Numbered from the stretch's first letter, positions 1 through 64,000 are shown. The stretch is 64,000 bases of DNA from an uncultured Pseudomonadota bacterium (GCA_963843375.1 CAWJKT010000006.1:32001-96000), one strand, 5' to 3'. Program-made: numbers and translations. Notes: generated from the sequence alone by a model not told the origin.

Positions 1-162
1 CAAAAACCGTCTCACTTTTAAATTTAATCGTTTAAATCGGTTCATGACTTCTCCTTTGTGAAAATAAAATTTGAGATAAAAATGTATGAAATTCGACATT
101 GAATTCTCCTAAATTTGGAATCGCCGGTCTTCGCAAGAAAGACGGCGTTGACACTTCGATCT

Positions 163-552
163 TTAGGCGAAATGGTCCAATTTAGGCGGAGGAGAGAGGG
201 GTATTCGATTCCAGTCAAGGCGAGAAACAGAAACAAAGTAAGGTTTTCCAAAAATAAAAAATATTACGGCCAGCGCGGCGAAAACAATAGAACATAGGGG
301 GCTCTTATTGGGCGAAGGAACCAAGGTTTTGGAAGGGTTTTCCTGTTCACTTCTCTCTTTTTGAATAAACCGGCAAAGGGGACAGGGGTGGTTTCCGTCA
401 AAGGTATTGAGTAGGGCTTTTGACAATTTGGTTTCTTGAGAATAATTACGAAGCATATTGGCCCAGGCCACCGACTGCAGCATCAGCCATTGGCCTCCGA
501 GAACCCAAAAAGCCAGGAAAATGAGAGCAAAACGAAAAGTTGTCCGTAACAT
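163..552 (-). CDS. Hypothetical membrane protein with HPCPLC (CxxC) putative metal-binding motif
   Basis: 129-aa ORF with hydrophobic N-terminus, TFDGNHPCPLC motif and a C-terminal PPP motif. Confidence 0.55.
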   Translation of the reverse strand: MLRTTFRFALIFLAFWVLGGQWLMLQSVAWANMLRNYSQETKLSKALLNTFDGNHPCPLCRFIQKERSEQENPSKTLVPSPNKSPLCSIVFAALAVIFFIFGKPYFVSVSRLDWNRIPLSPPPKLDHFA

Positions 553-802
553 GGCACTTACTTAATCCAAAACCCAACGATTTGTCAAGGATCGGCCCTA
601 AGCGACCCTAAGGCGCCGGATGATCTCATAGGGAGGGAAAGGGGATTCAACATTCCATGAAATAAACCTGATCGATTAAGTAAGATTAAGAGCGCGCTTA
701 AGAGGTTTATGTGGGTTCATTCATGAGCCTGCTTACTTTATTTTAAATAGAGTCGATTCCCCCAATGTATCCGGCGAAGATGGCCAGGTTGGGATTGATT
801 AA

Positions 803-2047
803 ATGACACACAAAGGACTACTCGTAATTTCCATGAAACCTATTTCGTTTCCCTCGGGCCAAGCCAAAAGTTCAAAAACCGGAAAAACATGGGCCGGTGA
901 AAAAATTTATTTTCACGGTGACGATTATTTTCGGGATGTTCTGAAAGGCTTTCAGACGGCCCGGAAGAACATCGACATGGAAACCTATATTTTCGAGCCG
1001 GGGCTTTTGGGGAATCGAATCATTGATGCCCTTATTCGCGCCCAGCGACGTGGCGTGCGGGTCCGGCTGTTGGTGGACGGAGTGGGCTCCCCGGACTTCC
1101 TCGCTCATTATGGCCCGCGGTTAGAAAAGGCAAAGGTTCAGTTCCGGGTCTATCGTTCCTGGCCGACTTTCTTTTCCTCCATCCTCCAGCATTTCCAGTT
1201 TTTTAAACCCATTCGGTCATTCCAATACGCCCTTTCCCTTTGGAACAGTGGAAAACACCGGGATCACCGAAAGCAAACGATCGTGGACGGTCAAAAAGTT
1301 TGGATCGGAAGTTTCAATGTATCGGACTGGCATTTGGAAAAGGTGAAAGCAAAAGCGTCTTGGCGAGATACGGGTATCGGACTTTTGGGGGTCCATACCC
1401 TGGTTTTTCAATTGGCATTTCATGTCGCTTGGGAGGACCCTTGGCCCCACCATTTCGCCCGCTTGTACCGTCATTCCTTGATCAAGTGGCTCACCCATGA
1501 TATGGAAGGAAGCCCTATTCGCATGACGGTCAATCGGAAACTTCGGCGCGCTTTCCGCAGGGAGTTGCTTGAGCGAATCCAATCCGCCCACCACCGAATT
1601 TGGGTTCTGACGCCTTATTTTGTCCCCACCGGGCCTCTCTTGCGGGCCCTGGGGCGGGCAGCCAAGAGAGAATGCGAGGTGCGTTTGATACTGCCCGGCC
1701 AGTCCGATGTGCCGATGGTACGATGGGCTTCCATGATCTATTTTCCAGTTCTTTTGAAAGCAGGTTGCCGAATTTTTGAATTTCAAGACAGGGTTCTCCA
1801 CGCTAAAACGATATTAGTGGATGATTGGCTTTTAGTGGGTTCCGGGAATCTGGACCACCGAAGCCTGCGCAAGGATTTAGAAGTAAATGTTATTCCACGG
1901 GAAATGTTAACTTTTAGAAAATTAGTGAATCAATTTTCTGCAGATCTTTCCAATTGTCGGGAGGTGGGGCTGGCCGAACTCAAGAATAGGCCGTTATGGT
2001 CCCAAATGCTATCGGCCCTGTTTTTTCATTTTCGTTATTGGTTTTAA
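803..2047 (+). CDS. cls: Cardiolipin synthase, phospholipase D family (ClsB-like)
   Basis: Two HKD motifs (HRKQTIVDG, HAKTILVDD), plus WRDT, TPYFVP and GSGNLDHRSL; no N-terminal TM pair. Confidence 0.85.
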   Translation: MTHKGLLVISMKPISFPSGQAKSSKTGKTWAGEKIYFHGDDYFRDVLKGFQTARKNIDMETYIFEPGLLGNRIIDALIRAQRRGVRVRLLVDGVGSPDFLAHYGPRLEKAKVQFRVYRSWPTFFSSILQHFQFFKPIRSFQYALSLWNSGKHRDHRKQTIVDGQKVWIGSFNVSDWHLEKVKAKASWRDTGIGLLGVHTLVFQLAFHVAWEDPWPHHFARLYRHSLIKWLTHDMEGSPIRMTVNRKLRRAFRRELLERIQSAHHRIWVLTPYFVPTGPLLRALGRAAKRECEVRLILPGQSDVPMVRWASMIYFPVLLKAGCRIFEFQDRVLHAKTILVDDWLLVGSGNLDHRSLRKDLEVNVIPREMLTFRKLVNQFSADLSNCREVGLAELKNRPLWSQMLSALFFHFRYWF

Positions 2048-2177
2048 CTTTTTCCTAACCTAATGGTTGTGACCTCGGGATATTCCCTCACGTCTTTTTA
2101 GTTTCCTTTAAATCGGGTATCATTTGGTTTTATTCCATCAGCTGGAAAACTGTGGTTGTGAAACCTGAAGGACAACG

Positions 2178-5100
2178 ATGGCCCGGAAAAAGAAAAACCT
2201 ATCCGAAGAACCTGGTGAGCTCCTTTACACCATGGCGCAAACTACGGATTCCCAAAAGGTCTCCCAACAGTTGTCCGAATTGCCGGATTTAAAACAACAC
2301 CGCGAGGCCCCCAAGATCACCGGTTACATGTTGTTGAAGCCTATCGGCCGGGGTGCCTATGCGGAGGTTTGGGAGGCCGTTCAGCTTCGCACACGTAAAT
2401 TTGTGGCGGTTAAGATCTTCACAAAGAAAAGCGGCGTTTATTGGTTTTATCTTCAACGGGAAGCGGATCGCTTGATCCGACTCGACAAACATCCCCATAT
2501 CGTTTCTCTGCTGGATGCCGATTTAAGCGGTGAGATTCCCTATTACGTGATGGATCTGGCCCAGGAGGGTTCCCTGGAAAAGCTGATGGAGAACCCCTCG
2601 GCGGGAAAGGAGGCTTTGGGAGCGGATGAGGTCGGGGGTTGGATGGAGGAGATCGCCCAAGCCCTGCAATATGTTCACTCCAAGCAGATGGTCCATTGCG
2701 ACCTGAAACCCGCCAACGTGCTTCTCGACGAGGAAAGGCATGTCCGAGTCGCGGATTTTGGAAACTCCCGGATATTGCGGGAATCCGGGGGAGCCCTGGG
2801 AACCCTTTTTTTTATGGCTCCCGAACAAGCCTTGATGGAGGATCCGGAAAACCCTCCCCAGCCCGATCCCCGATGGGACCTTTATGCCCTGGGATGCACT
2901 ATTTACGCCGTCCTTGCCCACCAAGTTCCCCACGCCGAAATCACGGACCAATTGGAAAAGGCTCCCGGTGTGAATGAACGCTTAAAAATTTATCGTGAAG
3001 CCATCGAACTCCAAATCGTACCGGATCTCTTCACCCGTACTAAAGGAGTGGTGGACAGGGATCTATCGGCGATTGTAGCCAAATGCATGAGGGCAAATCC
3101 CGATGAAAGATATAACTCCGCGGCCGAAGTGTTAAAGGACCTCAAGAACCGGGGGGAAGGAAAGCCGGTTAGCCCTCTCTCAAACGACATGGGCTATTGG
3201 CTGGGCAAATTTTTCCTGCGTTATCGGACGTCGGTTTTGGTCACTTGGGCCGCTCTTGGGGTGGTTTTAGCCGCCCTATTCATCGTGGCCAACCATCAAA
3301 AGGCCCAAACTCAGGACACCGCTTTTAATTATGTGCTTCGAGGAAGGGAATTTCTTGAAAAAGGGGATGAGGCCTCGGCCACCGCCTATTTTGCCGCTTC
3401 CAATAAAATGTTCCCGTCCCTCCTGGCCCGGGGCAACGCAGTATTACATATGCCCCCAATTCCAAAGCGCTTTTTCGCCCATGACGGAGCCGTGGTGGCG
3501 GTGGCTTACAGCCCGGATGGGAAGATCCTTTTGACAGCCGGTGGGGCCTCGGGCGCCAAGCTTTGGGACGCAGAGACGGGACTAGCCGTCAGCCGTCCGC
3601 TCAAGTTGGGTGGTATCTTGAGCGCCGCGGCCTTCAGTAAAGATGGTTCCAAATTAGTCTTGGGGGATTCGGAAGGGGACGTCCGGATTTTTGAAGTGGC
3701 CACTCAGAAAACCGTAGGACGGCCGATTGAACAGAGAAAAGAAATCACATCGGTATCCTTCAGCGAGGATGGCCAAAAAGTCCTGACTTCCAGCGCGGAC
3801 GGCAGCGCTCGGGAATGGGATGCCGCCACCGGAAGGCCTTTGGCCACCCCTATGGAACATGACCGGCCCCTCTATCTTGCGGCTTTTAACCCAAAATCCG
3901 ACAAGGTCTTGACGGTGGATAAGGAAGGCGCAGTCCAACTCTGGCAGGCGGATACCGGAAACGCTTTGGGGGATTCCATTCAGGTGGATCTCCGGGGAGC
4001 ACCGGCTTGGTATAAGCCAAGTGTGATCTTTAGCCCGGAGGGCAAAGGATTTCTGGTCTCCGGATGGGATGGAACGGTGAGGTTTTACGATAACAAGGCC
4101 CATAAGTCGGGTTACCCGCTTTTCCTGGACGGAATTGGCGCAAGGGCGGTTTACAGCCCGGACGGAAAACGCGTAATCACATCGGTTGTTTTTGGCGGGG
4201 CGGTGGGGTTGGCCCGTGTTTGGAATACCAAATCCCATCTTCCCTTGAAATTCAGCCTAAAAACTCCGGGCAAGATCATGGTGTTGGCTTTTAATTCGGA
4301 CGGAAGCCAGGTTTTAACCGGCGACACGGACCATGTCGTGCGGGTTTGGAACGCGCAAACAGGTGAACTGGTGGGCCACGCTTTTTGGCAAGGAGACATG
4401 ATTACCGCCGCTGCTTTCCAGCCCATGGGGGATAGTCTAGCGACCGGAGGCAAGGATGGGCTGGCCTGTCTTTGGAAAGGGAATGGTTCGGAGGAGGATC
4501 CGTCAATCCTCGACTGGGATAAATCCGGCCGGAAACACTTCAAGAAGCTTCAGGACCACGCCCTCTTCAGTCCCAATTTAAAGTTTCTTCTAACCTACGG
4601 GGGGAAGACTGCCTGCCTTTGGAACGCGGTCACCGGCAACCCCGTTGGGAAGGTTCTTGTCACGGGTGGACTCATCCTGAGGGCTATTTTTAGTCCTGAC
4701 GGTTCAAGCCTTCTGACTTGCGATAAGGACGATGAGGCCCGGCTATGGAATCTCGCCACGGATCAATTCCTGTCCCTTCCCCATAAAAAGGCTGTGCATG
4801 GCGGAGCCTTTAGTTCTGATGGAAAGAAAATCCTGACGGGGGGAGAGGAAAAAAGTTTGCGGCTGTGGAATGCTTTGACCGGTGAAGAATCGGGGAAACC
4901 GATTCAAACGGGCTTGGACATCACCAAGTCCCTTCTCTCCCCCGATGGGGAAAAAATGGCTGCCTTAGGATTGAACGGTAGTTTTAAACTTTATTTGCCC
5001 GATAAGAACGGTTCGAAGCCACTGGTGAAAGTGGATAAGGGAGTCAAAAGCGCGGTTTTCAGCGCCGATAGCCGGACTCTCCTATTGGTAGTGGGATCCA

Positions 5101-5651
5101 CAGCCACACAGTACGATGCCGAAACCGGCCAGGTGCTTTTCAACCTGAAACATGGTGTTGGACTTTCCGGGGCGATCTTGAGCCCGGATAACAAAACTGC
5201 GGCGACTTTGGGAGGGGACGGTAATATCCGGCTTTGGGACCTTAAAACAGGCTTGCCAATTGGAAATTCCTTGAAGCACGAGGGCTCTATCCAAGATTGT
5301 GCTTTCAGCCCCCACGGTGAGGCCCTTTTGGCCGCTTACCTGGACGGGGGTTGGCAATGGTGGGATACCCAAACAGGAGAGGCTATCGGAGAGGAAGTGT
5401 TTCAAGGCACGGTTGTGAGGGCCATCGGTTTTGATCCCGGAGGAAAAAGCCTCCAACTGCTTGGGAAAGACGATTCCCTGACAAAAGTCAAAGCGGATTG
5501 GGTCGGTCCACAGGCTGATTCGGACCGGCTTTTACTTGCCTCCCGGGTTGCGGGGCGGTGCCAGGTCAATTCCCAAGGTTCCCTGGATCAAGTGCCTGCG
5601 GATCAGTGGGTGAGATTATGGGTCGAATATCACAAGGCGGAAGACAAATGA
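2178..5651 (+). CDS. Ser/Thr protein kinase with TM segment and WD40 beta-propeller repeats
   Basis: GRGAYAEV, VAVK, HCDLKPANVLL, DFG and APE kinase motifs, then a hydrophobic segment and many (A/S)FSPDG...LW(D/N) WD40 repeats. Confidence 0.9.
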   Translation: MARKKKNLSEEPGELLYTMAQTTDSQKVSQQLSELPDLKQHREAPKITGYMLLKPIGRGAYAEVWEAVQLRTRKFVAVKIFTKKSGVYWFYLQREADRLIRLDKHPHIVSLLDADLSGEIPYYVMDLAQEGSLEKLMENPSAGKEALGADEVGGWMEEIAQALQYVHSKQMVHCDLKPANVLLDEERHVRVADFGNSRILRESGGALGTLFFMAPEQALMEDPENPPQPDPRWDLYALGCTIYAVLAHQVPHAEITDQLEKAPGVNERLKIYREAIELQIVPDLFTRTKGVVDRDLSAIVAKCMRANPDERYNSAAEVLKDLKNRGEGKPVSPLSNDMGYWLGKFFLRYRTSVLVTWAALGVVLAALFIVANHQKAQTQDTAFNYVLRGREFLEKGDEASATAYFAASNKMFPSLLARGNAVLHMPPIPKRFFAHDGAVVAVAYSPDGKILLTAGGASGAKLWDAETGLAVSRPLKLGGILSAAAFSKDGSKLVLGDSEGDVRIFEVATQKTVGRPIEQRKEITSVSFSEDGQKVLTSSADGSAREWDAATGRPLATPMEHDRPLYLAAFNPKSDKVLTVDKEGAVQLWQADTGNALGDSIQVDLRGAPAWYKPSVIFSPEGKGFLVSGWDGTVRFYDNKAHKSGYPLFLDGIGARAVYSPDGKRVITSVVFGGAVGLARVWNTKSHLPLKFSLKTPGKIMVLAFNSDGSQVLTGDTDHVVRVWNAQTGELVGHAFWQGDMITAAAFQPMGDSLATGGKDGLACLWKGNGSEEDPSILDWDKSGRKHFKKLQDHALFSPNLKFLLTYGGKTACLWNAVTGNPVGKVLVTGGLILRAIFSPDGSSLLTCDKDDEARLWNLATDQFLSLPHKKAVHGGAFSSDGKKILTGGEEKSLRLWNALTGEESGKPIQTGLDITKSLLSPDGEKMAALGLNGSFKLYLPDKNGSKPLVKVDKGVKSAVFSADSRTLLLVVGSTATQYDAETGQVLFNLKHGVGLSGAILSPDNKTAATLGGDGNIRLWDLKTGLPIGNSLKHEGSIQDCAFSPHGEALLAAYLDGGWQWWDTQTGEAIGEEVFQGTVVRAIGFDPGGKSLQLLGKDDSLTKVKADWVGPQADSDRLLLASRVAGRCQVNSQGSLDQVPADQWVRLWVEYHKAEDK

Positions 5652-5673
5652 AAATCCTGAATCCGGGTGTTTC

Positions 5674-7344
5674 GTGAAGGCTGTTGTGGAAGCCATCCGG
5701 CAGGGCGAAACGACCCTTCGCTTTGAAATTGGCGAGAACCATTCGGTTGTGCTTGGCCGTACTGACGAGTCCGATTGGCCAGTTCCTCATGAGAAATTTT
5801 TGAGTCGCAAACACCTGGAATTGCGCATGAAATCCGGGCGCTTGAATGTGAAGCGGTTGACCGGGACCACTAATCCCATCTTCCATCATGGAATGGAAAA
5901 GGAAGCTTTTTTTCTTGAGAACGGTGACCAGTTCGTAGTGGGTAAAACCCGTTTTCTTTTCTCCCTTTTAAGCTCCCACCGGGATGAGGTTAAGCCCAAC
6001 CTCAAGTTGTCGATGACTCCAGAGGAAGTCTATAAGGACGGCAGTATGGTTTCGGACCGCTTGCGCATTTTGGACCTGCTGGAACTCCCGGAAATCCTTC
6101 GGGAAAAATCGGATTCCGATTCTTTTGCCCATATCGCCAGTCTGCTGAGGTCAGTCAGCGGGGGCGGCTGGTCCCAAATCATGCGGCCGGGCGGAAGGGT
6201 ATTGGCGGTCGATTCGGCGATCGATTCAACGGGTTTCAAAACCAGCCGGACTCTCATTGAGGAGGCTTTGAAAAACGCCCCGCATCCCTTCCTTTATTGC
6301 TGGACCAGCGGCGAACAGAGCCTTTCCGCGACGCTTCAGGAAGGCGCGGATTGGGCGGTTTGCGCCGCCACCCAGATTCCCGGCGAGGACCCCCTTCTTT
6401 TTTACGTCGCGGGCCAAGGAGGGAACGAACCTATTCTCAAAGACAACTGCCGCCTCGTGGGCCTTATCGCCGATATGGTGGGCCGAAGCCTGTCCGTCCA
6501 GAGGCTGGAGGGCTTGAAGGAAAGGCTTCAGCGTTTTTTTTCCGGCCAAGTGGTTTCCAAAATTATCGAATCCTCGGATGCCGATGAGCTCAAACCTAAG
6601 CTCACTGAGGGAACGGTCATGTTTTTTGATATCCGGGGTTTTTCAAAGCTCACCGAGGGAAAGGCCGAGAAGATCCTGGAGAAAACCGGGGAACTCCAGG
6701 AAGTGATGACCGCCATGACCGAGGAAATCTTCAAGGAAAACGGGGTTGTACTTCAATTCTTAGGGGACGGTATCCTTGCCTGCTGGAACCTGCCTTTCCC
6801 CGACATAGAACACGTGAACCGGTCCTGCCGGGCGGCCTTGGCGATGGTTGCGGCCCTGGAGAAGGTCGCGCCCACTTGGCGCTGCGGGATAGGCATTCAT
6901 ACGGGTCAGGTCGTGGCCGGATCGATGGGGGCCAAACAACTTTTTTCATATACGGTGATGGGGCCGGTTGTCAACCAGGCATCCCGTTTGGAGGGCATCA
7001 CCAAAATCGTCGAGGTACCTATCCTGGTCACTCGGGAAGTGGCCGAAAAAATTTCACTGGAAACGCTGGGAGTGAGGCGCGTGGGAAAATTCCAACCGGC
7101 CGGCATGAACGTGTCCCTGGACCTTTTTGAGATTCACCCGCCTTCGGAAAATCTGGATCATGACAAACTTTTCGTAAAGGGTTTGGAGGAATTCGAGAAA
7201 GGCGCCTGGGAAAGCGCCTATGAGATTTTGGACCATCTGCCTCCCAGCGACCGTCCCGCTCGTTATATCAAGACCCTGGCGGAGATGTATCGCCGCCGTC
7301 CCCCGAAAGAATGGAAGGGTGTCATCGAGCTGTCGGAAAAATAA
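5674..7344 (+). CDS. FHA-domain class III adenylate/guanylate cyclase
   Basis: N-terminal FHA motifs (LGR...LSRKH...TN); cyclase motifs FFDIRGFS, FLGDGILA, GIGIHTG, YTVMGPVVNQASRLEG. Confidence 0.85.
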   Translation: MKAVVEAIRQGETTLRFEIGENHSVVLGRTDESDWPVPHEKFLSRKHLELRMKSGRLNVKRLTGTTNPIFHHGMEKEAFFLENGDQFVVGKTRFLFSLLSSHRDEVKPNLKLSMTPEEVYKDGSMVSDRLRILDLLELPEILREKSDSDSFAHIASLLRSVSGGGWSQIMRPGGRVLAVDSAIDSTGFKTSRTLIEEALKNAPHPFLYCWTSGEQSLSATLQEGADWAVCAATQIPGEDPLLFYVAGQGGNEPILKDNCRLVGLIADMVGRSLSVQRLEGLKERLQRFFSGQVVSKIIESSDADELKPKLTEGTVMFFDIRGFSKLTEGKAEKILEKTGELQEVMTAMTEEIFKENGVVLQFLGDGILACWNLPFPDIEHVNRSCRAALAMVAALEKVAPTWRCGIGIHTGQVVAGSMGAKQLFSYTVMGPVVNQASRLEGITKIVEVPILVTREVAEKISLETLGVRRVGKFQPAGMNVSLDLFEIHPPSENLDHDKLFVKGLEEFEKGAWESAYEILDHLPPSDRPARYIKTLAEMYRRRPPKEWKGVIELSEK

Positions 7345-7452
7345 AAGCCGGGACGACCAAGACCTTTACCGGCTATGGACCCTATGGGCGCATCCCCTCA
7401 GCTAAAAATTCAATTGTTGGTAAATAACCAGAGATGAAAGAATTAATTTCTT

Positions 7453-8895
7453 TTAATGAAGGTTGATGATTTTTCCAACCACGTGGCCCTGGGGCGTAGT
7501 GACCACCAGGTAATAGAGGCCATTGGCCAAGGGAACACCGTAATCGTCCATCATATTCAATTGGGTTTGGAATAGGCCTGCAGGGACATTTTGAAACGTG
7601 GATTCCTTAACTTTCCGGAAAGCAATGGTAAAAATTTTCAAATTCACTTGTCCCGCTGGATTATTTAAGACGAATTGGATGCTCACCGGTCCGGAGCCGA
7701 ATACGGGATTCGGGAAAATCGACAGGCCCCCAATGGGAGAGCTGTTGGAAGATGTGATCGTGGGGGTCAAGCTAATGGCTGGTGGATAGGTTGCCGTTGG
7801 AGAAAAAGTGGGGGTAAAGGTACGGGTCGGGGTGAAAGAACTGGTGGGTGTAGGGGTGGGAGTCGAAGTGGAAGTGGAGGTCAAAGTCCATGTCATGGTG
7901 GAAGTATTGACAGGGGTCCAAGTGATCGTAGGTGTTGGAGTGGGGGTATAAATTTGGGTCGGGGTGAATGAATTGGTTGGTGTCAAAGTGGGGGTCAAAG
8001 TGCAGGTCGGGGTTTCTGTCATGGTGGGGGTTGAGCTTTTGGTGACTGAGACCGCGGGGGTAAAAGTGGCTGTTCCACAAGAGGAGCTGTTGACGGAGGC
8101 GCTGAATCCGCTGCTAGTAAAGGGTATTCCACCGGTCCTCAGTTCGATGCCCGCCTCGATCGCTCCGAGGTACCAGGTCGATTGGATATAGCCTTGGGTC
8201 ACGCAGTAATTAATGAATGCCAGGATATTTACATTGTTGAAGGAAGTGGTGGGGGTGTCCGCCAGGAAGGCGATATAGTTCCACCCGATAGGACCCTCGT
8301 AAACATCCCAGGTTGTTGGAGAATTGCCGATGGCAATACCCGAGGCCTTCAACGATCCGGCCGGTCCGGTCCCAGGCATATAATCCAGCCAAATCATCAA
8401 TTCTGCTTCATGAGTAAAATTAGTGGCGCTTTCATCGAACCAAATGTCGTAAGCCGCATCCCAAAGATCGCTTCCCGTTTCGTTGGTAACGGCGATATTC
8501 CAACTGCTGGTGACGCAAGTAAGCGCGCTCACCTCAATGGGAAGGTTCGTTCCCGTGCTACAAGCCGTGCCGGTTTGGCAACCATAAACAATGGAGGGAT
8601 AGGAGGCCACCGTATCACCGCACCCAAAATTTCCCGCCGTCACTGAGAAATCTCCGGTGGCATTATTAATGGTCATGCATTGGGTGCCTGGACAAGATCC
8701 TTCGTTCCAAAAATTAGTCTGTACATAGTAGGAAGGTGTACTGGTCGTGTTGATGGTTAAGTATTGGGCGCAAGTATTCGTAACGCTTTGGGCTTGAATA
8801 GGTCTAACCGGTAAAAGGAAACCCATGGCCGCTAAAAGGAAGGGCATTCCCGCTGAAACTAAAATGGTTTTAAATTTTCTCAAGTGTTCCTTCAA
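7453..8895 (-). CDS. Secreted GH12 endoglucanase with Thr/Pro linker and C-terminal sorting-like domain
   Basis: GH12 motifs SYPS, DAAYDIW, ELMIWL, YLGAIEAGIE; TP-rich linker; FPNP...ANGLYY tail; true start uncertain. Confidence 0.8.
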   Translation of the reverse strand: MKEHLRKFKTILVSAGMPFLLAAMGFLLPVRPIQAQSVTNTCAQYLTINTTSTPSYYVQTNFWNEGSCPGTQCMTINNATGDFSVTAGNFGCGDTVASYPSIVYGCQTGTACSTGTNLPIEVSALTCVTSSWNIAVTNETGSDLWDAAYDIWFDESATNFTHEAELMIWLDYMPGTGPAGSLKASGIAIGNSPTTWDVYEGPIGWNYIAFLADTPTTSFNNVNILAFINYCVTQGYIQSTWYLGAIEAGIELRTGGIPFTSSGFSASVNSSSCGTATFTPAVSVTKSSTPTMTETPTCTLTPTLTPTNSFTPTQIYTPTPTPTITWTPVNTSTMTWTLTSTSTSTPTPTPTSSFTPTRTFTPTFSPTATYPPAISLTPTITSSNSSPIGGLSIFPNPVFGSGPVSIQFVLNNPAGQVNLKIFTIAFRKVKESTFQNVPAGLFQTQLNMMDDYGVPLANGLYYLVVTTPQGHVVGKIINLH

Positions 8896-9022
8896 TTCGC
8901 TAATGAAAATCGTTGAATGAAGCCATATGGAAAATATGCCACTAAAATCCCCAAAATGGAAAGAAAAGGTGAAAGTTTCGGGTTTTAAAGATTTCGGGGT
9001 ACCGGAAGCACTTCTTAATTGT

Positions 9023-11182
9023 TTATTTCTGGACGAGTAGTTTCATCAATTGGTGGGTTTCCGAACCGCTGCTTTTGAAATCCAGGACCACGTAATAAAG
9101 GCCGTTGGCGATATTCGACCCTGTGTTTCCCCAATCGAGAGTATAGCTGTGCGATCCCAAGGCTGTGGATAAGGTGTCATCTTCATAAATTTTCCGGAAA
9201 GCCAGGGTGAACATTTTCACTTCCACTTGATTCGTGGGGCCGGTCACGTTGTAGGAAAAGTTGACGGAAGTTCCGTTTTTCACCGGGTTAGGATAAAGAG
9301 TGTTGAGGATAGCGGGGGTGGGAGTGGGTGTCGGGGTATTGGTCACGGTGGGCGTAGGGGTAAAGGTGCAGGTATGGCCGGCCCCGTCGGTGCAAGGGGT
9401 GGGAGAGGGGGTGGGTGTGGGAGTGCCCGCCATCAGGCTTAACTGGTAAAGGGTGGCCGAGCGGAAAGGGAGGGTATCTGAAAAGGTGTTGGCGGTAAAG
9501 GTTGGAGCGGTTGGATTATAAGCCGTGGAAGTAGTGGTATCGAAACGATAGGAAGTGATGGACGCTATTTGGGTGATGCCCATGTTATTCAGGGTTACCG
9601 CCGCGCCATGATTGGAGCTGTAATCCTTGTTCAAAATGATCACATTGATCCGGTTGGAATGGGTGCTATCCAGGGCGGCGTAGATGGATGTAAAGGAAAC
9701 CGCATTGGCTCCGAAAGCGGAAGCCAAGATGGAGGTGTTCCCGAACTGGGAACCTTTCCCGTCGTAATTTAAGTACATGTTGTAGGCGGCGGCCACATAG
9801 ACATCGCTTGTGCCGTCGTCCCAGCGGCAGGCGATAGCCCCATTTTCGCCGAATAAGCCAAGTGCGTCTGCTTCGGCGATTCCGCCCGAAATGTCTTCGC
9901 CGGAACCGTACTGGTATTCGGAGAAGGAAAGCTTGGTGCCTGGATAATACTGGCTTACCGCCGATTGAAGCCGAGGTAGAAGGGTGATGGGGTTGCCGCC
10001 GGTGGAATAGGCAGTGATCCAACTGGACTCAACATAAGTGGGGTCCCAGAGGGACCGGGGCGCCTGCATCCGGGCGATGGCAACTCCTTGGCTGGTATCA
10101 TCGTTGGTGATGCGCACGGTGCTGCCGGTTGTGGAGTCATAACCAGTGGCTTCAGGGTACCAATGCAGATCCAGGTAATGTAAAAGCCTCCGGCCTGCCG
10201 CGCTTGACGCGGAGTTCATCGTGGCGAGGTAATAATCCAGATAGGCGATAATATTGGGATTGCTTGAATAGGCATTCAAGGTCGGATTGTCATCCGGCGC
10301 GGATTGGTTATTCACGTATTCCTGCCACCCATAGGAAACCGGCGCTAAAATTTGGGCATTGGGATCCATCGAGGTAATCATCGTGGACAGACTGACCCCT
10401 TTTCCGGACACCTCCGTGCAGGCCGCCTGGTTGGGGTGGCACATAGGATGGGTGCTGTTCCAAAGGCCCGGTTCATTGTCTAGATCGTAAAACTTGGCTC
10501 CGCTTGAATTCGCCCCACCAACGGTGGACAAGAGGTAAGCCATTTCCTGGTTCATGTAGACCACAGTACCGTTGGTTACCGGGGCTCCGGTCGTGGGGCC
10601 GCCGGAAAAGCTGACCGCATCCCAATAGGTATGGGCGGTGTCGGATGGAGCGGTGACGGTCACGAAACAGTTGCAGGCTCCATTGGCCGCGACGAATCCG
10701 GCCATTTGTAACGTGATTAGGGAAGCGGCGGTGACAGCGTTATTCCCATTGATGAAAGTGGTTAAGGTGGTGGCGGGCATTCCCGGAGGGGCTACGGGCC
10801 CTGGCACCATATACCAATCCTCATGGCTGCAGATGGTGCTTCCGGAAGATTCGCAATAGTCCGCCCCGCCGTTGGAAGAATTGTTTTCCCAATTGTAGGC
10901 CGTCAGGCGGTCGCCGCCCAGGCGGTAGAGGGGGATATTATTGACGAGGGGGATGGGACTGTTGGACCCATAAGTATAGGGGGAAATGGGATTGTTATTT
11001 TGCGTGGGGTCCACGATAAAGCCGATGGTTTGGCCCCACAAAATACTAGAACCCAGAAAGTATAAAAAGAAAAAAGAAAGCTTTTTTATGGAATGTCCCT
11101 CAAAAGAGATAAGCAAAAGCAAGTTTATCACACGAATTTTGAAGGTTCTAAGGACAAACTGGAGCGGGAAAGGGAGAGACAA
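9023..11182 (-). CDS. Secreted GH44 endoglucanase/xyloglucanase with TP linker and C-terminal sorting-like domain
   Basis: RLGGDRLTAYNWENN, LDNEPGLW, RLLHYLDLHWYPE and TKLSFSEY motifs typical of GH44; true start probably downstream of the ORF start. Confidence 0.8.
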   Translation of the reverse strand: MSLPFPLQFVLRTFKIRVINLLLLISFEGHSIKKLSFFFLYFLGSSILWGQTIGFIVDPTQNNNPISPYTYGSNSPIPLVNNIPLYRLGGDRLTAYNWENNSSNGGADYCESSGSTICSHEDWYMVPGPVAPPGMPATTLTTFINGNNAVTAASLITLQMAGFVAANGACNCFVTVTAPSDTAHTYWDAVSFSGGPTTGAPVTNGTVVYMNQEMAYLLSTVGGANSSGAKFYDLDNEPGLWNSTHPMCHPNQAACTEVSGKGVSLSTMITSMDPNAQILAPVSYGWQEYVNNQSAPDDNPTLNAYSSNPNIIAYLDYYLATMNSASSAAGRRLLHYLDLHWYPEATGYDSTTGSTVRITNDDTSQGVAIARMQAPRSLWDPTYVESSWITAYSTGGNPITLLPRLQSAVSQYYPGTKLSFSEYQYGSGEDISGGIAEADALGLFGENGAIACRWDDGTSDVYVAAAYNMYLNYDGKGSQFGNTSILASAFGANAVSFTSIYAALDSTHSNRINVIILNKDYSSNHGAAVTLNNMGITQIASITSYRFDTTTSTAYNPTAPTFTANTFSDTLPFRSATLYQLSLMAGTPTPTPSPTPCTDGAGHTCTFTPTPTVTNTPTPTPTPAILNTLYPNPVKNGTSVNFSYNVTGPTNQVEVKMFTLAFRKIYEDDTLSTALGSHSYTLDWGNTGSNIANGLYYVVLDFKSSGSETHQLMKLLVQK

Positions 11183-11545
11183 AATAATAATGAAAGAAAT
11201 CCCCTAAAAAGCGGTTTTTAAGTTATCGTATGTCCGCAGAACCGAATGCATTTGGTAACCCTTCTACATTGACGTCACGGGGTAGCGGCCGCCGATAGGC
11301 ACCGCAGAAATAGCGTGACGGAGCTTCATACCTAATATTTCCCCTCATTCATTCCAATAAAAATTAAATGCGGTCATTGCGAGGAGTGTCCCGCGAATAG
11401 CGGGACGGTAACGACGCGGCAACTTCAGTTCCAAATACTGCTGTTTCCCCGAGTTGTCCTTCGATGAACTTAATAAGAAGAAATGACTCACCTCCGTGAA
11501 CATTTCCTCGCCCTAACCGCGATCAAAATTAAATAAGGAATAGAC

Positions 11546-13456
11546 ATGGAAAGTTTTCAAGAGTTGGGATTGCCTGAGTTTTTAGCGCATTCCATCAAGC
11601 AGATGAATTTCGAAAAGCCCACGCCGGTTCAGGCGCAGGCTATTCCCCCGGGATTGGAAGGCAGGGACGTCATCGCTTCCGCCCAAACGGGTACTGGAAA
11701 GACTGCCGCCTTTGGCATACCTCTTCTCACTTACCTGGAAAATCACAAAGACAAGACCGGGTTGATTTTGACTCCCACCAGGGAACTAGCGGTGCAAGTG
11801 CAGGAAGTCTTGCGCCAGCTGAGTGGGACCCATCATTTGGGAGGATCGGTTCTACTCATTGGGGGTGCCAATATGAGCACCCAATTTTCCCAGCTTACTC
11901 GAAAACCCCGATTGATCATCGGCACGCCGGGGCGGGTAATCGACCATCTTAACCGAGGGTCCTTGAACCTGAGCCACACGGGCTTTCTCGTTTTGGACGA
12001 GGCGGACCGCATGCTGGACATGGGTTTCGCGCCCCAGTTGGATGAAATCCGAAAAAAATTGACGAGCGAGCGCCAGACGCTTCTTTTTTCCGCCACCATC
12101 CCGAACAATATCCAACAAATGGCGTCGAAGTATTTGAAAAATCCGGTGCGCATTACCATCGGCTCCACCACCCAACCCCTTCAGAAGATCGAGCAGAAAA
12201 TTCTCTACACCACCGAAGCCAAAAAACCCGAAGAGCTTTCCGCTGAACTCAAGGAAAGACAAGGCTCGATCCTTATTTTCACCCGCACCCAGCACCGGGT
12301 GGATCGCGTTATGAACCGCCTGAAGGAAGAAGGGCTCAAAGTCACTCGCATTCACGGGGGCCGCACGCAATCCCAAAGACGCCAGGCCATCGACCAATTC
12401 CGCGAAGGGAAGTTCCTCATCCTGGTGGCCACTGATATTGCCGCCAGGGGTTTGGACATCCACCATATCGCCCATGTGATCAATTACGATTTGCCCCGCA
12501 ATCCCGAAGACTATATCCACCGTGTGGGCCGCACCGCCCGGGCTGGGGCAGAAGGTGAATCCCTTTGTTTCCTGACCCCCGAGGACAGGGAATTGTGGGG
12601 AAGAATTTTGAAACTGATGGGCGCCAACAAGGATTCCATCGTAGTCAAACCTTCCCACTTTGGTTTCACCGCCCCCAAGGAAGGGCCGGTTTCAAGGCCT
12701 CAGCATCAAGGGCCCCGACCTCATTCCCAGGGCCATACCCCTCAAAGGCATGATCGCGGCCGACATACCGGATCTCCTCAAGGCCGAGAATCGTATGCTC
12801 CCTCCCACGTCCGTCCTCCCCATCGGGATCATGATAGCCGGGGCTTCCAAGGCGGGCACCGGGATTCCCAATCACAGGATTTCCGCCAAAAAAATCGCCA
12901 TCCGGATGGAAGGCACCAGCAAAGATCGCAAATGCACCAGGAAAGATTCCAAGACCACCGGGAGGAAGCCCCGAACGAGCCCACGCCTTTCGATGAAGCT
13001 GACGAGAAACAACCAATGTCAAATGAGTCCCGCAATTGGGGGAAGCCTGTCGGGTTCATGCAGGCTTTGGGAAGAAAATTCATGGGCGGGGGAAGGCCAT
13101 CCTCATCTGGTCGCCCTTTTCAACGCGAGAACCGCGGGGGTTTTAGAAAGGAAGGCCGTCCTGGACGGGATAATCGGGGTGGTTTTCAAGATCGTTCCGG
13201 TTTTCGCCGGGAAGGCGGGTTCGCGGGTCCAGGTGGAGCGCCCCACCGCAGGTCTTCGCAAGGGGAGAGGCCCCATAGCGGCCCCCGGCCTTTTGTTCGA
13301 GATGGACAGCACCGTTCCGAACACCGCCCGGGAGAACATTCTTTCAGGGGGGGGCGGCCGGGGGGAGAACACCGTCCCGGTAATTTTCACCCTAAGGGTG
13401 GGTTTAAAAGGTCAGGCCCTGGAAAACCAAGGCCGGGTGGATTTAGACCCCAATAA
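11546..13456 (+). CDS. DEAD-box ATP-dependent RNA helicase with long Arg/Gly/His-rich disordered C-tail
   Basis: Q motif, AQTGTGKT, PTRELA, TPGR, DEAD, SAT, ARGLD, HRVGRTAR. Confidence 0.95.
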   Translation: MESFQELGLPEFLAHSIKQMNFEKPTPVQAQAIPPGLEGRDVIASAQTGTGKTAAFGIPLLTYLENHKDKTGLILTPTRELAVQVQEVLRQLSGTHHLGGSVLLIGGANMSTQFSQLTRKPRLIIGTPGRVIDHLNRGSLNLSHTGFLVLDEADRMLDMGFAPQLDEIRKKLTSERQTLLFSATIPNNIQQMASKYLKNPVRITIGSTTQPLQKIEQKILYTTEAKKPEELSAELKERQGSILIFTRTQHRVDRVMNRLKEEGLKVTRIHGGRTQSQRRQAIDQFREGKFLILVATDIAARGLDIHHIAHVINYDLPRNPEDYIHRVGRTARAGAEGESLCFLTPEDRELWGRILKLMGANKDSIVVKPSHFGFTAPKEGPVSRPQHQGPRPHSQGHTPQRHDRGRHTGSPQGRESYAPSHVRPPHRDHDSRGFQGGHRDSQSQDFRQKNRHPDGRHQQRSQMHQERFQDHREEAPNEPTPFDEADEKQPMSNESRNWGKPVGFMQALGRKFMGGGRPSSSGRPFQRENRGGFRKEGRPGRDNRGGFQDRSGFRREGGFAGPGGAPHRRSSQGERPHSGPRPFVRDGQHRSEHRPGEHSFRGGRPGGEHRPGNFHPKGGFKRSGPGKPRPGGFRPQ

Positions 13457-13562
13457 AATTTGAACCAAGTCTGGGTCACCAATATCGGCAGCGGATGGGT
13501 TCACGTGGACACGCCCTAGTTACCATTCGGGGGTTGGAATTGGTCGCTCAACACCAATTCAG

Positions 13563-13592
13563 TTGTTCGCGAAGGGTCCCCGTCTAGGAAAA
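13563..13592 (+). repeat. Cassette site 1 (degenerate)
   Basis: TTGTTCGCGAAGGGTCCCCGTCTAGGAAAA; directly abuts the stop codon at 13593. Confidence 0.75.
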
Positions 13593-14552
13593 TCAGCTTA
13601 TAACAAACACCACTCGGGATTTTCCGTGTTTTGCATTCCAAGCTTTCCCGACGTTGACGAGCGGAACAGCGGTTGTCTCGATCTGGAATTTACCGGGCAG
13701 AACCGCCTGCATCACATCGTTAGTCGCGGAGATTAGATCTTTCAGGGAAACACTTTTGATTCCGCTACCCATGAGCGCGATGGCCGAAGAACGAAGGGCC
13801 GCGCTAGGGAGCGTAATATTTGGCGAACTCATCGAGCCGATTTGGACGAAACGGATCGGCACGGCTTCTTTTCCCGCCTTTGCCCCGGCAATCATAATCC
13901 TCTCGGCGCTTGGTCCCCAGAGGTAATCCAAGACGACATCGACTCCATCACCTCCGAATTGCTCCTTTAAAGCGTCCTCAAAGGCGTCACCGCTATCACC
14001 GAGCGGGATGATCACCTCCGCGCCTAAACCCTTAACCTTTTGCAGGGAGTCAGAATCGCGGCCCGTGGCGATAATTTTTTTTGCGCCCAAATATTTCGAG
14101 ATTTGGACAGCCAGTTTTCCCGCATTTCCAGTTGCGCCATTGACCAGAACGATTTCACCCGCTTTGAATGCCGCCCGTATTCTGAGTGCCGCCATCGAAG
14201 ACATGCCGGGGTTAGCGATCGCCGCCGCGGTCACGTCGTCCACTTGGTCAGGCACAGGAAAACAGTTTTCCTTTCGAACGAGAACTTTTTCGGCCATGCC
14301 GCCGAAGGGAGCTGACGGCATCACGAAGTACAATCTTTTTCCATTCGAATTTTGGCCAACGCCGTCAATCCCAACCACCATGGGGAATAGGCTTGAAGAA
14401 CTGTAATGTTCACCTGAAGCCCGGGATTTCGCTAAGTTCGAGAGGGCGGATGCCTTGACGGTTATCAGTTCATGCCCCGCTTGGGCAGTTGGTTCCTTAA
14501 AATCCCCATAGACGGGCACTTGGTTAGGTCCGCTAACAATCGCAGCTTTCAT
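13593..14552 (-). CDS. MDR-family (zinc-binding ADH / quinone oxidoreductase-like) oxidoreductase
   Basis: GIDGVG, AAAIANPGMSS, VLVNGATGNAG, DVVLDYLWG. Confidence 0.85.
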   Translation of the reverse strand: MKAAIVSGPNQVPVYGDFKEPTAQAGHELITVKASALSNLAKSRASGEHYSSSSLFPMVVGIDGVGQNSNGKRLYFVMPSAPFGGMAEKVLVRKENCFPVPDQVDDVTAAAIANPGMSSMAALRIRAAFKAGEIVLVNGATGNAGKLAVQISKYLGAKKIIATGRDSDSLQKVKGLGAEVIIPLGDSGDAFEDALKEQFGGDGVDVVLDYLWGPSAERIMIAGAKAGKEAVPIRFVQIGSMSSPNITLPSAALRSSAIALMGSGIKSVSLKDLISATNDVMQAVLPGKFQIETTAVPLVNVGKAWNAKHGKSRVVFVIS

Positions 14553-14592
14553 GATGAGTCTCCTTTCCAGTAGAAGAATTTCGAGTTTTCAT

Positions 14593-14622
14593 TTGTCCGC
14601 GACGGGTCCCCGTCGTGGACAA
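14593..14622 (+). repeat. Cassette site 2
   Basis: TTGTCCGCGACGGGTCCCCGTCGTGGACAA. Confidence 0.95.
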
Positions 14623-14701
14623 CCCATTACCTAACCCCCGAATTCCCCGGTGTTGAATTCCTGTGAAGCACAGGGGGAAGTCCGGGCCCCTAGATTATAC
14701 T

Positions 14702-15229
14702 TTAAGGGCTTTTTCGTGAATTCCTGGCACTCCGCCTATTTCCCTTTGGCCTTGACCCCATGTTTTTAATCCACCAATACTCATATTGATTAATGATTAT
14801 TTCTCGTCTTTTTAAATGAGAATCAGCAAGTTTTTGAAACGAGATATTTTCAATTTCCCCTTGGGTTAAGTTCATATTTTCATTCGATTTAAAATCATCT
14901 AACGTTCCAAACTGTTTATTAGTAATCTCCGATAATGCAAAGAATGCCGCAACCCGAATACTTGCTTTTGAATTGGACAAATATTTAATTAAATAAGAAA
15001 CCGCATCTTTTCCCATCTCAATCACATCTTTATATTCTTTTGGCTCAGAAATTATTGCCAAAGACATACGATTATCAATCCAATATTTGCCAAAACTCTG
15101 TACATTTTCGTTCGTAAAGTTTTCTATCTGAACTGGTACTTTTGTTTCGGCCAAACAAACTAATACGGATAGCAATGCACTGCCCCAGATAAAAATCTTT
15201 GAGAAAAAAATGAATTTCTTATTCGTCAT
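14702..15229 (-). CDS. Hypothetical exported protein with a HEAT-like repeat
   Basis: AT-rich ORF, N-terminal hydrophobic segment, MGKDAVSYLIKYL...IRVAAFFALSEI HEAT-like motif. Confidence 0.6.
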   Translation of the reverse strand: MTNKKFIFFSKIFIWGSALLSVLVCLAETKVPVQIENFTNENVQSFGKYWIDNRMSLAIISEPKEYKDVIEMGKDAVSYLIKYLSNSKASIRVAAFFALSEITNKQFGTLDDFKSNENMNLTQGEIENISFQKLADSHLKRREIIINQYEYWWIKNMGSRPKGNRRSARNSRKSP

Positions 15230-15246
15230 TTATTCTTTCTAATCCT

Positions 15247-15276
15247 TTGTCCAATCCGGGCCCCCGTCGTGGACAA
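15247..15276 (+). repeat. Cassette site 3
   Basis: TTGTCCAATCCGGGCCCCCGTCGTGGACAA (centre T>C). Confidence 0.9.
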
Positions 15277-15288
15277 CGCTTTTTCGTC

Positions 15289-15558
15289 TTATTCAAATAA
15301 ATCTGAATGTGTTCCGGTTCTTTCAAAAATGATTTCATTTGCAGAAAGCTTGTAAATCAAAAGCCAATCTGGTTCCAAATGGCATTCCCAGCGGTCCTTG
15401 TAATTCCCCGAAAGTTTATGATTCCGTAATCGAGCGTCCAAGACACTCTGAGCGATTAACCGATTGGCGACTTCCTTGAACTTTTCAACCGGTTTACCGC
15501 GCCGAAGCATCAACTTGAGGTCTTTTTGAAATTGATTGGTATAGGAAGGATTGAGCAT
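15289..15558 (-). CDS. yafQ: YafQ-family mRNA interferase toxin
   Basis: FQKDLK...HKLSGNY...ECHLEPDWLLIY...RTGTHSDLF. Confidence 0.9.
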   Translation of the reverse strand: MLNPSYTNQFQKDLKLMLRRGKPVEKFKEVANRLIAQSVLDARLRNHKLSGNYKDRWECHLEPDWLLIYKLSANEIIFERTGTHSDLFE

Positions 15559-15818
15559 CAGATGCCGAGTTTACGGAACATGTCCTCAGCATTCTTGGTT
15601 CGAACCAGATGTCGCCCTTTATCCGTGGACTTGAAAACGGCCTTCGTTTTCGCGTTCGGCAGGGCGACTTCAAAAGGAAGCCCGCGCCTCAAGAGGATTT
15701 GACTATAAAAAATGGAAATGGCCTGGCTGGCCGTAAGCCCCAGTTGATGCAACAATTTTTCTGTATCTGCTTTCAAATGCGGTTCCAACCGCGCACGGAC
15801 CGTCGCTTCTTTTGCCAT
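15558..15818 (-). CDS. dinJ: RelB/DinJ-family antitoxin
   Basis: VRARL...LGLTASQAI...GLPFEV..PN; stop overlaps the toxin start. Confidence 0.88.
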   Translation of the reverse strand: MAKEATVRARLEPHLKADTEKLLHQLGLTASQAISIFYSQILLRRGLPFEVALPNAKTKAVFKSTDKGRHLVRTKNAEDMFRKLGI

Positions 15819-15845
15819 GTTGCCCCCCTTTAAGAACTAGTGCAA

Positions 15846-15867
15846 ATGTAGCACAGATGGGCTACAT
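15846..15867. promoter_or_regulatory. Palindromic operator upstream of dinJ-yafQ
   Basis: ATGTAGC-N8-GCTACAT inverted repeat just upstream of the antitoxin start. Confidence 0.55.
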
Positions 15868-15882
15868 ATTCAAGCTACTTGT

Positions 15883-15912
15883 CTGTCCAATGCGGGTCCC
15901 CGTCGTGGACAC
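15883..15912 (+). repeat. Cassette site 4
   Basis: CTGTCCAATGCGGGTCCCCGTCGTGGACAC. Confidence 0.9.
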
Positions 15913-15968
15913 CTTAAACCCTAAATAAACTCTATTTTACTCTTTTTGTCGGGAAGACGGCAGAACAC

Positions 15969-16000
15969 TTGACATAATGTCTCATATTTGAGACCATTAT
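15969..16000 (+). promoter_or_regulatory. Promoter/operator of the higBA-like cassette
   Basis: TTGACA -35 box followed by the palindrome GTCTCA-TATT-TGAGAC. Confidence 0.6.
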
Positions 16001-16003
16001 TAA

Positions 16004-16321
16004 GTGATATCACCACTGCCACAATGCGTGAAAGAGATCGCAGAATTCCCCTAGGAGGTACGGGAATATCTCGCCGACGCTTTAGCACGATTGGATGAAG
16101 GTCACACGCTTTCCATGCCCCTGTCCCGGCCGATGCCTTCCATTGGAAAGGGTGTTCATGAATTGAGATTCAGGGATCGTGCTGGAATTTACCGGGTGAT
16201 CTATGTTTTGGTTGGCGCGGGAATCATTTACTTGGTTCATGCTTTTGTTAAAAAAGACAAGATGACGCCGATGCCGAATATTGATTTGGCGAAAAGACAC
16301 TTAAAGGAAGTGAAAAGATGA
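16004..16321 (+). pseudogene. higB: RelE/HigB (Gp49-like) toxin interrupted by an in-frame TAG
   Basis: Frame from GTG 16004 reads VISPLPQCVKEIAEFP*EVREYLADALARLDEG...GVHELRFRDRAGIYRVIY...HAFVKK; TAG at 16052-16054. Confidence 0.7.
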
Positions 16322-16605
16322 AACACAAAAGTACAGCGGTTGAAATCGCGAAATTGGTAGATGTTTTTCCAGCGAGAGGAATGGAGGCTATTATCAAAGC
16401 ACAACTGATAACAGCTGTTTTGCAAGCCATTCAAGTTAAGAAAATGACTCATCTGGAACTCGCAAAGCGTTCGAAGCTCCCCAGGAGCGCCGTGACGGGT
16501 ATTCTTTCAGGCAGTTTACAGAAGGTCACCATTGATCGAGTTCTTAGGCTCATTGAAGCGGTTGGCCTTATCGCTGAGATTCGAATCAGGAAACCTGCCG
16601 CCTAA
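16318..16605 (+). CDS. higA: XRE/HTH antitoxin (HigA-like)
   Basis: MTHLELAKRSKLPRSAVTGILSG HTH; ATGA overlap with the upstream toxin (toxin-first order). Confidence 0.8.
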   Translation: MKHKSTAVEIAKLVDVFPARGMEAIIKAQLITAVLQAIQVKKMTHLELAKRSKLPRSAVTGILSGSLQKVTIDRVLRLIEAVGLIAEIRIRKPAA

Positions 16606-16652
16606 AAAAGTTCCGGGAAAACATTTTCGATTAGGATAGTCAGTGATACTGA

Positions 16653-16682
16653 CTGTTCCTTCTGGGTCCCCGCCAGGGACAA
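16653..16682 (+). repeat. Cassette site 5 (degenerate)
   Basis: CTGTTCCTTCTGGGTCCCCGCCAGGGACAA. Confidence 0.75.
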
Positions 16683-16780
16683 CCCTAGACTATTGAATGA
16701 AAATTTTCCAGTCGGGCCGGGGTGATAAAGGTGGTCATGCAAATTCTCCTTATTTAAAAATTTGCAATAAAATGGGTGAC

Positions 16781-17829
16781 CCGAGTTCAATAGTGAAGTG
16801 CACCACTTAGTCGGTTAAGACTCCGCGTTAATATGCGCGGATATGAAAACAAACTACCACCATTTAAACATTGAAGAACGAGACAAATTGGCCGTTCTCC
16901 GAAGCCGTGGCCTTAGCCTCCGGGAAATTGCTAAATCCCTTGGTCGAAACCATAGTTCTTTAGTTCGAGAACTAAAGCGGAACACACCACCTATTCGTTC
17001 TGGATACTACTTATCTCACAAAGCCCACCAACGGGCTGTTGAGCGACGACAAATCGCTGTTCACCACAAAAGACTCAAGACTCGACGCCTCAGGGCTTAT
17101 GTTGCCCGCCAACTCAAACGAGGTTGGTCTCCTGAACTCATTGCCGGTCGAGTTCAACTCCTGGACTGGCCCGAAGGAATCACACACGAAGCAATTTACC
17201 AGTGGGTCTACCAAGATGCCCCTCATTATATTCCGTTCCTTGCCAGAGCCCTCCGCAAGCGTCGAAAACGCGGCTACAGTCGCAAACACACAAAAAGCCA
17301 TATCCCATCACGCGTTTCCATCGATCAGCGTCCCAAAGCCATTCAATCTCGCAAGCAGTCAGGTCATTGGGAAGCTGACACCATTGTTTCCCGCCAGAGT
17401 CGCCCCGTATTACAAATCGTGGTCGAACGCAAAGCCCGCTACACATTCCTCAATCGTCTACCTAATCGTGAAGCGGCAACCATGCGAAAAACTATGAACA
17501 GAGCTATGTGCAAACTTCCACCCGAATTGAGACGAACCATTACTTACGACAACGGAACAGAAAACGTTGAGCATCAACTCGTCAATGCTGTTCTAGGTAC
17601 TCAGTCTTACTTTTGCCACCCATACACCAGTCAGGAAAGAGGTACGGTCGAAAATCGAGCCGGACTGGTTCGTCGACACTTTCCAAAGCGAACAGACTTC
17701 GCTAAGCTAAGTCAGTCCAAGGTCAAAGCCGTGGAACGTTAGATTAATCACCGTCCCATGAAATGCCTTGGGTTTAAAACTCCCGCGGAGGTCTTTCGCC
17801 CGGGTGGTGCACTTCGAGGTTGAATTCAG
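16781..17829 (+). mobile_element. IS30-family insertion sequence
   Basis: 26-bp imperfect terminal IRs (CCGAGTTCAATAGTGAAGTGCACCAC at 16781-16806; reverse complement of 17804-17829 matches 20/26) flanking an IS30 transposase. Confidence 0.88.
16843..17823 (+). pseudogene. IS30 transposase with premature TAG near the C-terminus
   Basis: HTH N-terminus, WSPELIAG, GHWEADT, TITYDNGTE, ERGTVEN; after TAG at 17740-17742 the frame continues INHRPMKCLGFKTPAEVF, the conserved IS30 C-terminal motif. Confidence 0.8.
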
Positions 17830-17884
17830 CTGATTTATTTTTCGGATGAGCAAATAGAAGCGTTCAAAGATGACGTTTTAATGA

Positions 17885-18967
17885 TTACTGGATAATTTTA
17901 CGGATCAGTTGGTTGAATGTATCCGCCACATAGACATTCCCCGAGGTATCGACCGCGACTCCCTCGGGGAGAAAAAACGACGCTGCGGTTGCAGGGCCAT
18001 TGGCGGAGCCATCAGCCAATGATCCCGCCAGAGTCGTGACCACGCCCCCGCTTGTGATTTTACGGACCACGGCATTATTGGTATCCCCCACATAGACATT
18101 CCCCGAGGCATCGACCGCGACTCCAAAGGGATAATAAAACGTCGCCGCGGTCCCGGTTCCGTTGTTGTATCCTCCGCTGCCCGCTCCCGCCAGGGTCGTG
18201 ACCACCCCACCGCTTGTAATTTTCCGGATTAAGCAGTAGTACGAATCGGCCACATAGACATTTCCCGAGGTATCGACCGCGACTCCGCTGGGACTATCAA
18301 ACGACGCCGCTGTTCCAGTTCCGTTGGCGGATCCCGGACTGCCCGACCCCGCCAGGGTCGTGACAAAGCCCCCGCTTGTAATTTCACGGATCATGTTGTT
18401 GCCCGTGTCCGCCACATAGACATTCCCCGAGTTATCGACCGCGATTCCAGGGGGTTGACTAAACGACGCCGCTTTTCCTGTTCCATTAACAGCGCAACAA
18501 GGGCCTCCACCAGCCAAGGTGGTAACCACACCCCCCGGCGTAATTTTACGGATCAGGCTATTGAACGTATCCGCCACATAGACATTCCCCGAGTTATCGA
18601 CCGCGACTCCATAGGGTTCATCAAACTGCGCCGCTGTTCCCGTTCCATTAGCGTATCCGCCGTTTCCCGCCTGCCCCGCCAGGGTCGTAACCACGCCCCC
18701 GCTTGTGATTTTACGGATCACGCTGTTGAGTGTATCCGCCACATAGACATTCCCCGAGGTATCAACTGCGACTCCATAGGGATAATTGAACGACGCCGCT
18801 GTTGCCGGTCCATTGGTGAATCCAATGACCCCCACTTGACCTGCCAGAGTCGTAACCTTGACGGTGTTGGCGGCATTAGTCACGGGACCAGTGATATAGG
18901 TTTTAGAACAGGCCAGGGGGGAAAAAACCGCAGATAAAAATACAACCGCGATAAAAATTCGTTTCAT
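17885..18967 (-). CDS. NHL-repeat beta-propeller lipoprotein
   Basis: Lipobox PLAC; six repeats of P.GVAVD.SGNVYVAD..N..IRKIT.GGVVTTLAG. Confidence 0.9.
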   Translation of the reverse strand: MKRIFIAVVFLSAVFSPLACSKTYITGPVTNAANTVKVTTLAGQVGVIGFTNGPATAASFNYPYGVAVDTSGNVYVADTLNSVIRKITSGGVVTTLAGQAGNGGYANGTGTAAQFDEPYGVAVDNSGNVYVADTFNSLIRKITPGGVVTTLAGGGPCCAVNGTGKAASFSQPPGIAVDNSGNVYVADTGNNMIREITSGGFVTTLAGSGSPGSANGTGTAASFDSPSGVAVDTSGNVYVADSYYCLIRKITSGGVVTTLAGAGSGGYNNGTGTAATFYYPFGVAVDASGNVYVGDTNNAVVRKITSGGVVTTLAGSLADGSANGPATAASFFLPEGVAVDTSGNVYVADTFNQLIRKIIQ

Positions 18968-19048
18968 GCCTACCCCTCAACTCCACAATTTGAAACATAT
19001 GTAAAAGTTAACTATGAGTTTGGATTATATCGCTTTTTGAGGGTGGTT

Positions 19049-19078
19049 TTGTCCAATCCGGGTCCCCGTCGTGGATAA
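19049..19078 (+). repeat. Cassette site 6
   Basis: TTGTCCAATCCGGGTCCCCGTCGTGGATAA. Confidence 0.9.
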
Positions 19079-19098
19079 ACCTCAAACCATGAAATGAA

Positions 19099-19326
19099 TT
19101 ATTCTGTCTTAGGCAAAACCAAGGGCGAAACTTGCTTTGCTCCCCGTTTGGCTATTCCGCTAACCTTTCGGACGGGCTTCGACTTCTTGGAATGGTGACC
19201 CGTTTTCATTTCTTTTTCATGGTCAAGGACCCACTGGGGTTTTGGGTTTGCCTGAGTGGATTGGGCCCAAGCTCCCGTACCCGCCAACGCCGCCAATAGA
19301 ATAACCGCCCATAAAAAATTCTTCAT
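19099..19326 (-). CDS. Small secreted hypothetical protein
   Basis: Signal peptide MKNFLWAVILLAALAGTGAWA preceded by an AAGGA RBS. Confidence 0.55.
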   Translation of the reverse strand: MKNFLWAVILLAALAGTGAWAQSTQANPKPQWVLDHEKEMKTGHHSKKSKPVRKVSGIAKRGAKQVSPLVLPKTE

Positions 19327-19381
19327 GATTTTATTTCCTTTGATGAGGGTTTTCATCCAGACATCCCGCATGCGTCCTTTA

Positions 19382-20920
19382 TTATTCAAGTGTGCAGCCT
19401 TCGGCTGTTAGTTCCGCTTTTTCAGTCGCTACATTCGAGCCTGTCAGAGGGTTGCCGATTAAAACCTCAATAGTGGCTGCGTTTGTACCGAGCCCCGTGT
19501 TGTTTACCAAGGGCTGCAAATCCGTGATCTGGTTATTATCAAGGTACAACTCATACAAATTCGGCAACCCAGACAGGGCGGTTAAGGTGCTGATCTGATT
19601 GTTGTTGAGAATCAGGCCGTTCAATTGCGTCAACCCGGCCAGGGACGTAATGTCGGTTATCGAGTTATAAGAAAGGTTCAGGGTAGGCAAATTCGTCAAA
19701 TTAGATAGGCCCGTGGCGCTAGTGATCAGGTTATGGGTGAGAGTGAGGTCGGTCAATTGCGTCATACCGGATAGAGCCGTAACGCTGCTGATTGAGTTGT
19801 TGTTGAGATACAAGGTTTGCAATTGAGTCATTCCGGATAGGGCCGTAACGCTGCTAATCTGGTTGCTATCAAGGGCCAAATAAATCAAATTCGTCATCCC
19901 GGACAGGGCCGTGACGCTGCTGATCGTGTTGCCGTCAAGGAAAAGGTAAGTCAAATTCGTCATTCCAGACAGGGCCGTTACGCTGCTAATTAAGTTACTA
20001 TCGAGGTCCAGGTTTTGCAATTGGGTCATCCCGGACAGAGCCGTGACGTCACTGATCTGATTGCTGCCAAGGTACAGGGTCGTCAAATGTGTCAGCCCGG
20101 ACAGTGCCGTTAAGTTGCTGCCAGTGAGAGAGTCTTTGGAGATATCCAGGTAGGTTAAATTCGTCAGACCGGATAGGCCCGTTGTGATGTCGCTGATCGG
20201 ATTGGAACCGAGTGGGTCGTTGCCGCTGATGTCCAGGTAGGTCAAACCAGTGAGACCGGAGATGGGAGTAAGGACAGCGATGCTGTTATTATCCAGATCC
20301 AGGTAGGTCATGCTGGTGCAATATTCCAGTCCTTCCAGGTTCACGATACCGGCAGCGCCAGCCTGCAATGAGGTAATGGTGGCCATATCGCATTCGGTGA
20401 TGGTATCCGCGGTGCTTGCAATGATCCCGTTAGTGATCAATACGCTTTGAATGGCCGCCAAAAGATTAGCATCCGGGATACTTACGGCCGCTGAAGAGCA
20501 AGGGGCGGTTGGCGTTACGGTCGGGGTGCTTGTAGCGGGGCCGGTAGTTTCGGTTTTAGTCGGAGTAGCCGTTTTTGTGAGTGTGGGGGTAAAAGTATAC
20601 GTATAGAGGGGTGTATTGGTGATAGTGAAGGTACTGGTTGGCGTATCGGTAATGGTCGGCGAATGAGTGGGGGTTGGGGATAAAGTGTTGGTAGGAGTAT
20701 TCGTATTGGTAAATGTGTTGGTAAAGGTAAAGGTAGATGTGGGGGTGCAAGTAGGTGAAGTTCCAATCCAGCAGGCCTGGGTGAAGGTGAAAGTGGGCGT
20801 ATCGAGCACATAGAGGGTGACCGGTGCGGGGCTGGCGGGATTGTTTTTGCCGGGGCAGCCGATGGTTAAAAAGGCGGCTCCAGCCAGAAGGGCAAAAATT
20901 CCCGCGATACGTAACTTCAT
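19382..20920 (-). CDS. Internalin-like leucine-rich-repeat lipoprotein with Thr/Pro linker
   Basis: Lipobox LTIGC; TP linker; IPDANL cap; many 22-aa LRRs (LSGMTQL..L.L.SNQISSVTA). Confidence 0.88.
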   Translation of the reverse strand: MKLRIAGIFALLAGAAFLTIGCPGKNNPASPAPVTLYVLDTPTFTFTQACWIGTSPTCTPTSTFTFTNTFTNTNTPTNTLSPTPTHSPTITDTPTSTFTITNTPLYTYTFTPTLTKTATPTKTETTGPATSTPTVTPTAPCSSAAVSIPDANLLAAIQSVLITNGIIASTADTITECDMATITSLQAGAAGIVNLEGLEYCTSMTYLDLDNNSIAVLTPISGLTGLTYLDISGNDPLGSNPISDITTGLSGLTNLTYLDISKDSLTGSNLTALSGLTHLTTLYLGSNQISDVTALSGMTQLQNLDLDSNLISSVTALSGMTNLTYLFLDGNTISSVTALSGMTNLIYLALDSNQISSVTALSGMTQLQTLYLNNNSISSVTALSGMTQLTDLTLTHNLITSATGLSNLTNLPTLNLSYNSITDITSLAGLTQLNGLILNNNQISTLTALSGLPNLYELYLDNNQITDLQPLVNNTGLGTNAATIEVLIGNPLTGSNVATEKAELTAEGCTLE

Positions 20921-20980
20921 TATGGCCTCTTCCATTCTAAAAATTTTCCGTAAAAACACCCAACCCACTCGTGACTTTAT

Positions 20981-22000
20981 TTATTGGACTATTACGTTGT
21001 CAATGTAGAGGTTGACTGTGCTCCAGGAGGTGGAAGTGTTTCCGGCATAAAGTTGAATCCCGAATTGCCATATATTTGAAGGATCCACGCCTCCCTGGTT
21101 TGCGGGAATTGAAACCTGGGTCCAAGCGCCAATGGTCAAGGCAGAAAAGGCCAAACCCTGCCAGTTAAAACTGGGGCCGCCCTCTTGGACAAAAAGCTGT
21201 CCGTTGCCTTCGTTGCTGGGGTTCGCATCCACATAATAATACAGGCTGATGGTCTCACCCGTTAAATTGGTGTTTTCGTCTAGATCCGAGGGATCGCCAA
21301 AATCATACTGGATATTCGCCGCTTGGCCCGCCGCCCCGAAAGGGATTTGGATCCACGCGGAATTGGAGCCCGAATAAGCTTCGGCGGTTGAAATCGAAAG
21401 GGCGGGTACTGCCAAGGGGACCGTACTTCCGTTACCGGAAGCCCAGCCGGCGGGCACCGAACTACTGCCGTCGAAATTCCACGACAAAGTAGATGCGTAA
21501 ACAGTAGAAGTGGCGGTAGGAGTCGCTGTAGCGGTCATCGTAGGCGGCGGGGTGATGGTTGAGGTGTTAGTGGGCGTTTCCGTCGCAGTGGGAGTAATCG
21601 TGGACGTTGAAGTCAAAGCACCTGTAATTGTGGCGGTTGGAGTTCCGGTATTAGTGGAAGTCGCTGAATGGGTCGGCGTGTTTGTCGCTGTAGGAGTGGC
21701 TGTGTTGGTTGTTGATGTTAAGGTCCTAGTGGGAGTCGAAGTAGCGGTACTCGTCTGGACGACCGTGAGGGTTAAAGTTTGTGAAACCGCCGCGGTCGCG
21801 GTTTGAACCGCCGTTTGAGTAGCCTGCACAATCCAAGTGGCGGTCGGGGGGGCTGGAGTAGCGGTGACACCAATAATGACCGTTACAGGCGCGGGACTCG
21901 CGGGATTGGAACTTCCACAAGAGGTAATAAAAGACGCGGCGGCGGCAATGAGAATTGAAAATAAACCTAAAGTAAAGATTCCGACCGAACGAAATTTCAT
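20981..22000 (-). CDS. Lipoprotein with Thr-rich stalk and C-terminal beta-sandwich (CBM-like) domain
   Basis: Lipobox ITSC; long T-rich linker; WNFD...LYIDNV terminal domain. Confidence 0.65.
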   Translation of the reverse strand: MKFRSVGIFTLGLFSILIAAAASFITSCGSSNPASPAPVTVIIGVTATPAPPTATWIVQATQTAVQTATAAVSQTLTLTVVQTSTATSTPTRTLTSTTNTATPTATNTPTHSATSTNTGTPTATITGALTSTSTITPTATETPTNTSTITPPPTMTATATPTATSTVYASTLSWNFDGSSSVPAGWASGNGSTVPLAVPALSISTAEAYSGSNSAWIQIPFGAAGQAANIQYDFGDPSDLDENTNLTGETISLYYYVDANPSNEGNGQLFVQEGGPSFNWQGLAFSALTIGAWTQVSIPANQGGVDPSNIWQFGIQLYAGNTSTSWSTVNLYIDNVIVQ

Positions 22001-22279
22001 TGTAATAACCACAATTCGAAATAGAGCGGTGAAGGGCGTGGGAAAGTGTTTAACTTTGAGGATTATGAATGAGAAGAAGAGAGGTTTGCCAGAAAATAAA
22101 CGATAGAAAAAGGTGCTTTTTGTTGGGTAATTGGGTGACTAGACCTATTGAGTCGCAGAAAATGGCTCCAGGCCATCGGCCTGGAATTGCAAACAACTGG
22201 GTCACCCTTATCTAAAAGTTTAAACAGCCTGAGGCAAAGCCGAGCATCTGTTTTCATGCCGCATCCTTCATATTTTTGT

Positions 22280-22309
22280 TTGTCCACCCTGGGTCCCCGC
22301 CGTGGACAA
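22280..22309 (+). repeat. Cassette site 7
   Basis: TTGTCCACCCTGGGTCCCCGCCGTGGACAA. Confidence 0.9.
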
Positions 22310-22315
22310 CCAAAT

Positions 22316-22690
22316 CTAATCAAAATTCTCGTTCTTATGCAAAACGCTTTTTAATTTTTTATCTAAAGTCCAAACCTTTGCGTTTGAATCCCGCGCGGAA
22401 ATAATCAAGACCGCATCGATCAAGCCGATCCCGCGATCACTCCATTTGTTTCGAGAGGACAATTCACCCGCCTTCACCCAGGCATCCTGTATTTGATTTT
22501 TAGGCAGATTTTCCCAAAATCCCAAAAGGATCCGTCTTTCACGATCATCCTTGGCGCCTTGGAGTAATTCGCCGAAAACAGGTTCGACCGCGAGGACTTG
22601 GCGTTCCTCCAACATTTTTTTCATTTGATCAAGAAAGGGTTGATGGCCCTTAAGAAACTCCACCCAAATGGAGGTATCTACAAGGATCAT
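22316..22690 (-). CDS. vapC: VapC PIN-domain toxin
   Basis: MILVDTSIWVEFL...ELLQG...IDAVL...WTLDK. Confidence 0.9.
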   Translation of the reverse strand: MILVDTSIWVEFLKGHQPFLDQMKKMLEERQVLAVEPVFGELLQGAKDDRERRILLGFWENLPKNQIQDAWVKAGELSSRNKWSDRGIGLIDAVLIISARDSNAKVWTLDKKLKSVLHKNENFD

Positions 22691-22902
22691 GATTTTCTGT
22701 TAGTGGCTCGAATGCGGGGGGAGGAATAGGTTTTAGAGAACCTCAGAGGATGCGCAAGAACCAATTGATTCAAATCTCTGATTTTTTGCTGTTGGTTCCA
22801 TTCCGATAATGCCTTGACGAGCGATTCCGTAAGGTTTTTGCCTTTGGCAAAACCCTGGACTTCCTGGACAAGTTTATCGGGCAAGAGCGCGGTAACTTTC
22901 AT
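22687..22902 (-). CDS. vapB: VapB-type antitoxin
   Basis: MKVTALLPDKLVQEV...NLTESLVKAL; GAGG RBS; overlaps the vapC start. Confidence 0.75.
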   Translation of the reverse strand: MKVTALLPDKLVQEVQGFAKGKNLTESLVKALSEWNQQQKIRDLNQLVLAHPLRFSKTYSSPRIRATNRKS

Positions 22903-22908
22903 GGCCTC

Positions 22909-22933
22909 ATTATACGATAGGCCATCGTATAAT
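22909..22933. promoter_or_regulatory. Palindromic operator of the vapBC cassette
   Basis: Perfect 10-bp arms ATTATACGAT-AGGCC-ATCGTATAAT, containing TATAAT, immediately upstream of the antitoxin. Confidence 0.7.
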
Positions 22934-22949
22934 TCCAACCCATATTTAG

Positions 22950-22979
22950 GTGTCCACGAAGGGTCCCCATCCTGGACAA
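22950..22979 (+). repeat. Cassette site 8
   Basis: GTGTCCACGAAGGGTCCCCATCCTGGACAA. Confidence 0.9.
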
Positions 22980-23005
22980 CCAAATTGGCCCGGATATGTC
23001 CCTTC

Positions 23006-23434
23006 TTACTTTTTCCGAGGGACAAACCAGGCATTATCTTTAAGCGCCATCCCCAATTGCGGGCCCACTCGTTCGTAATAAGAAACTGCGTCCGGCGCGG
23101 AAATCAACAGAAGCATGGATTCTTCACCTGCGGCTTTTTGGGTCAGCTGGATCAATTCGGTGCCAATTCCTTTTCGTTGATAAGCCTGATCCACCGCCAG
23201 GTCCGATAGATAACAAGCATAACTGAAATCGGTGAGTGACCTGGCGATCCCCACCAATTTTTGGCCGTCCCAGGCCCCGAATATCAAATTCGAGTTCTCG
23301 ATCATTTTGTGGATGCGGTTCAAATCCGAGAAAGGCCTATTGATCCCGGACCGGCGGTAAAGGTCCGCGACCAAATCGGCCCTAATTTTTTCATCCCGGC
23401 GATAAGAAATTTTATCCAATTTGTCGCTCATCAT
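23006..23434 (-). CDS. GNAT-family N-acetyltransferase
   Basis: LVGIARSLTDFSYACYLSDLAVDQAYQRKGIG acetyl-CoA motif A. Confidence 0.9.
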   Translation of the reverse strand: MMSDKLDKISYRRDEKIRADLVADLYRRSGINRPFSDLNRIHKMIENSNLIFGAWDGQKLVGIARSLTDFSYACYLSDLAVDQAYQRKGIGTELIQLTQKAAGEESMLLLISAPDAVSYYERVGPQLGMALKDNAWFVPRKK

Positions 23435-23465
23435 CGTTCCTTTTCGGCGGGAATCGGGTATTGCA

Positions 23466-23495
23466 CTGTCCACGATGGGTCCCCATCGTGGGCAA
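23466..23495 (+). repeat. Cassette site 9
   Basis: CTGTCCACGATGGGTCCCCATCGTGGGCAA. Confidence 0.9.
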
Positions 23496-23535
23496 GTTTC
23501 GAAACCAGAATTTGAAATCGCTCCTTCTTAAGTTG

Positions 23536-24228
23536 TCAATTTTCTTGAACAACTTCCATCGTCCGGAAATTATAAGCAGAGTTTCGATAGACACCCACGG
23601 CGTCGCGGTCCTCCGTGCAAGTTGCGGGACGGCAACGGAAATTAGCCGTCCAGCGAGGGGACTTTGAGCGGTTCATACCCACCCTATGCCAGGTGAAACT
23701 GTGGAGGAGAACTAGGGTTCCAGCCTTAGGGTGCAGGGCCAGTTCCCCCGGAAGGGGTTCATGGTTGGGGCCCGGCGGTATCCTGCCGCGTTTATGGGAA
23801 CCGGGGACGAAAATGATTCCACCAGCTTCCGGCAATACGTCTCGGGGATAGACCACCCGGTTCAGGACGAACTTAGTGGGGTCATTGCAAGGCGTATCCT
23901 GGTGCCAAGCCTGCCCGGTTGAGGGCCGGGTCTGCATCACCAAACAGTACTGATAAATGAAATTCGGCCCCAAGAGGGCGGTTGTCAATTCTTCCAGCCG
24001 GGGGTGCCGGGCCAAGGCATCGAAAGCATCGCCTTTACCCGCCCAAGGATCCGTGAAGGTTTCATATTGGAAAAAATTCTCAGGCTTTATCCCCGGAGGC
24101 GCGGAGGCGTAGTGTTGCTGAATTTTGGCGTCCACCTCGCCCAGTTCCCCGGGGGTGAAGAAACTTTCCAAAACCAGGGCACCGTCGTTCCAAAAACGCG
24201 GAATTAGTTCTTTAATCAAATCCATCAA
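23536..24228 (-). CDS. Phytanoyl-CoA dioxygenase (PhyH) family Fe/2-oxoglutarate oxygenase
   Basis: WHQD, FVPGSHK, TWHR and the downstream Arg motif. Confidence 0.85.
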   Translation of the reverse strand: MMDLIKELIPRFWNDGALVLESFFTPGELGEVDAKIQQHYASAPPGIKPENFFQYETFTDPWAGKGDAFDALARHPRLEELTTALLGPNFIYQYCLVMQTRPSTGQAWHQDTPCNDPTKFVLNRVVYPRDVLPEAGGIIFVPGSHKRGRIPPGPNHEPLPGELALHPKAGTLVLLHSFTWHRVGMNRSKSPRWTANFRCRPATCTEDRDAVGVYRNSAYNFRTMEVVQEN

Positions 24229-24287
24229 AGCTCACCTTCATCGGAAATATTGGTTCTTTTCAGAATTCGCCTATTAATACATTTTCC

Positions 24288-24317
24288 CAGTCCACGAAGG
24301 GTCCCCGTCGTGGACAA
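24288..24317 (+). repeat. Cassette site 10
   Basis: CAGTCCACGAAGGGTCCCCGTCGTGGACAA. Confidence 0.92.
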
Positions 24318-24384
24318 CCATTAAACGCTTTAGCCCACATCACCATCGTTTTCGAAGGATTAAATTCTGGTGCCCAATAGGCCT

Positions 24385-24759
24385 TCAGTTATTTTTTAAT
24401 AATCCAATATAAATTAATCCAATTATTGCCAAAAGCACTGAACCACTAAGTCCTGCTCCATGGATGCCCCACACATCTTCTTTGGGTGTAACCACAAATA
24501 CATACAAAGCAATAAAAACATAAAATAACAAACCATGAGCAATTATTTTTTTATTCAAATTTCTAAAAGACCACATAATTAATGGACTTAATAAAATAAA
24601 TACTGCGGTACTAACTATTAATGCTACAGGTAAAACACCTGGTAAGCGAAGAGCAGGTTCTAAAGACTTATGCAGCAAAGGACCGCTGAAAGCGAAAATG
24701 AATCCCAAAAAAACAGCGCCGAACCAAGTTGCTGCTATTAAAAAAATTTTATTTAACAT
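24385..24759 (-). CDS. Hypothetical four-TM membrane protein
   Basis: AT-rich ORF with four hydrophobic segments; GGAG RBS. Confidence 0.6.
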   Translation of the reverse strand: MLNKIFLIAATWFGAVFLGFIFAFSGPLLHKSLEPALRLPGVLPVALIVSTAVFILLSPLIMWSFRNLNKKIIAHGLLFYVFIALYVFVVTPKEDVWGIHGAGLSGSVLLAIIGLIYIGLLKNN

Positions 24760-24783
24760 TTTCTCCCAACCCGAGCAGTTTTC

Positions 24784-24813
24784 TTGTCCACGACGGGTCC
24801 CCGTCGTGGACAG
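24784..24813 (+). repeat. Cassette site 11
   Basis: TTGTCCACGACGGGTCCCCGTCGTGGACAG. Confidence 0.95.
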
Positions 24814-24818
24814 GGTAA

Positions 24819-25736
<918 letters not shown>

Positions 25737-25774
25737 TTACACTTGGTCCGATGTGTAACAGTGAGAGAACCCCT

Positions 25775-26707
25775 TTAAGCTTCACCAACCCCCGCCATCT
25801 GCTCGCGCAACTTAGCCACATCCTTGGTGGGGGCCCCGCCAAAGAACCGGCCGTATTCCCGGCTGAACTGGGAGGCGCTGATATAGCCCACCTGACGGCT
25901 GGCCAACCCCGCGTCCATCATAGAGGAAATCATTAAGCGCCGTGCCTCCTGCAGCCGCAGAACCTTCTGGAATTGGAGTGGGCTCATGGAGGTCACTGAC
26001 CTGAAATGCGTATGGAAAGTGGAGGAGCTCATATTGGCAAGCTTGGCCAGCGCTTCCATTTTGACGGGCTGGGAAAAATTTGCGCGGAGCCAATCCACCG
26101 CTTTGGCTACGCCCTGCATACCGGAATCGGCAAGGCCGATCTGGGCCACCCGTGGACCCATGGGGCTCCTGAGCAGGCGGATCCAAATCTCCTCCTGAAT
26201 GAGTGGGCCGAGCAGTTGGGCCTCTTCAGGGTGGGGAATCAATTCCAGCAAACGGATAGCGGCGTTGATGATCTTGGAGTCGGACCGGCCCAGGTAAATG
26301 GCGCGGTTCTCACGGGCCGGGGGCAAACCGTGGGGATAGACCTTCAAGGTCAGCTCGGCGATCTTTTGGGGGTTGAGGTCCAGCCTCAGGCCCAGGAAAG
26401 GTTCTACGTGGCTGGCCCGCAAGACCTGGAAAGCCACGGGCATTTCCAAAGAATAAACGATCATCTTCGAGGCGTCGTACTCAAAGACCTCCCGGCCCAA
26501 AAGGACACTTTTGGCGCCTTGGGCAATGACGCAAAGACCCGCTAGCGCGATACCCTGGGCCGGCTCGGAGGTTTTTTTTGAGCGGCGGATGGCATGGACC
26601 CCAGGGATCTTGGTCTCGAAACTGCCGTCGTAAGGGGCGTAAGTCTTGATCAATTCGCCTAACCGGGGGACTTCCCCGGCGGACTTTCCGTAATTGAATG
26701 CCTTCAT
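25775..26707 (-). CDS. AraC-family transcriptional regulator (AraC_N, YqhC-like)
   Basis: LCVIAQGAK N-domain; MSPLQFQKVLRLQEARRL...VGY.SASQFSREY.R.FG. Confidence 0.92.
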   Translation of the reverse strand: MKAFNYGKSAGEVPRLGELIKTYAPYDGSFETKIPGVHAIRRSKKTSEPAQGIALAGLCVIAQGAKSVLLGREVFEYDASKMIVYSLEMPVAFQVLRASHVEPFLGLRLDLNPQKIAELTLKVYPHGLPPARENRAIYLGRSDSKIINAAIRLLELIPHPEEAQLLGPLIQEEIWIRLLRSPMGPRVAQIGLADSGMQGVAKAVDWLRANFSQPVKMEALAKLANMSSSTFHTHFRSVTSMSPLQFQKVLRLQEARRLMISSMMDAGLASRQVGYISASQFSREYGRFFGGAPTKDVAKLREQMAGVGEA

Positions 26708-26751
26708 GAAAAACCCTCCTTGCCTAAACCGTTACTTATTGTAACGGGTGG

Positions 26752-27069
26752 TTATTTGGAAAACACTTCCTTAGCGATCGTCATGCCGGTCATGGCGCAG
26801 GGCCAGCCGCCGTAGAAGGCCAGATGAGTGATGGCTTCCTTCAGTTCCTCTTTCGTCACCCCATTGTCCAAGGCCCGGCTAAGATGGTGCCGCAATTGGT
26901 CCGGGCGGTTCAGGGCGACCAGTGCCGCCACAGTGATCAAACTGCGGTCCCGTTTCGATAATTCCTTGCGCTCCCAGACATCGTCAAACAACACCTTGTC
27001 GGTCAGTTCGACCAGCTTGGGGGCAAAATCCCCCAACATCTTTTGCGCACCTGTTGGTTCTTTACTCAT
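26752..27069 (-). CDS. Carboxymuconolactone decarboxylase family protein
   Basis: LFDDVW.R..LSKRDRSLIT...HLAFYGGWP. Confidence 0.9.
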   Translation of the reverse strand: MSKEPTGAQKMLGDFAPKLVELTDKVLFDDVWERKELSKRDRSLITVAALVALNRPDQLRHHLSRALDNGVTKEELKEAITHLAFYGGWPCAMTGMTIAKEVFSK

Positions 27070-27089
27070 TTATTTTTCCCCCTTATTTC

Positions 27090-27728
27090 TTAAAACCACT
27101 CAAACCGGTAAGCCATTTCCGATCCTTTTTCCCCACCATAGGCAATCTCGGCCACGATCATGGTAAAAGGTTCGGTGTAGCGGGCCGCTTTCAGGCTGCC
27201 GATATCGTAGGGCTCAAACCCAACGTCGCTGATCAACTTGGCGGCTGTCTTCTTGGCCCCTGAGTCGTCCCCGCAATAGACCAAGCTTGGCCGGGGGCTT
27301 TTGGCCTTAGCCTTAAAGACCCCAAAGAGCACTTCACTAGGAACGGTGTTGAAGGCGCTTACCACCTTGGCTTTGGTAACTTTCTTGGCCAATTCCTCGG
27401 CGCCCGACGTGGTTAGACCTAGGATGAGTTTGGTATTTTGAGCGTCCATTGGGAGGGAGCAGGTCAGGATCACCTTGCCCGATAGGTCCTCGGCTTGTTT
27501 AAGGACCTCGTCCACCCGGGACCAATGCACGGCCAGGAGAAGGACTTCAGCCCCTTGTGCCGCCTCGGCCACCGTACCGGCCTTGGCCTTGCCGCCCGCT
27601 TCCTTGACCAGCCTTTCTAATTTCCCCTTGGTCTTGGCGTAACTAAACACCACCTCGTGTCCGGCCCGTGCCCAGAGAGTACCCAACTTGCCGCCCATCA
27701 AACCCGAACCCAAGATGCCGATTTTCAT
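27090..27728 (-). CDS. NADP oxidoreductase, F420-dependent family
   Basis: MKIGILGSGLMG Rossmann motif, SGAEELA, VVSAFNT, CGDD; start set at the ATG after GGAGG. Confidence 0.85.
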   Translation of the reverse strand: MKIGILGSGLMGGKLGTLWARAGHEVVFSYAKTKGKLERLVKEAGGKAKAGTVAEAAQGAEVLLLAVHWSRVDEVLKQAEDLSGKVILTCSLPMDAQNTKLILGLTTSGAEELAKKVTKAKVVSAFNTVPSEVLFGVFKAKAKSPRPSLVYCGDDSGAKKTAAKLISDVGFEPYDIGSLKAARYTEPFTMIVAEIAYGGEKGSEMAYRFEWF

Positions 27729-27742
27729 AAAAGCCTCCCTTG

Positions 27743-28579
27743 TTAAGTGTGCGCCATGGATGACGAAAGTTCTAAATAAGCTTCGTTCTGCGCCTGAAGA
27801 TCGGCGATTTTCTGCTTCACGGCGCCAACCGCATCGGCGCCCGCGACAAAGCGGCGGGGCGGTTTCTCCTCGTTCGCGATCTTGATCAACGCATCCGCTA
27901 GTTTGGCCGGGTCGTTCGTCTGTTTTCCACCCTGAGATCTCCACCAGATCATCTGTTGTTCACGACGTTCTTTATAATCTTCGATAACGTGCGAAGCATA
28001 GGCCGTCGACTTTTCCGAAAGCAGATCTGTACGGAAGAACCCCGGATTGACCACTGTGGTGTTGATGCCAAAAGGACCGACCTCCGCTTGAATGGACTCC
28101 ATCCAGCCTTCCAGGCCGAATTTTGAGGCGGCATAGGCCGAACAGAACTCAAAACCGATGAGCCCCGCCAGTGAAGTGATGGTGATGATGTGGCCCGATC
28201 GTTGTTTGCGCATTACCGGCAAAATCGCCCGGGTAACGTTCATCGGGCCTATCAGGTTCGTGGCAATCTGTTTCTCGACTTCTTCTGGGGAAAGTTCTTC
28301 AAAGAAGCCCGCGAAGAAATTTCCAGCGTTGTTGACCAGTACGTCAATTTTGCCGAATCGCTCGACAGCGGCTTTTGTGGCCGCCTCCGCGTCGGCAAGC
28401 CGGGTGATATCCAACTTTACTACCAGCAGGTTTTCCGACTTGCCGACCGCTTTTACCACCCCGGCTGTGTCCCGACCAGTAGCAACCACTTCATTGCCGG
28501 CGGCCAGGGCAGCCTTCGCGATATCGATTCCCATCCCACGGCCGGCACCAGTAATGAACCAAACTTTATTGCTTTTCAT
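27743..28579 (-). CDS. Short-chain dehydrogenase/reductase
   Basis: ITGAGRGMG, NNAG, YAASK, VNPG. Confidence 0.92.
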   Translation of the reverse strand: MKSNKVWFITGAGRGMGIDIAKAALAAGNEVVATGRDTAGVVKAVGKSENLLVVKLDITRLADAEAATKAAVERFGKIDVLVNNAGNFFAGFFEELSPEEVEKQIATNLIGPMNVTRAILPVMRKQRSGHIITITSLAGLIGFEFCSAYAASKFGLEGWMESIQAEVGPFGINTTVVNPGFFRTDLLSEKSTAYASHVIEDYKERREQQMIWWRSQGGKQTNDPAKLADALIKIANEEKPPRRFVAGADAVGAVKQKIADLQAQNEAYLELSSSMAHT

Positions 28580-28601
28580 GAGTATCTCCTTTTTTATTCG
28601 A

Positions 28602-29624
<1,023 letters not shown>

Positions 29625-29823
29625 TTACAGGAGGGATAATAAGAAAGGGGGTGGCAAATCATTTGCCTAATCCTACGAATGTTTGACCTAATACACCGGA
29701 AAGCTGTTGTTTTTATGGAGAGTGAAAGATTCGGGATATTTACGGCTTTTAGGAGGCGAGCAACGGCTGGGATGAACAATTAATGTATAAACTATTGGCC
29801 CGGACCCTTTGTTTCATTTTTCT

Positions 29824-29853
29824 TTGTCCACGATGGGTCCCCGTCGTAAACAA
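29824..29853 (+). repeat. Cassette site 13
   Basis: TTGTCCACGATGGGTCCCCGTCGTAAACAA. Confidence 0.9.
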
Positions 29854-29857
29854 CCTA

Positions 29858-30286
29858 TTAAAATTTTTTATATAAAAAATAACGTTTGCTTCCCTTTGGA
29901 AAAGATTTTAAAGAACCAAATTTTTTAAATCCCATCTTCCGGTAAAATTCCGGGGCTTGGAAATCGAAAGTATCCAAATGGACATACCGGCACCCTCTTT
30001 TCCGCGCAATGGCTTGCGCCTTTTGGAGCAATTGGGTGCCTAATCCCTGGTTCCGGTTCTTTTCATTTACCCAGAGGGTCTTCACGAAAAGCCATCCCCA
30101 ATAGGTCCCGCTGACCAGCCCGCCCACTATTTTACCCTTGGGGTCGACGGCTTTCAGGTCCAGGTCCCGCCAATCGAGTCGACCAATATATTTCCTGTTA
30201 TAGGAATTGAGTTCCCGGCCAACGAAGTCCCTGAACCTCTTGTTAGGCGAGTTTACGGTTTTAATGGAGCCTGAAGCTTTTATCAT
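29858..30286 (-). CDS. GNAT-family N-acetyltransferase
   Basis: LWV..K.RNQGLG..LL, LDTFDFQAPEFY.K.GF. Confidence 0.9.
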   Translation of the reverse strand: MIKASGSIKTVNSPNKRFRDFVGRELNSYNRKYIGRLDWRDLDLKAVDPKGKIVGGLVSGTYWGWLFVKTLWVNEKNRNQGLGTQLLQKAQAIARKRGCRYVHLDTFDFQAPEFYRKMGFKKFGSLKSFPKGSKRYFLYKKF

Positions 30287-30331
30287 GCCAACTCCTTTAC
30301 GTCATAAAAAATAGTCATCGCCAAAAAATGG

Positions 30332-30361
30332 TTGTCCACGACGGGTCCCCGTCGTGGACAG
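30332..30361 (+). repeat. Cassette site 14
   Basis: TTGTCCACGACGGGTCCCCGTCGTGGACAG. Confidence 0.95.
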
Positions 30362-30379
30362 CTAAAATTCAATAAATAA

Positions 30380-31171
30380 TCAGGGCGGACTTGGTATTGA
30401 ATCCGAAGATTTCTCTGTTTCTTTTTTTAACCTTTGTTGCTTTTGATATTTAGAAAGATAGTTTTTATCGTACCAATCTTCCAATAACTTATTCCGGGGA
30501 TTATTGGGTCTTAAAAGCTCGTCAACTAAATCTTCGATATAGGGTACTGTGATCCCTTTCCCCATTCTTCCTATCAACTGTTCATCCTCATAGGGCAAAT
30601 TTAATCTTTTGCAATTAGGAATCCAGACTTCTTGAAAAAATTCATGGGCTTCTTGAATTGTGTCGTTTTCAATAACGCTATGCTCGATAACAAAAGCCTG
30701 GCGGTTAATCAGGCCCTTTTCTGCCTTATCATCAATTTTTAAAGACCGTTTTGAATTTTGAACATTAAAGAGTTCATAAAAAGCAGAAAACCAAAGCATA
30801 GGTCCACTTTTGGGTTCACCTTTATGATAGTTTTCCTGGGTAAAATTTTTAGTGACTTTAATCACTGCAAGCTTATGATTTTCATAGTCCGGCCCGGCCG
30901 AAACCGCATCCCATAAAGGTTCTGGATCACTAGGGTCCCATTGAACTTCACCCATACCGGCTTCTCCCGCAAATTGCCTAAGGGTCCAATTCCAAAGATC
31001 ATCCCCTTCTTTCACGTAAGGCGCCATGGCGGGCCGGTCATGGAGCATCTGTCGAAGCTGGGTCTCGCCCCAAGCCATCTGATCTTTGGTTAATGAAACC
31101 GGCTGATCTTGAGCTTTTATCGAAGTTCCAGAAATAAGGAAAATAATAAAAGCCACCAATAGCTTTTTCAC
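30380..31171 (-). CDS. Secreted hypothetical protein
   Basis: GTG start with AAGGA RBS and signal peptide; no recognised domain. Confidence 0.65.
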   Translation of the reverse strand: MKKLLVAFIIFLISGTSIKAQDQPVSLTKDQMAWGETQLRQMLHDRPAMAPYVKEGDDLWNWTLRQFAGEAGMGEVQWDPSDPEPLWDAVSAGPDYENHKLAVIKVTKNFTQENYHKGEPKSGPMLWFSAFYELFNVQNSKRSLKIDDKAEKGLINRQAFVIEHSVIENDTIQEAHEFFQEVWIPNCKRLNLPYEDEQLIGRMGKGITVPYIEDLVDELLRPNNPRNKLLEDWYDKNYLSKYQKQQRLKKETEKSSDSIPSPP

Positions 31172-31192
31172 ACTAATTTCCTTTCAAAATAG

Positions 31193-31222
31193 CTGTCCAC
31201 GACGGGTCCCCGTCGTGGACAA
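31193..31222 (+). repeat. Cassette site 15
   Basis: CTGTCCACGACGGGTCCCCGTCGTGGACAA; 1 bp from the stop codon at 31224. Confidence 0.95.
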
Positions 31223-31223
31223 A

Positions 31224-31631
31224 TTATTTTTCGTTCACAAAACTTTCCATTGAAACAGTAAGGTGGGGGGCGGCACGGCGGAGGGCACGGTCCTCAGTCA
31301 CGCAGGGAACCCCAAGTTTCTGGGCCAATAAGACATATTGGGCGTCATAGGCTGATATTTTGTGATGAAGCGCTATATCCAAGGTCTCAACAGGTCCCAA
31401 TTCCACTTCATTGGGAAGAATATGGGCGTAAACATCCTCCAAAGCTTTGACCGCTTTTTCTTTGGTTAATCCGCCCTGCCGGACATAGGTGATGAAAATG
31501 TTGAGGATTTCATGGCGCCAAATTCCTGGAAGTCTCCAATGTGGATCTCGTTTACGCACTTGGAGGGCTAATGGTGTCAGCGTCCCCTCGATTAGGGAAT
31601 AAGCCAATACGTTTGCATCCACGACAATCAA
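31224..31631 (-). CDS. vapC: VapC/FitB PIN-domain toxin
   Basis: (M)IVVDANVL...E..N...SAYDAQYV.LA..L..P.VTED; TTG start overlapping the antitoxin stop. Confidence 0.88.
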   Translation of the reverse strand: MIVVDANVLAYSLIEGTLTPLALQVRKRDPHWRLPGIWRHEILNIFITYVRQGGLTKEKAVKALEDVYAHILPNEVELGPVETLDIALHHKISAYDAQYVLLAQKLGVPCVTEDRALRRAAPHLTVSMESFVNEK

Positions 31632-31846
31632 GCGCGCCCCTTTTGGATTGTCTTTTTCAACCAGGCGGGAGTAATGGGAAATTTTCCCTTGATGGGTTCG
31701 GGCCAAGGGCGTTCCGAATGCCCGGACAAAGCTTCTTCCAGGAGAGCCAACGCTTCCTTGGTCATAGACCGTCGATGTTGTGTCGCGAATTCCTTGAGCT
31801 TCTTATGCACCGGTGCTGGAACATTTTTAATCAAAATATCAGGCAT
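31628..31846 (-). CDS. FitA-like ribbon-helix-helix antitoxin
   Basis: ILIKNVP..VH..LK..A..HRRSM..E...LL; GGAGG RBS. Confidence 0.85.
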   Translation of the reverse strand: MPDILIKNVPAPVHKKLKEFATQHRRSMTKEALALLEEALSGHSERPWPEPIKGKFPITPAWLKKTIQKGRA

Positions 31847-31984
31847 GGCAACCTCCTATTCGTTCGATATCATAACAATATCATTACAATAGTACTATAT
31901 CCATTGAAGCGACAAGTGGCTGGCCGGTTAGTAGTTCGTTTGCGATATAACCAGCCCAAAAGAAGATGTTTTTCTTCAATTTAG

Positions 31985-32008
31985 GTGTCCGGTCCCCGGC
32001 GTGGACAT
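31985..32008 (+). repeat. Cassette site 16 (6-bp deletion in left arm)
   Basis: GTGTCC------GGTCCCCGGCGTGGACAT. Confidence 0.75.
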
Positions 32009-32089
32009 GTTGTAAACTACCGTTTTTCGAAATATTTCAACGTTAATTCGCTCCCCGCCCATGACAAACCCATTCCCGTTGCCCTGTGC

Positions 32090-33307
32090 CTAAAAGCTAT
32101 AAGATATTTGGAGGCCGCCTTTGAAGCCGCTCAAGGCCAAAGTCCAGGCAGAAGAATTGGGGGCTGGCGTTCCGGGGTAATAGGGGCTAAATTCTGCACC
32201 CCGATAAACGATCCGCTCCAGATTGCCGTTCTGGATCGGTTCGAGGGCCGCTCCAAAATCGGTTTGCACCACATCCAATGCCATTCTCTCCCCCCCCGAA
32301 CCCGGCAATGTCTGAAAGTTGGTGGCGGTGAGGATCTGGTACCCCACCGAAGGGGAAACGGCAAAACACTGCCCCAAGTCCCAATCCAATCCCACTTGAA
32401 CTTGTCCCCCGAACCCCAAGGCCCCAAAAGTCTCATTCAATTTTTCGTTTACAAGCTCGTTGGAGTTGACATTGATATATATATCGTTGATGCCGTAAAT
32501 GATCTGCATGGGAACCGCGACGACACCCCCGGAAACGAAAGGCCGGAAATTTCCGTGCGCGAAAGTGTACCGCCCCTGCACCCCTACCTCAATAGCGCTG
32601 ATACTGTAGGCATCCTGCAACCTAAGGGTGACGGGTATGGCCCCGTTAGGACCATAATATGCAGTTATAGGCTGTAAATTATTCGTCACTGTGCCAACGG
32701 GAAGGTAGGAAAAGAACAGGCCCCCCTCCAATTCCGGGGTGAGCCGGATGGAAGCCTCCAAGTCTACCTGTGGCAAAATGAACTCGGGGATATTTCCAAT
32801 GTAGAAGCGCGCATTATCCCCAGAAGAATTTAAGTATTGGCTCAGATTTTGAAACTCCACTTTGTTGTTCTGGAAATCCGCAAGATTTATCCACGATTCT
32901 TCGAAAGTGATCCGGATGTCAAACATTTTAAAAAAGGTAATATCCCTAATCGGGGGAGGCGTGATCCCCGAAAGATAAGCGGTATGAGTCTGGTATCCCA
33001 ACTGGGCCGCCCACTTTCGCAAATCGGGATTGTCCGGATGGAGAGTCAGGCTGGATTGAACGGCTGCGATCGCCTCAGCCTGATCACCCACTTGGTTATA
33101 GCTGAAAGCCAGTATCTGGTAGGCTTGCCAGGATTGGGGGTCGAGCCGGACCGCTTCCTTCAGACTGGCTATCGCTTGGTTATATTGCTCTTGTTGATAA
33201 AGTTGTACCCCGATGTTGTAGGCGTCCAGGGGTGGGTCGCCCCAAGCGGTCAAGCTTGAAAACAAAAAGATCAGCCCGAAGAAGAGGGGTATGAGCCGCA
33301 TTTCCAA
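32090..33307 (-). CDS. TPR-containing exported protein with probable C-terminal beta-barrel
   Basis: Signal peptide, TPR motifs, alternating beta-strand pattern ending GLQISYSF. Confidence 0.65.
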   Translation of the reverse strand: MEMRLIPLFFGLIFLFSSLTAWGDPPLDAYNIGVQLYQQEQYNQAIASLKEAVRLDPQSWQAYQILAFSYNQVGDQAEAIAAVQSSLTLHPDNPDLRKWAAQLGYQTHTAYLSGITPPPIRDITFFKMFDIRITFEESWINLADFQNNKVEFQNLSQYLNSSGDNARFYIGNIPEFILPQVDLEASIRLTPELEGGLFFSYLPVGTVTNNLQPITAYYGPNGAIPVTLRLQDAYSISAIEVGVQGRYTFAHGNFRPFVSGGVVAVPMQIIYGINDIYINVNSNELVNEKLNETFGALGFGGQVQVGLDWDLGQCFAVSPSVGYQILTATNFQTLPGSGGERMALDVVQTDFGAALEPIQNGNLERIVYRGAEFSPYYPGTPAPNSSAWTLALSGFKGGLQISYSF

Positions 33308-33379
33308 AACCTTTCGGCGTTCAGAATATAACTTAAATGATTATACTTCGTCTTTTGACCGACCCATTTTTCAATCTTC

Positions 33380-33409
33380 CCTACTAATTCGGGTCCCCAT
33401 CGCGGACTT
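33380..33409 (+). repeat. Cassette site 17 (left arm degenerate)
   Basis: CCTACTAATTCGGGTCCCCATCGCGGACTT. Confidence 0.6.
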
Positions 33410-33500
33410 TCTTTTCAATTCAAGTTCAAATGCGGCATTAAATGCTTCGCTTTTCTAGCGAATTTGAAGAAAAAATACGATTGCCCCATTTCCTCAAATT

Positions 33501-34787
33501 TCACTTCGGAACGACAAGGGGGGGATGGCTCTGAAGGATGGGCCGCAATTTCTCCATGGCCGCCTCGGGGGTTTCCTTTCCATCCCACACCCTTTCCAAA
33601 CCGGTCGTGATGATGTTTTCCACCTCCTGCCAATTGCCGCACAGGGGAAAATACTTCACATACTGGACGGCATCGATCAAAATTTTCTTGTTTAAGGGGT
33701 CTTTCTGGTCCAGGAAAAGGTCGGAACTCGCCATCTTTTTCAAGGCAGGCTGGGCCAATCCGCTGGCCATCCTCTTTTGTTCGGCTTCCTCGCCAGTCAG
33801 GTATTTAACCAATTTCCAGGCGGTCTGCTTGTTCTTGGATTGCCTCCATATTGCGTAACCCGAACCTCCAGTCGAAAAGGCTCGGTCTCCGTTGGGCCCC
33901 TTGGGAAGCATGGCTACATCCCATTTAAAGTTTTTGATTTCTCGGAATTGGGGTGTCCATTTCAAACCCGAAAGGTACATGGCGGCGGAACCAAAGCGGA
34001 ACATATCCGAGCCTTCGCTCTCCGTAAACCCGGCGATTTTGGAGGGCGCCAGAGAAACCTTGTGCTTATGGATCAGGTCGTAACGGAACTGAACACCTTT
34101 CAGGGTATTCGGGTCGGCGGCGAAGGTCCATCGAGTGGGTTGGTGGACGTTGTCCGCAAAGGAACCGCCCGCGCTGAAAATCCACGCGCTGGGAAGGAGT
34201 TTGTCGTCAATGAATCCCCACTGCAGAACCTCGCCCGACCGGCTCTTTTTTTGGACCTTCAAGGCCGTTTCGACGAATTGATCCCAATTCCAATTATCCT
34301 TTGGATAGGGAACATTGGCCTCGTCAAAGGCGGACTTATTGTAATAAACCAGGCACCAGGGAGCGGTGTCACGGGGGAGGACGTAAGTTCTGCCCTGGGA
34401 AGTGAAACGATCCAAAACGGCCGGATAAAAATCCGTCAAATTCAATTCATCGGTTTTGACGTAGGAATCCAAGGGTTCGAGCATCCCCTGGTTAAAAAAT
34501 TCCGCGAAATTATTGACCTCCACAAAAATGACATCCGGGCCTCCGCCTTTGAGAAAGGCCAATACCATTTCGGAGTATTTGACATAGGGAGTGCGCCGCA
34601 ACGCGACCTTTATTGATGGGTTTAATTTCATAAAGTCATTGATCAGATCGATCAGGACCTGGTTTTCCTCGATGTCACCCCAAGAGAATACGACGATATT
34701 CGATTCCTTTGGTTTTGACCCGGACTTCAAGAGAAAGTCGAGAATTGTTTCCCCTCCAGTGGACGGCAGAACCCGGCAAAAGAACAT
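33501..34787 (-). CDS. Sugar ABC transporter substrate-binding protein (orphan, no clear signal peptide)
   Basis: PDVIF, LEPLD, LVYYNK..FDEA.VPYP..NWNW, WDVAMLP, GGSGYAI. Confidence 0.8.
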   Translation of the reverse strand: MFFCRVLPSTGGETILDFLLKSGSKPKESNIVVFSWGDIEENQVLIDLINDFMKLNPSIKVALRRTPYVKYSEMVLAFLKGGGPDVIFVEVNNFAEFFNQGMLEPLDSYVKTDELNLTDFYPAVLDRFTSQGRTYVLPRDTAPWCLVYYNKSAFDEANVPYPKDNWNWDQFVETALKVQKKSRSGEVLQWGFIDDKLLPSAWIFSAGGSFADNVHQPTRWTFAADPNTLKGVQFRYDLIHKHKVSLAPSKIAGFTESEGSDMFRFGSAAMYLSGLKWTPQFREIKNFKWDVAMLPKGPNGDRAFSTGGSGYAIWRQSKNKQTAWKLVKYLTGEEAEQKRMASGLAQPALKKMASSDLFLDQKDPLNKKILIDAVQYVKYFPLCGNWQEVENIITTGLERVWDGKETPEAAMEKLRPILQSHPPLVVPK

Positions 34788-34865
34788 GGGGGTCAGCCCC
34801 CACGAGAAGCAATTGAAGTTTAATCATTATAACAAGCCCTGGCCAAGCTGAGGTGCATAGCGTTC

Positions 34866-34879
34866 TCCATCGTGGGCAA
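34866..34879 (+). repeat. Possible right half-site remnant (site 18)
   Basis: TCCATCGTGGGCAA matches the right arm of site 9 at 13/14 positions. Confidence 0.4.
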
Positions 34880-35011
34880 GAATATCTCATCCTTCCTTTA
34901 CCACAAAAACAGCTTGGTTCCGATGCGGAATAAACCCAGCTTACTTTTTGTAAAGCATCAGTCCGGGAAAATGATCGAATTGTGAATCCAGGTTATAACG
35001 GTTAAGCCCTA

Positions 35012-35611
35012 TTAACCTTCCGAAGGCGCTTCCCTATTGCGTGTACACACCACCAATCCAGTAGACCAATTCATCTTACAAACATGAAAATCTTTCAACG
35101 CCTCAAATTTCACGAGCAATTCATCAACTAATACTTGATGTCCTTCCGGCCAATTTGACTGCGGAAGCATGTCATCAACGACATAAAACCCGCCAAGGGC
35201 AACGAGTCGAAGTGTTTCTTTTAGGGTGTTATATTTTCCGGGAAAGGAATCGGCAAAAACAAAATCAAACCTTTGGCCCGCCAATGACTTGATGAATTCT
35301 CCGCCGTCAGCGACTCGAAGCGTCAATCGAGGGTCAAAACCTAAATTTTTTTCCGCTAAAGAACTCAAATCGGGGTTATTATCCACCGACAACAAGGTTG
35401 AATGAGAATCCATCCCATTCAATATCCAGGCGGCCGATAATCCCGTGCCTGTCCCGATTTCTAAAAACCGGCCTTTTGGCTTTGCCGCCGCCAAAGTTTG
35501 GAGCAAATGTCCCGTCAGGACATCGGATCCCATTTTGAAATCCAGTAACTTGGTGGCTTTTAAAATCTCAAGGTATTTGGGCGGGAGTGGAACCCTTTTT
35601 TCGTCATTCAA
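35012..35611 (-). CDS. Class I SAM-dependent O-methyltransferase
   Basis: LEIGTGTGLS, FDFVFADS, GGFYVVDD. Confidence 0.88.
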   Translation of the reverse strand: MNDEKRVPLPPKYLEILKATKLLDFKMGSDVLTGHLLQTLAAAKPKGRFLEIGTGTGLSAAWILNGMDSHSTLLSVDNNPDLSSLAEKNLGFDPRLTLRVADGGEFIKSLAGQRFDFVFADSFPGKYNTLKETLRLVALGGFYVVDDMLPQSNWPEGHQVLVDELLVKFEALKDFHVCKMNWSTGLVVCTRNREAPSEG

Positions 35612-35826
35612 TGTAAGGCTCCATAATAAGTTATGGGGCCGAATGCCCGGGATGGCCCTTTTCCGCTTAAATCAATATTAGAATGTGAGTTGAGTCAATT
35701 TCGGTATCTTTTATGAATCCGAAAACCGCAGGACAGGCAGCACCCCCGTACCTTCTACTCCAACTGCTGGGTCATTCTGTCTATATCTTCCCGTCCTGGA
35801 AAAATTTATGCCGTTTCCATCCCGGT

Positions 35827-36213
35827 TCACCCAAGATATTTATCCACGGTTTCAAGCAGTTCAATTGCTTGAAGGGGTTTTGCCAGCAAAGCGTTAAAAC
35901 CGCTGCTGGGATCCCATGGCGTATCCTGCTTTTCAAGAAAACTCGTGAAAGCCAAAATGGGTAAAAGCGGATTTTCGGCCGCGGCCCTTAATTTGTGGAC
36001 CAAGTCATATCCGGTTATATCGGGCAATATCAAATCTTGTAAAACAATGTCGGGCTTTTCCTTCATCAGGGTGACAGCTGTCGCACCATCTTGTGCTTCC
36101 AAAACTTCATAACCGGCGTTCTCTAGAATTTTTCGGGTGATCTTTCGAAGGCTGGAATTGTCGTCCACAATTAAAATTTTTTTAAATTCCTTTTTAATTT
36201 CTCTTTCCCCCAT
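35827..36213 (-). CDS. Single-domain response regulator
   Basis: ILIVDD, PDIVLQDLILPDITG, KP. Confidence 0.88.
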   Translation of the reverse strand: MGEREIKKEFKKILIVDDNSSLRKITRKILENAGYEVLEAQDGATAVTLMKEKPDIVLQDLILPDITGYDLVHKLRAAAENPLLPILAFTSFLEKQDTPWDPSSGFNALLAKPLQAIELLETVDKYLG

Positions 36214-36425
36214 CCAATTCCCGCTTTCCTGGCCTCTTTGAAATGTTTTGACATTGGAAAAGCACTGATGCGTAAAAAATCATATCATAATTAATCGAAG
36301 ACGCCGACCATTCGAAATTTGGGTTTTGCTTGGTTCCGGAAGGGAAAGAGTCAGGAAAAACTTAAGGGCTTGCACGCATCGAAACTTTTTTAAAAACGTT
36401 GTTTTTTAGACCGCTTTTTTTGCTT

Positions 36426-36479
36426 AAAAAAGGGATGGACGGGCCCAAACATAAAACCCCGTCCAACCCTTCCTTTTTT
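36426..36479. terminator. Possible intrinsic terminator hairpin
   Basis: AGGGATGGACGGG...CCCGTCCAACCCT flanked by A and T runs, just downstream of the 36501 gene. Confidence 0.4.
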
Positions 36480-36500
36480 CCAGGTCTTTGACTAGAAATG

Positions 36501-37253
36501 TTATTCTTTTGCGCTGGCCATTTGAACATTATGAAAGTGATTGGATTGGTTGGACAAAACCGTCAATTGAAGAGCCAATGGATCAAAGCAATTGGAAAGG
36601 TGGTTTCCATATACATGATTACCCGCCATCTGGGTTCCCTCAAAGTTCCCGGCAAAAATCCCATATTCATTGTCGTATATGGAATTACCTGAAACAACAG
36701 ATCCGGCAGCACCCTCAATAAAAGTCAGTCCAATCGTGTTACCCGCAATAAGGTTATCGATGATCTTGGGGTGGGAACCGGGACCCACTACCAGCGCGTT
36801 GCGTGAGCCCGAAATAAAACATTTTTCAATCGAAGGCGAAGAACCGTCGCAAACAACCCGCCCCCCCGTTATAACGCAATTTTTGAGGAAAGAATGACCT
36901 GGTGTGGATTGTTGAAAATGCAACTCTCCCCATTTTTCCCCTTTGACAAGGGGGGTAAAATAAACGGGCTTGGACTCAGAACCTTGTGCTTCCAAACCAC
37001 CCTGGATTATTAGCCCGGAGCCGCTCGTGGTATCCCCTGGCATGGGGGCAAAGCAAACACCTGTCCCTGGTCGCAGGGTCAGGGTGACACCCTTTTCGAT
37101 AACCAACTTGCCTTGGATAACATAAGGACCCTGACTTGCCTCCCAAACCGTGTCGGTGACGATCCTTCCCTGGACGACCGTCTGGCCAGCTTCAACCGCA
37201 AAAGGAACCAAAAGGCCGATGATTCCCATGACAATTGGAATAAGTATTTTCAT
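36501..37253 (-). CDS. Secreted right-handed parallel beta-helix protein
   Basis: Signal peptide; DTVW...GPY...L.I..GVTLTL.PGT; repeated N.I..N..G motifs. Confidence 0.75.
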   Translation of the reverse strand: MKILIPIVMGIIGLLVPFAVEAGQTVVQGRIVTDTVWEASQGPYVIQGKLVIEKGVTLTLRPGTGVCFAPMPGDTTSGSGLIIQGGLEAQGSESKPVYFTPLVKGEKWGELHFQQSTPGHSFLKNCVITGGRVVCDGSSPSIEKCFISGSRNALVVGPGSHPKIIDNLIAGNTIGLTFIEGAAGSVVSGNSIYDNEYGIFAGNFEGTQMAGNHVYGNHLSNCFDPLALQLTVLSNQSNHFHNVQMASAKE

Positions 37254-37299
37254 TTTTTTCTCCCTTTTGTTGATGAATAGTAAACTGAATACTTGTAAG

Positions 37300-37315
37300 G
37301 CAACGGTTGTGCCAA
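37300..37315 (-). promoter_or_regulatory. Sigma-54 (-24/-12) promoter
   Basis: Minus strand TTGGCACAACCGTTGC, an exact GG-N10-GC match. Confidence 0.75.
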
Positions 37316-37656
37316 GTCCCAGCCTCAAATAAAGCCATAAAAGAAGGGAATTTATTGGGATCGAAAGCCTGGGGCGGGTAATTTTTACACGGGAATGGAA
37401 CTATTACTCATTGAGACAAGGTATGTTTCACCTTACAAATACGGGAAGGAATCAGTCAAAGATTTTCATATCATGAGGATTGGGGAAAAGGTCGATGAAT
37501 CAGATTCCTCGAAACGGAGGGACAAATTAAGGAAATGATTCCAATAAACAGTCCTTTTTCTGTCTTGTTTTCCGGGAGGACCCTTGGTGTTTTAACATAA
37601 AAATCAGGTTTTGATAGAATAGTCTTTGATACATTTTTTTAAGGGAGAATTCTTGA

Positions 37657-38997
37657 ATGCGCATATTGATGATTGACGACGAGGAATCCCTTGTCAAAAT
37701 CCTCTCGAAGTTCCTCCAACAAAGCGGCCATGAGGTCTTCTCCGCCTTCAACGGGGCTGAAGGCTTGGAAAAAGCCTTCCAGTTAAAACCCGACCTAATT
37801 CTTTTGGACCTCCATTTGCCCGACGCCTTGGGCATAGAAATTTTGCCAAAATTGAATGCGTCCGTACCTGCAACCTCAGTGGTGGTTATTACGGGTGAAG
37901 GTTCCGTGGATTCGGCGGTGGCGGCAATCCAATTGGGGGCTGAGGACTATCTGGAAAAACCCATCGATATGGAAAAAATGAAAATCGTTCTCAAAAAAAT
38001 AGAGGAAAAACGGGGACTCCAGCGGGAATTGAATACCCTGAAACGCCAGCAAAGGGAACTCTACCGGAAGGATTACCTGTTTCTACCCGACCCGGAGATG
38101 CAAAAGCTTTACGGGGAAATTGAGCAAATTGCCGCCCAGGAAAAGGTGACGGTGGTCGTTTACGGTGAGACGGGAACCGGCAAGGAACACGTAGCCAGGC
38201 TCATCCACGCCCTCTCTCCCCGGAAATCTCGGCCTTTCGTGGAGATTCACTGTGGTTCCCTTCCCGAATCCATCTTGGAATCCGAGCTCTTTGGCTATGA
38301 GCCCGGGGCCTTTACCGATGCCAAACGCCAGAAACCCGGGTTATTCGAGGAGGCCCAGGGAGGCAGTATTTTCCTTGATGAAATAGGGGAATTAACTCCC
38401 TCGGTCCAAATGAAACTATTGAAGGTTCTGGAACAAAAATCCATCCGCCGATTGGGCGGTAACCGGGAAATCCCACTGGACGTGCGGATCATCACGGCCA
38501 CCCACCGTAATCTGGAAAAAGAAGTCAAGGAAGGCAGGTTTCGACCCGACCTATTCTATCGTTTAAACGTCATTCCCTTGACCATTCCCGCCCTGCGGGA
38601 ACGGCCTGATGATATTGTTGAATTAGCCAATTTTTTCTTGCAGGAATCTTGCCGGGCTTTTAATAAAAAACTGGCCCTTTTTTCAGATGAAATACTTGCT
38701 TTGCTAAAAAATTACCATTGGCCGGGCAACGTTCGGGAACTGAAGCACGTGATTGAGCGCATGGTTGTGACGGCCAAAGGAAACAACTTGTCCCCGAAGG
38801 ACTTGCCAAAGGAAATAAAGGAAGCCAAAACCATTCCGCCTGCGGAAAAAGCGGCCCAACGCAAGGAAGACGCGGAGTTGGAAAACATCCGCCGGGCCTT
38901 GATCGAAACCAACGGCAATAGATCTCAAGCCGCCGATCTTTTGGGCATCACGCGTAAAACCCTCTTCAATAAGTTAAAAAAACATAAAATGGATTGA
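37657..38997 (+). CDS. NtrC-family sigma-54-dependent response regulator (REC-AAA+-HTH)
   Basis: GETGTGKE, ESELFG, GAFTDA, FLDEIG, WPGNVREL and a Fis-type HTH. Confidence 0.95.
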   Translation: MRILMIDDEESLVKILSKFLQQSGHEVFSAFNGAEGLEKAFQLKPDLILLDLHLPDALGIEILPKLNASVPATSVVVITGEGSVDSAVAAIQLGAEDYLEKPIDMEKMKIVLKKIEEKRGLQRELNTLKRQQRELYRKDYLFLPDPEMQKLYGEIEQIAAQEKVTVVVYGETGTGKEHVARLIHALSPRKSRPFVEIHCGSLPESILESELFGYEPGAFTDAKRQKPGLFEEAQGGSIFLDEIGELTPSVQMKLLKVLEQKSIRRLGGNREIPLDVRIITATHRNLEKEVKEGRFRPDLFYRLNVIPLTIPALRERPDDIVELANFFLQESCRAFNKKLALFSDEILALLKNYHWPGNVRELKHVIERMVVTAKGNNLSPKDLPKEIKEAKTIPPAEKAAQRKEDAELENIRRALIETNGNRSQAADLLGITRKTLFNKLKKHKMD

Positions 38998-39219
38998 TTT
39001 GGATAACTGTCCGCGCCTCCAGCTTTCAAATCCAACGAAGGTCGTCCATCTTTCGTTTTTCATCCAAAACCTATTTTTCTAAAGCCTCTTTTAAGTCATT
39101 AAATCTTCAACTGACGGCTCTTCTTTCCCTAACTGGGTCATTTTTACCCATCGGGACAATTTTTTCTCTTTACTCCTTTTGATCTCAAAGGAAATTGCTC
39201 CATTTTGCTAAATCCAATA

Positions 39220-39234
39220 TGGCATCACTTTTGC
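39220..39234 (+). promoter_or_regulatory. Sigma-54 (-24/-12) promoter
   Basis: TGGCATCACTTTTGC, GG-N10-GC, ~50 bp upstream of the 39287 ORF. Confidence 0.7.
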
Positions 39235-39286
39235 CTTAACAATTCATAAGAAAACCAATCTACAAAAACATGAAAGGACGGAACTC

Positions 39287-39760
39287 ATGATCGCAACCTT
39301 GGAAAGGTTGGAGCCGAATACCCCCACTATGCCCATTTCACACCTTTTGGCTAATTTTTTCCAGAAATTCATAAAATACTGGACCCAAACCGATATTCAG
39401 TTTTTAGGGAACTTGCAGGAAGAAGTGGTCGAAATGCCCGTTGAACTTTGCGTTCGTTGGAACGGAAACGCTCGGGGAACGCTGATCATCCGCTGTTACG
39501 ACGACTTCATAAAGTGGTTTACCCAGAATAAAAACTACAAGCCATTGAATGTTTGTACAGGAAAGGAAATTCTCATCGAAATGATCAGCGAATATTGCAC
39601 CTATGTGGTTTGCAACTTCTGGAAACCCGAACTTTTGGAAATCGGGCCCCTTTTACCACGCCCCTGCCATCAAGAAGACTGGCCTTCCCAGTTACCCGCC
39701 GCGGCTTTCGGTGTCCTGGTAGGGAAACACCCAGTCGAAATACGGTTTTGGATCGATTGA
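39287..39760 (+). CDS. Hypothetical protein, paralog 1 (possibly CheX-like fold)
   Basis: Shares FWKP...GP..P.P....DWP......VG..P.EIR.W with the downstream ORF. Confidence 0.6.
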   Translation: MIATLERLEPNTPTMPISHLLANFFQKFIKYWTQTDIQFLGNLQEEVVEMPVELCVRWNGNARGTLIIRCYDDFIKWFTQNKNYKPLNVCTGKEILIEMISEYCTYVVCNFWKPELLEIGPLLPRPCHQEDWPSQLPAAAFGVLVGKHPVEIRFWID

Positions 39761-39804
39761 GTGGTGAATTCTTGGTCCACACATATGAAGGAGATCAGCC
39801 AATC

Positions 39805-40281
39805 ATGATGGTCGGCCAAAGAGAGAATATCTTGATGAATACTTCTAACTTGCATTACATCCAAATAGGACACCTATTCGAAAGGATCTTGCGATCCTGG
39901 GAAGTTGGGCAAATTCGTCACTTGGTTCCGTCCACCGGTCCCATCAGCGACCTGCCCCTGGAAAGAAAGATTAACCTGACCGGCACGTTGAACGGCTTTT
40001 TGGTCGTGCGAAGCACCCGGGAGTTCGCTAGTCATTTGAAGAGTCAAAGGGAAAATACCCCTTTAGGACGTTATCCCGATGAAGAAGTGTTCGAGGAATT
40101 GATCTCCCTGTTTTGCCTTTATCTTTTCCACGATTTTTGGAAGCCCCATCTCTTCAAAGTCGGCCCCATTCATCCCTATCCTTCGGTACCCCGGGATTGG
40201 CCGCAGGAGAACCCTACTGCGTCCTGCAGCCTGATAGTGGGAAGCTTTCCGTTGGAAATCAGGTTATGGGTCAAGCATTGA
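39805..40281 (+). CDS. Hypothetical protein, paralog 2 (possibly CheX-like fold)
   Basis: AAGGAG RBS before ATG 39805; paralogous to 39287..39760. Confidence 0.6.
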   Translation: MMVGQRENILMNTSNLHYIQIGHLFERILRSWEVGQIRHLVPSTGPISDLPLERKINLTGTLNGFLVVRSTREFASHLKSQRENTPLGRYPDEEVFEELISLFCLYLFHDFWKPHLFKVGPIHPYPSVPRDWPQENPTASCSLIVGSFPLEIRLWVKH

Positions 40282-40318
40282 ATGGCGGCCAATTCCTACC
40301 GGTGCCAATCTGGCATTT

Positions 40319-40702
40319 TCACTTTCCGTCAATCTTCAAGATCTCACGGATTTTCGTTTTCAAGACGGACACTTCGGTTGGCTTGCTCAAAAAAGCCGAT
40401 ACTGCGTAGCCCCGGTCCAGAAAATCTCCTTGTAAATCCTTATAATGGCCGGAAACAACAATAACCGGAAGGCGGGGATATTGATTTTTCAAGATGGGAA
40501 ACAATTCCAATGTGTTCATCCCCGGCATTTCCAGGTCCGTCACCAAAAGATCGACTTTTTCTTCCTTCAATTCGGCTAAAACCCTGGCTCCATTTTCGCA
40601 GATCAAAACCCGGTAACCTTCCTGGGTAAAAGATTTGGCATATATCTTTTGAATGGCTGAATTATCCTCAGCGAACAAAAGTGTAAAATCCGAACATTTC
40701 AT
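40319..40702 (-). CDS. Single-domain response regulator
   Basis: LLFAEDN, VDLLVTDLEMPGM, SKP. Confidence 0.88.
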   Translation of the reverse strand: MKCSDFTLLFAEDNSAIQKIYAKSFTQEGYRVLICENGARVLAELKEEKVDLLVTDLEMPGMNTLELFPILKNQYPRLPVIVVSGHYKDLQGDFLDRGYAVSAFLSKPTEVSVLKTKIREILKIDGK

Positions 40703-40809
40703 TATCCCCTCCTTTTGGAATATGCAAACTAAAAACGATGGCCCCACTGCCGACCTTTAGGTTGCCTCCTCTCTTCTTAATAGCCGCCTATCACCGAAGA
40801 TCTGACCGA

Positions 40810-43497
40810 TTATTTTTCATCCAAAATTTTGCGGATTTCACCTGCCAGATCCTCCAACTCAAAGGGTTTCTGGATGAGGTGGATGCCCGCGTTCAGGACA
40901 CCCTGCTGGGACAATACTTCACGCGGATATCCCGAGACAAAGAGAACTTTCAACTTGGGTCGGGATTTCTGCAATTCATCGGCCAATTCCTTTCCATTCA
41001 TCTTGGGCATGATAGTGTCCGTCAATAAGAGGTGTATCGTATCCTGATAATCCCAGGCCTTTTGAACGGCTTGCAATCCGTTGGCCGCCTCTAAAACCCG
41101 ATAACCGTACTTCTCCAGGGTTCTTACCAAAACTTTCCTTACCGGTTCCTCATCCTCGGCCAAAAGCACCGTTTCGTTTCCTCGTGGAATCAGGGCGATT
41201 TGCTTGGGCTTGGTCTCATAACCTTCCAATGAAACCATCGCCGGGAAATAAAGAGTGAAGGTCGTTCCCATTCCCGGCGTCGAATGAACGAAGATTTGGC
41301 CGTTCCATTTGGCGACCAAACCGTAAACTGTAGCGAGTCCCAGCCCCGTCCCCTTCCCCCCCTTGGTGGTAAAGAAAGGCTCGAAGATGTGTTTTTGAAC
41401 TTCCGGTGTCATACCCGTGCCCGTATCCGTCACCGAAAGGCGGATAAAGGAACCTTCCCGCAGGGTCGTTTTCTCAGCCCTTTCAACTTGGTGGCCCTCC
41501 ACGTTCTTGGTTTCGAGAATGAGATTTCCGCCTTTCGGCATGGCGTCCCGGGCGTTCAATGCCAAATTTAAGATGATCTGTTGCATTTGACCCGGGTCGG
41601 CGAGGACAGGTTTCAAATCCTTGTCCTGGATGATGGATAGATCAACGGTAGCGTCGATCAAACGCTTCAGCATCTTTCTCATTTCGTCGGAAATTTCGTT
41701 GAGATTCACCGGTTGAGGCCGAGAGACCTGCTTTTGACCGAACACCAACAGCTGTTTGGTCAGTTCCGCCCCGCGCCGAACGGCATTCTGGATTTCGCCC
41801 AGTTCTTCTCTCTGGGAACTGTCCTTTTCAAGGCTCGAAAGCAGGAACTCGGCGTTTCCTCCGATGACGGAGAGGAGATTGTTAAAATCATGCGCCACTC
41901 CTCCGGCGAGGCGGCCGATGGCGTTCATTTTTTCGACCCGACGCAGCTGTTCCTCGTGCTGGCGTAAGGATTCCTCCGCCATTTTCCTCTCGGTAATGTC
42001 CCGCATGATGGAGGAGACACCCACGATTTTCCCTCTCGAATCTTTAACCGGGGAAAGGGTGATGGAGACATCGATGAGTTCGCCGCTTTTTTTCACACGA
42101 ACCGTCTCGAAATTCGATATGCTTTCGTCGGCCAGGGCGATATCCAGCATTTCCTTCGCTTCGTGCTTGCGATCCTCGGGGGCGAGCAGGTCCTTGGGTT
42201 GCCCCGCGATCTCCGCCAATTTGTATCCAAACAGGGCTTCCGCCCCGCGGTTCCAGCTGAAAATCAGCCCGTCGATGTCGGTTCCGATGACGGCATCCGG
42301 GGTCTGTTGCAGTATCGCCGCCAATTGACCCTGAACCTCCGCCGCCTTGTGACGCTCGGTCACCTCAATCGCCATCGAGATCAAACCGGAAAAATTGCCT
42401 TCCGAATCATGCATCGGGGTGCGAAACCACTCGCAGAGGATGGCCTTTCCATCTTTGCGGATGTTTTCGCGGATCTTTCCCTGCACCGAACCTCCCGAGT
42501 CGGCCACTTCCCTTAATAATTTTTCATGGTCAGACATGTCTTCTTTTCTAACGAGGATCCCTTTGGCGCCCTCGACTTCCTTGAAGGAATAACCAAACAT
42601 TTTCTCCGCCGCCGGGTTCCAATAAGTGTAATGAAAGTTCGGATCGCTTAGGATACAGGCGATCGGCATGCTATCCATCTGGAGTTGGAGTTGCTCCAAA
42701 AGCTGGTCCCTTTCCGCCTCCAGCATTTCCTTGACGACTCTGGCTTTTTCGTTTTCGGTGATGTCCCGGGCGATGATGGAGGCGCCAGCCACCTGGCCCG
42801 AATGGCTCCGGATGGGAGAAAGAGTCAGGGAAAGAAGGGCTTCGTTTCCGTTTTTAATCTGATGGATGGCGATAAAATTGGAAACAGGGACCCCCTCCCG
42901 GACCACGTCCAGCAACCTCGTGAACTCAACCCTACGGCCGGGCGGAATGATGAGGGATATATCCCTCCCTCCGATTTCCTCGGGCTCAAACCCGTAAATT
43001 CTTTTGGCGCCCGGATTCCAACTGAGGATGACGCCCTCCAAAGTCACGGAGTAGATCGCGTCATTGGAGGATTCCACAATGGTCGCCAGGCGAAACCGGT
43101 ATTCATCGGCTTTCTTCCGCTCCAGGGCGTAACGAATGGATCGATCCAACATACTGCCGTCGATTTTATTTTTGTGGAGGAAATCGGACGCGCCCAATTG
43201 CATGGCTTCCACATCCACCTCGTAATCCCCCTGTCCGGTGAGGAATATGATGGGGATGTTGTAGCCTTTCTGGACGACTTCCCTCAGAAAATCCAGGCCG
43301 TTGCGGCCCTCCAAGCGGTAATCCAGGAGGCAGACATCATGATGGTTGTGGCCGAGTCTTTCGAGCGCCTCCTGGCAGGTGGAAACCCGGTCCATTTCGA
43401 AATGACGCTGTTTGATCTCTGAAAGCATTTTTTGAAGGATCAGAAAATCATCGCTGTCGTCTTCCACGATCAACAGTCGAACAGGCCTTCCGATCAT
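40810..43497 (-). CDS. Hybrid sensor histidine kinase (REC-PAS x3-HisKA-HATPase-REC)
   Basis: AGGVAHDFNNLL, NLALNARDAM, DTGTGM, FEPFFTTK, GTGLGL, receiver domains at both ends. Confidence 0.95.
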   Translation of the reverse strand: MIGRPVRLLIVEDDSDDFLILQKMLSEIKQRHFEMDRVSTCQEALERLGHNHHDVCLLDYRLEGRNGLDFLREVVQKGYNIPIIFLTGQGDYEVDVEAMQLGASDFLHKNKIDGSMLDRSIRYALERKKADEYRFRLATIVESSNDAIYSVTLEGVILSWNPGAKRIYGFEPEEIGGRDISLIIPPGRRVEFTRLLDVVREGVPVSNFIAIHQIKNGNEALLSLTLSPIRSHSGQVAGASIIARDITENEKARVVKEMLEAERDQLLEQLQLQMDSMPIACILSDPNFHYTYWNPAAEKMFGYSFKEVEGAKGILVRKEDMSDHEKLLREVADSGGSVQGKIRENIRKDGKAILCEWFRTPMHDSEGNFSGLISMAIEVTERHKAAEVQGQLAAILQQTPDAVIGTDIDGLIFSWNRGAEALFGYKLAEIAGQPKDLLAPEDRKHEAKEMLDIALADESISNFETVRVKKSGELIDVSITLSPVKDSRGKIVGVSSIMRDITERKMAEESLRQHEEQLRRVEKMNAIGRLAGGVAHDFNNLLSVIGGNAEFLLSSLEKDSSQREELGEIQNAVRRGAELTKQLLVFGQKQVSRPQPVNLNEISDEMRKMLKRLIDATVDLSIIQDKDLKPVLADPGQMQQIILNLALNARDAMPKGGNLILETKNVEGHQVERAEKTTLREGSFIRLSVTDTGTGMTPEVQKHIFEPFFTTKGGKGTGLGLATVYGLVAKWNGQIFVHSTPGMGTTFTLYFPAMVSLEGYETKPKQIALIPRGNETVLLAEDEEPVRKVLVRTLEKYGYRVLEAANGLQAVQKAWDYQDTIHLLLTDTIMPKMNGKELADELQKSRPKLKVLFVSGYPREVLSQQGVLNAGIHLIQKPFELEDLAGEIRKILDEK

Positions 43498-43961
43498 GGC
43501 GCCGCATTTCCGTTATTGGTGGGCAATTCAACGATTTCCAGCCAATAATTCTTCAAGGATTCCATCGTGGACACCAACCCGTCAAAAGTGACCGGCTTGG
43601 TGATAAAAGAATTGGCCCCCAAATTGTAGCTGCGCAGGATATCTTCCTCCGCGCTAGAAGTGCTCAGGACCACCACAGGAATTTTTTTTAGTTCCGGATC
43701 AGCCTTTAGAAAAAGAAGCGCCTTGCGCCCGTCCATTCGGGGCATATTCAAATCCAAAAGAACGAAACAGGGACGGGGAGATGCGCCCGGGTCCGAAAAT
43801 TTTCCCTTTCGCTTGATGTAATCCAATAATTCCTCTCCATCCGAGAGAAACTGGATGGGGTTAATAACTCGGTTTTTCCGCAGGGCCTTCTCGGTCATCA
43901 TGCGGTCGTCCTCATCATCATCCACCATCAAAATCGGCAGAATGCCTTTGTCCTTAACCAT
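43494..43961 (-). CDS. Response regulator (Rcp1/CpdR-like single receiver)
   Basis: LLDLNMPRMDG, IPVVVLSTS, SYNLGANSFITKP. Confidence 0.92.
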   Translation of the reverse strand: MVKDKGILPILMVDDDEDDRMMTEKALRKNRVINPIQFLSDGEELLDYIKRKGKFSDPGASPRPCFVLLDLNMPRMDGRKALLFLKADPELKKIPVVVLSTSSAEEDILRSYNLGANSFITKPVTFDGLVSTMESLKNYWLEIVELPTNNGNAAP

Positions 43962-43976
43962 TCTTCCTCCTCCTTA

Positions 43977-46176
43977 TCATTTTTGCCGAAACGGTAACTC
44001 AATGGTGAAAGTGCTGCCCATTGCCAGGCTTACCCTCAGCCTTGATCGTTCCGCCATGCCTTTCCACGACTTTGCGGCAAATCGCCAGGCCTATTCCGGT
44101 CCCTTCATACTCGTCCCTGCCATGAAGCCTTTCGAAAACTTTGAAGATTTGTTCACCATATTTATTATCGAACCCGATGCCGTTGTCCTCCACCGTGATC
44201 CGGACCCGGGACTCCCGGGAAGCACCGCCCTTTTGCGGCGCGGAAGCGCTGATTTTAATCTCGGGAGATAGCCCGGGCTTCTGGAACTTGAGCGCGTTGG
44301 CGATGAGGTTCTGGAATAACTGCCGCATCTGGGTAGCATCGGCCTCCAGATTGGGAAGGGGGCCCACTTCCACCTTGGCTTTTTTCTCCTGAATGCTTGT
44401 TTCCAAATCCGAAAGGACCCCTTGAATAATCTCGTTAAGGTTTACTTGAACAAAGGGCTGGGCCTTGGTGGTGACCCGGGTAAGGGCCAAAAGGTCGTTG
44501 ATAAGGGTTTGCATCCGGTTGGCGGCGTTTCGCATTCGTTCAACATAATCCCTGCCCGTCTCCCCCAGGATATCCTTAAAATCATTCCGAAGAAATTCCC
44601 CGAAAGCCTGAATTTTCCGTAAGGGTTCTTGCAAGTCGTGGGAGGCTACGAAAACAAAATCCTGCAGTTCCCGGTTGCTGGTTTCCAGAGCCTGGGTGTA
44701 AATCTTCATTTTTTCCTGTTGTTTTTCCTCGGTGATGTCCTCCGATATTCCCAACAGATATTTGGGCTCCCCATCCGCGCCGAGGATCGGAATCTTCTTT
44801 GTGTGAAGGGTTCTTAGCCCCTTTTCGCGCGTGGGGAGCGATTCCTCGGGAATGTCCATGAGTTTTCCCTCCCCAAGGACTTTGCGGTCCTTGGAGGTGA
44901 AAAAATCCGCTTCTTCCTTGGAGAAGAAATCATAGTCGTTCTTGCCGATGAGATCGCCCTTCGGGATTCCCATCAACTCTTCCCCCGCTTTGTTGAACAT
45001 AACGAAGCGCAAGTCCTTGGCGTCCTTCACGAAAATCATGTTCGGGACGTTCTCCAAGACAGAAGTGACGAAACTTTGGGAACGAGTGGTCGCTTCCAGC
45101 TGCTTGCGGTCCGAAATGTCCCGCATAAAGGCGATCAACCGGGTCTTCCCCGCCAGGACAGTCTTCTGCAGGCTCACTTCAATCCAGTAGGTATGTCCAT
45201 CTTTATGAAGGGCCTGCCACTCAAAAAGTTGCGGTCCTTCGGTGAGAGCCTTTTGAGCCAAACGCCCGTAATCAGCCGAGGTAGAGCCGGGCTCCTGCGA
45301 GAAAAGTTTGTCGACAGGCATTTTCTTGTACTCCTCCAGGGTGAAACCGGTCATTTTCACAAGACTGCTGTTCATGTCCACGATAGGGTTCCCGGAGGTT
45401 TCGGGATCTGTAATAATGATGCCGTCGTTGGCTTTATCGAATATTTCACGGTAGTTAGCCTCGGAAGCTTTTAAAGCCTGGTCTTGCGCGAGGATTTCGG
45501 CGAGCATCTTGTTGAAAGCATCCGTCAGCGTCCCTAATTCATCTTCGCCAAATTTTTTGGCCCGGACAGAAAAATTCCGGTGGTTGGAAATCTCCTGCGC
45601 GGTTTCCGCCAAAGCCAGGATGGGCATGGAAATTTGCTTTTGCAGCATTCGCGAAAGCAGGTAAGCCAGCAAAATGGATCCGGCGATAATGGCCGCCGCG
45701 AGCCAGGCGTAGGCGCGGTAGCGGTCGGTCAAAGAAGACAAATCCGCTTGGAGATAAATCGTTCCCAGCCTCCGGTCCCCTAGACCCACGGGGAAAAAAA
45801 TATCAAGGTGCCCGTCACGGAAACCCGAAGTGCCAATGACGTCTGGAAAAAGGCCCTTGGGCGCATCGGCCGGATATTTCACAAAAATCTTCTGCTTCTC
45901 GTCATAAACGCAAGCCGCCGTTATCCGCTTGTCCGTTTTGAGCGCGCCAAGTACTTCGGCGGCATCGGCCTCGTTTTGGAAAGCCAGCGACGCCGTGGAG
46001 TTGGCGGCGATAATTTCAGCGCGAGTGGAATAGGATTGGATCATGTTCCGGTGCAGGGTGATGAATTCGTAAGTGATAAAAGACGCGCAGGTCAGCAGCA
46101 AAACCGCGCCGCTGGTCAGCAGCAGGGCGGTCATCAGTTTTTGTCGGATGGGCAGGTTTTCGAACAACAAGGTCAA
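43977..46176 (-). CDS. Membrane sensor histidine kinase (periplasmic sensor-HAMP-PAS-PAS-HisKA-HATPase) with a 1-bp frameshift near the C-terminus
   Basis: ASHDLQEPLRKI, QLFQNLIANALKF, DNGIGF, GTGIGLAIC; removing one G near 44018 restores the GSTFTIELP end. Confidence 0.9.
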
Positions 46177-46751
46177 TCCTTTCCCGGTTCAACAATTTCG
46201 GCAAGCCGCAACACTTTGGAGCTGATGGTGAGGTTGGCGCGTCTCGCGGCTTCCAGGTTTATCCTGAAATGAATTTTATTTTCTTCCGTGACAAAACGGA
46301 CGACACCGCCATTTTTGACGAAACCTTCGCTGTCGCCGACCGTGAGAATATTTCTGCCTTTCAAATCAGCGAGAATATTTTCCATCCGTTCGCTTTCGGA
46401 CCGGCTGATAAACAAAATCTGGCAATCCTTGACGGCGTCGACGCTTTCATATCGCTGAATGACCAACGGGTGGCCGTCCACTTTTTCACCGCGCACGGTT
46501 TCATCCAGAAAATCATCGAAAGGGTCGTTGCCTAGGACGCCGATGCGAAAGGGCTCATCGGCGTTGGTAAAGGCCGAGGGCGGCCATTGGATGAATTGCG
46601 AGAAGTTGAAGAGGAAGAGAGCCTTAATTTGATATTCCCTGGGAATCTCCATTTTCGCGGACACAAGGGTTCCGCCCGTTGAGAACAGGACCAACAGGAT
46701 CAATCCAAGGCGGATTACCCTGCGACGATTGGAGGAAATCAAAACTGGCAC
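46173..46751 (-). CDS. YfiR-family (DUF4154) periplasmic protein
   Basis: EYQIKALFLFNFSQFIQWP...CQILFI...F.INL.AA...L.ISSK.L.LA. Confidence 0.9.
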   Translation of the reverse strand: MPVLISSNRRRVIRLGLILLVLFSTGGTLVSAKMEIPREYQIKALFLFNFSQFIQWPPSAFTNADEPFRIGVLGNDPFDDFLDETVRGEKVDGHPLVIQRYESVDAVKDCQILFISRSESERMENILADLKGRNILTVGDSEGFVKNGGVVRFVTEENKIHFRINLEAARRANLTISSKVLRLAEIVEPGKD

Positions 46752-48991
46752 GAGATCTTCCCGTAGACGCTTCGCGGGATTTCTTCCTGCATGGAGCCCG
46801 GATAACCGTATTCGACGTGGTAAGGGTGCAGGAGGTTCTGCCCGACAAGGGAAATCTCAATGTTTTTGAGAGCCTGCCAGCCAAGGCGGGCATCCATTTC
46901 GGCGTAAGCCGGAACCGTTCCAAGCGCGGGTCCGTCCGTGGGCGATTGGACCAGTTGGATGGAATCAATCCAACGTCCATCCAAGTCCAGTTGCACGTTT
47001 TGGGGCAAGTCCATCGAAGAACGGAGGAATACCTGGTTTTGGGGATCCGCCGTTTGGCCCAACCCGTCATCCATATCCACTTGCCCCGGCTTGACCCAAA
47101 TGTCTTCATGCAAGTAGTCGTAACCGCCGTGCAGCCGCCACCAATCCATGATTTGATAATCCGTGGTGAATTCGACCCCGTAGGTCTGCCCTTCGAGGTT
47201 GTTCTGGAAAAAATAGGGCGCCGGTGCGGTCAGGTTGAGATTGTACCCATAATAGTAGTCCGGAGGGGTGGGGCTGGTGCTCTGTAAATTGTCATAATTG
47301 TTGAAAAAAAGCGAGAGGGAACTGGAGACTTTCGGGTTCAATTGGGCGCGATAGCCTAGTTCGTAGGCGATTACGGTTTCGGAAATGAAATCTGAACTTC
47401 CTTCCAGGTAGTTTGGCGAAAAATAGAATGGAGTTGGCGGCGAATAGGTAATGTGGGAGGGGACGACCAAATCCGTGTCATAACGCGATGGCGTCCTCAC
47501 TGCCCTCGAAACCGCGGCCCAAAGCATTTGCTGGTCCGTGATGTCCCATTTCAGGCGGCCACTGGGTTCGAATTCATAACCCGTATAATCGTTATGCTCA
47601 ATTTTGCTTCCTGCCGTGAGGTAAACCCGTTCCCATATTTCGATTTCATCCTGGGCAAACCCGGTGAACAGGTTCCGGTCAAGAGCCGGTGGTTGGAACT
47701 GAACATCCGAAACGTCCTCATCGATCTCCCGGGTGAACCGATAGCCAAGACCCCACATGAATTTGTTATTTTCCTCAAGGCGAAACCGGTGTTGAAAATC
47801 CAAGTCGTAGGTATAGAGGTCATCGGTCAATGCGCCGGCGGGAAAGCCGCTGGTGAAACCCGGGATTGCGGAAATCGCGACGAATGGATCGGAAAGATAC
47901 TCCCGGTCGAAATAGGTTTGGAGGCTCATGTCCGAATCATCCGAAATGGTATGGGTCCAACGCCCCAACACGTTTTCACCGCTGAGGTCCTCTTCCCCGG
48001 CCGCCCCCACGCTTACGCCGCTGTCGTAAATGTCCCCTTGCAGCGTGAAATGGTCCTGGGAACCGGCTTCGTCATCCATGCGGAAACCGGCTTGGCCCCG
48101 GTTCCAGGAGTCCTGGGCGCTGCCCGTCCCATCGGAAAAATTGTCGGCGTCTTCATTGGAATACTTTGCGTAAAAACGGTAGTAAACGTCGGGCGATAAT
48201 GAGCCGCCATAGCGGGCCGCGATGAAATCCTGCAGTTGCGTTCCGCCTCCTGTTTCCACGTAAATCCCTTGGGTGTCTTTGGCATCCTTGCTGGTGATAT
48301 TGATGACACCGTTAACCGCATTGGCGCCCCACATCGTTCCACCCGGTCCGCTGATAACTTCGATCCGGTCAATGTCCTCCAGCAAGTAGTCTTGGGCTCC
48401 CCAAATCATCCCTCCATAAAGCGGTGTATAGAGAGTCCTTCCATCCATCAAGACGAGGAGTTTATCGCCCAGGTTGGCGTTAAAACCCCGCGCGCTGATG
48501 GCCCACTCGTCCGAACTGATCTGCGCCACTTCCAGGTTATCCGCCAGCCGCAGCGCCTCCGGAAGGTTGGAGGATCCCGAACGGCGGATTTCATCGTTGG
48601 TGATGACGTCAATCGCCGCCGGCGCCTGTCCGTAGGGTTCTGGTTGCTTGTTCACGGAGGTGACATCCAAATTCATCAATTGCTCCAAATTCAATTTTTT
48701 CAAGGCATTGGGAGATGAGACGGTTTCCGGTGATTGGACCAACGAATTCAAATCCGGCGCTGGAGGGGGGGAAATGTTTGTCCGCGGTGTTGGAGTTGGG
48801 GAATTTGTCTGCGGAGTTGAAACCGGAGACGGGCTTGGTTGCGTTTCGGCGAAGGAGTAACAGGTCCATTGAATTAGTACAACCATGACCATCGCAAATG
48901 GCCTCAATCGCAAGCATAGTCCCATGCCAGCGGATAACGATGAATGGAATTGGAAATAAGAGAGAGGTAATCGGTTCTTGGTAAAGGCCAT
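46739..48991 (-). CDS. TonB-dependent receptor
   Basis: Plug motifs (ITNDEIRRSG, ISARGFN, IDRIEVISGPG..WGANAVNGVINI); C-terminal F. Confidence 0.92.
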   Translation of the reverse strand: MAFTKNRLPLSYFQFHSSLSAGMGLCLRLRPFAMVMVVLIQWTCYSFAETQPSPSPVSTPQTNSPTPTPRTNISPPPAPDLNSLVQSPETVSSPNALKKLNLEQLMNLDVTSVNKQPEPYGQAPAAIDVITNDEIRRSGSSNLPEALRLADNLEVAQISSDEWAISARGFNANLGDKLLVLMDGRTLYTPLYGGMIWGAQDYLLEDIDRIEVISGPGGTMWGANAVNGVINITSKDAKDTQGIYVETGGGTQLQDFIAARYGGSLSPDVYYRFYAKYSNEDADNFSDGTGSAQDSWNRGQAGFRMDDEAGSQDHFTLQGDIYDSGVSVGAAGEEDLSGENVLGRWTHTISDDSDMSLQTYFDREYLSDPFVAISAIPGFTSGFPAGALTDDLYTYDLDFQHRFRLEENNKFMWGLGYRFTREIDEDVSDVQFQPPALDRNLFTGFAQDEIEIWERVYLTAGSKIEHNDYTGYEFEPSGRLKWDITDQQMLWAAVSRAVRTPSRYDTDLVVPSHITYSPPTPFYFSPNYLEGSSDFISETVIAYELGYRAQLNPKVSSSLSLFFNNYDNLQSTSPTPPDYYYGYNLNLTAPAPYFFQNNLEGQTYGVEFTTDYQIMDWWRLHGGYDYLHEDIWVKPGQVDMDDGLGQTADPQNQVFLRSSMDLPQNVQLDLDGRWIDSIQLVQSPTDGPALGTVPAYAEMDARLGWQALKNIEISLVGQNLLHPYHVEYGYPGSMQEEIPRSVYGKISCQF

Positions 48992-49240
48992 TCAAAATCC
49001 TTTCGGATTCGTTTCAAGGCCGGGTCACCGTGTAAGAAACGAGTAGGGTTTAGACGTGAAATAGTTTATCACTGGTCGTTAAAACCACATTTATTTTCAC
49101 GATTGAAATAATATTTTTAAGTCAAAGTGGTCAGAAATAGTGCGAATTTTTTAATTTTTTCAGGATTTGCTCGCAATTAAGCGGAAAAATGATTTCGATT
49201 GAAAAACTGATGGGCCTAAAAGCCCTTTCGCCATGGGTTT

Positions 49241-49645
49241 TTAGGCCAGGGAGGAAACCAGTGAAATCGCTTTTAATAGATCCTCTGAAGCAAAGGGCTT
49301 GTTTAATTTTGGATTTGGGATTTTGTTAAGTGTATCGGCCATTTCCCCCGAAAATATCCCGCCGGTGATAAATATAATCTTACCCGCTAAATCAGGGCGC
49401 CGGTTTTGGACTATTTTATAAAACTCAATCCCGTTGAGTCCGGGCATGTTAATGTCGGTGATGATCAGATCCACCTTTGTTAGGCCTTGGTCGATTAATT
49501 CCAACGCCTCGACCGCAGATGAAACCGCCAATGTAAAATAGCCATTTTTGCGCAGAATTCTTTTATATAAATCAAGGACCGAGAGATCATCATCCACTAA
49601 AAATATTTTCAAGTCTCGAGATTCGTTTTTGGAGGGATTTTCCAT
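49241..49645 (-). CDS. Single-domain response regulator
   Basis: FLVDDD, DLIITDINMPGLNG, KPF. Confidence 0.88.
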   Translation of the reverse strand: MENPSKNESRDLKIFLVDDDLSVLDLYKRILRKNGYFTLAVSSAVEALELIDQGLTKVDLIITDINMPGLNGIEFYKIVQNRRPDLAGKIIFITGGIFSGEMADTLNKIPNPKLNKPFASEDLLKAISLVSSLA

Positions 49646-49959
49646 TTTTCGTCACACCATTTCCGTTTTTGGAACTGGTTCAATATTAGACCAAAATCAC
49701 AGCCAATACGAACATTCCCAATCGCTCTTGAATATTTCCCTGCAAAAATACTCTCTTGTCCCAGCTACAATCCTATCCTGAAAATCGGCCCAACCATCGA
49801 CGACCCTAACACCCAAGAATCTAAATAAGGCCGACTTCATGGTTGAAGCAATCCAATAGCGAAGCCTTGATCGTTGCGTTGAGCGCAACTGAACGCCGGT
49901 CTTCAGGCTACAGGTTTTAGCGGATAAATGGAACCAATTAATAATGTTTGCGGCATCAA

Positions 49960-50940
49960 CTAACGGTTCACCGCGCTCATATCGGGATACCTTTGGCCTG
50001 CCGCCGCACCCCTGGGAAAAGTCTCATCCAAACGCCTCAAATCGTCGGCCGTCAGTTTTATTTCCACGGCATTGGCATTTTCTTCAAGCCGTGAAATCTT
50101 TCGAGTACCCGGTATAGGCACAATATCCTCTCCCTGGGCCATTACCCAGGCCAGCGCCAGTTGAGCCGGAGTTATTTTCTTTTCCAATGCCAGCTTCTTG
50201 ACGAACTCCACCAAAGGAAGGTTTTTCCCGAAATTCTCCTCGTGAAACCTCGGATTCTTCCGGCGCCAATCGTTTTCGGTCAGGTCGTCCAGCTTTTGGA
50301 AAACTCCAGTCAGGAATCCCCTGCCCAATGGGCTGTAAGCCACAAAACCAATCCCCAATTCACGAATTGTTTTTAACAGCTCATCTTCCGGATCCCGGCT
50401 CCAAAGGGAATATTCAGTCTGGAGGGCGGAAATAGGATGCATGGCGTGAGCCCGGCGGATGGTTTGGGGCCCTGCTTCGGACAAGCCCAGGTAACGCACC
50501 TTTCCCTGTTGAATCAACTTCGCCATGGCCCCGACGGTGTCTTCGATGGGAACGGTGTTATCCACCCGGTGCTGGTAATAAAGGTCGATCACATCGATTT
50601 TGAGACGCTTCAAGGAGGCGTCACAACACAACTGAACATATTCAGGTTTGCCGCTGACTCCCAGGAACTTTCCATCCGGGGACCTTTGATTCCCGAATTT
50701 GGTGGCGATGACGATCCGGGACCGTCTGCCTTGTAGGAATCGGCCCAACAGCTCCTCATTGGTAAAGGGCCCGTACATATCCGCCGTATCGAAAAAATCG
50801 ATTCCCAAGTCCAAGGCTTTTATCAGGGTTTCCGACGATTCCTGGTCGTCTCGAGGGCCGTAAAAATCGGACATTCCCATGCATCCCAATCCCAAACGCG
50901 AAACCTTCAGACCCTGCCGTCCCAACGGAATCTTTCTCAT
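49960..50940 (-). CDS. Aldo/keto reductase
   Basis: [35 protein letters not shown]. Confidence 0.93.
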
Positions 50941-51176
50941 CAGGATACCCCTTTAATTTTGATGAATGGATTTCATCTTAATTACACCCCTTTTGGCATT
51001 GCAATAGCCCGAAAGAGGTGGAATTGGGTCCAGGACCACCAAAAGGCGGGCGATTTTTAGTCAGTTTCCAGGAATCATGGCGTTATGGATAATCGTCCTG
51101 TTCAAAAAGTGAAAATTGGAGTATCCCTCTATCACGAGGATGAATACTATTTTGAAAGCATATAGGCTGGTTAACC

Positions 51177-54050
51177 ATGTACGCTAAATATAAGTTGATC
51201 TTCGGGCTGATCCTTTTACTGTTTATTTCCCTCGCCGCCATCGCCTACCTCAACCTCAAGTACTTTGAGAAGAGCACCAATTCGATTGACCACTCCCATC
51301 AAGTTATCCATTCGCTCCAAAAGATCTACGCCGGCTTGAAGGACGCCCAGGCTAATTATGCCGATTTTCTCCTGACCCAAAATTCCAATTATTCCATGTC
51401 CTGTAATTCCGACATGGAGGAAGTCCAGGAGGAATCCAAGAGGATAGGGGATTTGGCCGGCGGCGATCCCCTTCTTCAAAAGAACATGGACAATCTTAAA
51501 GACCTCGTGGACAAAAAATGCTCCTCCATGCGCAACGGTTTGGACGAGGCGATGACCGGGCACGTTGATTTGGCCGTCCGGAGCCTTCAAAAGAACAGCG
51601 AGAAAAAAAGCAACGAAGACATCAAAGCCTTAGTCGATGAAATGTCGCGAATTCAAGTCTGGCTCCTGAAGAACGGCAAAATTTTCGAGGATGCCGAAAC
51701 CGAAAAAAGCAGCCGTTTGGTGGTTTGGGGTTCCCTTTCCGCCCTGATGATTTGCGCCTTGGCGGGTTATTTCATCAACCGTCAAATCAGCGAACGGCAG
51801 GCGGCTCTGAACCAGTTGAAATCCAGCGAGGAAAAATTCCGGTTCCTTACCGAGACCGCCAACGATTCTTTCATCACCACCGATTCCCAAGGTGCGATCA
51901 CCGATATCAATCCCGCCGGGGAAGGGATGTTCGGTTTTTCCAAATCCGAGTTGGCCGGGAACCCCCTCTCGTTGTTGATGCCTCAAAAATTCAATCATGA
52001 AGGAACCGACTTATCCATTGAGAAATTCATCACCAATGTCTCCGCCATCCAAACCCTTGAAATTTCAGGTCGTCGAAAGGATTCCTCGGTTTTTCCCCTG
52101 GAAGTCTCGGTTTCAAAGTGGGAAACAAAGGCCGGGACCTTTTACACCACGATTTCCCGCGACATTACCGAAAGAAAATTTTTCATTAAGACCCTTTTGA
52201 ACAACGAACACCGGCTTTTCCAATTCCTGGACGCCATTCCGCTGGGGGTTTTGGTCCGGGACCCTACCGGCGCCCCCTATTACAGCAATCAAGCGCATAA
52301 TGAATTGTTTGGAACCGACATGGTCAAAAATAAAACGCCCATCAATCAAACACCCGAAGCCCACCATCTTTTCATTGCCGGAACAAATCAACACTATCCT
52401 TTTGACCAATTGCCGGGGGCAAAAGCCCTATTGGGGGAAAAATGCCATATTGACGACATTGAACTGCACCTTTCAAATCGCGTTATCCCTTTGGAAGCTT
52501 GGGGAACTCCCATTCAAGACGAGAAAGGGGGGGTCAAATTCACCTTGACCGCCATCATGGACGTGAGCCGCCAGAGGGAAATCCATGAAGCTACGAAGGA
52601 ACGCGAGGAATTTTTCAGGAATTTGTTCGAGGAAAGCCCCATCGGAATGACCCTGTCCTTTCCCGACGGCACTTTCGTCAACGTCAACCGGGCTTTCGGG
52701 AACATGCTGGGCTATTCCAAAAATGAGTTGGTGGGCCGTTCCATCCAGGACTTTACCTTTTCCGATGACCGGCCCACCGAAAAATCCCTCGACCAAAAAC
52801 TTTTCGATAAAATCCTGCCAAAGTACCAGATCGAAATACGTTACACCCCCAAAAAAGGGGGCTTCCTCTGGTGCAAAGTCTCCGCCTCGGTGATCCGAAA
52901 CCTGGAGGATGAACCCCTATTCCGGCTCGCCATCGTGGAAAACATCAGCGAACAAAAAAATATTGAACTCGAACTAAGAGAGAGTGGGGAAAAATTTCGC
53001 ATCCTCACTGAATCGGCCAACGACGCTATCATTTCCATTGATTCCAAAGGCGCTATCATTATTTTCAACCCTGCCGCGGAAAAGATTTTTGGCTACACCC
53101 AGGCGGAAGCCCTGGGCAAGCCCTTCACCTTCTTGATGGTCGCGGCTTCCTGGAAGGCCAATATGGAGCTCATCCAAAATTACCTGGCCTCGGGCAAATC
53201 CACCATTCCGGGGCGAACTTTGGAACTGGATGGCAAACGCAAAAATGGGGAGGAATTCCCCGCCGAGATATCCTACTTCTCCTGGAAAACCGAATCCGGC
53301 ATTTTCTTTACCTCCATCATGCGGGATATCACCTGGCGCAAGCAGGTCGAAGAAATGAAAAACGACCTGATATCAGTCGTTTCCCATCAGCTCAAAACTC
53401 CCGTGGCCGAGATCAACGGCTATATCGAAAACATGCTGGACGGGGTAACGGGAGATCTATCTGAAATCCAAAGGGAATACCTGATGGATATGCGCGTTAT
53501 CGGAAATAGGAATTATCGCCTGATTTCTGACCTGTTAAGCATGTCCAAAATCGAGAGGGGCGTCATGACGGTGGATTTAAACCCTGTTCGATTGGGAGAA
53601 ATTGTAGAATTGGCGCTGAGTGATTATGAATCCATGAGCGCCAAGAAAAACCTCAAGTTCACGGTGGATAAAACGCCTTCAGATATTTGGGTCCATGCCG
53701 ACAAGGAAAAATCCGCGGAAGCCCTGAGGAATATTATCGATAACGCCATCAAGTGCACCGACCAGGGTTCCATTCGAATCCACCCCATGCGCCAAGGCCG
53801 CTTTGGAGGAATCGAAGTTTCCGACACCGGAATTGGAATGACGGCGGCTACGCTTGAACGACTCTTCACGAAATCCCGGGTTTTAGGTTCCGAGGCCTCC
53901 AGGTCCGGAGCCGGTCTGGGGCTTTATATCGCCAAAAGTTTCATGAACCTGCAAAAGGGCGATATTACCGTGACCTCCGAATTGGGGAAAGGCAGCACTT
54001 TTTGCGTTACAATGCCTATTACGGAAGATAAAGGGGGAACAGATGTCTAA
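51177..54050 (+). CDS. Sensor histidine kinase (CHASE3-like, multiple PAS, HisKA, HATPase)
   Basis: Two TMs around a helical periplasmic domain; four PAS-like segments; SHQLKTP, NAIK, DTGIG, GLGL. Confidence 0.92.
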   Translation: MYAKYKLIFGLILLLFISLAAIAYLNLKYFEKSTNSIDHSHQVIHSLQKIYAGLKDAQANYADFLLTQNSNYSMSCNSDMEEVQEESKRIGDLAGGDPLLQKNMDNLKDLVDKKCSSMRNGLDEAMTGHVDLAVRSLQKNSEKKSNEDIKALVDEMSRIQVWLLKNGKIFEDAETEKSSRLVVWGSLSALMICALAGYFINRQISERQAALNQLKSSEEKFRFLTETANDSFITTDSQGAITDINPAGEGMFGFSKSELAGNPLSLLMPQKFNHEGTDLSIEKFITNVSAIQTLEISGRRKDSSVFPLEVSVSKWETKAGTFYTTISRDITERKFFIKTLLNNEHRLFQFLDAIPLGVLVRDPTGAPYYSNQAHNELFGTDMVKNKTPINQTPEAHHLFIAGTNQHYPFDQLPGAKALLGEKCHIDDIELHLSNRVIPLEAWGTPIQDEKGGVKFTLTAIMDVSRQREIHEATKEREEFFRNLFEESPIGMTLSFPDGTFVNVNRAFGNMLGYSKNELVGRSIQDFTFSDDRPTEKSLDQKLFDKILPKYQIEIRYTPKKGGFLWCKVSASVIRNLEDEPLFRLAIVENISEQKNIELELRESGEKFRILTESANDAIISIDSKGAIIIFNPAAEKIFGYTQAEALGKPFTFLMVAASWKANMELIQNYLASGKSTIPGRTLELDGKRKNGEEFPAEISYFSWKTESGIFFTSIMRDITWRKQVEEMKNDLISVVSHQLKTPVAEINGYIENMLDGVTGDLSEIQREYLMDMRVIGNRNYRLISDLLSMSKIERGVMTVDLNPVRLGEIVELALSDYESMSAKKNLKFTVDKTPSDIWVHADKEKSAEALRNIIDNAIKCTDQGSIRIHPMRQGRFGGIEVSDTGIGMTAATLERLFTKSRVLGSEASRSGAGLGLYIAKSFMNLQKGDITVTSELGKGSTFCVTMPITEDKGGTDV

Positions 54051-54633
54051 GGGAACCATATTAATCGTGGAGGACCAGCAGGGATTCCGGCGGATTTACC
54101 ACGATGTCCTGGTCAATGACGGATATGACATAATAGAAGCACAAGACGGGGAAGAGGGTTGGAATATGGTGAAAAGCCATAAACCCCATCTGGTTTTATT
54201 GGATCTCGGGTTGCCGAAAATTGATGGATTTGAAGTTTTAAAACGAATTCGCGCGGACGCGGAAACCAAGAATATCCCGGTCATCATCTTTTCTGTCCTG
54301 GGCGAACAAAAGGACGTGAAAAAAGGGTTGGAGCTGGGCGCCAATGATTACACGGTCAAAGGCTTCTATACCCCCCGGCAAATCCTGAGCAAGATCAAAG
54401 GCCTGATGAGCCAGGTGGACGTTAAAAAAAGCGTCCATTCCTACAATTTAAAAATCGACGGTGCAAAAGAGGACGCCCCGACTCTCCAAAGTGAAATCGG
54501 CCTTTCCCAAGGCTATCATTGCCCCCATTGCGGCAGCGAAATGGTCTTGGAGCTTTTCCCCGATTACGTTCGCAATGAAGGACATTGGTTCACCGCCCAT
54601 TTTGTCTGCCACAAATGCGGAAAATCCTTTTAG
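54043..54633 (+). CDS. Response regulator with C-terminal CxxC...CxxC zinc-ribbon-like domain
   Basis: Receiver domain followed by CPHC...CHKC. Confidence 0.85.
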   Translation: MSKGTILIVEDQQGFRRIYHDVLVNDGYDIIEAQDGEEGWNMVKSHKPHLVLLDLGLPKIDGFEVLKRIRADAETKNIPVIIFSVLGEQKDVKKGLELGANDYTVKGFYTPRQILSKIKGLMSQVDVKKSVHSYNLKIDGAKEDAPTLQSEIGLSQGYHCPHCGSEMVLELFPDYVRNEGHWFTAHFVCHKCGKSF

Positions 54634-54700
54634 TTAAAATTATTTATTTTCTAAATATAAAAATCGAGTTGAACACATAGTCAAAGTTAGGGGATGAATA

Positions 54701-55333
54701 ATGGAACCCATTGAAAATAAAGTTGAATCAACCAACGCCCCAGTGAAAAAAGGAACCATCCTGATTATGGAAGATCAGCGCGGTTTCCGGCGCATCTACC
54801 GGGACGTACTCGAAAAGGATGGCTACGAAGTACTGGAAGGCGCCGATGGCGAGGAAGGCTGGGAAATTATCATCAACCAAAAACCGGACTTGGTTCTTCT
54901 GGACTTGGGATTGCCGCTGATTGATGGCTTTCAGGTTCTGGGGAAAATCCGCCGTAGCGATCAGACCAAGCATATCCCCGTCATTATTTTTTCCGTTTTG
55001 GGCGAACCCCGGGATGTCAAAAAAGCCATGGATATGGGCGCCAACGATTACACCGTCAAAGGCTTCTATACGCCCCGGCAGGTTCTAAGCAAAATCCGCA
55101 ACCTCTTGAAAGACACCAAGCAACAAAACGCCATCAATTCCTATCGGCTTAAGACCAGCGGGGAAAGCAAAGATGCGGGTCGACTGGAACAGGACTTGGG
55201 ACTGGAAACGGGATTCAAATGCCCCCAATGCAGCACCCAAATGGAAACGGAGTTCTTCCCGGACTATGCCCGGGCCGATGGTCATTGGTTCGCGACGCGT
55301 TTCGTCTGCCCAACCTGTGAAAAACCCTTCTAG
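54701..55333 (+). CDS. Response regulator with C-terminal zinc-ribbon-like domain (tandem paralog)
   Basis: Receiver domain followed by CPQC...CPTC; highly similar to the upstream gene. Confidence 0.85.
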   Translation: MEPIENKVESTNAPVKKGTILIMEDQRGFRRIYRDVLEKDGYEVLEGADGEEGWEIIINQKPDLVLLDLGLPLIDGFQVLGKIRRSDQTKHIPVIIFSVLGEPRDVKKAMDMGANDYTVKGFYTPRQVLSKIRNLLKDTKQQNAINSYRLKTSGESKDAGRLEQDLGLETGFKCPQCSTQMETEFFPDYARADGHWFATRFVCPTCEKPF

Positions 55334-55436
55334 GAAATAGGCCGGAGCCTTAATTTAACGGAAACGTTACTTTTATGTCACAGACTTAAGCTCTACCCCA
55401 CCTAAACTTGGCTTCCAAACGAGTGTTGGAGTCCTC

Positions 55437-56672
55437 CTGAAAGTCGCTTACTTTACCGAAAGCCTGCCCCCCCTTACCGACGGAGTTGCCCGAACCTATA
55501 CCCGTCTCGCCGAAACCTTGAATTCAAAAAAAATCGACTTTCAATTTTTCGCTCCCGTTTTTCCATCCGAAACCGAACCCTGGAGGGGACGGGTTAAAAA
55601 AGTTCCCTCGGTTCCCTTCCCCCTTTACCGCTATTACCGGGTCGGTATTCCTTATGGCCAAAAGCTGGACGTGGTTTTGGATCGATTCCAACCCGACCTA
55701 ATCCAAGTCGCGGCTCCGACTCCCCTTTGTATTTACGGACAAAATTACGCTTTCCGGAAAAAACTTCCATTGGTCGCCAGTTACCACACCCATTTCGTCG
55801 ATTATTTCCCTTATTACGGTTTCAATTGGGCCGTGGATTTGGGCTGGCAATACATGCGATGGTTTTATAACCGGAACCTGGCCACCTTCGCTCCTACTCC
55901 CGGAACCATATCCGAATTGGCCGGGAGGGGATTTCAGAACGTCCAGGCATGGCCCCGGGGAATTGACAGCCATAAATTCTCGCCCTCCCACCGGAATATG
56001 GCTTTGAGGAAAAAACTGGGTTTAGGAAAGGAATACCTCCTGCTTTTCGTGGGTCGCATGGTGGGAGAAAAAGACTTAGCCGATTTGGCCAAGGCTGCCC
56101 ATTTACTGCGGAAAAAAGGATACAAGTTCCAATTGGCCTTTGCCGGGGACGGGCCTTACCGTTCCATCATGGAAAAACAATTTCCAAAAGACCATTTTTT
56201 TGGATTTATCCAGGGACGGAAGCTTTCCGAGCTTTACGCCTCATCGGACCTTTTCGTCTTCCCTTCCACAACCGAAACATTCGGGAACGTTGTATTGGAA
56301 GCTTTTGCCTCCGGATTACCCGTGATCGGAGTCCGCAAAGGGGGAGTCGCCGACTTGGTTCAAGACCGGATCAACGGTTTCCTGGCCCGACCAAACCATT
56401 CGGAGGATTTTGCCCGTCGAATCCAATTCTTCCTGGATCATCCAGCCGCCATGCAAAAAGCCAGAAGAGGCGCCATCGCTACCGCCACCCATTACGACTG
56501 GCCAACCATCAATGGACGCTTGATCAATCACTATGAATTTCTGATCCGGGAATATAAAGGAAAAATCCCCAAGCTGCATGAAGGCTTAGAGGAACCCCAC
56601 CCATGGAAGTCCCAACTTCAAATTCTAAAAAAAGCCCCACCTAAAAGAATTGCCGGTTACAAAGCTTCCTAA
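55437..56672 (+). CDS. GT4 (family 1 type) glycosyltransferase
   Basis: FPSTTETFGNVVLEAFASGLPV motif; frame extends upstream to CTG 55437 giving (M)KVAYFTESLPPLTDGVART. Confidence 0.88.
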   Translation: MKVAYFTESLPPLTDGVARTYTRLAETLNSKKIDFQFFAPVFPSETEPWRGRVKKVPSVPFPLYRYYRVGIPYGQKLDVVLDRFQPDLIQVAAPTPLCIYGQNYAFRKKLPLVASYHTHFVDYFPYYGFNWAVDLGWQYMRWFYNRNLATFAPTPGTISELAGRGFQNVQAWPRGIDSHKFSPSHRNMALRKKLGLGKEYLLLFVGRMVGEKDLADLAKAAHLLRKKGYKFQLAFAGDGPYRSIMEKQFPKDHFFGFIQGRKLSELYASSDLFVFPSTTETFGNVVLEAFASGLPVIGVRKGGVADLVQDRINGFLARPNHSEDFARRIQFFLDHPAAMQKARRGAIATATHYDWPTINGRLINHYEFLIREYKGKIPKLHEGLEEPHPWKSQLQILKKAPPKRIAGYKAS

Positions 56673-56731
56673 GTCCCATCATTTAAACTTTATCCCCCGC
56701 AAAATAACGCTTTCCCTTGTAAAATGACCTT

Positions 56732-57391
56732 GTGAATAAAATCCTTGTTTTGATAATCCTTCTTTGGGGAAGCCATGTCGCCGCCCAAACTACCGAAGTA
56801 CCCAATTTCAGCATTTTGGGACAAGTGGGAATGGAGCAATGCACGGGTTATTTGGGAAGCGCCAATCCCGCGCCCGCCGGAGGTTTATGGCTTGGCATTG
56901 GCCTGAACGATCGCTTTGACGGTCTGTGGGGCATTGATTATTTCACCATGCCCAATCAGCAAATCACCGTACCCCTCACCCCAAACACTTATAATTCCGC
57001 TACCTCCATGGTCATTGCGCCCACCGATGACCTTTCCTTTACCGTCAATACGCGTTGGTATTGGGCTTCCAAATATGACCAAATCCATAAAAGATTCAAC
57101 ACCGTACCTTATCTGGTGGGGGGATTCGGAATGGATATGGTCGTGGATGAGTATCCCCGTCCCCAAGGGACCAATCTATTTGGAGCGTCATTTGACGCCC
57201 TCTTCGCCCTCAATGTAGGGATGGGAATCGATCTTCCCATCGGGGATGACAAACAATGGTTCTTGTACGGTGAAGGTTTGGATCATTTGATTGCCTGGCA
57301 GGGGTTGACACAAATCTATTCGCTAAGGGTCGGCTTTAAGGTCATGCTGGACTCCGCCCACGTGGATCCTTTTCGGGGCTTTTTACAATAG
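56732..57391 (+). CDS. Secreted hypothetical protein, possible small beta-barrel
   Basis: Signal peptide; amphipathic strands (PYLVGGFG, LNVGMGID, YSLRVGF). Confidence 0.6.
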   Translation: MNKILVLIILLWGSHVAAQTTEVPNFSILGQVGMEQCTGYLGSANPAPAGGLWLGIGLNDRFDGLWGIDYFTMPNQQITVPLTPNTYNSATSMVIAPTDDLSFTVNTRWYWASKYDQIHKRFNTVPYLVGGFGMDMVVDEYPRPQGTNLFGASFDALFALNVGMGIDLPIGDDKQWFLYGEGLDHLIAWQGLTQIYSLRVGFKVMLDSAHVDPFRGFLQ

Positions 57392-57437
57392 AACCTCCGT
57401 CGACTTTCACCCTTCCCCGGAAAATCTCCCAAATCCA

Positions 57438-58550
57438 TTAAAGCTTTTGGGGGCAGCCCATTTGGACTTTCTCGCTTTTTCGCCCATTATATTCATAGCC
57501 CTTTTCGAGGATTTTTTGAATCATCACGGCCTGCTCATTTTGTTCGGCTAAGGGCTCGGGCCGGCCCGAACTCAGGTCCAGGGGAACTGCCTTCCACTGG
57601 GGCGACTTTCCTTTGCGCAAATCCACTAGCAGAACGCAGCTGCTCAGGCAGGCGTCGTATTTCAGGTCGAAAAGAAAGTTTCCCAAACTATAGGCCACCA
57701 AGGTTTTTCCCAATTTCTGAACCTTTTGGAGAACATGGGGATGGGCCCCAATGACTAAGTCGGCCCCGCCTAAGTGCAGGGCCTCGGCTAGCTTTTTTTG
57801 GAGATGATTTGCCCCATAATATTCCGCCCCCCAATGCACCAGGACGATGACGTAATTGGCCTTAGACCTGGCTTTTTTGATTTCGGGAAGGATGACGGAG
57901 GAAAGAGCCACCTCAACTCCAGGCCTTTTCCCTTTGGCTTCGAATTTACCTGGACAAACCGAGCAAAAGCCCAGGAAAGCCAGCGTCACCCCTTGGGTGA
58001 CGACGTAAACAGGTTCCTGGCTTTTCCCACCGGACTGGGCAAGGCCTGTGTGCAGGATTCCCCGGGAGTCGAGTCCTTCTATTGTCTGTTCCATAACCTC
58101 AGGTCCGTAATCCAGCACATGGTTGTTGGCCAAAGTCACGAGTCCAATCCCGGCGTATGAAAGTGCGTCCAGGTCCCGATTTTTTCCTTTCAAGTAGACC
58201 GATTTCTTGGTGTACTTCTCCCCTCCCGCGCCCACCGGGGATTCCAGATTGGCCACAACCAGATCCGCATCGTCAAAAATCGGCTTGCAGGCCTCGAAAA
58301 CCCATTGATCCCCTTTTTTTCGCAAGAGACCTTTTACACGGCGGCCCAGATTGATGTCCCCCACGAAGGCTATCCGAACATGCCCTAAATCAACGGGGCG
58401 AAGGGGACGATAATCTTTGGATTGCGCCGGAGTTATGGGCGTGGTCGTCGGAGTGGAAAGATTCTGAAAGGATCCGGCTTTGCAGAAACTTACCGGCAAC
58501 AGGGATAGGGAAAAAAGAATCCAACAGGAACGAAAAATTATTTTATTCAT
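57438..58550 (-). CDS. CapA / poly-gamma-glutamate synthesis family metallophosphatase
   Basis: GDINLG, NLESP, LANNHVLDYG, HWGAEY, GAHPHVLQ, YSLGNF. Confidence 0.92.
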   Translation of the reverse strand: MNKIIFRSCWILFSLSLLPVSFCKAGSFQNLSTPTTTPITPAQSKDYRPLRPVDLGHVRIAFVGDINLGRRVKGLLRKKGDQWVFEACKPIFDDADLVVANLESPVGAGGEKYTKKSVYLKGKNRDLDALSYAGIGLVTLANNHVLDYGPEVMEQTIEGLDSRGILHTGLAQSGGKSQEPVYVVTQGVTLAFLGFCSVCPGKFEAKGKRPGVEVALSSVILPEIKKARSKANYVIVLVHWGAEYYGANHLQKKLAEALHLGGADLVIGAHPHVLQKVQKLGKTLVAYSLGNFLFDLKYDACLSSCVLLVDLRKGKSPQWKAVPLDLSSGRPEPLAEQNEQAVMIQKILEKGYEYNGRKSEKVQMGCPQKL

Positions 58551-58599
58551 TACTTAAAGCGACGTTTAATTTTAACCTGTGGAAAATTAATTTCATCCG

Positions 58600-59364
58600 T
58601 CAATCCAACTCTTGGTTCAAAACCCTGAAAAATTCATCCCGGGCTTGCTTCTCCATCCAAGGAGTATGCCCGCATTTTTCCAGTAGGATGAACCTGAAGT
58701 TTTTGAGCGCTTGGGACAATGGTTTCTGGACTCCTTCCGCCGGGTGGGGATCATGGTCGCCGTGAACCGCGAGAACGGGACATTGAATCTGCTCGGCCGC
58801 CTTTAGAAGTTTCCCGCTTTTTCGAAGTTTCTTGGCTTCCGGCCAAACACCTTGGTAAATATCCGGGCGCAACTCCACACCCTCAATTTTGATCGGCAAA
58901 GGATCGTAATAATCGGTCCCGGCCATGATTTCACCGAACCGGGCAAAGGCCTTGGGATCTTCCAGTTTTTTTTCAAGGATCTGGACTTCCCTTTGTTCCT
59001 CCCAATTCAAGCGATTGACGCGGTTCCGGCGGACTTCCGCCGCGTACTTTTCCTCAAACGGACCGCTTGAAACCAAAATGATTTTTTTGACCAAGACTGG
59101 ATAGCGGGCGGCCAAAAGGAAAGCCAGCCAGGCTCCCCAAGAATAGCCCACCAGTGTAAAGGGGTCGTCCCCATGTCTATTCAGAATTAAACGCAGTTCC
59201 TCAACCTGGCCATCCAGGGAATCCACGGTCTGAAGCGGCTCCAAAATTCCTCGTTGAGCCGATAATTCAGCGGCGACCGGAGCCATTTCGCCGCTGACGC
59301 CGGGCCCCCCATGCAAAAGCGCAACCCTATAAGGCGGATTGCCATAAGTTCGTGGATTATTCAT
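58600..59364 (-). CDS. Alpha/beta hydrolase
   Basis: HGGPG, GYSWG nucleophile elbow, GDHD, CGH. Confidence 0.9.
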   Translation of the reverse strand: MNNPRTYGNPPYRVALLHGGPGVSGEMAPVAAELSAQRGILEPLQTVDSLDGQVEELRLILNRHGDDPFTLVGYSWGAWLAFLLAARYPVLVKKIILVSSGPFEEKYAAEVRRNRVNRLNWEEQREVQILEKKLEDPKAFARFGEIMAGTDYYDPLPIKIEGVELRPDIYQGVWPEAKKLRKSGKLLKAAEQIQCPVLAVHGDHDPHPAEGVQKPLSQALKNFRFILLEKCGHTPWMEKQARDEFFRVLNQELD

Positions 59365-59537
59365 GCCGTTGGTTTATCCCTAGGTTCTTCATAGTAAATA
59401 GTCTGATCAAAGCCCAATCGGAAGGCAAGCCAAAACCCCTTAATCTAAACAATTTAAGGCCTTTGCCTGGCGGTGGCGATCAGGGTACACTTGGAGCAAG
59501 TTGTGCCACAAGGTAACAGGCGAAAAGGCGGTAAGGA

Positions 59538-59996
59538 ATGACGATTCAAAAAGGGTGGATGGAACAGCGCCGCCACGAACGCGTGGCGACCACCTTAAAA
59601 ATCTCCTACCGGATTTTAGAGGATAGCGAAAAAGCAGGGACTCTTGAGCAACCCCGCTACAATCAAACCAAGGCCGAACATCTTCCCAATTTATCCCAGA
59701 GATTTCAGGTCTACCACGCCGTCACCCGTGATATTTCCGAAGGCGGCCTTTCTATCAATGGTGAAAAACCTTTTATCCAAGGCCAACATGTTGAAATGTC
59801 CATAGTCCTTCCCCAATACAATGTCCCGGTCACTTTCCTGACCGAAGTCATGCGCGCCGGTTCTTTTTTCGAGATGGGAAAAACCATGTATAGCGCAGGC
59901 GTCAAAATCCTCGCCCTGAACCGGGAAGACATGGACCGTTTAATGAAATACGTTCTTTCCGAGAAGCTCCGTCAACAAGCCGGTAAGCGAAATTAA
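59538..59996 (+). CDS. PilZ-domain c-di-GMP-binding protein
   Basis: EQRRHER (RxxxR) and DISEGG (DxSxxG). Confidence 0.85.
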   Translation: MTIQKGWMEQRRHERVATTLKISYRILEDSEKAGTLEQPRYNQTKAEHLPNLSQRFQVYHAVTRDISEGGLSINGEKPFIQGQHVEMSIVLPQYNVPVTFLTEVMRAGSFFEMGKTMYSAGVKILALNREDMDRLMKYVLSEKLRQQAGKRN

Positions 59997-60120
59997 TTCA
60001 CCCTCCCAAGGTAAATAACCCTGAAAAAAAGGGACGCTGCTTTCATTCAAGTGTTTTTCCAGGAAAGGCCACTTAAGAAACGAAGCTTTTTCCTTTCTTC
60101 CTTTGTCGACGCCACCCGGC

Positions 60121-62272
60121 TCATTTTTGCCCGGCGGCCCTGAGGGATTCGTCCAGGGTGGGCCGGAGTTCCTTTTCCGAGTCTTTCTGCAAACCGGTTA
60201 AAAAAGCGATCACCGACGGCGTATGAAAATGGCCCAGAGCCTCCAGCGCCGCCCGTCGGACCTCCAGACTCCTGTTTTTCTTGCCTTCCATCATCTTGTA
60301 CTTGTCGGCCCATTCCATGAGGAACCCCACGCCAGAAGGATCTTCCAATTCCCCCATGACCTGGCAGGCTTTTACCCAAAATAACTCACGATCCTTTGCG
60401 CGGGCAGAGTTTTGTTTGACGGCCTCGCCTATCAATTGTCCATCCCCTTCTAGTCCAACTTTTGAAATCACCTGGAGCGCTTGCAGTGCCAATGGATTTT
60501 CCGGCTTCTTTAAAAGTTCGAGGAGGAGGCCCCTAAAATCGGATCTTTTCCACTGTTCCACGATTTCCAAAATTTTCAATTGGGCGGCCGGTCCAAAAGA
60601 GGTCCAATGCCGCTCGAAATAATCGGCCATTTCCCCCGTGAGGGGCTTCACTTTGAATATTTCCAGGAACTTTTCCAGTTGCCCCCTTTTTTCCGGCCAT
60701 TCCAGCCAAAATTCAAAAACATGGGCTCCCCCAACCTGCAAGGCGTATAAAAAATCCACCGCTTTTTTCCAATCGGCGCTTTCCAGAGATTCGTCCTCGA
60801 TCTTTCGGAACAGAAAAGGGGTCGCCCGGTTACCCAATATCGTGAAAAGTTTCAAAATTTCTTCGCCATCGCGGGTCTCCGCCTGGTACCTTTTCATGAG
60901 CGAGTCCAGTATGGGTTCGCAAAACATGGTTTCCAATGCCACTTTGGCGGCCTCGTTTTGCTTTTCAAAAGCCGGGGGCTTTTTCTCGGCAGCCGTTTTC
61001 AACAACCGTGTCATCTCCAATATTTCTTCCCAATCGGGATGGGCCAATTCCGAGGGAATCCAATCCTGAACCAGGGTTAGGGCTATGGGATAAACCGCCG
61101 ATCGATGAGTTTCCGAAAGAAATTTCCTCAAATTTCGAAGGCCATCTTTTTGAAGAATCCGGGGTATCCCGTTCCATTGCAACCGATTCAAATGCCTCAG
61201 ACAAAGGGCTTGGGTTTTTTCGTCACCCGAATTTATCTTTTCCCACAAAGCGTTCCAAAAGGTCTCGAAAATCTCCAGTTTTTCCGGTTCTTGAAGGCCG
61301 GAAATATGTTGGTTTACTTTTTCTTCAAAGTTGGGATCCCAAAAAACTTCCCAACGTTGCTCGTCAATCGCCGTGAGAACTGGGTCGGCTTCAAAAAGGG
61401 AGGCCTGGTCTGGAATATAGCTGGGGGGCGGGGCTTGCGGAAGAGAATCGCTGGCCCCGGGAACCTGGATTCCCTGGGTCTCGCCCAAAAAAACTAATTT
61501 CTTGAGTAATTCCTCCATACTGATTTGGACATCCTTAACAGGTGCCGCGACGAGATTATTTTTAAGGGCCATGAACCCGCCAAATACCTCGGTCCAGGCT
61601 TGGGCCGTTGCCGGTGGAGCCTTGGGGTGTTGGGGATTCGTTTCATCACCCTCCGTATTCAACCAATTTCCCATATTGTCCATAAGCTTCCGGGCCAATT
61701 CATGTTTATTACTATCGGGCCTAACCTTCGCGAATATCTGAAGAAAATATTGGAGCGCTTCGAGGGCCTCCTGCAGATTTTGTTCACCGCCCGGTCCCCC
61801 AACAGTTCCAGCGGGAACTACCATCTTCCCCTTCCCCCACCGCCACAAAGACCTTTTCATTCGCCCGGATATGTTCCAGTGAATGCTGGACCAACGCTTG
61901 GGAAAACGAGACTCCAGTCGGCAGACCTTTGGGTTTCAAAAGCGAAAAAAGAGTCTTCACCTCCTCCGCGGCAAGCCCTTTCAACAAGGTCAGGCTGTGA
62001 ATCTTATGAGTGAGGAAAAGGTCCTTGATCATGTTGGTGGACCCCGTCGTATGCTCGTCTAAGGGAGTCCCTTCCACCACCAGCCGACCTTCCGATTCCC
62101 CCAGCATGACGGAAGGCATTTCCTGGAAAAGTCCATCCAGGGCGGTCAAAAATCTTTGGATGGAAAGAAGCGCCATATTGTTTTCGGAAGCGTAAAGGAA
62201 AAAATTGGAGAGGGATACGCGCAACTCCCGCACCATGGAAGAAGCCACTTGAATTTGAAGCGGATTCAACAT
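60121..62272 (-). CDS. HEAT-repeat protein, split by a frameshift near 61830
   Basis: ORFs 61784..62272 and 60121..61860 overlap across a G-rich run; C-terminal VRRAALEALG HEAT motif. Confidence 0.6.
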
Positions 62273-62418
62273 AAAGATTTCCCCTAAAACCCATACGGAG
62301 GGCGAAAAAGTTTTTGAAAACCTATTTTGTCAGGGTTTCCGGAAAAGAATAAGCTATTTCTTCAATCTTCAAGAATATTGTATCCAAAGAACTTTGAATT
62401 TAGTTTTGAGATGAACTT

Positions 62419-63510
62419 CTAGGGATTTTGGCGGTAATCCCAGGATGTGGTTGAAAGCGAAACCTCTGCCAAAGCTTCCTCCAAGCGGGGCCTATAGGGC
62501 GAGAGGCCGCAAGCGGGATCCGTTACGGTTGGATTTCCGGTGAGCAAGGCCGCCTGGCAGCGGCATCCGCCAAAATCCACTTCCTTGAGATCGCAGGAGG
62601 CGCAAGGTTCGGGCATCCATTGGGTGCCTCGAAAGCGGTTAAAGGATTCGGAATCCTTCCAAATCCAGGAAAGGGATTTTTCTCCCACGTTTTCCAATTT
62701 CAAAGATCCGATGGAATAGGCCGTGGGGCAGGGCAATACCTCTCCCCAGGGATTTACCGTGATATATCGCCGGCCCCAACCGTTCATGCAGGGTTTGGGC
62801 CGGTCGTAAAAATAATCGGGGATCACATAAAGGACTTCCATTTTCCCCTTCAACCGCGCTCGGGCCTTTTCAGCCACAAGCGAGGAGGCGAGGACCTGTT
62901 TCCGGGTAGGCAAAAGCTTCGACCGGTTGCGGAAGGCCCAGCCGTAATACTGGGTGTTGGCCACTTCTAGCCGGTGGGCGCCCATTTGTTCCGCCAGGTC
63001 GATGAGGGCCTCCAGTCGGTCAATATTGGCCCGATGGAGGACGATATTGACCGTGAGTGGCAACCCCAGTGAACGGACCAGTCTGGGCGGCTTCCAGTTT
63101 TTCGAATGGGCGTGGGTCCCGGCGATCTCATCGGCCAGGGATTCCTCATCGGCCTGGAAACTGAGTTGAACGCTGTCCAAACCGGCATTTCTAAGGGACT
63201 TGGCCCTGGTCTCTGATAAGCCCATGCCGCTGGTGATGAGGTTGGTATAAAGGCCCAAACCATGGGCATGAACAACCAGTTCTTCTAGGTCATGGCGCTG
63301 GAGCGGTTCTCCACCCGAAAAAAAAACGTGCAAGACCCCTAAATCCCGGGCTTGGTTCATAACCTCTTTCCACTTTTCCCCCGTTAAATCGCCGCCCTTT
63401 CCGGCTCCCTTCTCAAGCGGATTGGAACAATAGGGGCAATGCAGAGGGGCAGCGGTAGGTGAGTTCGGCTAAAAGCCCCAAGGGACGAAATTCCAGATGG
63501 TTTTCCAGCC
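62419..63510 (-). CDS. pqqE: PqqE radical SAM peptide cyclase (frameshifted in this assembly)
   Basis: LLAELTYRCP..C..C motif split by a frameshift near 63447; SGGEPL, YTNLITSG, ANTQYYGWA, PKPCMNGWG, SPASM DFGGCRCQA; start uncertain. Confidence 0.85.
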
Positions 63511-63536
63511 CTAGGGGTTCGCCGATAGAGATCTGT

Positions 63537-63837
63537 TCAACTTTTGTGGATTGGGTGGAAGGGCTCCGCCCATTCGATCAAACCCTTGGATTCAAGCCTT
63601 TGGAGTAAATTCCCGGACATCCCCTTCCAATTGGGAGACGGGGGTTTTAAAGAAAACGGACATTTTTCCCAAAAGTTGAGACAGGCTCCGGTCCCCGTCG
63701 CAAAAACCCAGGATCGCCGCGGCGCTTTCATTGAGGTTTAAAAGCCCCTCAGGAAACAAAAGCACCTGAAGACCCGTGGCAGGATCCTTCTGAAGTTTTG
63801 CCCTGGCCGCCAGTCGGGGAGCTAGATGATCTTCCAT
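63537..63837 (-). CDS. pqqD: PqqD peptide chaperone (frameshift near 63605)
   Basis: VLLFPEGLLNLNESAAAILGFCDG...DVREF, continuing LQRLESKGLI in another frame. Confidence 0.85.
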
Positions 63838-63840
63838 GTT

Positions 63841-64000
63841 TCAGCCTTCCGCTCCGCCATAGGCTGCGGCCATAGCGTCCAAAAGATCCCACAAAAGCCC
63901 GCACTTAAAAGAAAGCGCCTTCACGGCTTCCTCTTGGAGCTCACGGGTATCGCAATAGGTAAAAGCCAGTTCCAAACCCTGGTCCGAATCCAACCGTGCT
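63841..64000 (-). CDS. pqqC: PqqC C-terminus (partial, runs off the window)
   Basis: Manual translation ARLDSDQGLELAFTYCDTRELQEEAVKALSFKCGLLWDLLDAMAAAY*; lies directly upstream of pqqD. Confidence 0.8.
   Translation of the reverse strand, partial: ARLDSDQGLELAFTYCDTRELQEEAVKALSFKCGLLWDLLDAMAAAYGGAEG

Follow-up and report, generated by a model that had tools for sequence, protein, structure and literature searches.

The interval 13563-34879 of the 64,000-nucleotide stretch analysed here (the window) is probably a recombinase-less array of about 17 mobile gene cassettes, one of about seven in the genome, on which a family-specific short serine recombinase is predicted to act. The genome (G000) is 80% complete and comes from an uncultured soil bacterium of the candidate division FCPU426. 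Computational evidence was obtained for a site family, its link to gene ends, the modular reassortment of cassettes, a hybrid site present in real DNA and the linkage of a recombinase gene to the site. The original prediction, a gene-capture or shuffling platform with a site other than attC and a recombinase other than IntI, was supported by every test that was run, and no published description of this system was found in the literature searched.

The site family and its placement at gene ends

The site is 30 bp long with a 14-TC-14 layout, in which two inverted half-sites surround an asymmetric 2-bp core. In a logo of 204 sites, positions 12-29 were conserved together with TGTCCA at positions 2-7. 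The variable left arm consists of TGTCCA, four free bases (positions 8-11) and GGG, the asymmetric and nearly invariant centre is TC inside GGGTCCCC, and the conserved right arm is CCCGTCGTGGACAA. The 8-bp centre was more than 93% conserved in the same logo, and the central dinucleotide was TC in 195 of 203 sites. The site had been described as a 30-bp palindrome, but only 10 of 203 sites were perfect palindromes. No base-pair covariation was found between the arms of these 203 sites, the paired fraction being that expected from independent columns or shuffling at all 14 arm positions. Judged from its sequence, the site behaves as a double-stranded DNA site and not as a hairpin, with sequence rather than structure conserved. 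One site family was used throughout, with no two distinct partner sites of the attP/attB kind, and no accessory sites or enhancer were seen.

An nhmmer profile built from 15 sites detected 15 strong copies in the window (19.9-34.5 bits), at 13563, 14593, 15247, 15884, 16654, 19049, 22280, 22951, 23467, 24290, 24784, 25703, 29824, 30332 and 31194, and two decayed copies at 31991 (8.9 bits) and 33387 (11.6 bits). The 17 copies counted originally could therefore all be recovered, whereas the additional half-site at 34866 gave no profile match at E<=10 and is recognisable by eye only. The rest of the window contained no match at E<=10, as had been claimed. The full 30-mer consensus was found at seven places in the window with at most three mismatches (0 expected from 100 shuffles), the number being this low because the left arm is variable, and the 19-mer had 93 matches in the genome compared with 0 for a reversed control.

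The sites had been reported as intergenic and co-oriented, and every window site indeed scored best in the + orientation and was located between ORFs accepted as genes; those at 16654, 22951 and 23467 touch or lie inside longer mechanical ORFs. Each site comes after the translation stop of a gene or small operon on the minus strand. The right arm, 1-80 bp beyond the stop codon, forms one end of a cassette, and the following left arm, which is upstream of the start codon, forms the other. ORF and Pfam searches also agreed with the earlier statement that the cargo is on the minus strand throughout the array, the exceptions being the Gp49/HTH_37 (higBA-like) pair and the IS30-type transposase. 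The parts of the window are listed below, where G001 is a relative from the same genus.

11546..13456, +, left flank: DEAD-box helicase gene (Pfam DEAD and Helicase_C; syntenic in G001)
13563..13592, +, site 1, right arm decayed; left end of array (23.8 bits)
13593..14552, -, cassette 1: zinc-type dehydrogenase-like protein, 319 aa (ORF; Pfam ADH_zinc_N)
14593..14622, +, site 2 (32.4 bits; 1 mismatch to 30-mer)
14702..15229, -, cassette 2: 175-aa protein without Pfam family (ORF; Pfam search)
15247..15276, +, site 3 (29.5 bits)
15289..15818, -, cassette 3: YafQ toxin and RelB antitoxin (Pfam)
15883..15912, +, site 4 (29.4 bits)
16091..16605, + (opposite to other cargo), Gp49-like (HigB-type) and HTH_37 (HigA-type) pair (Pfam)
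16605..16652, +, 3'-end remnant of short serine-recombinase gene, ending in GKHFRLG and a stop, plus spacer (nucleotide match to G045)
16653..16682, +, site 5, TGTTCCTTCT-type left arm; former recombinase-proximal site (19.9 bits)
16843..17742, +, IS30-type transposase inserted in cassette 5 (Pfam HTH_38 and rve)
17885..18967, -, cassette 5: NHL-repeat protein, 360 aa (Pfam)
19049..19078, +, site 6 (30.8 bits)
19099..22012, -, cassette 6: 96-aa ORF, LRR protein (528 aa) and 343-aa protein (ORFs, Pfam)
22280..22309, +, site 7; right arm in hybrid junction (28.5 bits)
22316..22946, -, cassette 7: PIN toxin and upstream small ORF, antitoxin-like (Pfam PIN)
22950..22979, +, site 8 (28.5 bits)
23006..23473, -, cassette 8: GNAT acetyltransferase (Pfam)
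23466..23495, +, site 9 (28.8 bits)
23536..24228, -, cassette 9: PhyH-type dioxygenase (Pfam)
24288..24317, +, site 10; left arm in hybrid junction (31.8 bits)
24385..24759, -, cassette 10: 124-aa protein without Pfam family (ORF; Pfam search)
24784..24813, +, site 11 (33.5 bits; 30-mer identical to site 14)
24819..25670, -, cassette 11: aldo-keto reductase (Pfam)
25703..25732, +, site 12 (28.2 bits)
25775..29621, -, cassette 12, five genes: AraC regulator, CMD, NADP oxidoreductase, SDR, aldo-keto reductase (Pfam)
29824..29853, +, site 13 (29.8 bits)
29858..30286, -, cassette 13: GNAT acetyltransferase (Pfam)
30332..30361, +, site 14 (33.5 bits)
30380..31171, -, cassette 14: 263-aa protein without Pfam family (ORF; Pfam search)
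31193..31222, +, site 15 (34.5 bits)
31224..31706, -, cassette 15: PIN-domain protein, 160 aa (Pfam)
31985..32007, +, site 16, decayed by internal deletion (8.9 bits)
32090..33307, -, cassette 16: TPR protein, 405 aa (Pfam)
33380..33409, +, site 17, decayed, left arm lost (11.6 bits)
33501..34787, -, cassette 17: solute-binding protein, 428 aa (Pfam SBP_bac_1)
34866..34879, +, possible right-arm half-site; approximate right (transcription-upstream) array end (by eye only)

The clustering expected of the motif was found in the genome, where a profile search gave about seven arrays, but other loci carry the motif too (about six singles), with 68 sites of at least 17 bits in total. By our own count, 59 of these 68 sites have, on the side of the conserved arm, a gene that ends towards the site. 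Site orientation is tied to gene direction, and within an array all sites point the same way. The site was carried by 22 of 24 other genomes of the FCPU426 family and by the one genome of the sister family, with its sequence conserved across more than 16 genera, and was found in 0 of 13 genomes from seven other families of the phylum.

The location of the sites directly past stop codons could also be explained without a dedicated recombinase, by a REP- or terminator-like 3'-end element that rides on acquired genes, with exchange between repeats through homology or microhomology. We consider this improbable. Hairpin plus T-run terminators are indeed predicted at two sites, at one of these on both strands. 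However, the arms show no covariation that would preserve a stem, terminator-like hits in the array were fewer than in shuffles (22 compared with 28.5), sequence rather than structure is kept between genera, and the sites are clustered rather than scattered. A Y1 (RAYT-type) transposase, PF01797, gave no match in the genome at its 80% completeness. REP/RAYT elements were thus rejected, the 68 sites forming about seven arrays and not being scattered in their hundreds, as were intrinsic terminators, for which only sites 14, 15 and part of 17 qualified (stem plus T-run). As two or three sites are terminator-like, the site may have a second role at mRNA 3' ends.

Probable exchange at the sites and reassortment of cassettes

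A hybrid site was found in metagenome contigs. In contigs from the runs X1, X2 and X6, which belong to three public studies, position 24298 is joined to 22291, with 228, 255 and 56 matching bases, respectively, on the shorter side of the joint. The hybrid consists of the left arm of site 10 and the right arm of site 7, only the nine central bases GGGTCCCCG are common to both sites, and the exchange is bounded to this central stretch. The joint, seen in assembled contigs and not in raw reads, may represent a circle, a tandem copy or cassettes in permuted order. Its position in the longest stretch common to both sites is also what homology-driven exchange between REP- or terminator-like repeats would give, but RecA-dependent exchange needs far more than nine shared bases.

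Other contigs also break at sites. In X2, 367 other bases replace the three cassettes between sites 7 and 10, which are also those missing at the hybrid joint, contigs from X2 and X6 depart from the window sequence precisely at positions 15246 and 15277 (site 3), and three X1 contigs diverge at 19075 (site 6). Loose contig ends were found at 24782/24783 and 24814 (site 11); since the 30-mer of site 11 is identical to that of site 14, these could be assembly effects.

One flank was in common in 54 site pairs (26 left, 28 right), and both flanks in none. In high-identity flank pairs, only the arm adjoining the common flank was preserved. Overall, the coupling of arm to flank was only a trend, with 2.27 versus 3.00 differences in the left arm (one-sided p=0.08) and no difference in the right arm (p=0.43), the pairs not being independent.

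It had been proposed that relatives would keep the flanks and change the content, and this was observed in G001 for the helicase side. The DEAD-box helicase is 83% identical to G001:C2:324943-326877, homology ends about 10 nt past the helicase stop codon, and the content behind it differs. The unit of cassette 3 (15280-15875) has an 88% identical counterpart in a different context of G001 (C4:818981-819580), and the homology stops at both sites. The site-to-site unit of cassette 13 is 75% identical to G001:C2:1194834-1195380, in another array with different neighbours. A relative of the NHL cassette 5 is located inside a G001 array at C2:1195549-1196325, adjoining the GNAT cassette; in the window the same GNAT cassette (13) is 11 kb from the NHL cassette. 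Cassettes 16 and 7 each have an 80% identical counterpart in G001, that of cassette 16 being elsewhere in the genome (C4:360372-361612) and that of cassette 7 at C4:512225-512855, with no site found there. The IS30-type transposase has many copies in G001 that are 66-67% identical. The cassettes are therefore modular, recurring in G001 elsewhere or reordered, with homology breaking at the sites. Neither REP- or terminator-like scatter nor an identical gene order in relatives was found.

The candidate enzyme

The candidate, a serine recombinase, is 274-283 aa long and contains a catalytic and a recombinase domain (PF00239, PF07508); it ends after the latter, without a zinc ribbon or coiled coil. 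All 19 short protein clusters (275-283 aa) contained the Resolvase and Recombinase domains and none the PF13408 zinc ribbon, which is present in longer relatives. The catalytic motif YVRVSSK is kept and dN/dS is 0.05-0.16, so that the protein looks functional from its sequence. The best sequence-family matches were CcrB, CcrA and XisF; the protein aligns to the first ~280 of 542 CcrB positions, and its model best fits the Bxb1, SPbeta-type and PhiC31 integrases, over the N-terminal half of these integrases only.

A site was found 8-110 bp past the recombinase stop codon in all seven intact loci with enough downstream sequence (G001, G022, G042, G045, L220, L221 and L223), and also in 3/3 fragments that retain the recombinase C-terminus. 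Beside the long paralogues, in sets of 11 and 74, there were no sites of at least 10 bits. In some arrays the recombinase gene occupies the transcription-downstream end and is convergent with the cassettes. This tight linkage of gene and site is left unexplained by a REP- or terminator-like element. The single intact copy in G000 is on another contig (C9:137160-138005), and its adjacent site is split by a group II intron.

The enzyme had been left unnamed originally; the evidence points to the short serine recombinase, and a remnant of its gene is present inside the reported interval. Over 77 nt, window positions 16605-16681 match the 3' end of the recombinase gene, the spacer and the first site of G045 at 82% (E=6e-15). 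Of the gene itself, the window retains its final codons only (16605-16652), and the left arm of site 5 is of the type found beside recombinase genes in G042, G018 and G045.

Among the 31 family genomes, 12 had a Resolvase-domain gene of any kind and five an intact short recombinase, and the site-rich, near-complete genomes G005, G010, G021 and G023 had no short recombinase. In the window genome, a recurrent recombinase gene was found beside 0/7 arrays. By our own count, 11 of the 19 short clusters are on contigs of less than 5 kb, and MAG binning may lose the recombinase gene. The candidate was assigned through the adjacency of gene and site, and its recombinase activity is a prediction.

Another possibility, which we regard as unlikely, is that these are true recombination cassettes moved in trans by a tyrosine recombinase, Xer-like or other, with an 11-8-11 core and exchange in GGGTCCCC, the short serine recombinase being mere cargo or a neighbour. 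The highly conserved 8-bp centre would equally suit a tyrosine recombinase, as its overlap region, and the majority of site-rich genomes have no Resolvase-domain gene at all. There were 14 tyrosine-recombinase matches in the genome, one of them ~2.5 kb from the C18 array, and G001 has one ~5.5 kb from an array. However, none recurs beside arrays (0 in G000 and, by our own comparison, one near ~11 site clusters in G001), whereas a site follows the short serine recombinase in every checkable locus and never the long paralogues, and the window itself holds the serine-recombinase remnant. A 14-2-14 site with an asymmetric dinucleotide is also the pattern of serine recombinases (gix, hix, res site I).

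Comparison with known systems and proposed mechanism

The array resembles sedentary chromosomal integrons and CALINs in being long and co-oriented, with chiefly single-gene cassettes and content that varies between close relatives, in its cargo of toxin-antitoxin pairs, GNATs, small enzymes and unknowns, in the recombination site at the 3' end of each gene and in the many arrays without a recombinase gene. Group II introns that target attC are known in integrons, which is paralleled here by the group II intron that splits a site. If the array were an integron or CALIN, its attC sites would be unusually short and its IntI would have been overlooked; this reading would account for the cargo, with its co-oriented single-gene units and orphans, but is very improbable and was rejected. 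IntI (TIGR02249) exceeded the cut-off in none of the 31 family genomes (best G000 match 47.5 bits, cut-off 265), the sites and their flanks lack the RYYYAAC...GTTRRRY ends, the sites do not have the 55-140 bp length of attC, and there is no structural covariation, all in keeping with the earlier view that this is not an integron. While attC is a folded strand of 55-140 nt with conserved structure, recombined by a tyrosine recombinase, the site here is a sequence-conserved duplex of 30 bp with a candidate serine enzyme. The integron crossover is at the 3' edge of the site, so that the whole site travels with the upstream gene, whereas here it is central, and each cassette therefore carries one arm at either end. 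The integron recombinase gene is divergent, at the promoter-bearing attI, unlike the convergent, transcription-downstream gene found here.

The large serine recombinases (CcrAB/CcrC of SCC; Bxb1, PhiC31, SPbeta, LI) are the closest in sequence and fold, with catalytic and recombinase domains, and several SCC elements can likewise stack up in tandem at a single site. The enzyme here is shorter, without zinc ribbon or coiled coil, and covers about half of CcrB and about half of the integrase structures. Its sites are all alike rather than an attP/attB pair, and a genome carries dozens of units of 0.5-4 kb, distributed over several arrays. Small serine recombinases (gamma-delta/Tn3 res site I; Gin/Hin gix/hix) share the site layout of ~28-30 bp, inverted half-sites and a 2-bp asymmetric core, and we take the outer TGTCC motif to resemble the end of a resolvase half-site. 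They differ in using accessory sites or an enhancer, in a simple helix-turn-helix in place of the larger 'recombinase' domain, and in their outcome, which is cointegrate resolution or a two-state switch and not the gain, loss and shuffling of cassettes.

The dif modules of Acinetobacter plasmids (pdif, XerC/XerD) also have short imperfect palindromes (28 bp in pdif) with one conserved and one variable arm, bounding small accessory modules, often toxin-antitoxin, with no dedicated recombinase gene in the array. In dif modules, sites alternate in orientation and resemble chromosomal dif. Here the array sites are co-oriented and GC-rich and a serine recombinase gene is linked; dif modules were rejected on the single orientation per array.

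For the preferred short serine recombinase, we infer that dimers would occupy both 14-bp arms, cleave the DNA at the central TC, swap strands and reseal, through a catalytic domain, a long alpha-E helix and a 'recombinase' DNA-binding domain as in large serine recombinases. With no coiled coil there would be no attP/attB distinction, and therefore both reaction directions could be open. Exchange between two direct sites would free one or more cassettes as a circle with one hybrid site. The circle could then re-insert at any other site, in a single orientation because TC is not its own complement.

The site family and its arrangement in the genome

A search with the full 30-mer, leaving the two central positions open and allowing up to three mismatches, gave only seven matches in the window because the left arm is variable (none in 100 shuffles), and it was replaced by a 19-mer search and a profile. 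The profile, made from 15 window sites and run with nhmmer over the whole genome, returned 15 strong sites in the window (19.9-34.5 bits), two decayed ones at 31991 (8.9 bits) and 33387 (11.6 bits), and no further sites there at E<=10. With the sequence printed at all 18 claimed positions, the original observation of a repeated site was confirmed, and every window site scores best on the plus strand, in agreement with the single orientation proposed. Two or three of the copies are relics, and the half-site noted at 34866 is visible by eye but gives no profile match.

A logo was built from 204 sites, taken from the genome under study (G000) and from 26 regions of its relatives G001, G010, G021, G023, G042 and G045. 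Conservation is 89-98% at T2 G3 T4 C5 C6 A7, 93-99% at G12-C19, which reads GGGTCCCC, and 82-98% over the right arm (G20-A29). Positions 8-11 are free, with CGAC, CGAT, CGAA, ATCC and ATGC common there, and TC stands at the centre in 195 of 203 sites. The description of the site as palindromic is corrected here: the consensus is not a true palindrome, and perfect palindromes make up 10 of 203.

At each of the 14 arm positions the pairable fraction of the 203 sites equals the expectation for independent columns (for example 0.73 vs 0.72, 0.57 vs 0.58 and 0.64 vs 0.61); therefore, the arms vary independently, with no selection for a stem. This speaks against reading the site as an RNA hairpin, terminator, REP element or attC-like folded strand, and in favour of the arms being two candidate protein-binding half-sites on duplex DNA. 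In a terminator scan, sites 14 and 15 and part of site 17 qualified, while terminator-like matches in the array region were fewer than in shuffled sequence (22 vs 28.5), and no Rfam family was matched in the window.

Over the whole genome, 68 sites of at least 17 bits were found, lying in about seven arrays and about six single positions. The motif had been expected to stay clustered, and it does so rather than being scattered.

Arrays of profile sites in G000
C6, 7.5-24.5 kb: array
C6, within 32001-96000: the window array
C6, 254-271 kb: array
C9, 93-135 kb: array
C9, 242-271 kb: array
C10, 142-145 kb: array
C18, 48-60 kb: array

Site orientation is uniform within an array and tied to gene direction. 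At 59 of the 68 sites the gene on the side of the conserved arm ends towards the site, typically with a gap of 1-80 bp. The first array listed is of opposite orientation and lies 7.4 kb before the window start, so that a 21-kb conserved block (GH44, DEAD helicase) is bracketed by two inverted arrays; the orientation of the block with respect to the right-hand flank (window 49960-60000) is reversed in the same-genus relative G001.

Among 40 relatives searched, the site was present at up to two mismatches in 22 of 24 same-family genomes and in the sole genome of the sister family, and none of 13 genomes from seven other families of the phylum carried it; three scattered two-mismatch matches in a genome of another family look like chance. 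In a species-level genome collection, exact matches fell mainly in records of 'candidate division FCPU426', the group of G000, and single exact matches in high-GC actinomycetes are probably chance. The 19-base intergenic sequence is identical in more than 16 genera, which points to recognition by a conserved protein.

Cassette content and exchange at the sites

The cargo includes toxin-antitoxin genes identified by Pfam (YafQ/RelB, two PIN-domain genes and a HigBA-type pair), two GNATs, oxidoreductases, NHL, LRR and TPR repeat proteins, and four proteins without a Pfam family; these kinds are typical of cassette arrays. It lies on the minus strand as originally described, the exceptions being the Gp49/HTH_37 (higBA-like) pair and the IS30-type transposase. 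The latter gene (HTH_38 and rve domains, window 16843-17742) sits inside the NHL cassette and has many copies in G001 at 66-67% identity.

The relative G001 (99% complete, 5 contigs) retains the DEAD-helicase flank with other content behind it, as had been anticipated for relatives. On the left side, synteny extends to the 3' end of the helicase gene (window 875-13464, 73-84% identity), and homology ends ~10 nt past its stop codon, beyond which other genes and one good site follow. The following window units were located elsewhere in G001.

Window units with copies in G001
Window 15280-15875: YafQ/RelB unit; G001 C4:818981, 88% identity, above that of the flank
PIN pair: G001 C4:512225
TPR gene: G001 C4:360372
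Window 29816-30361: GNAT unit; inside a different G001 array, C2:1194834

In G001 the GNAT unit adjoins a relative of the NHL gene, from which it is 11 kb away in the window. In alignments of window units with G001, homology begins and stops at the sites. The YafQ/RelB and PIN copies (C4:818981-819580 and C4:512225-512855) lie outside any array; the profile finds no sites around them, and one decayed site-like stretch appears in the alignment beside the YafQ/RelB copy. These may be chromosomally fixed cassettes or source genes.

When all 204 sites were compared pairwise, 54 pairs had one homologous 120-bp flank (26 left, 28 right) and no pair shared both; therefore, every shared cassette has a different neighbour across the site. 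An all-vs-all comparison of ORFs in and around the seven G000 arrays found no recombinase common to them, only a 14-member family and a few shared cassettes. This family, the largest shared one, includes the window NHL (17885-18967) and LRR (19382-20968) genes and has 10 members inside arrays and 4 in flanks.

The array is also present in public soil and lake metagenome runs, and Logan contigs from four runs of four studies were compared with window 13300-33299. In three runs from three studies (X1, X2 and X6), a contig joins 23613-24298 directly to 22291-22518, with shorter-side matches of 228, 255 and 56 bases, respectively, and no mismatches in the pieces listed for X1. The product has the left arm of site 10 (24288) and the right arm of site 7 (22280), and the only bases common to both sites at the joint are nine, GGGTCCCCG. 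Assembly of Logan contigs uses 31-base words, so a 9-base repeat is too short to give rise to a false join. As the two sites share only these nine central bases, the exchange takes place within the central 9 bp of the conserved centre, as read from assembled contigs. Such a junction would be expected from a circle of three cassettes (PIN pair, GNAT, PhyH), a tandem copy or a circularly permuted order in another strain.

A second X2 contig joins 21660-22309 to 24282-24813 via 367 unrelated bases, so that between sites 7 and 10 another small unit takes the place of the PIN pair, GNAT and PhyH cassettes. Further contigs leave the window sequence exactly at site edges (15246/15277, 19075 and 22309). 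Loose contig ends at sites 11 (24784) and 14 (30332) are ambiguous because the 30-mers of these two sites are identical, and may be assembly effects. Joints with a shorter side of ~31 bases (19082 to 22281, 30360 to 22951, 30363 to 31192 and 31223 to 24783) are matches of the site alone and were discarded, and those with a shorter side of 21-28 bases at 28772-29662 fall within cassette 12 and were likewise disregarded. The joint 17917 to 18731 is not a site event but a copy-number change within the NHL-repeat gene, from which an X2 contig omits 813 bases, with 33 bases common at the joint.

Coupling between arms and flanks was examined in 51 usable pairs, after dropping three with masked bases. 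Left arms differed at 2.27 positions when the left flank was shared vs 3.00 when the right was, a non-significant trend in the expected direction (one-sided p=0.08), and right arms showed no difference. The coupling was not taken as proof of the crossover point, and the crossover claim therefore rests on the hybrid contigs. A clearer pattern is seen in the best-conserved pairs (flank score >=85), which are few and not independent: they averaged 1.1 left-arm vs 3.4 right-arm differences when sharing the left flank (n=9) and 2.6 vs 1.4 when sharing the right (n=7).

A short serine recombinase as the candidate enzyme

Two Resolvase-domain matches occur in G000, one of them a 281-aa gene at C9:137160-138005 that lies ~2 kb past the point where the C9:93-135 kb array ends. 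In its orthologues in G001, G045 and G042 (275-278 aa), the first array site follows 14-35 bp past the stop codon and the array cassettes lie on the strand opposite to the recombinase gene. A site was found 8-110 bp past the stop in all seven intact short genes with enough downstream sequence; one further contig, which ends 22 bp past the stop, was left out of this count.

Intact short-gene loci with a site
Family genomes: G001, G022, G042, G045
Metagenome contigs: L220, L221, L223

The same holds for three of three fragments in which the C-terminus survives (two from G042, one from G018). In G000 itself, the site beside the recombinase gene is split by a group II intron, with half-sites on both flanks. 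This intron (C9:135166-137110, or ~7166-9110 of the extracted locus L176, outside the window) is present in a single copy, matches RF02003 at 119 bits and carries an RT/maturase ORF. It is inserted mid-site beside the sole intact short recombinase gene of the genome, beginning GTGCG straight after TTGTCCACGACG, and recalls the attC-targeting introns of integrons; it may disable the adjacent site as DNA.

The nearest paralogues are full-length recombinases of 503-637 aa (34-57% identity). No site of at least 10 bits was found near them at 11 genome loci or 74 metagenome loci, and they were rejected as the enzyme.

The window holds a trace of the short gene. Window 16605-16681 aligns with the 3'-terminal 35 nt of the recombinase gene of G045, the spacer and the first site (82% over 77 nt, E=6e-15), with the frame ending ...GKHFRLG* in the window and ...GKHFRIR* in G045; this marks site 5 (16653) as one that was once proximal to a recombinase gene. 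The left arm of this site (TGTTCCTTCT) is unusual and of the type seen beside recombinase genes in G042, G018 and G045, and the plus-strand higBA-like pair now lies where the recombinase gene stood. A similar 3'-end relic was noted in G000 (C9:~134190-134250 and C9:133707-134189), beside the site at C9:134161, which directly follows an arsenic-resistance-type operon with ArsR-like, glyoxalase-like, ACR3-like and ArsC-like genes, named from translations only.

Upstream of the short recombinase gene, within ~3 kb, an ArdC-type anti-restriction/zincin protein is encoded in G000, G045 and G042, with 47-51% identity between genomes.

ArdC-type protein loci
L176 (G000 C9 locus), 13023-13979
L172, 4686-5558
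L173, 4526-5476

The G000 region also has a pRiA4b ORF-3-like gene and a RadC-like gene, the latter named from its translation. The recombinase end of the arrays may border a conjugative or mobilisable element.

The protein has only Resolvase and Recombinase domains, aligns to CcrB over the first ~280 of 542 positions and retains the YVRVSSK catalytic motif. Where dS is unsaturated, dN/dS is 0.05-0.16, indicating strong purifying selection. In a collection of 5.8 billion proteins it forms 19 clusters of 275-283 aa (74-100% identity), followed after a gap by relatives of at most 61% identity, which are longer and many of which have a zinc-ribbon domain. The AlphaFold model (mean pLDDT 78.6) best matches the N-terminal halves of the Bxb1, SPbeta-type and PhiC31 integrases, and its C-terminal part matches the recombinase domain of the LI integrase-DNA complex. 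In large serine integrases, the recombinase domain touches the inner half-site and the zinc ribbon the outer part. For a ribbon-less protein, a site of ~28-30 bp would then be expected, and this is the length seen.

The main weakness of the enzyme assignment is that the enzyme is missing from site-rich genomes. A Resolvase-domain match of any kind occurs in 12 of 31 family genomes and an intact short gene in only five, and the gene is absent from G005, G010, G021 and G023, each with 37-54 site matches. Such genomes resemble integrase-less attC clusters, and they may reflect binning losses. Eleven of the 19 protein clusters occur only on contigs <5 kb, and short contigs are expected because the gene abuts a repeat.

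A further point against the assignment is that the seven G000 arrays have no recurrent recombinase, of whatever kind, beside them. In G001 one tyrosine integrase lies ~5.5 kb from one of about eleven site clusters. A less likely possibility is that a trans-acting tyrosine recombinase acts on an 11-8-11 core. Weak profile matches near multi-copy tyrosine recombinases were rejected as chance look-alikes (four identical 19-nt stretches inside a repeated element). G000 also carries three tandem tyrosine-recombinase genes (C8:95843-98242), like a 'recombinase in trio' element, and about six diverged integrases of 366-386 aa, dispersed over the genome. The short serine recombinase is the probable enzyme.

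Proposed mechanism and relation to integrons

If the short recombinase acts on these sites, its dimers would bind the arms, make a cut at TC with a 2-nt stagger and, after rotation, reseal the DNA. Direct sites would release cassettes as circles with one hybrid site, consisting in plus-strand terms of the left arm of the upstream site and the right arm of the downstream site. Circles could insert again at any site, with the asymmetry of TC allowing one orientation, and without the coiled coil there would be no attP/attB directionality. As the window array has no enzyme gene of its own, it would depend on a copy in trans.

Integrons are the textbook gene-capture machine, and their defining feature is a tyrosine integrase that works on folded attC strands. 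The arrays are alike in working to integrons and CALINs, but four of five tests for integron membership came out negative. The best G000 match to the IntI model reached 47.5 bits against a cut-off of 265, and none of the 31 family genomes exceeded it; the site is half the length of the shortest attC and has no RYYYAAC/GTTRRRY ends; no structural covariation was found in it; and the crossover is central, whereas in integrons it is at the 3' edge of the site. An integron identity was rejected on these grounds. No Y1 (RAYT-type) transposase was found in the genome, which is 80% complete. By enzyme, the large serine recombinases (Ccr, phage integrases) are nearest, but they have a C-terminal half and a two-site logic that the short recombinase does not. 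The sites resemble the crossover sites of resolvases and invertases, and the layout is partly similar to the Acinetobacter dif modules. No description of a serine-recombinase cassette platform was found in the open full-text literature, a body that excludes subscription journals and supplements.

The system is real and coherent, and very probably a serine-recombinase cassette platform. It is highly likely that the arrays consist of recombination cassettes, and that statement joined with the short serine recombinase as their enzyme is still likely. We lean towards a broader reading, in which this is a second, independently evolved 'integron': a family-wide capture and shuffling platform, run in both directions by a minimal derivative of a large serine recombinase, reduced to its catalytic and recombinase domains, on identical 30-bp duplex sites, with cassettes of one or several genes moving as circles among several chromosomal arrays.

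If this is true, the enzyme would be a serine recombinase that is compact by nature, needs no cofactor and uses a short site, and a 280-aa recombinase with a 30-bp site could be of interest to builders of DNA-integration tools. Integron-finding software would miss a whole class of accessory-gene reservoirs, in this case in a widespread, uncultured soil and peat phylum. Two testable questions arise: whether loss of the zinc ribbon and coiled coil frees a serine integrase from attP/attB directionality, and how cassettes are expressed with the recombinase at the far end of the array. Cassette platforms would then be a convergent solution and not a single invention, the same architecture having evolved at least twice from unrelated parts.
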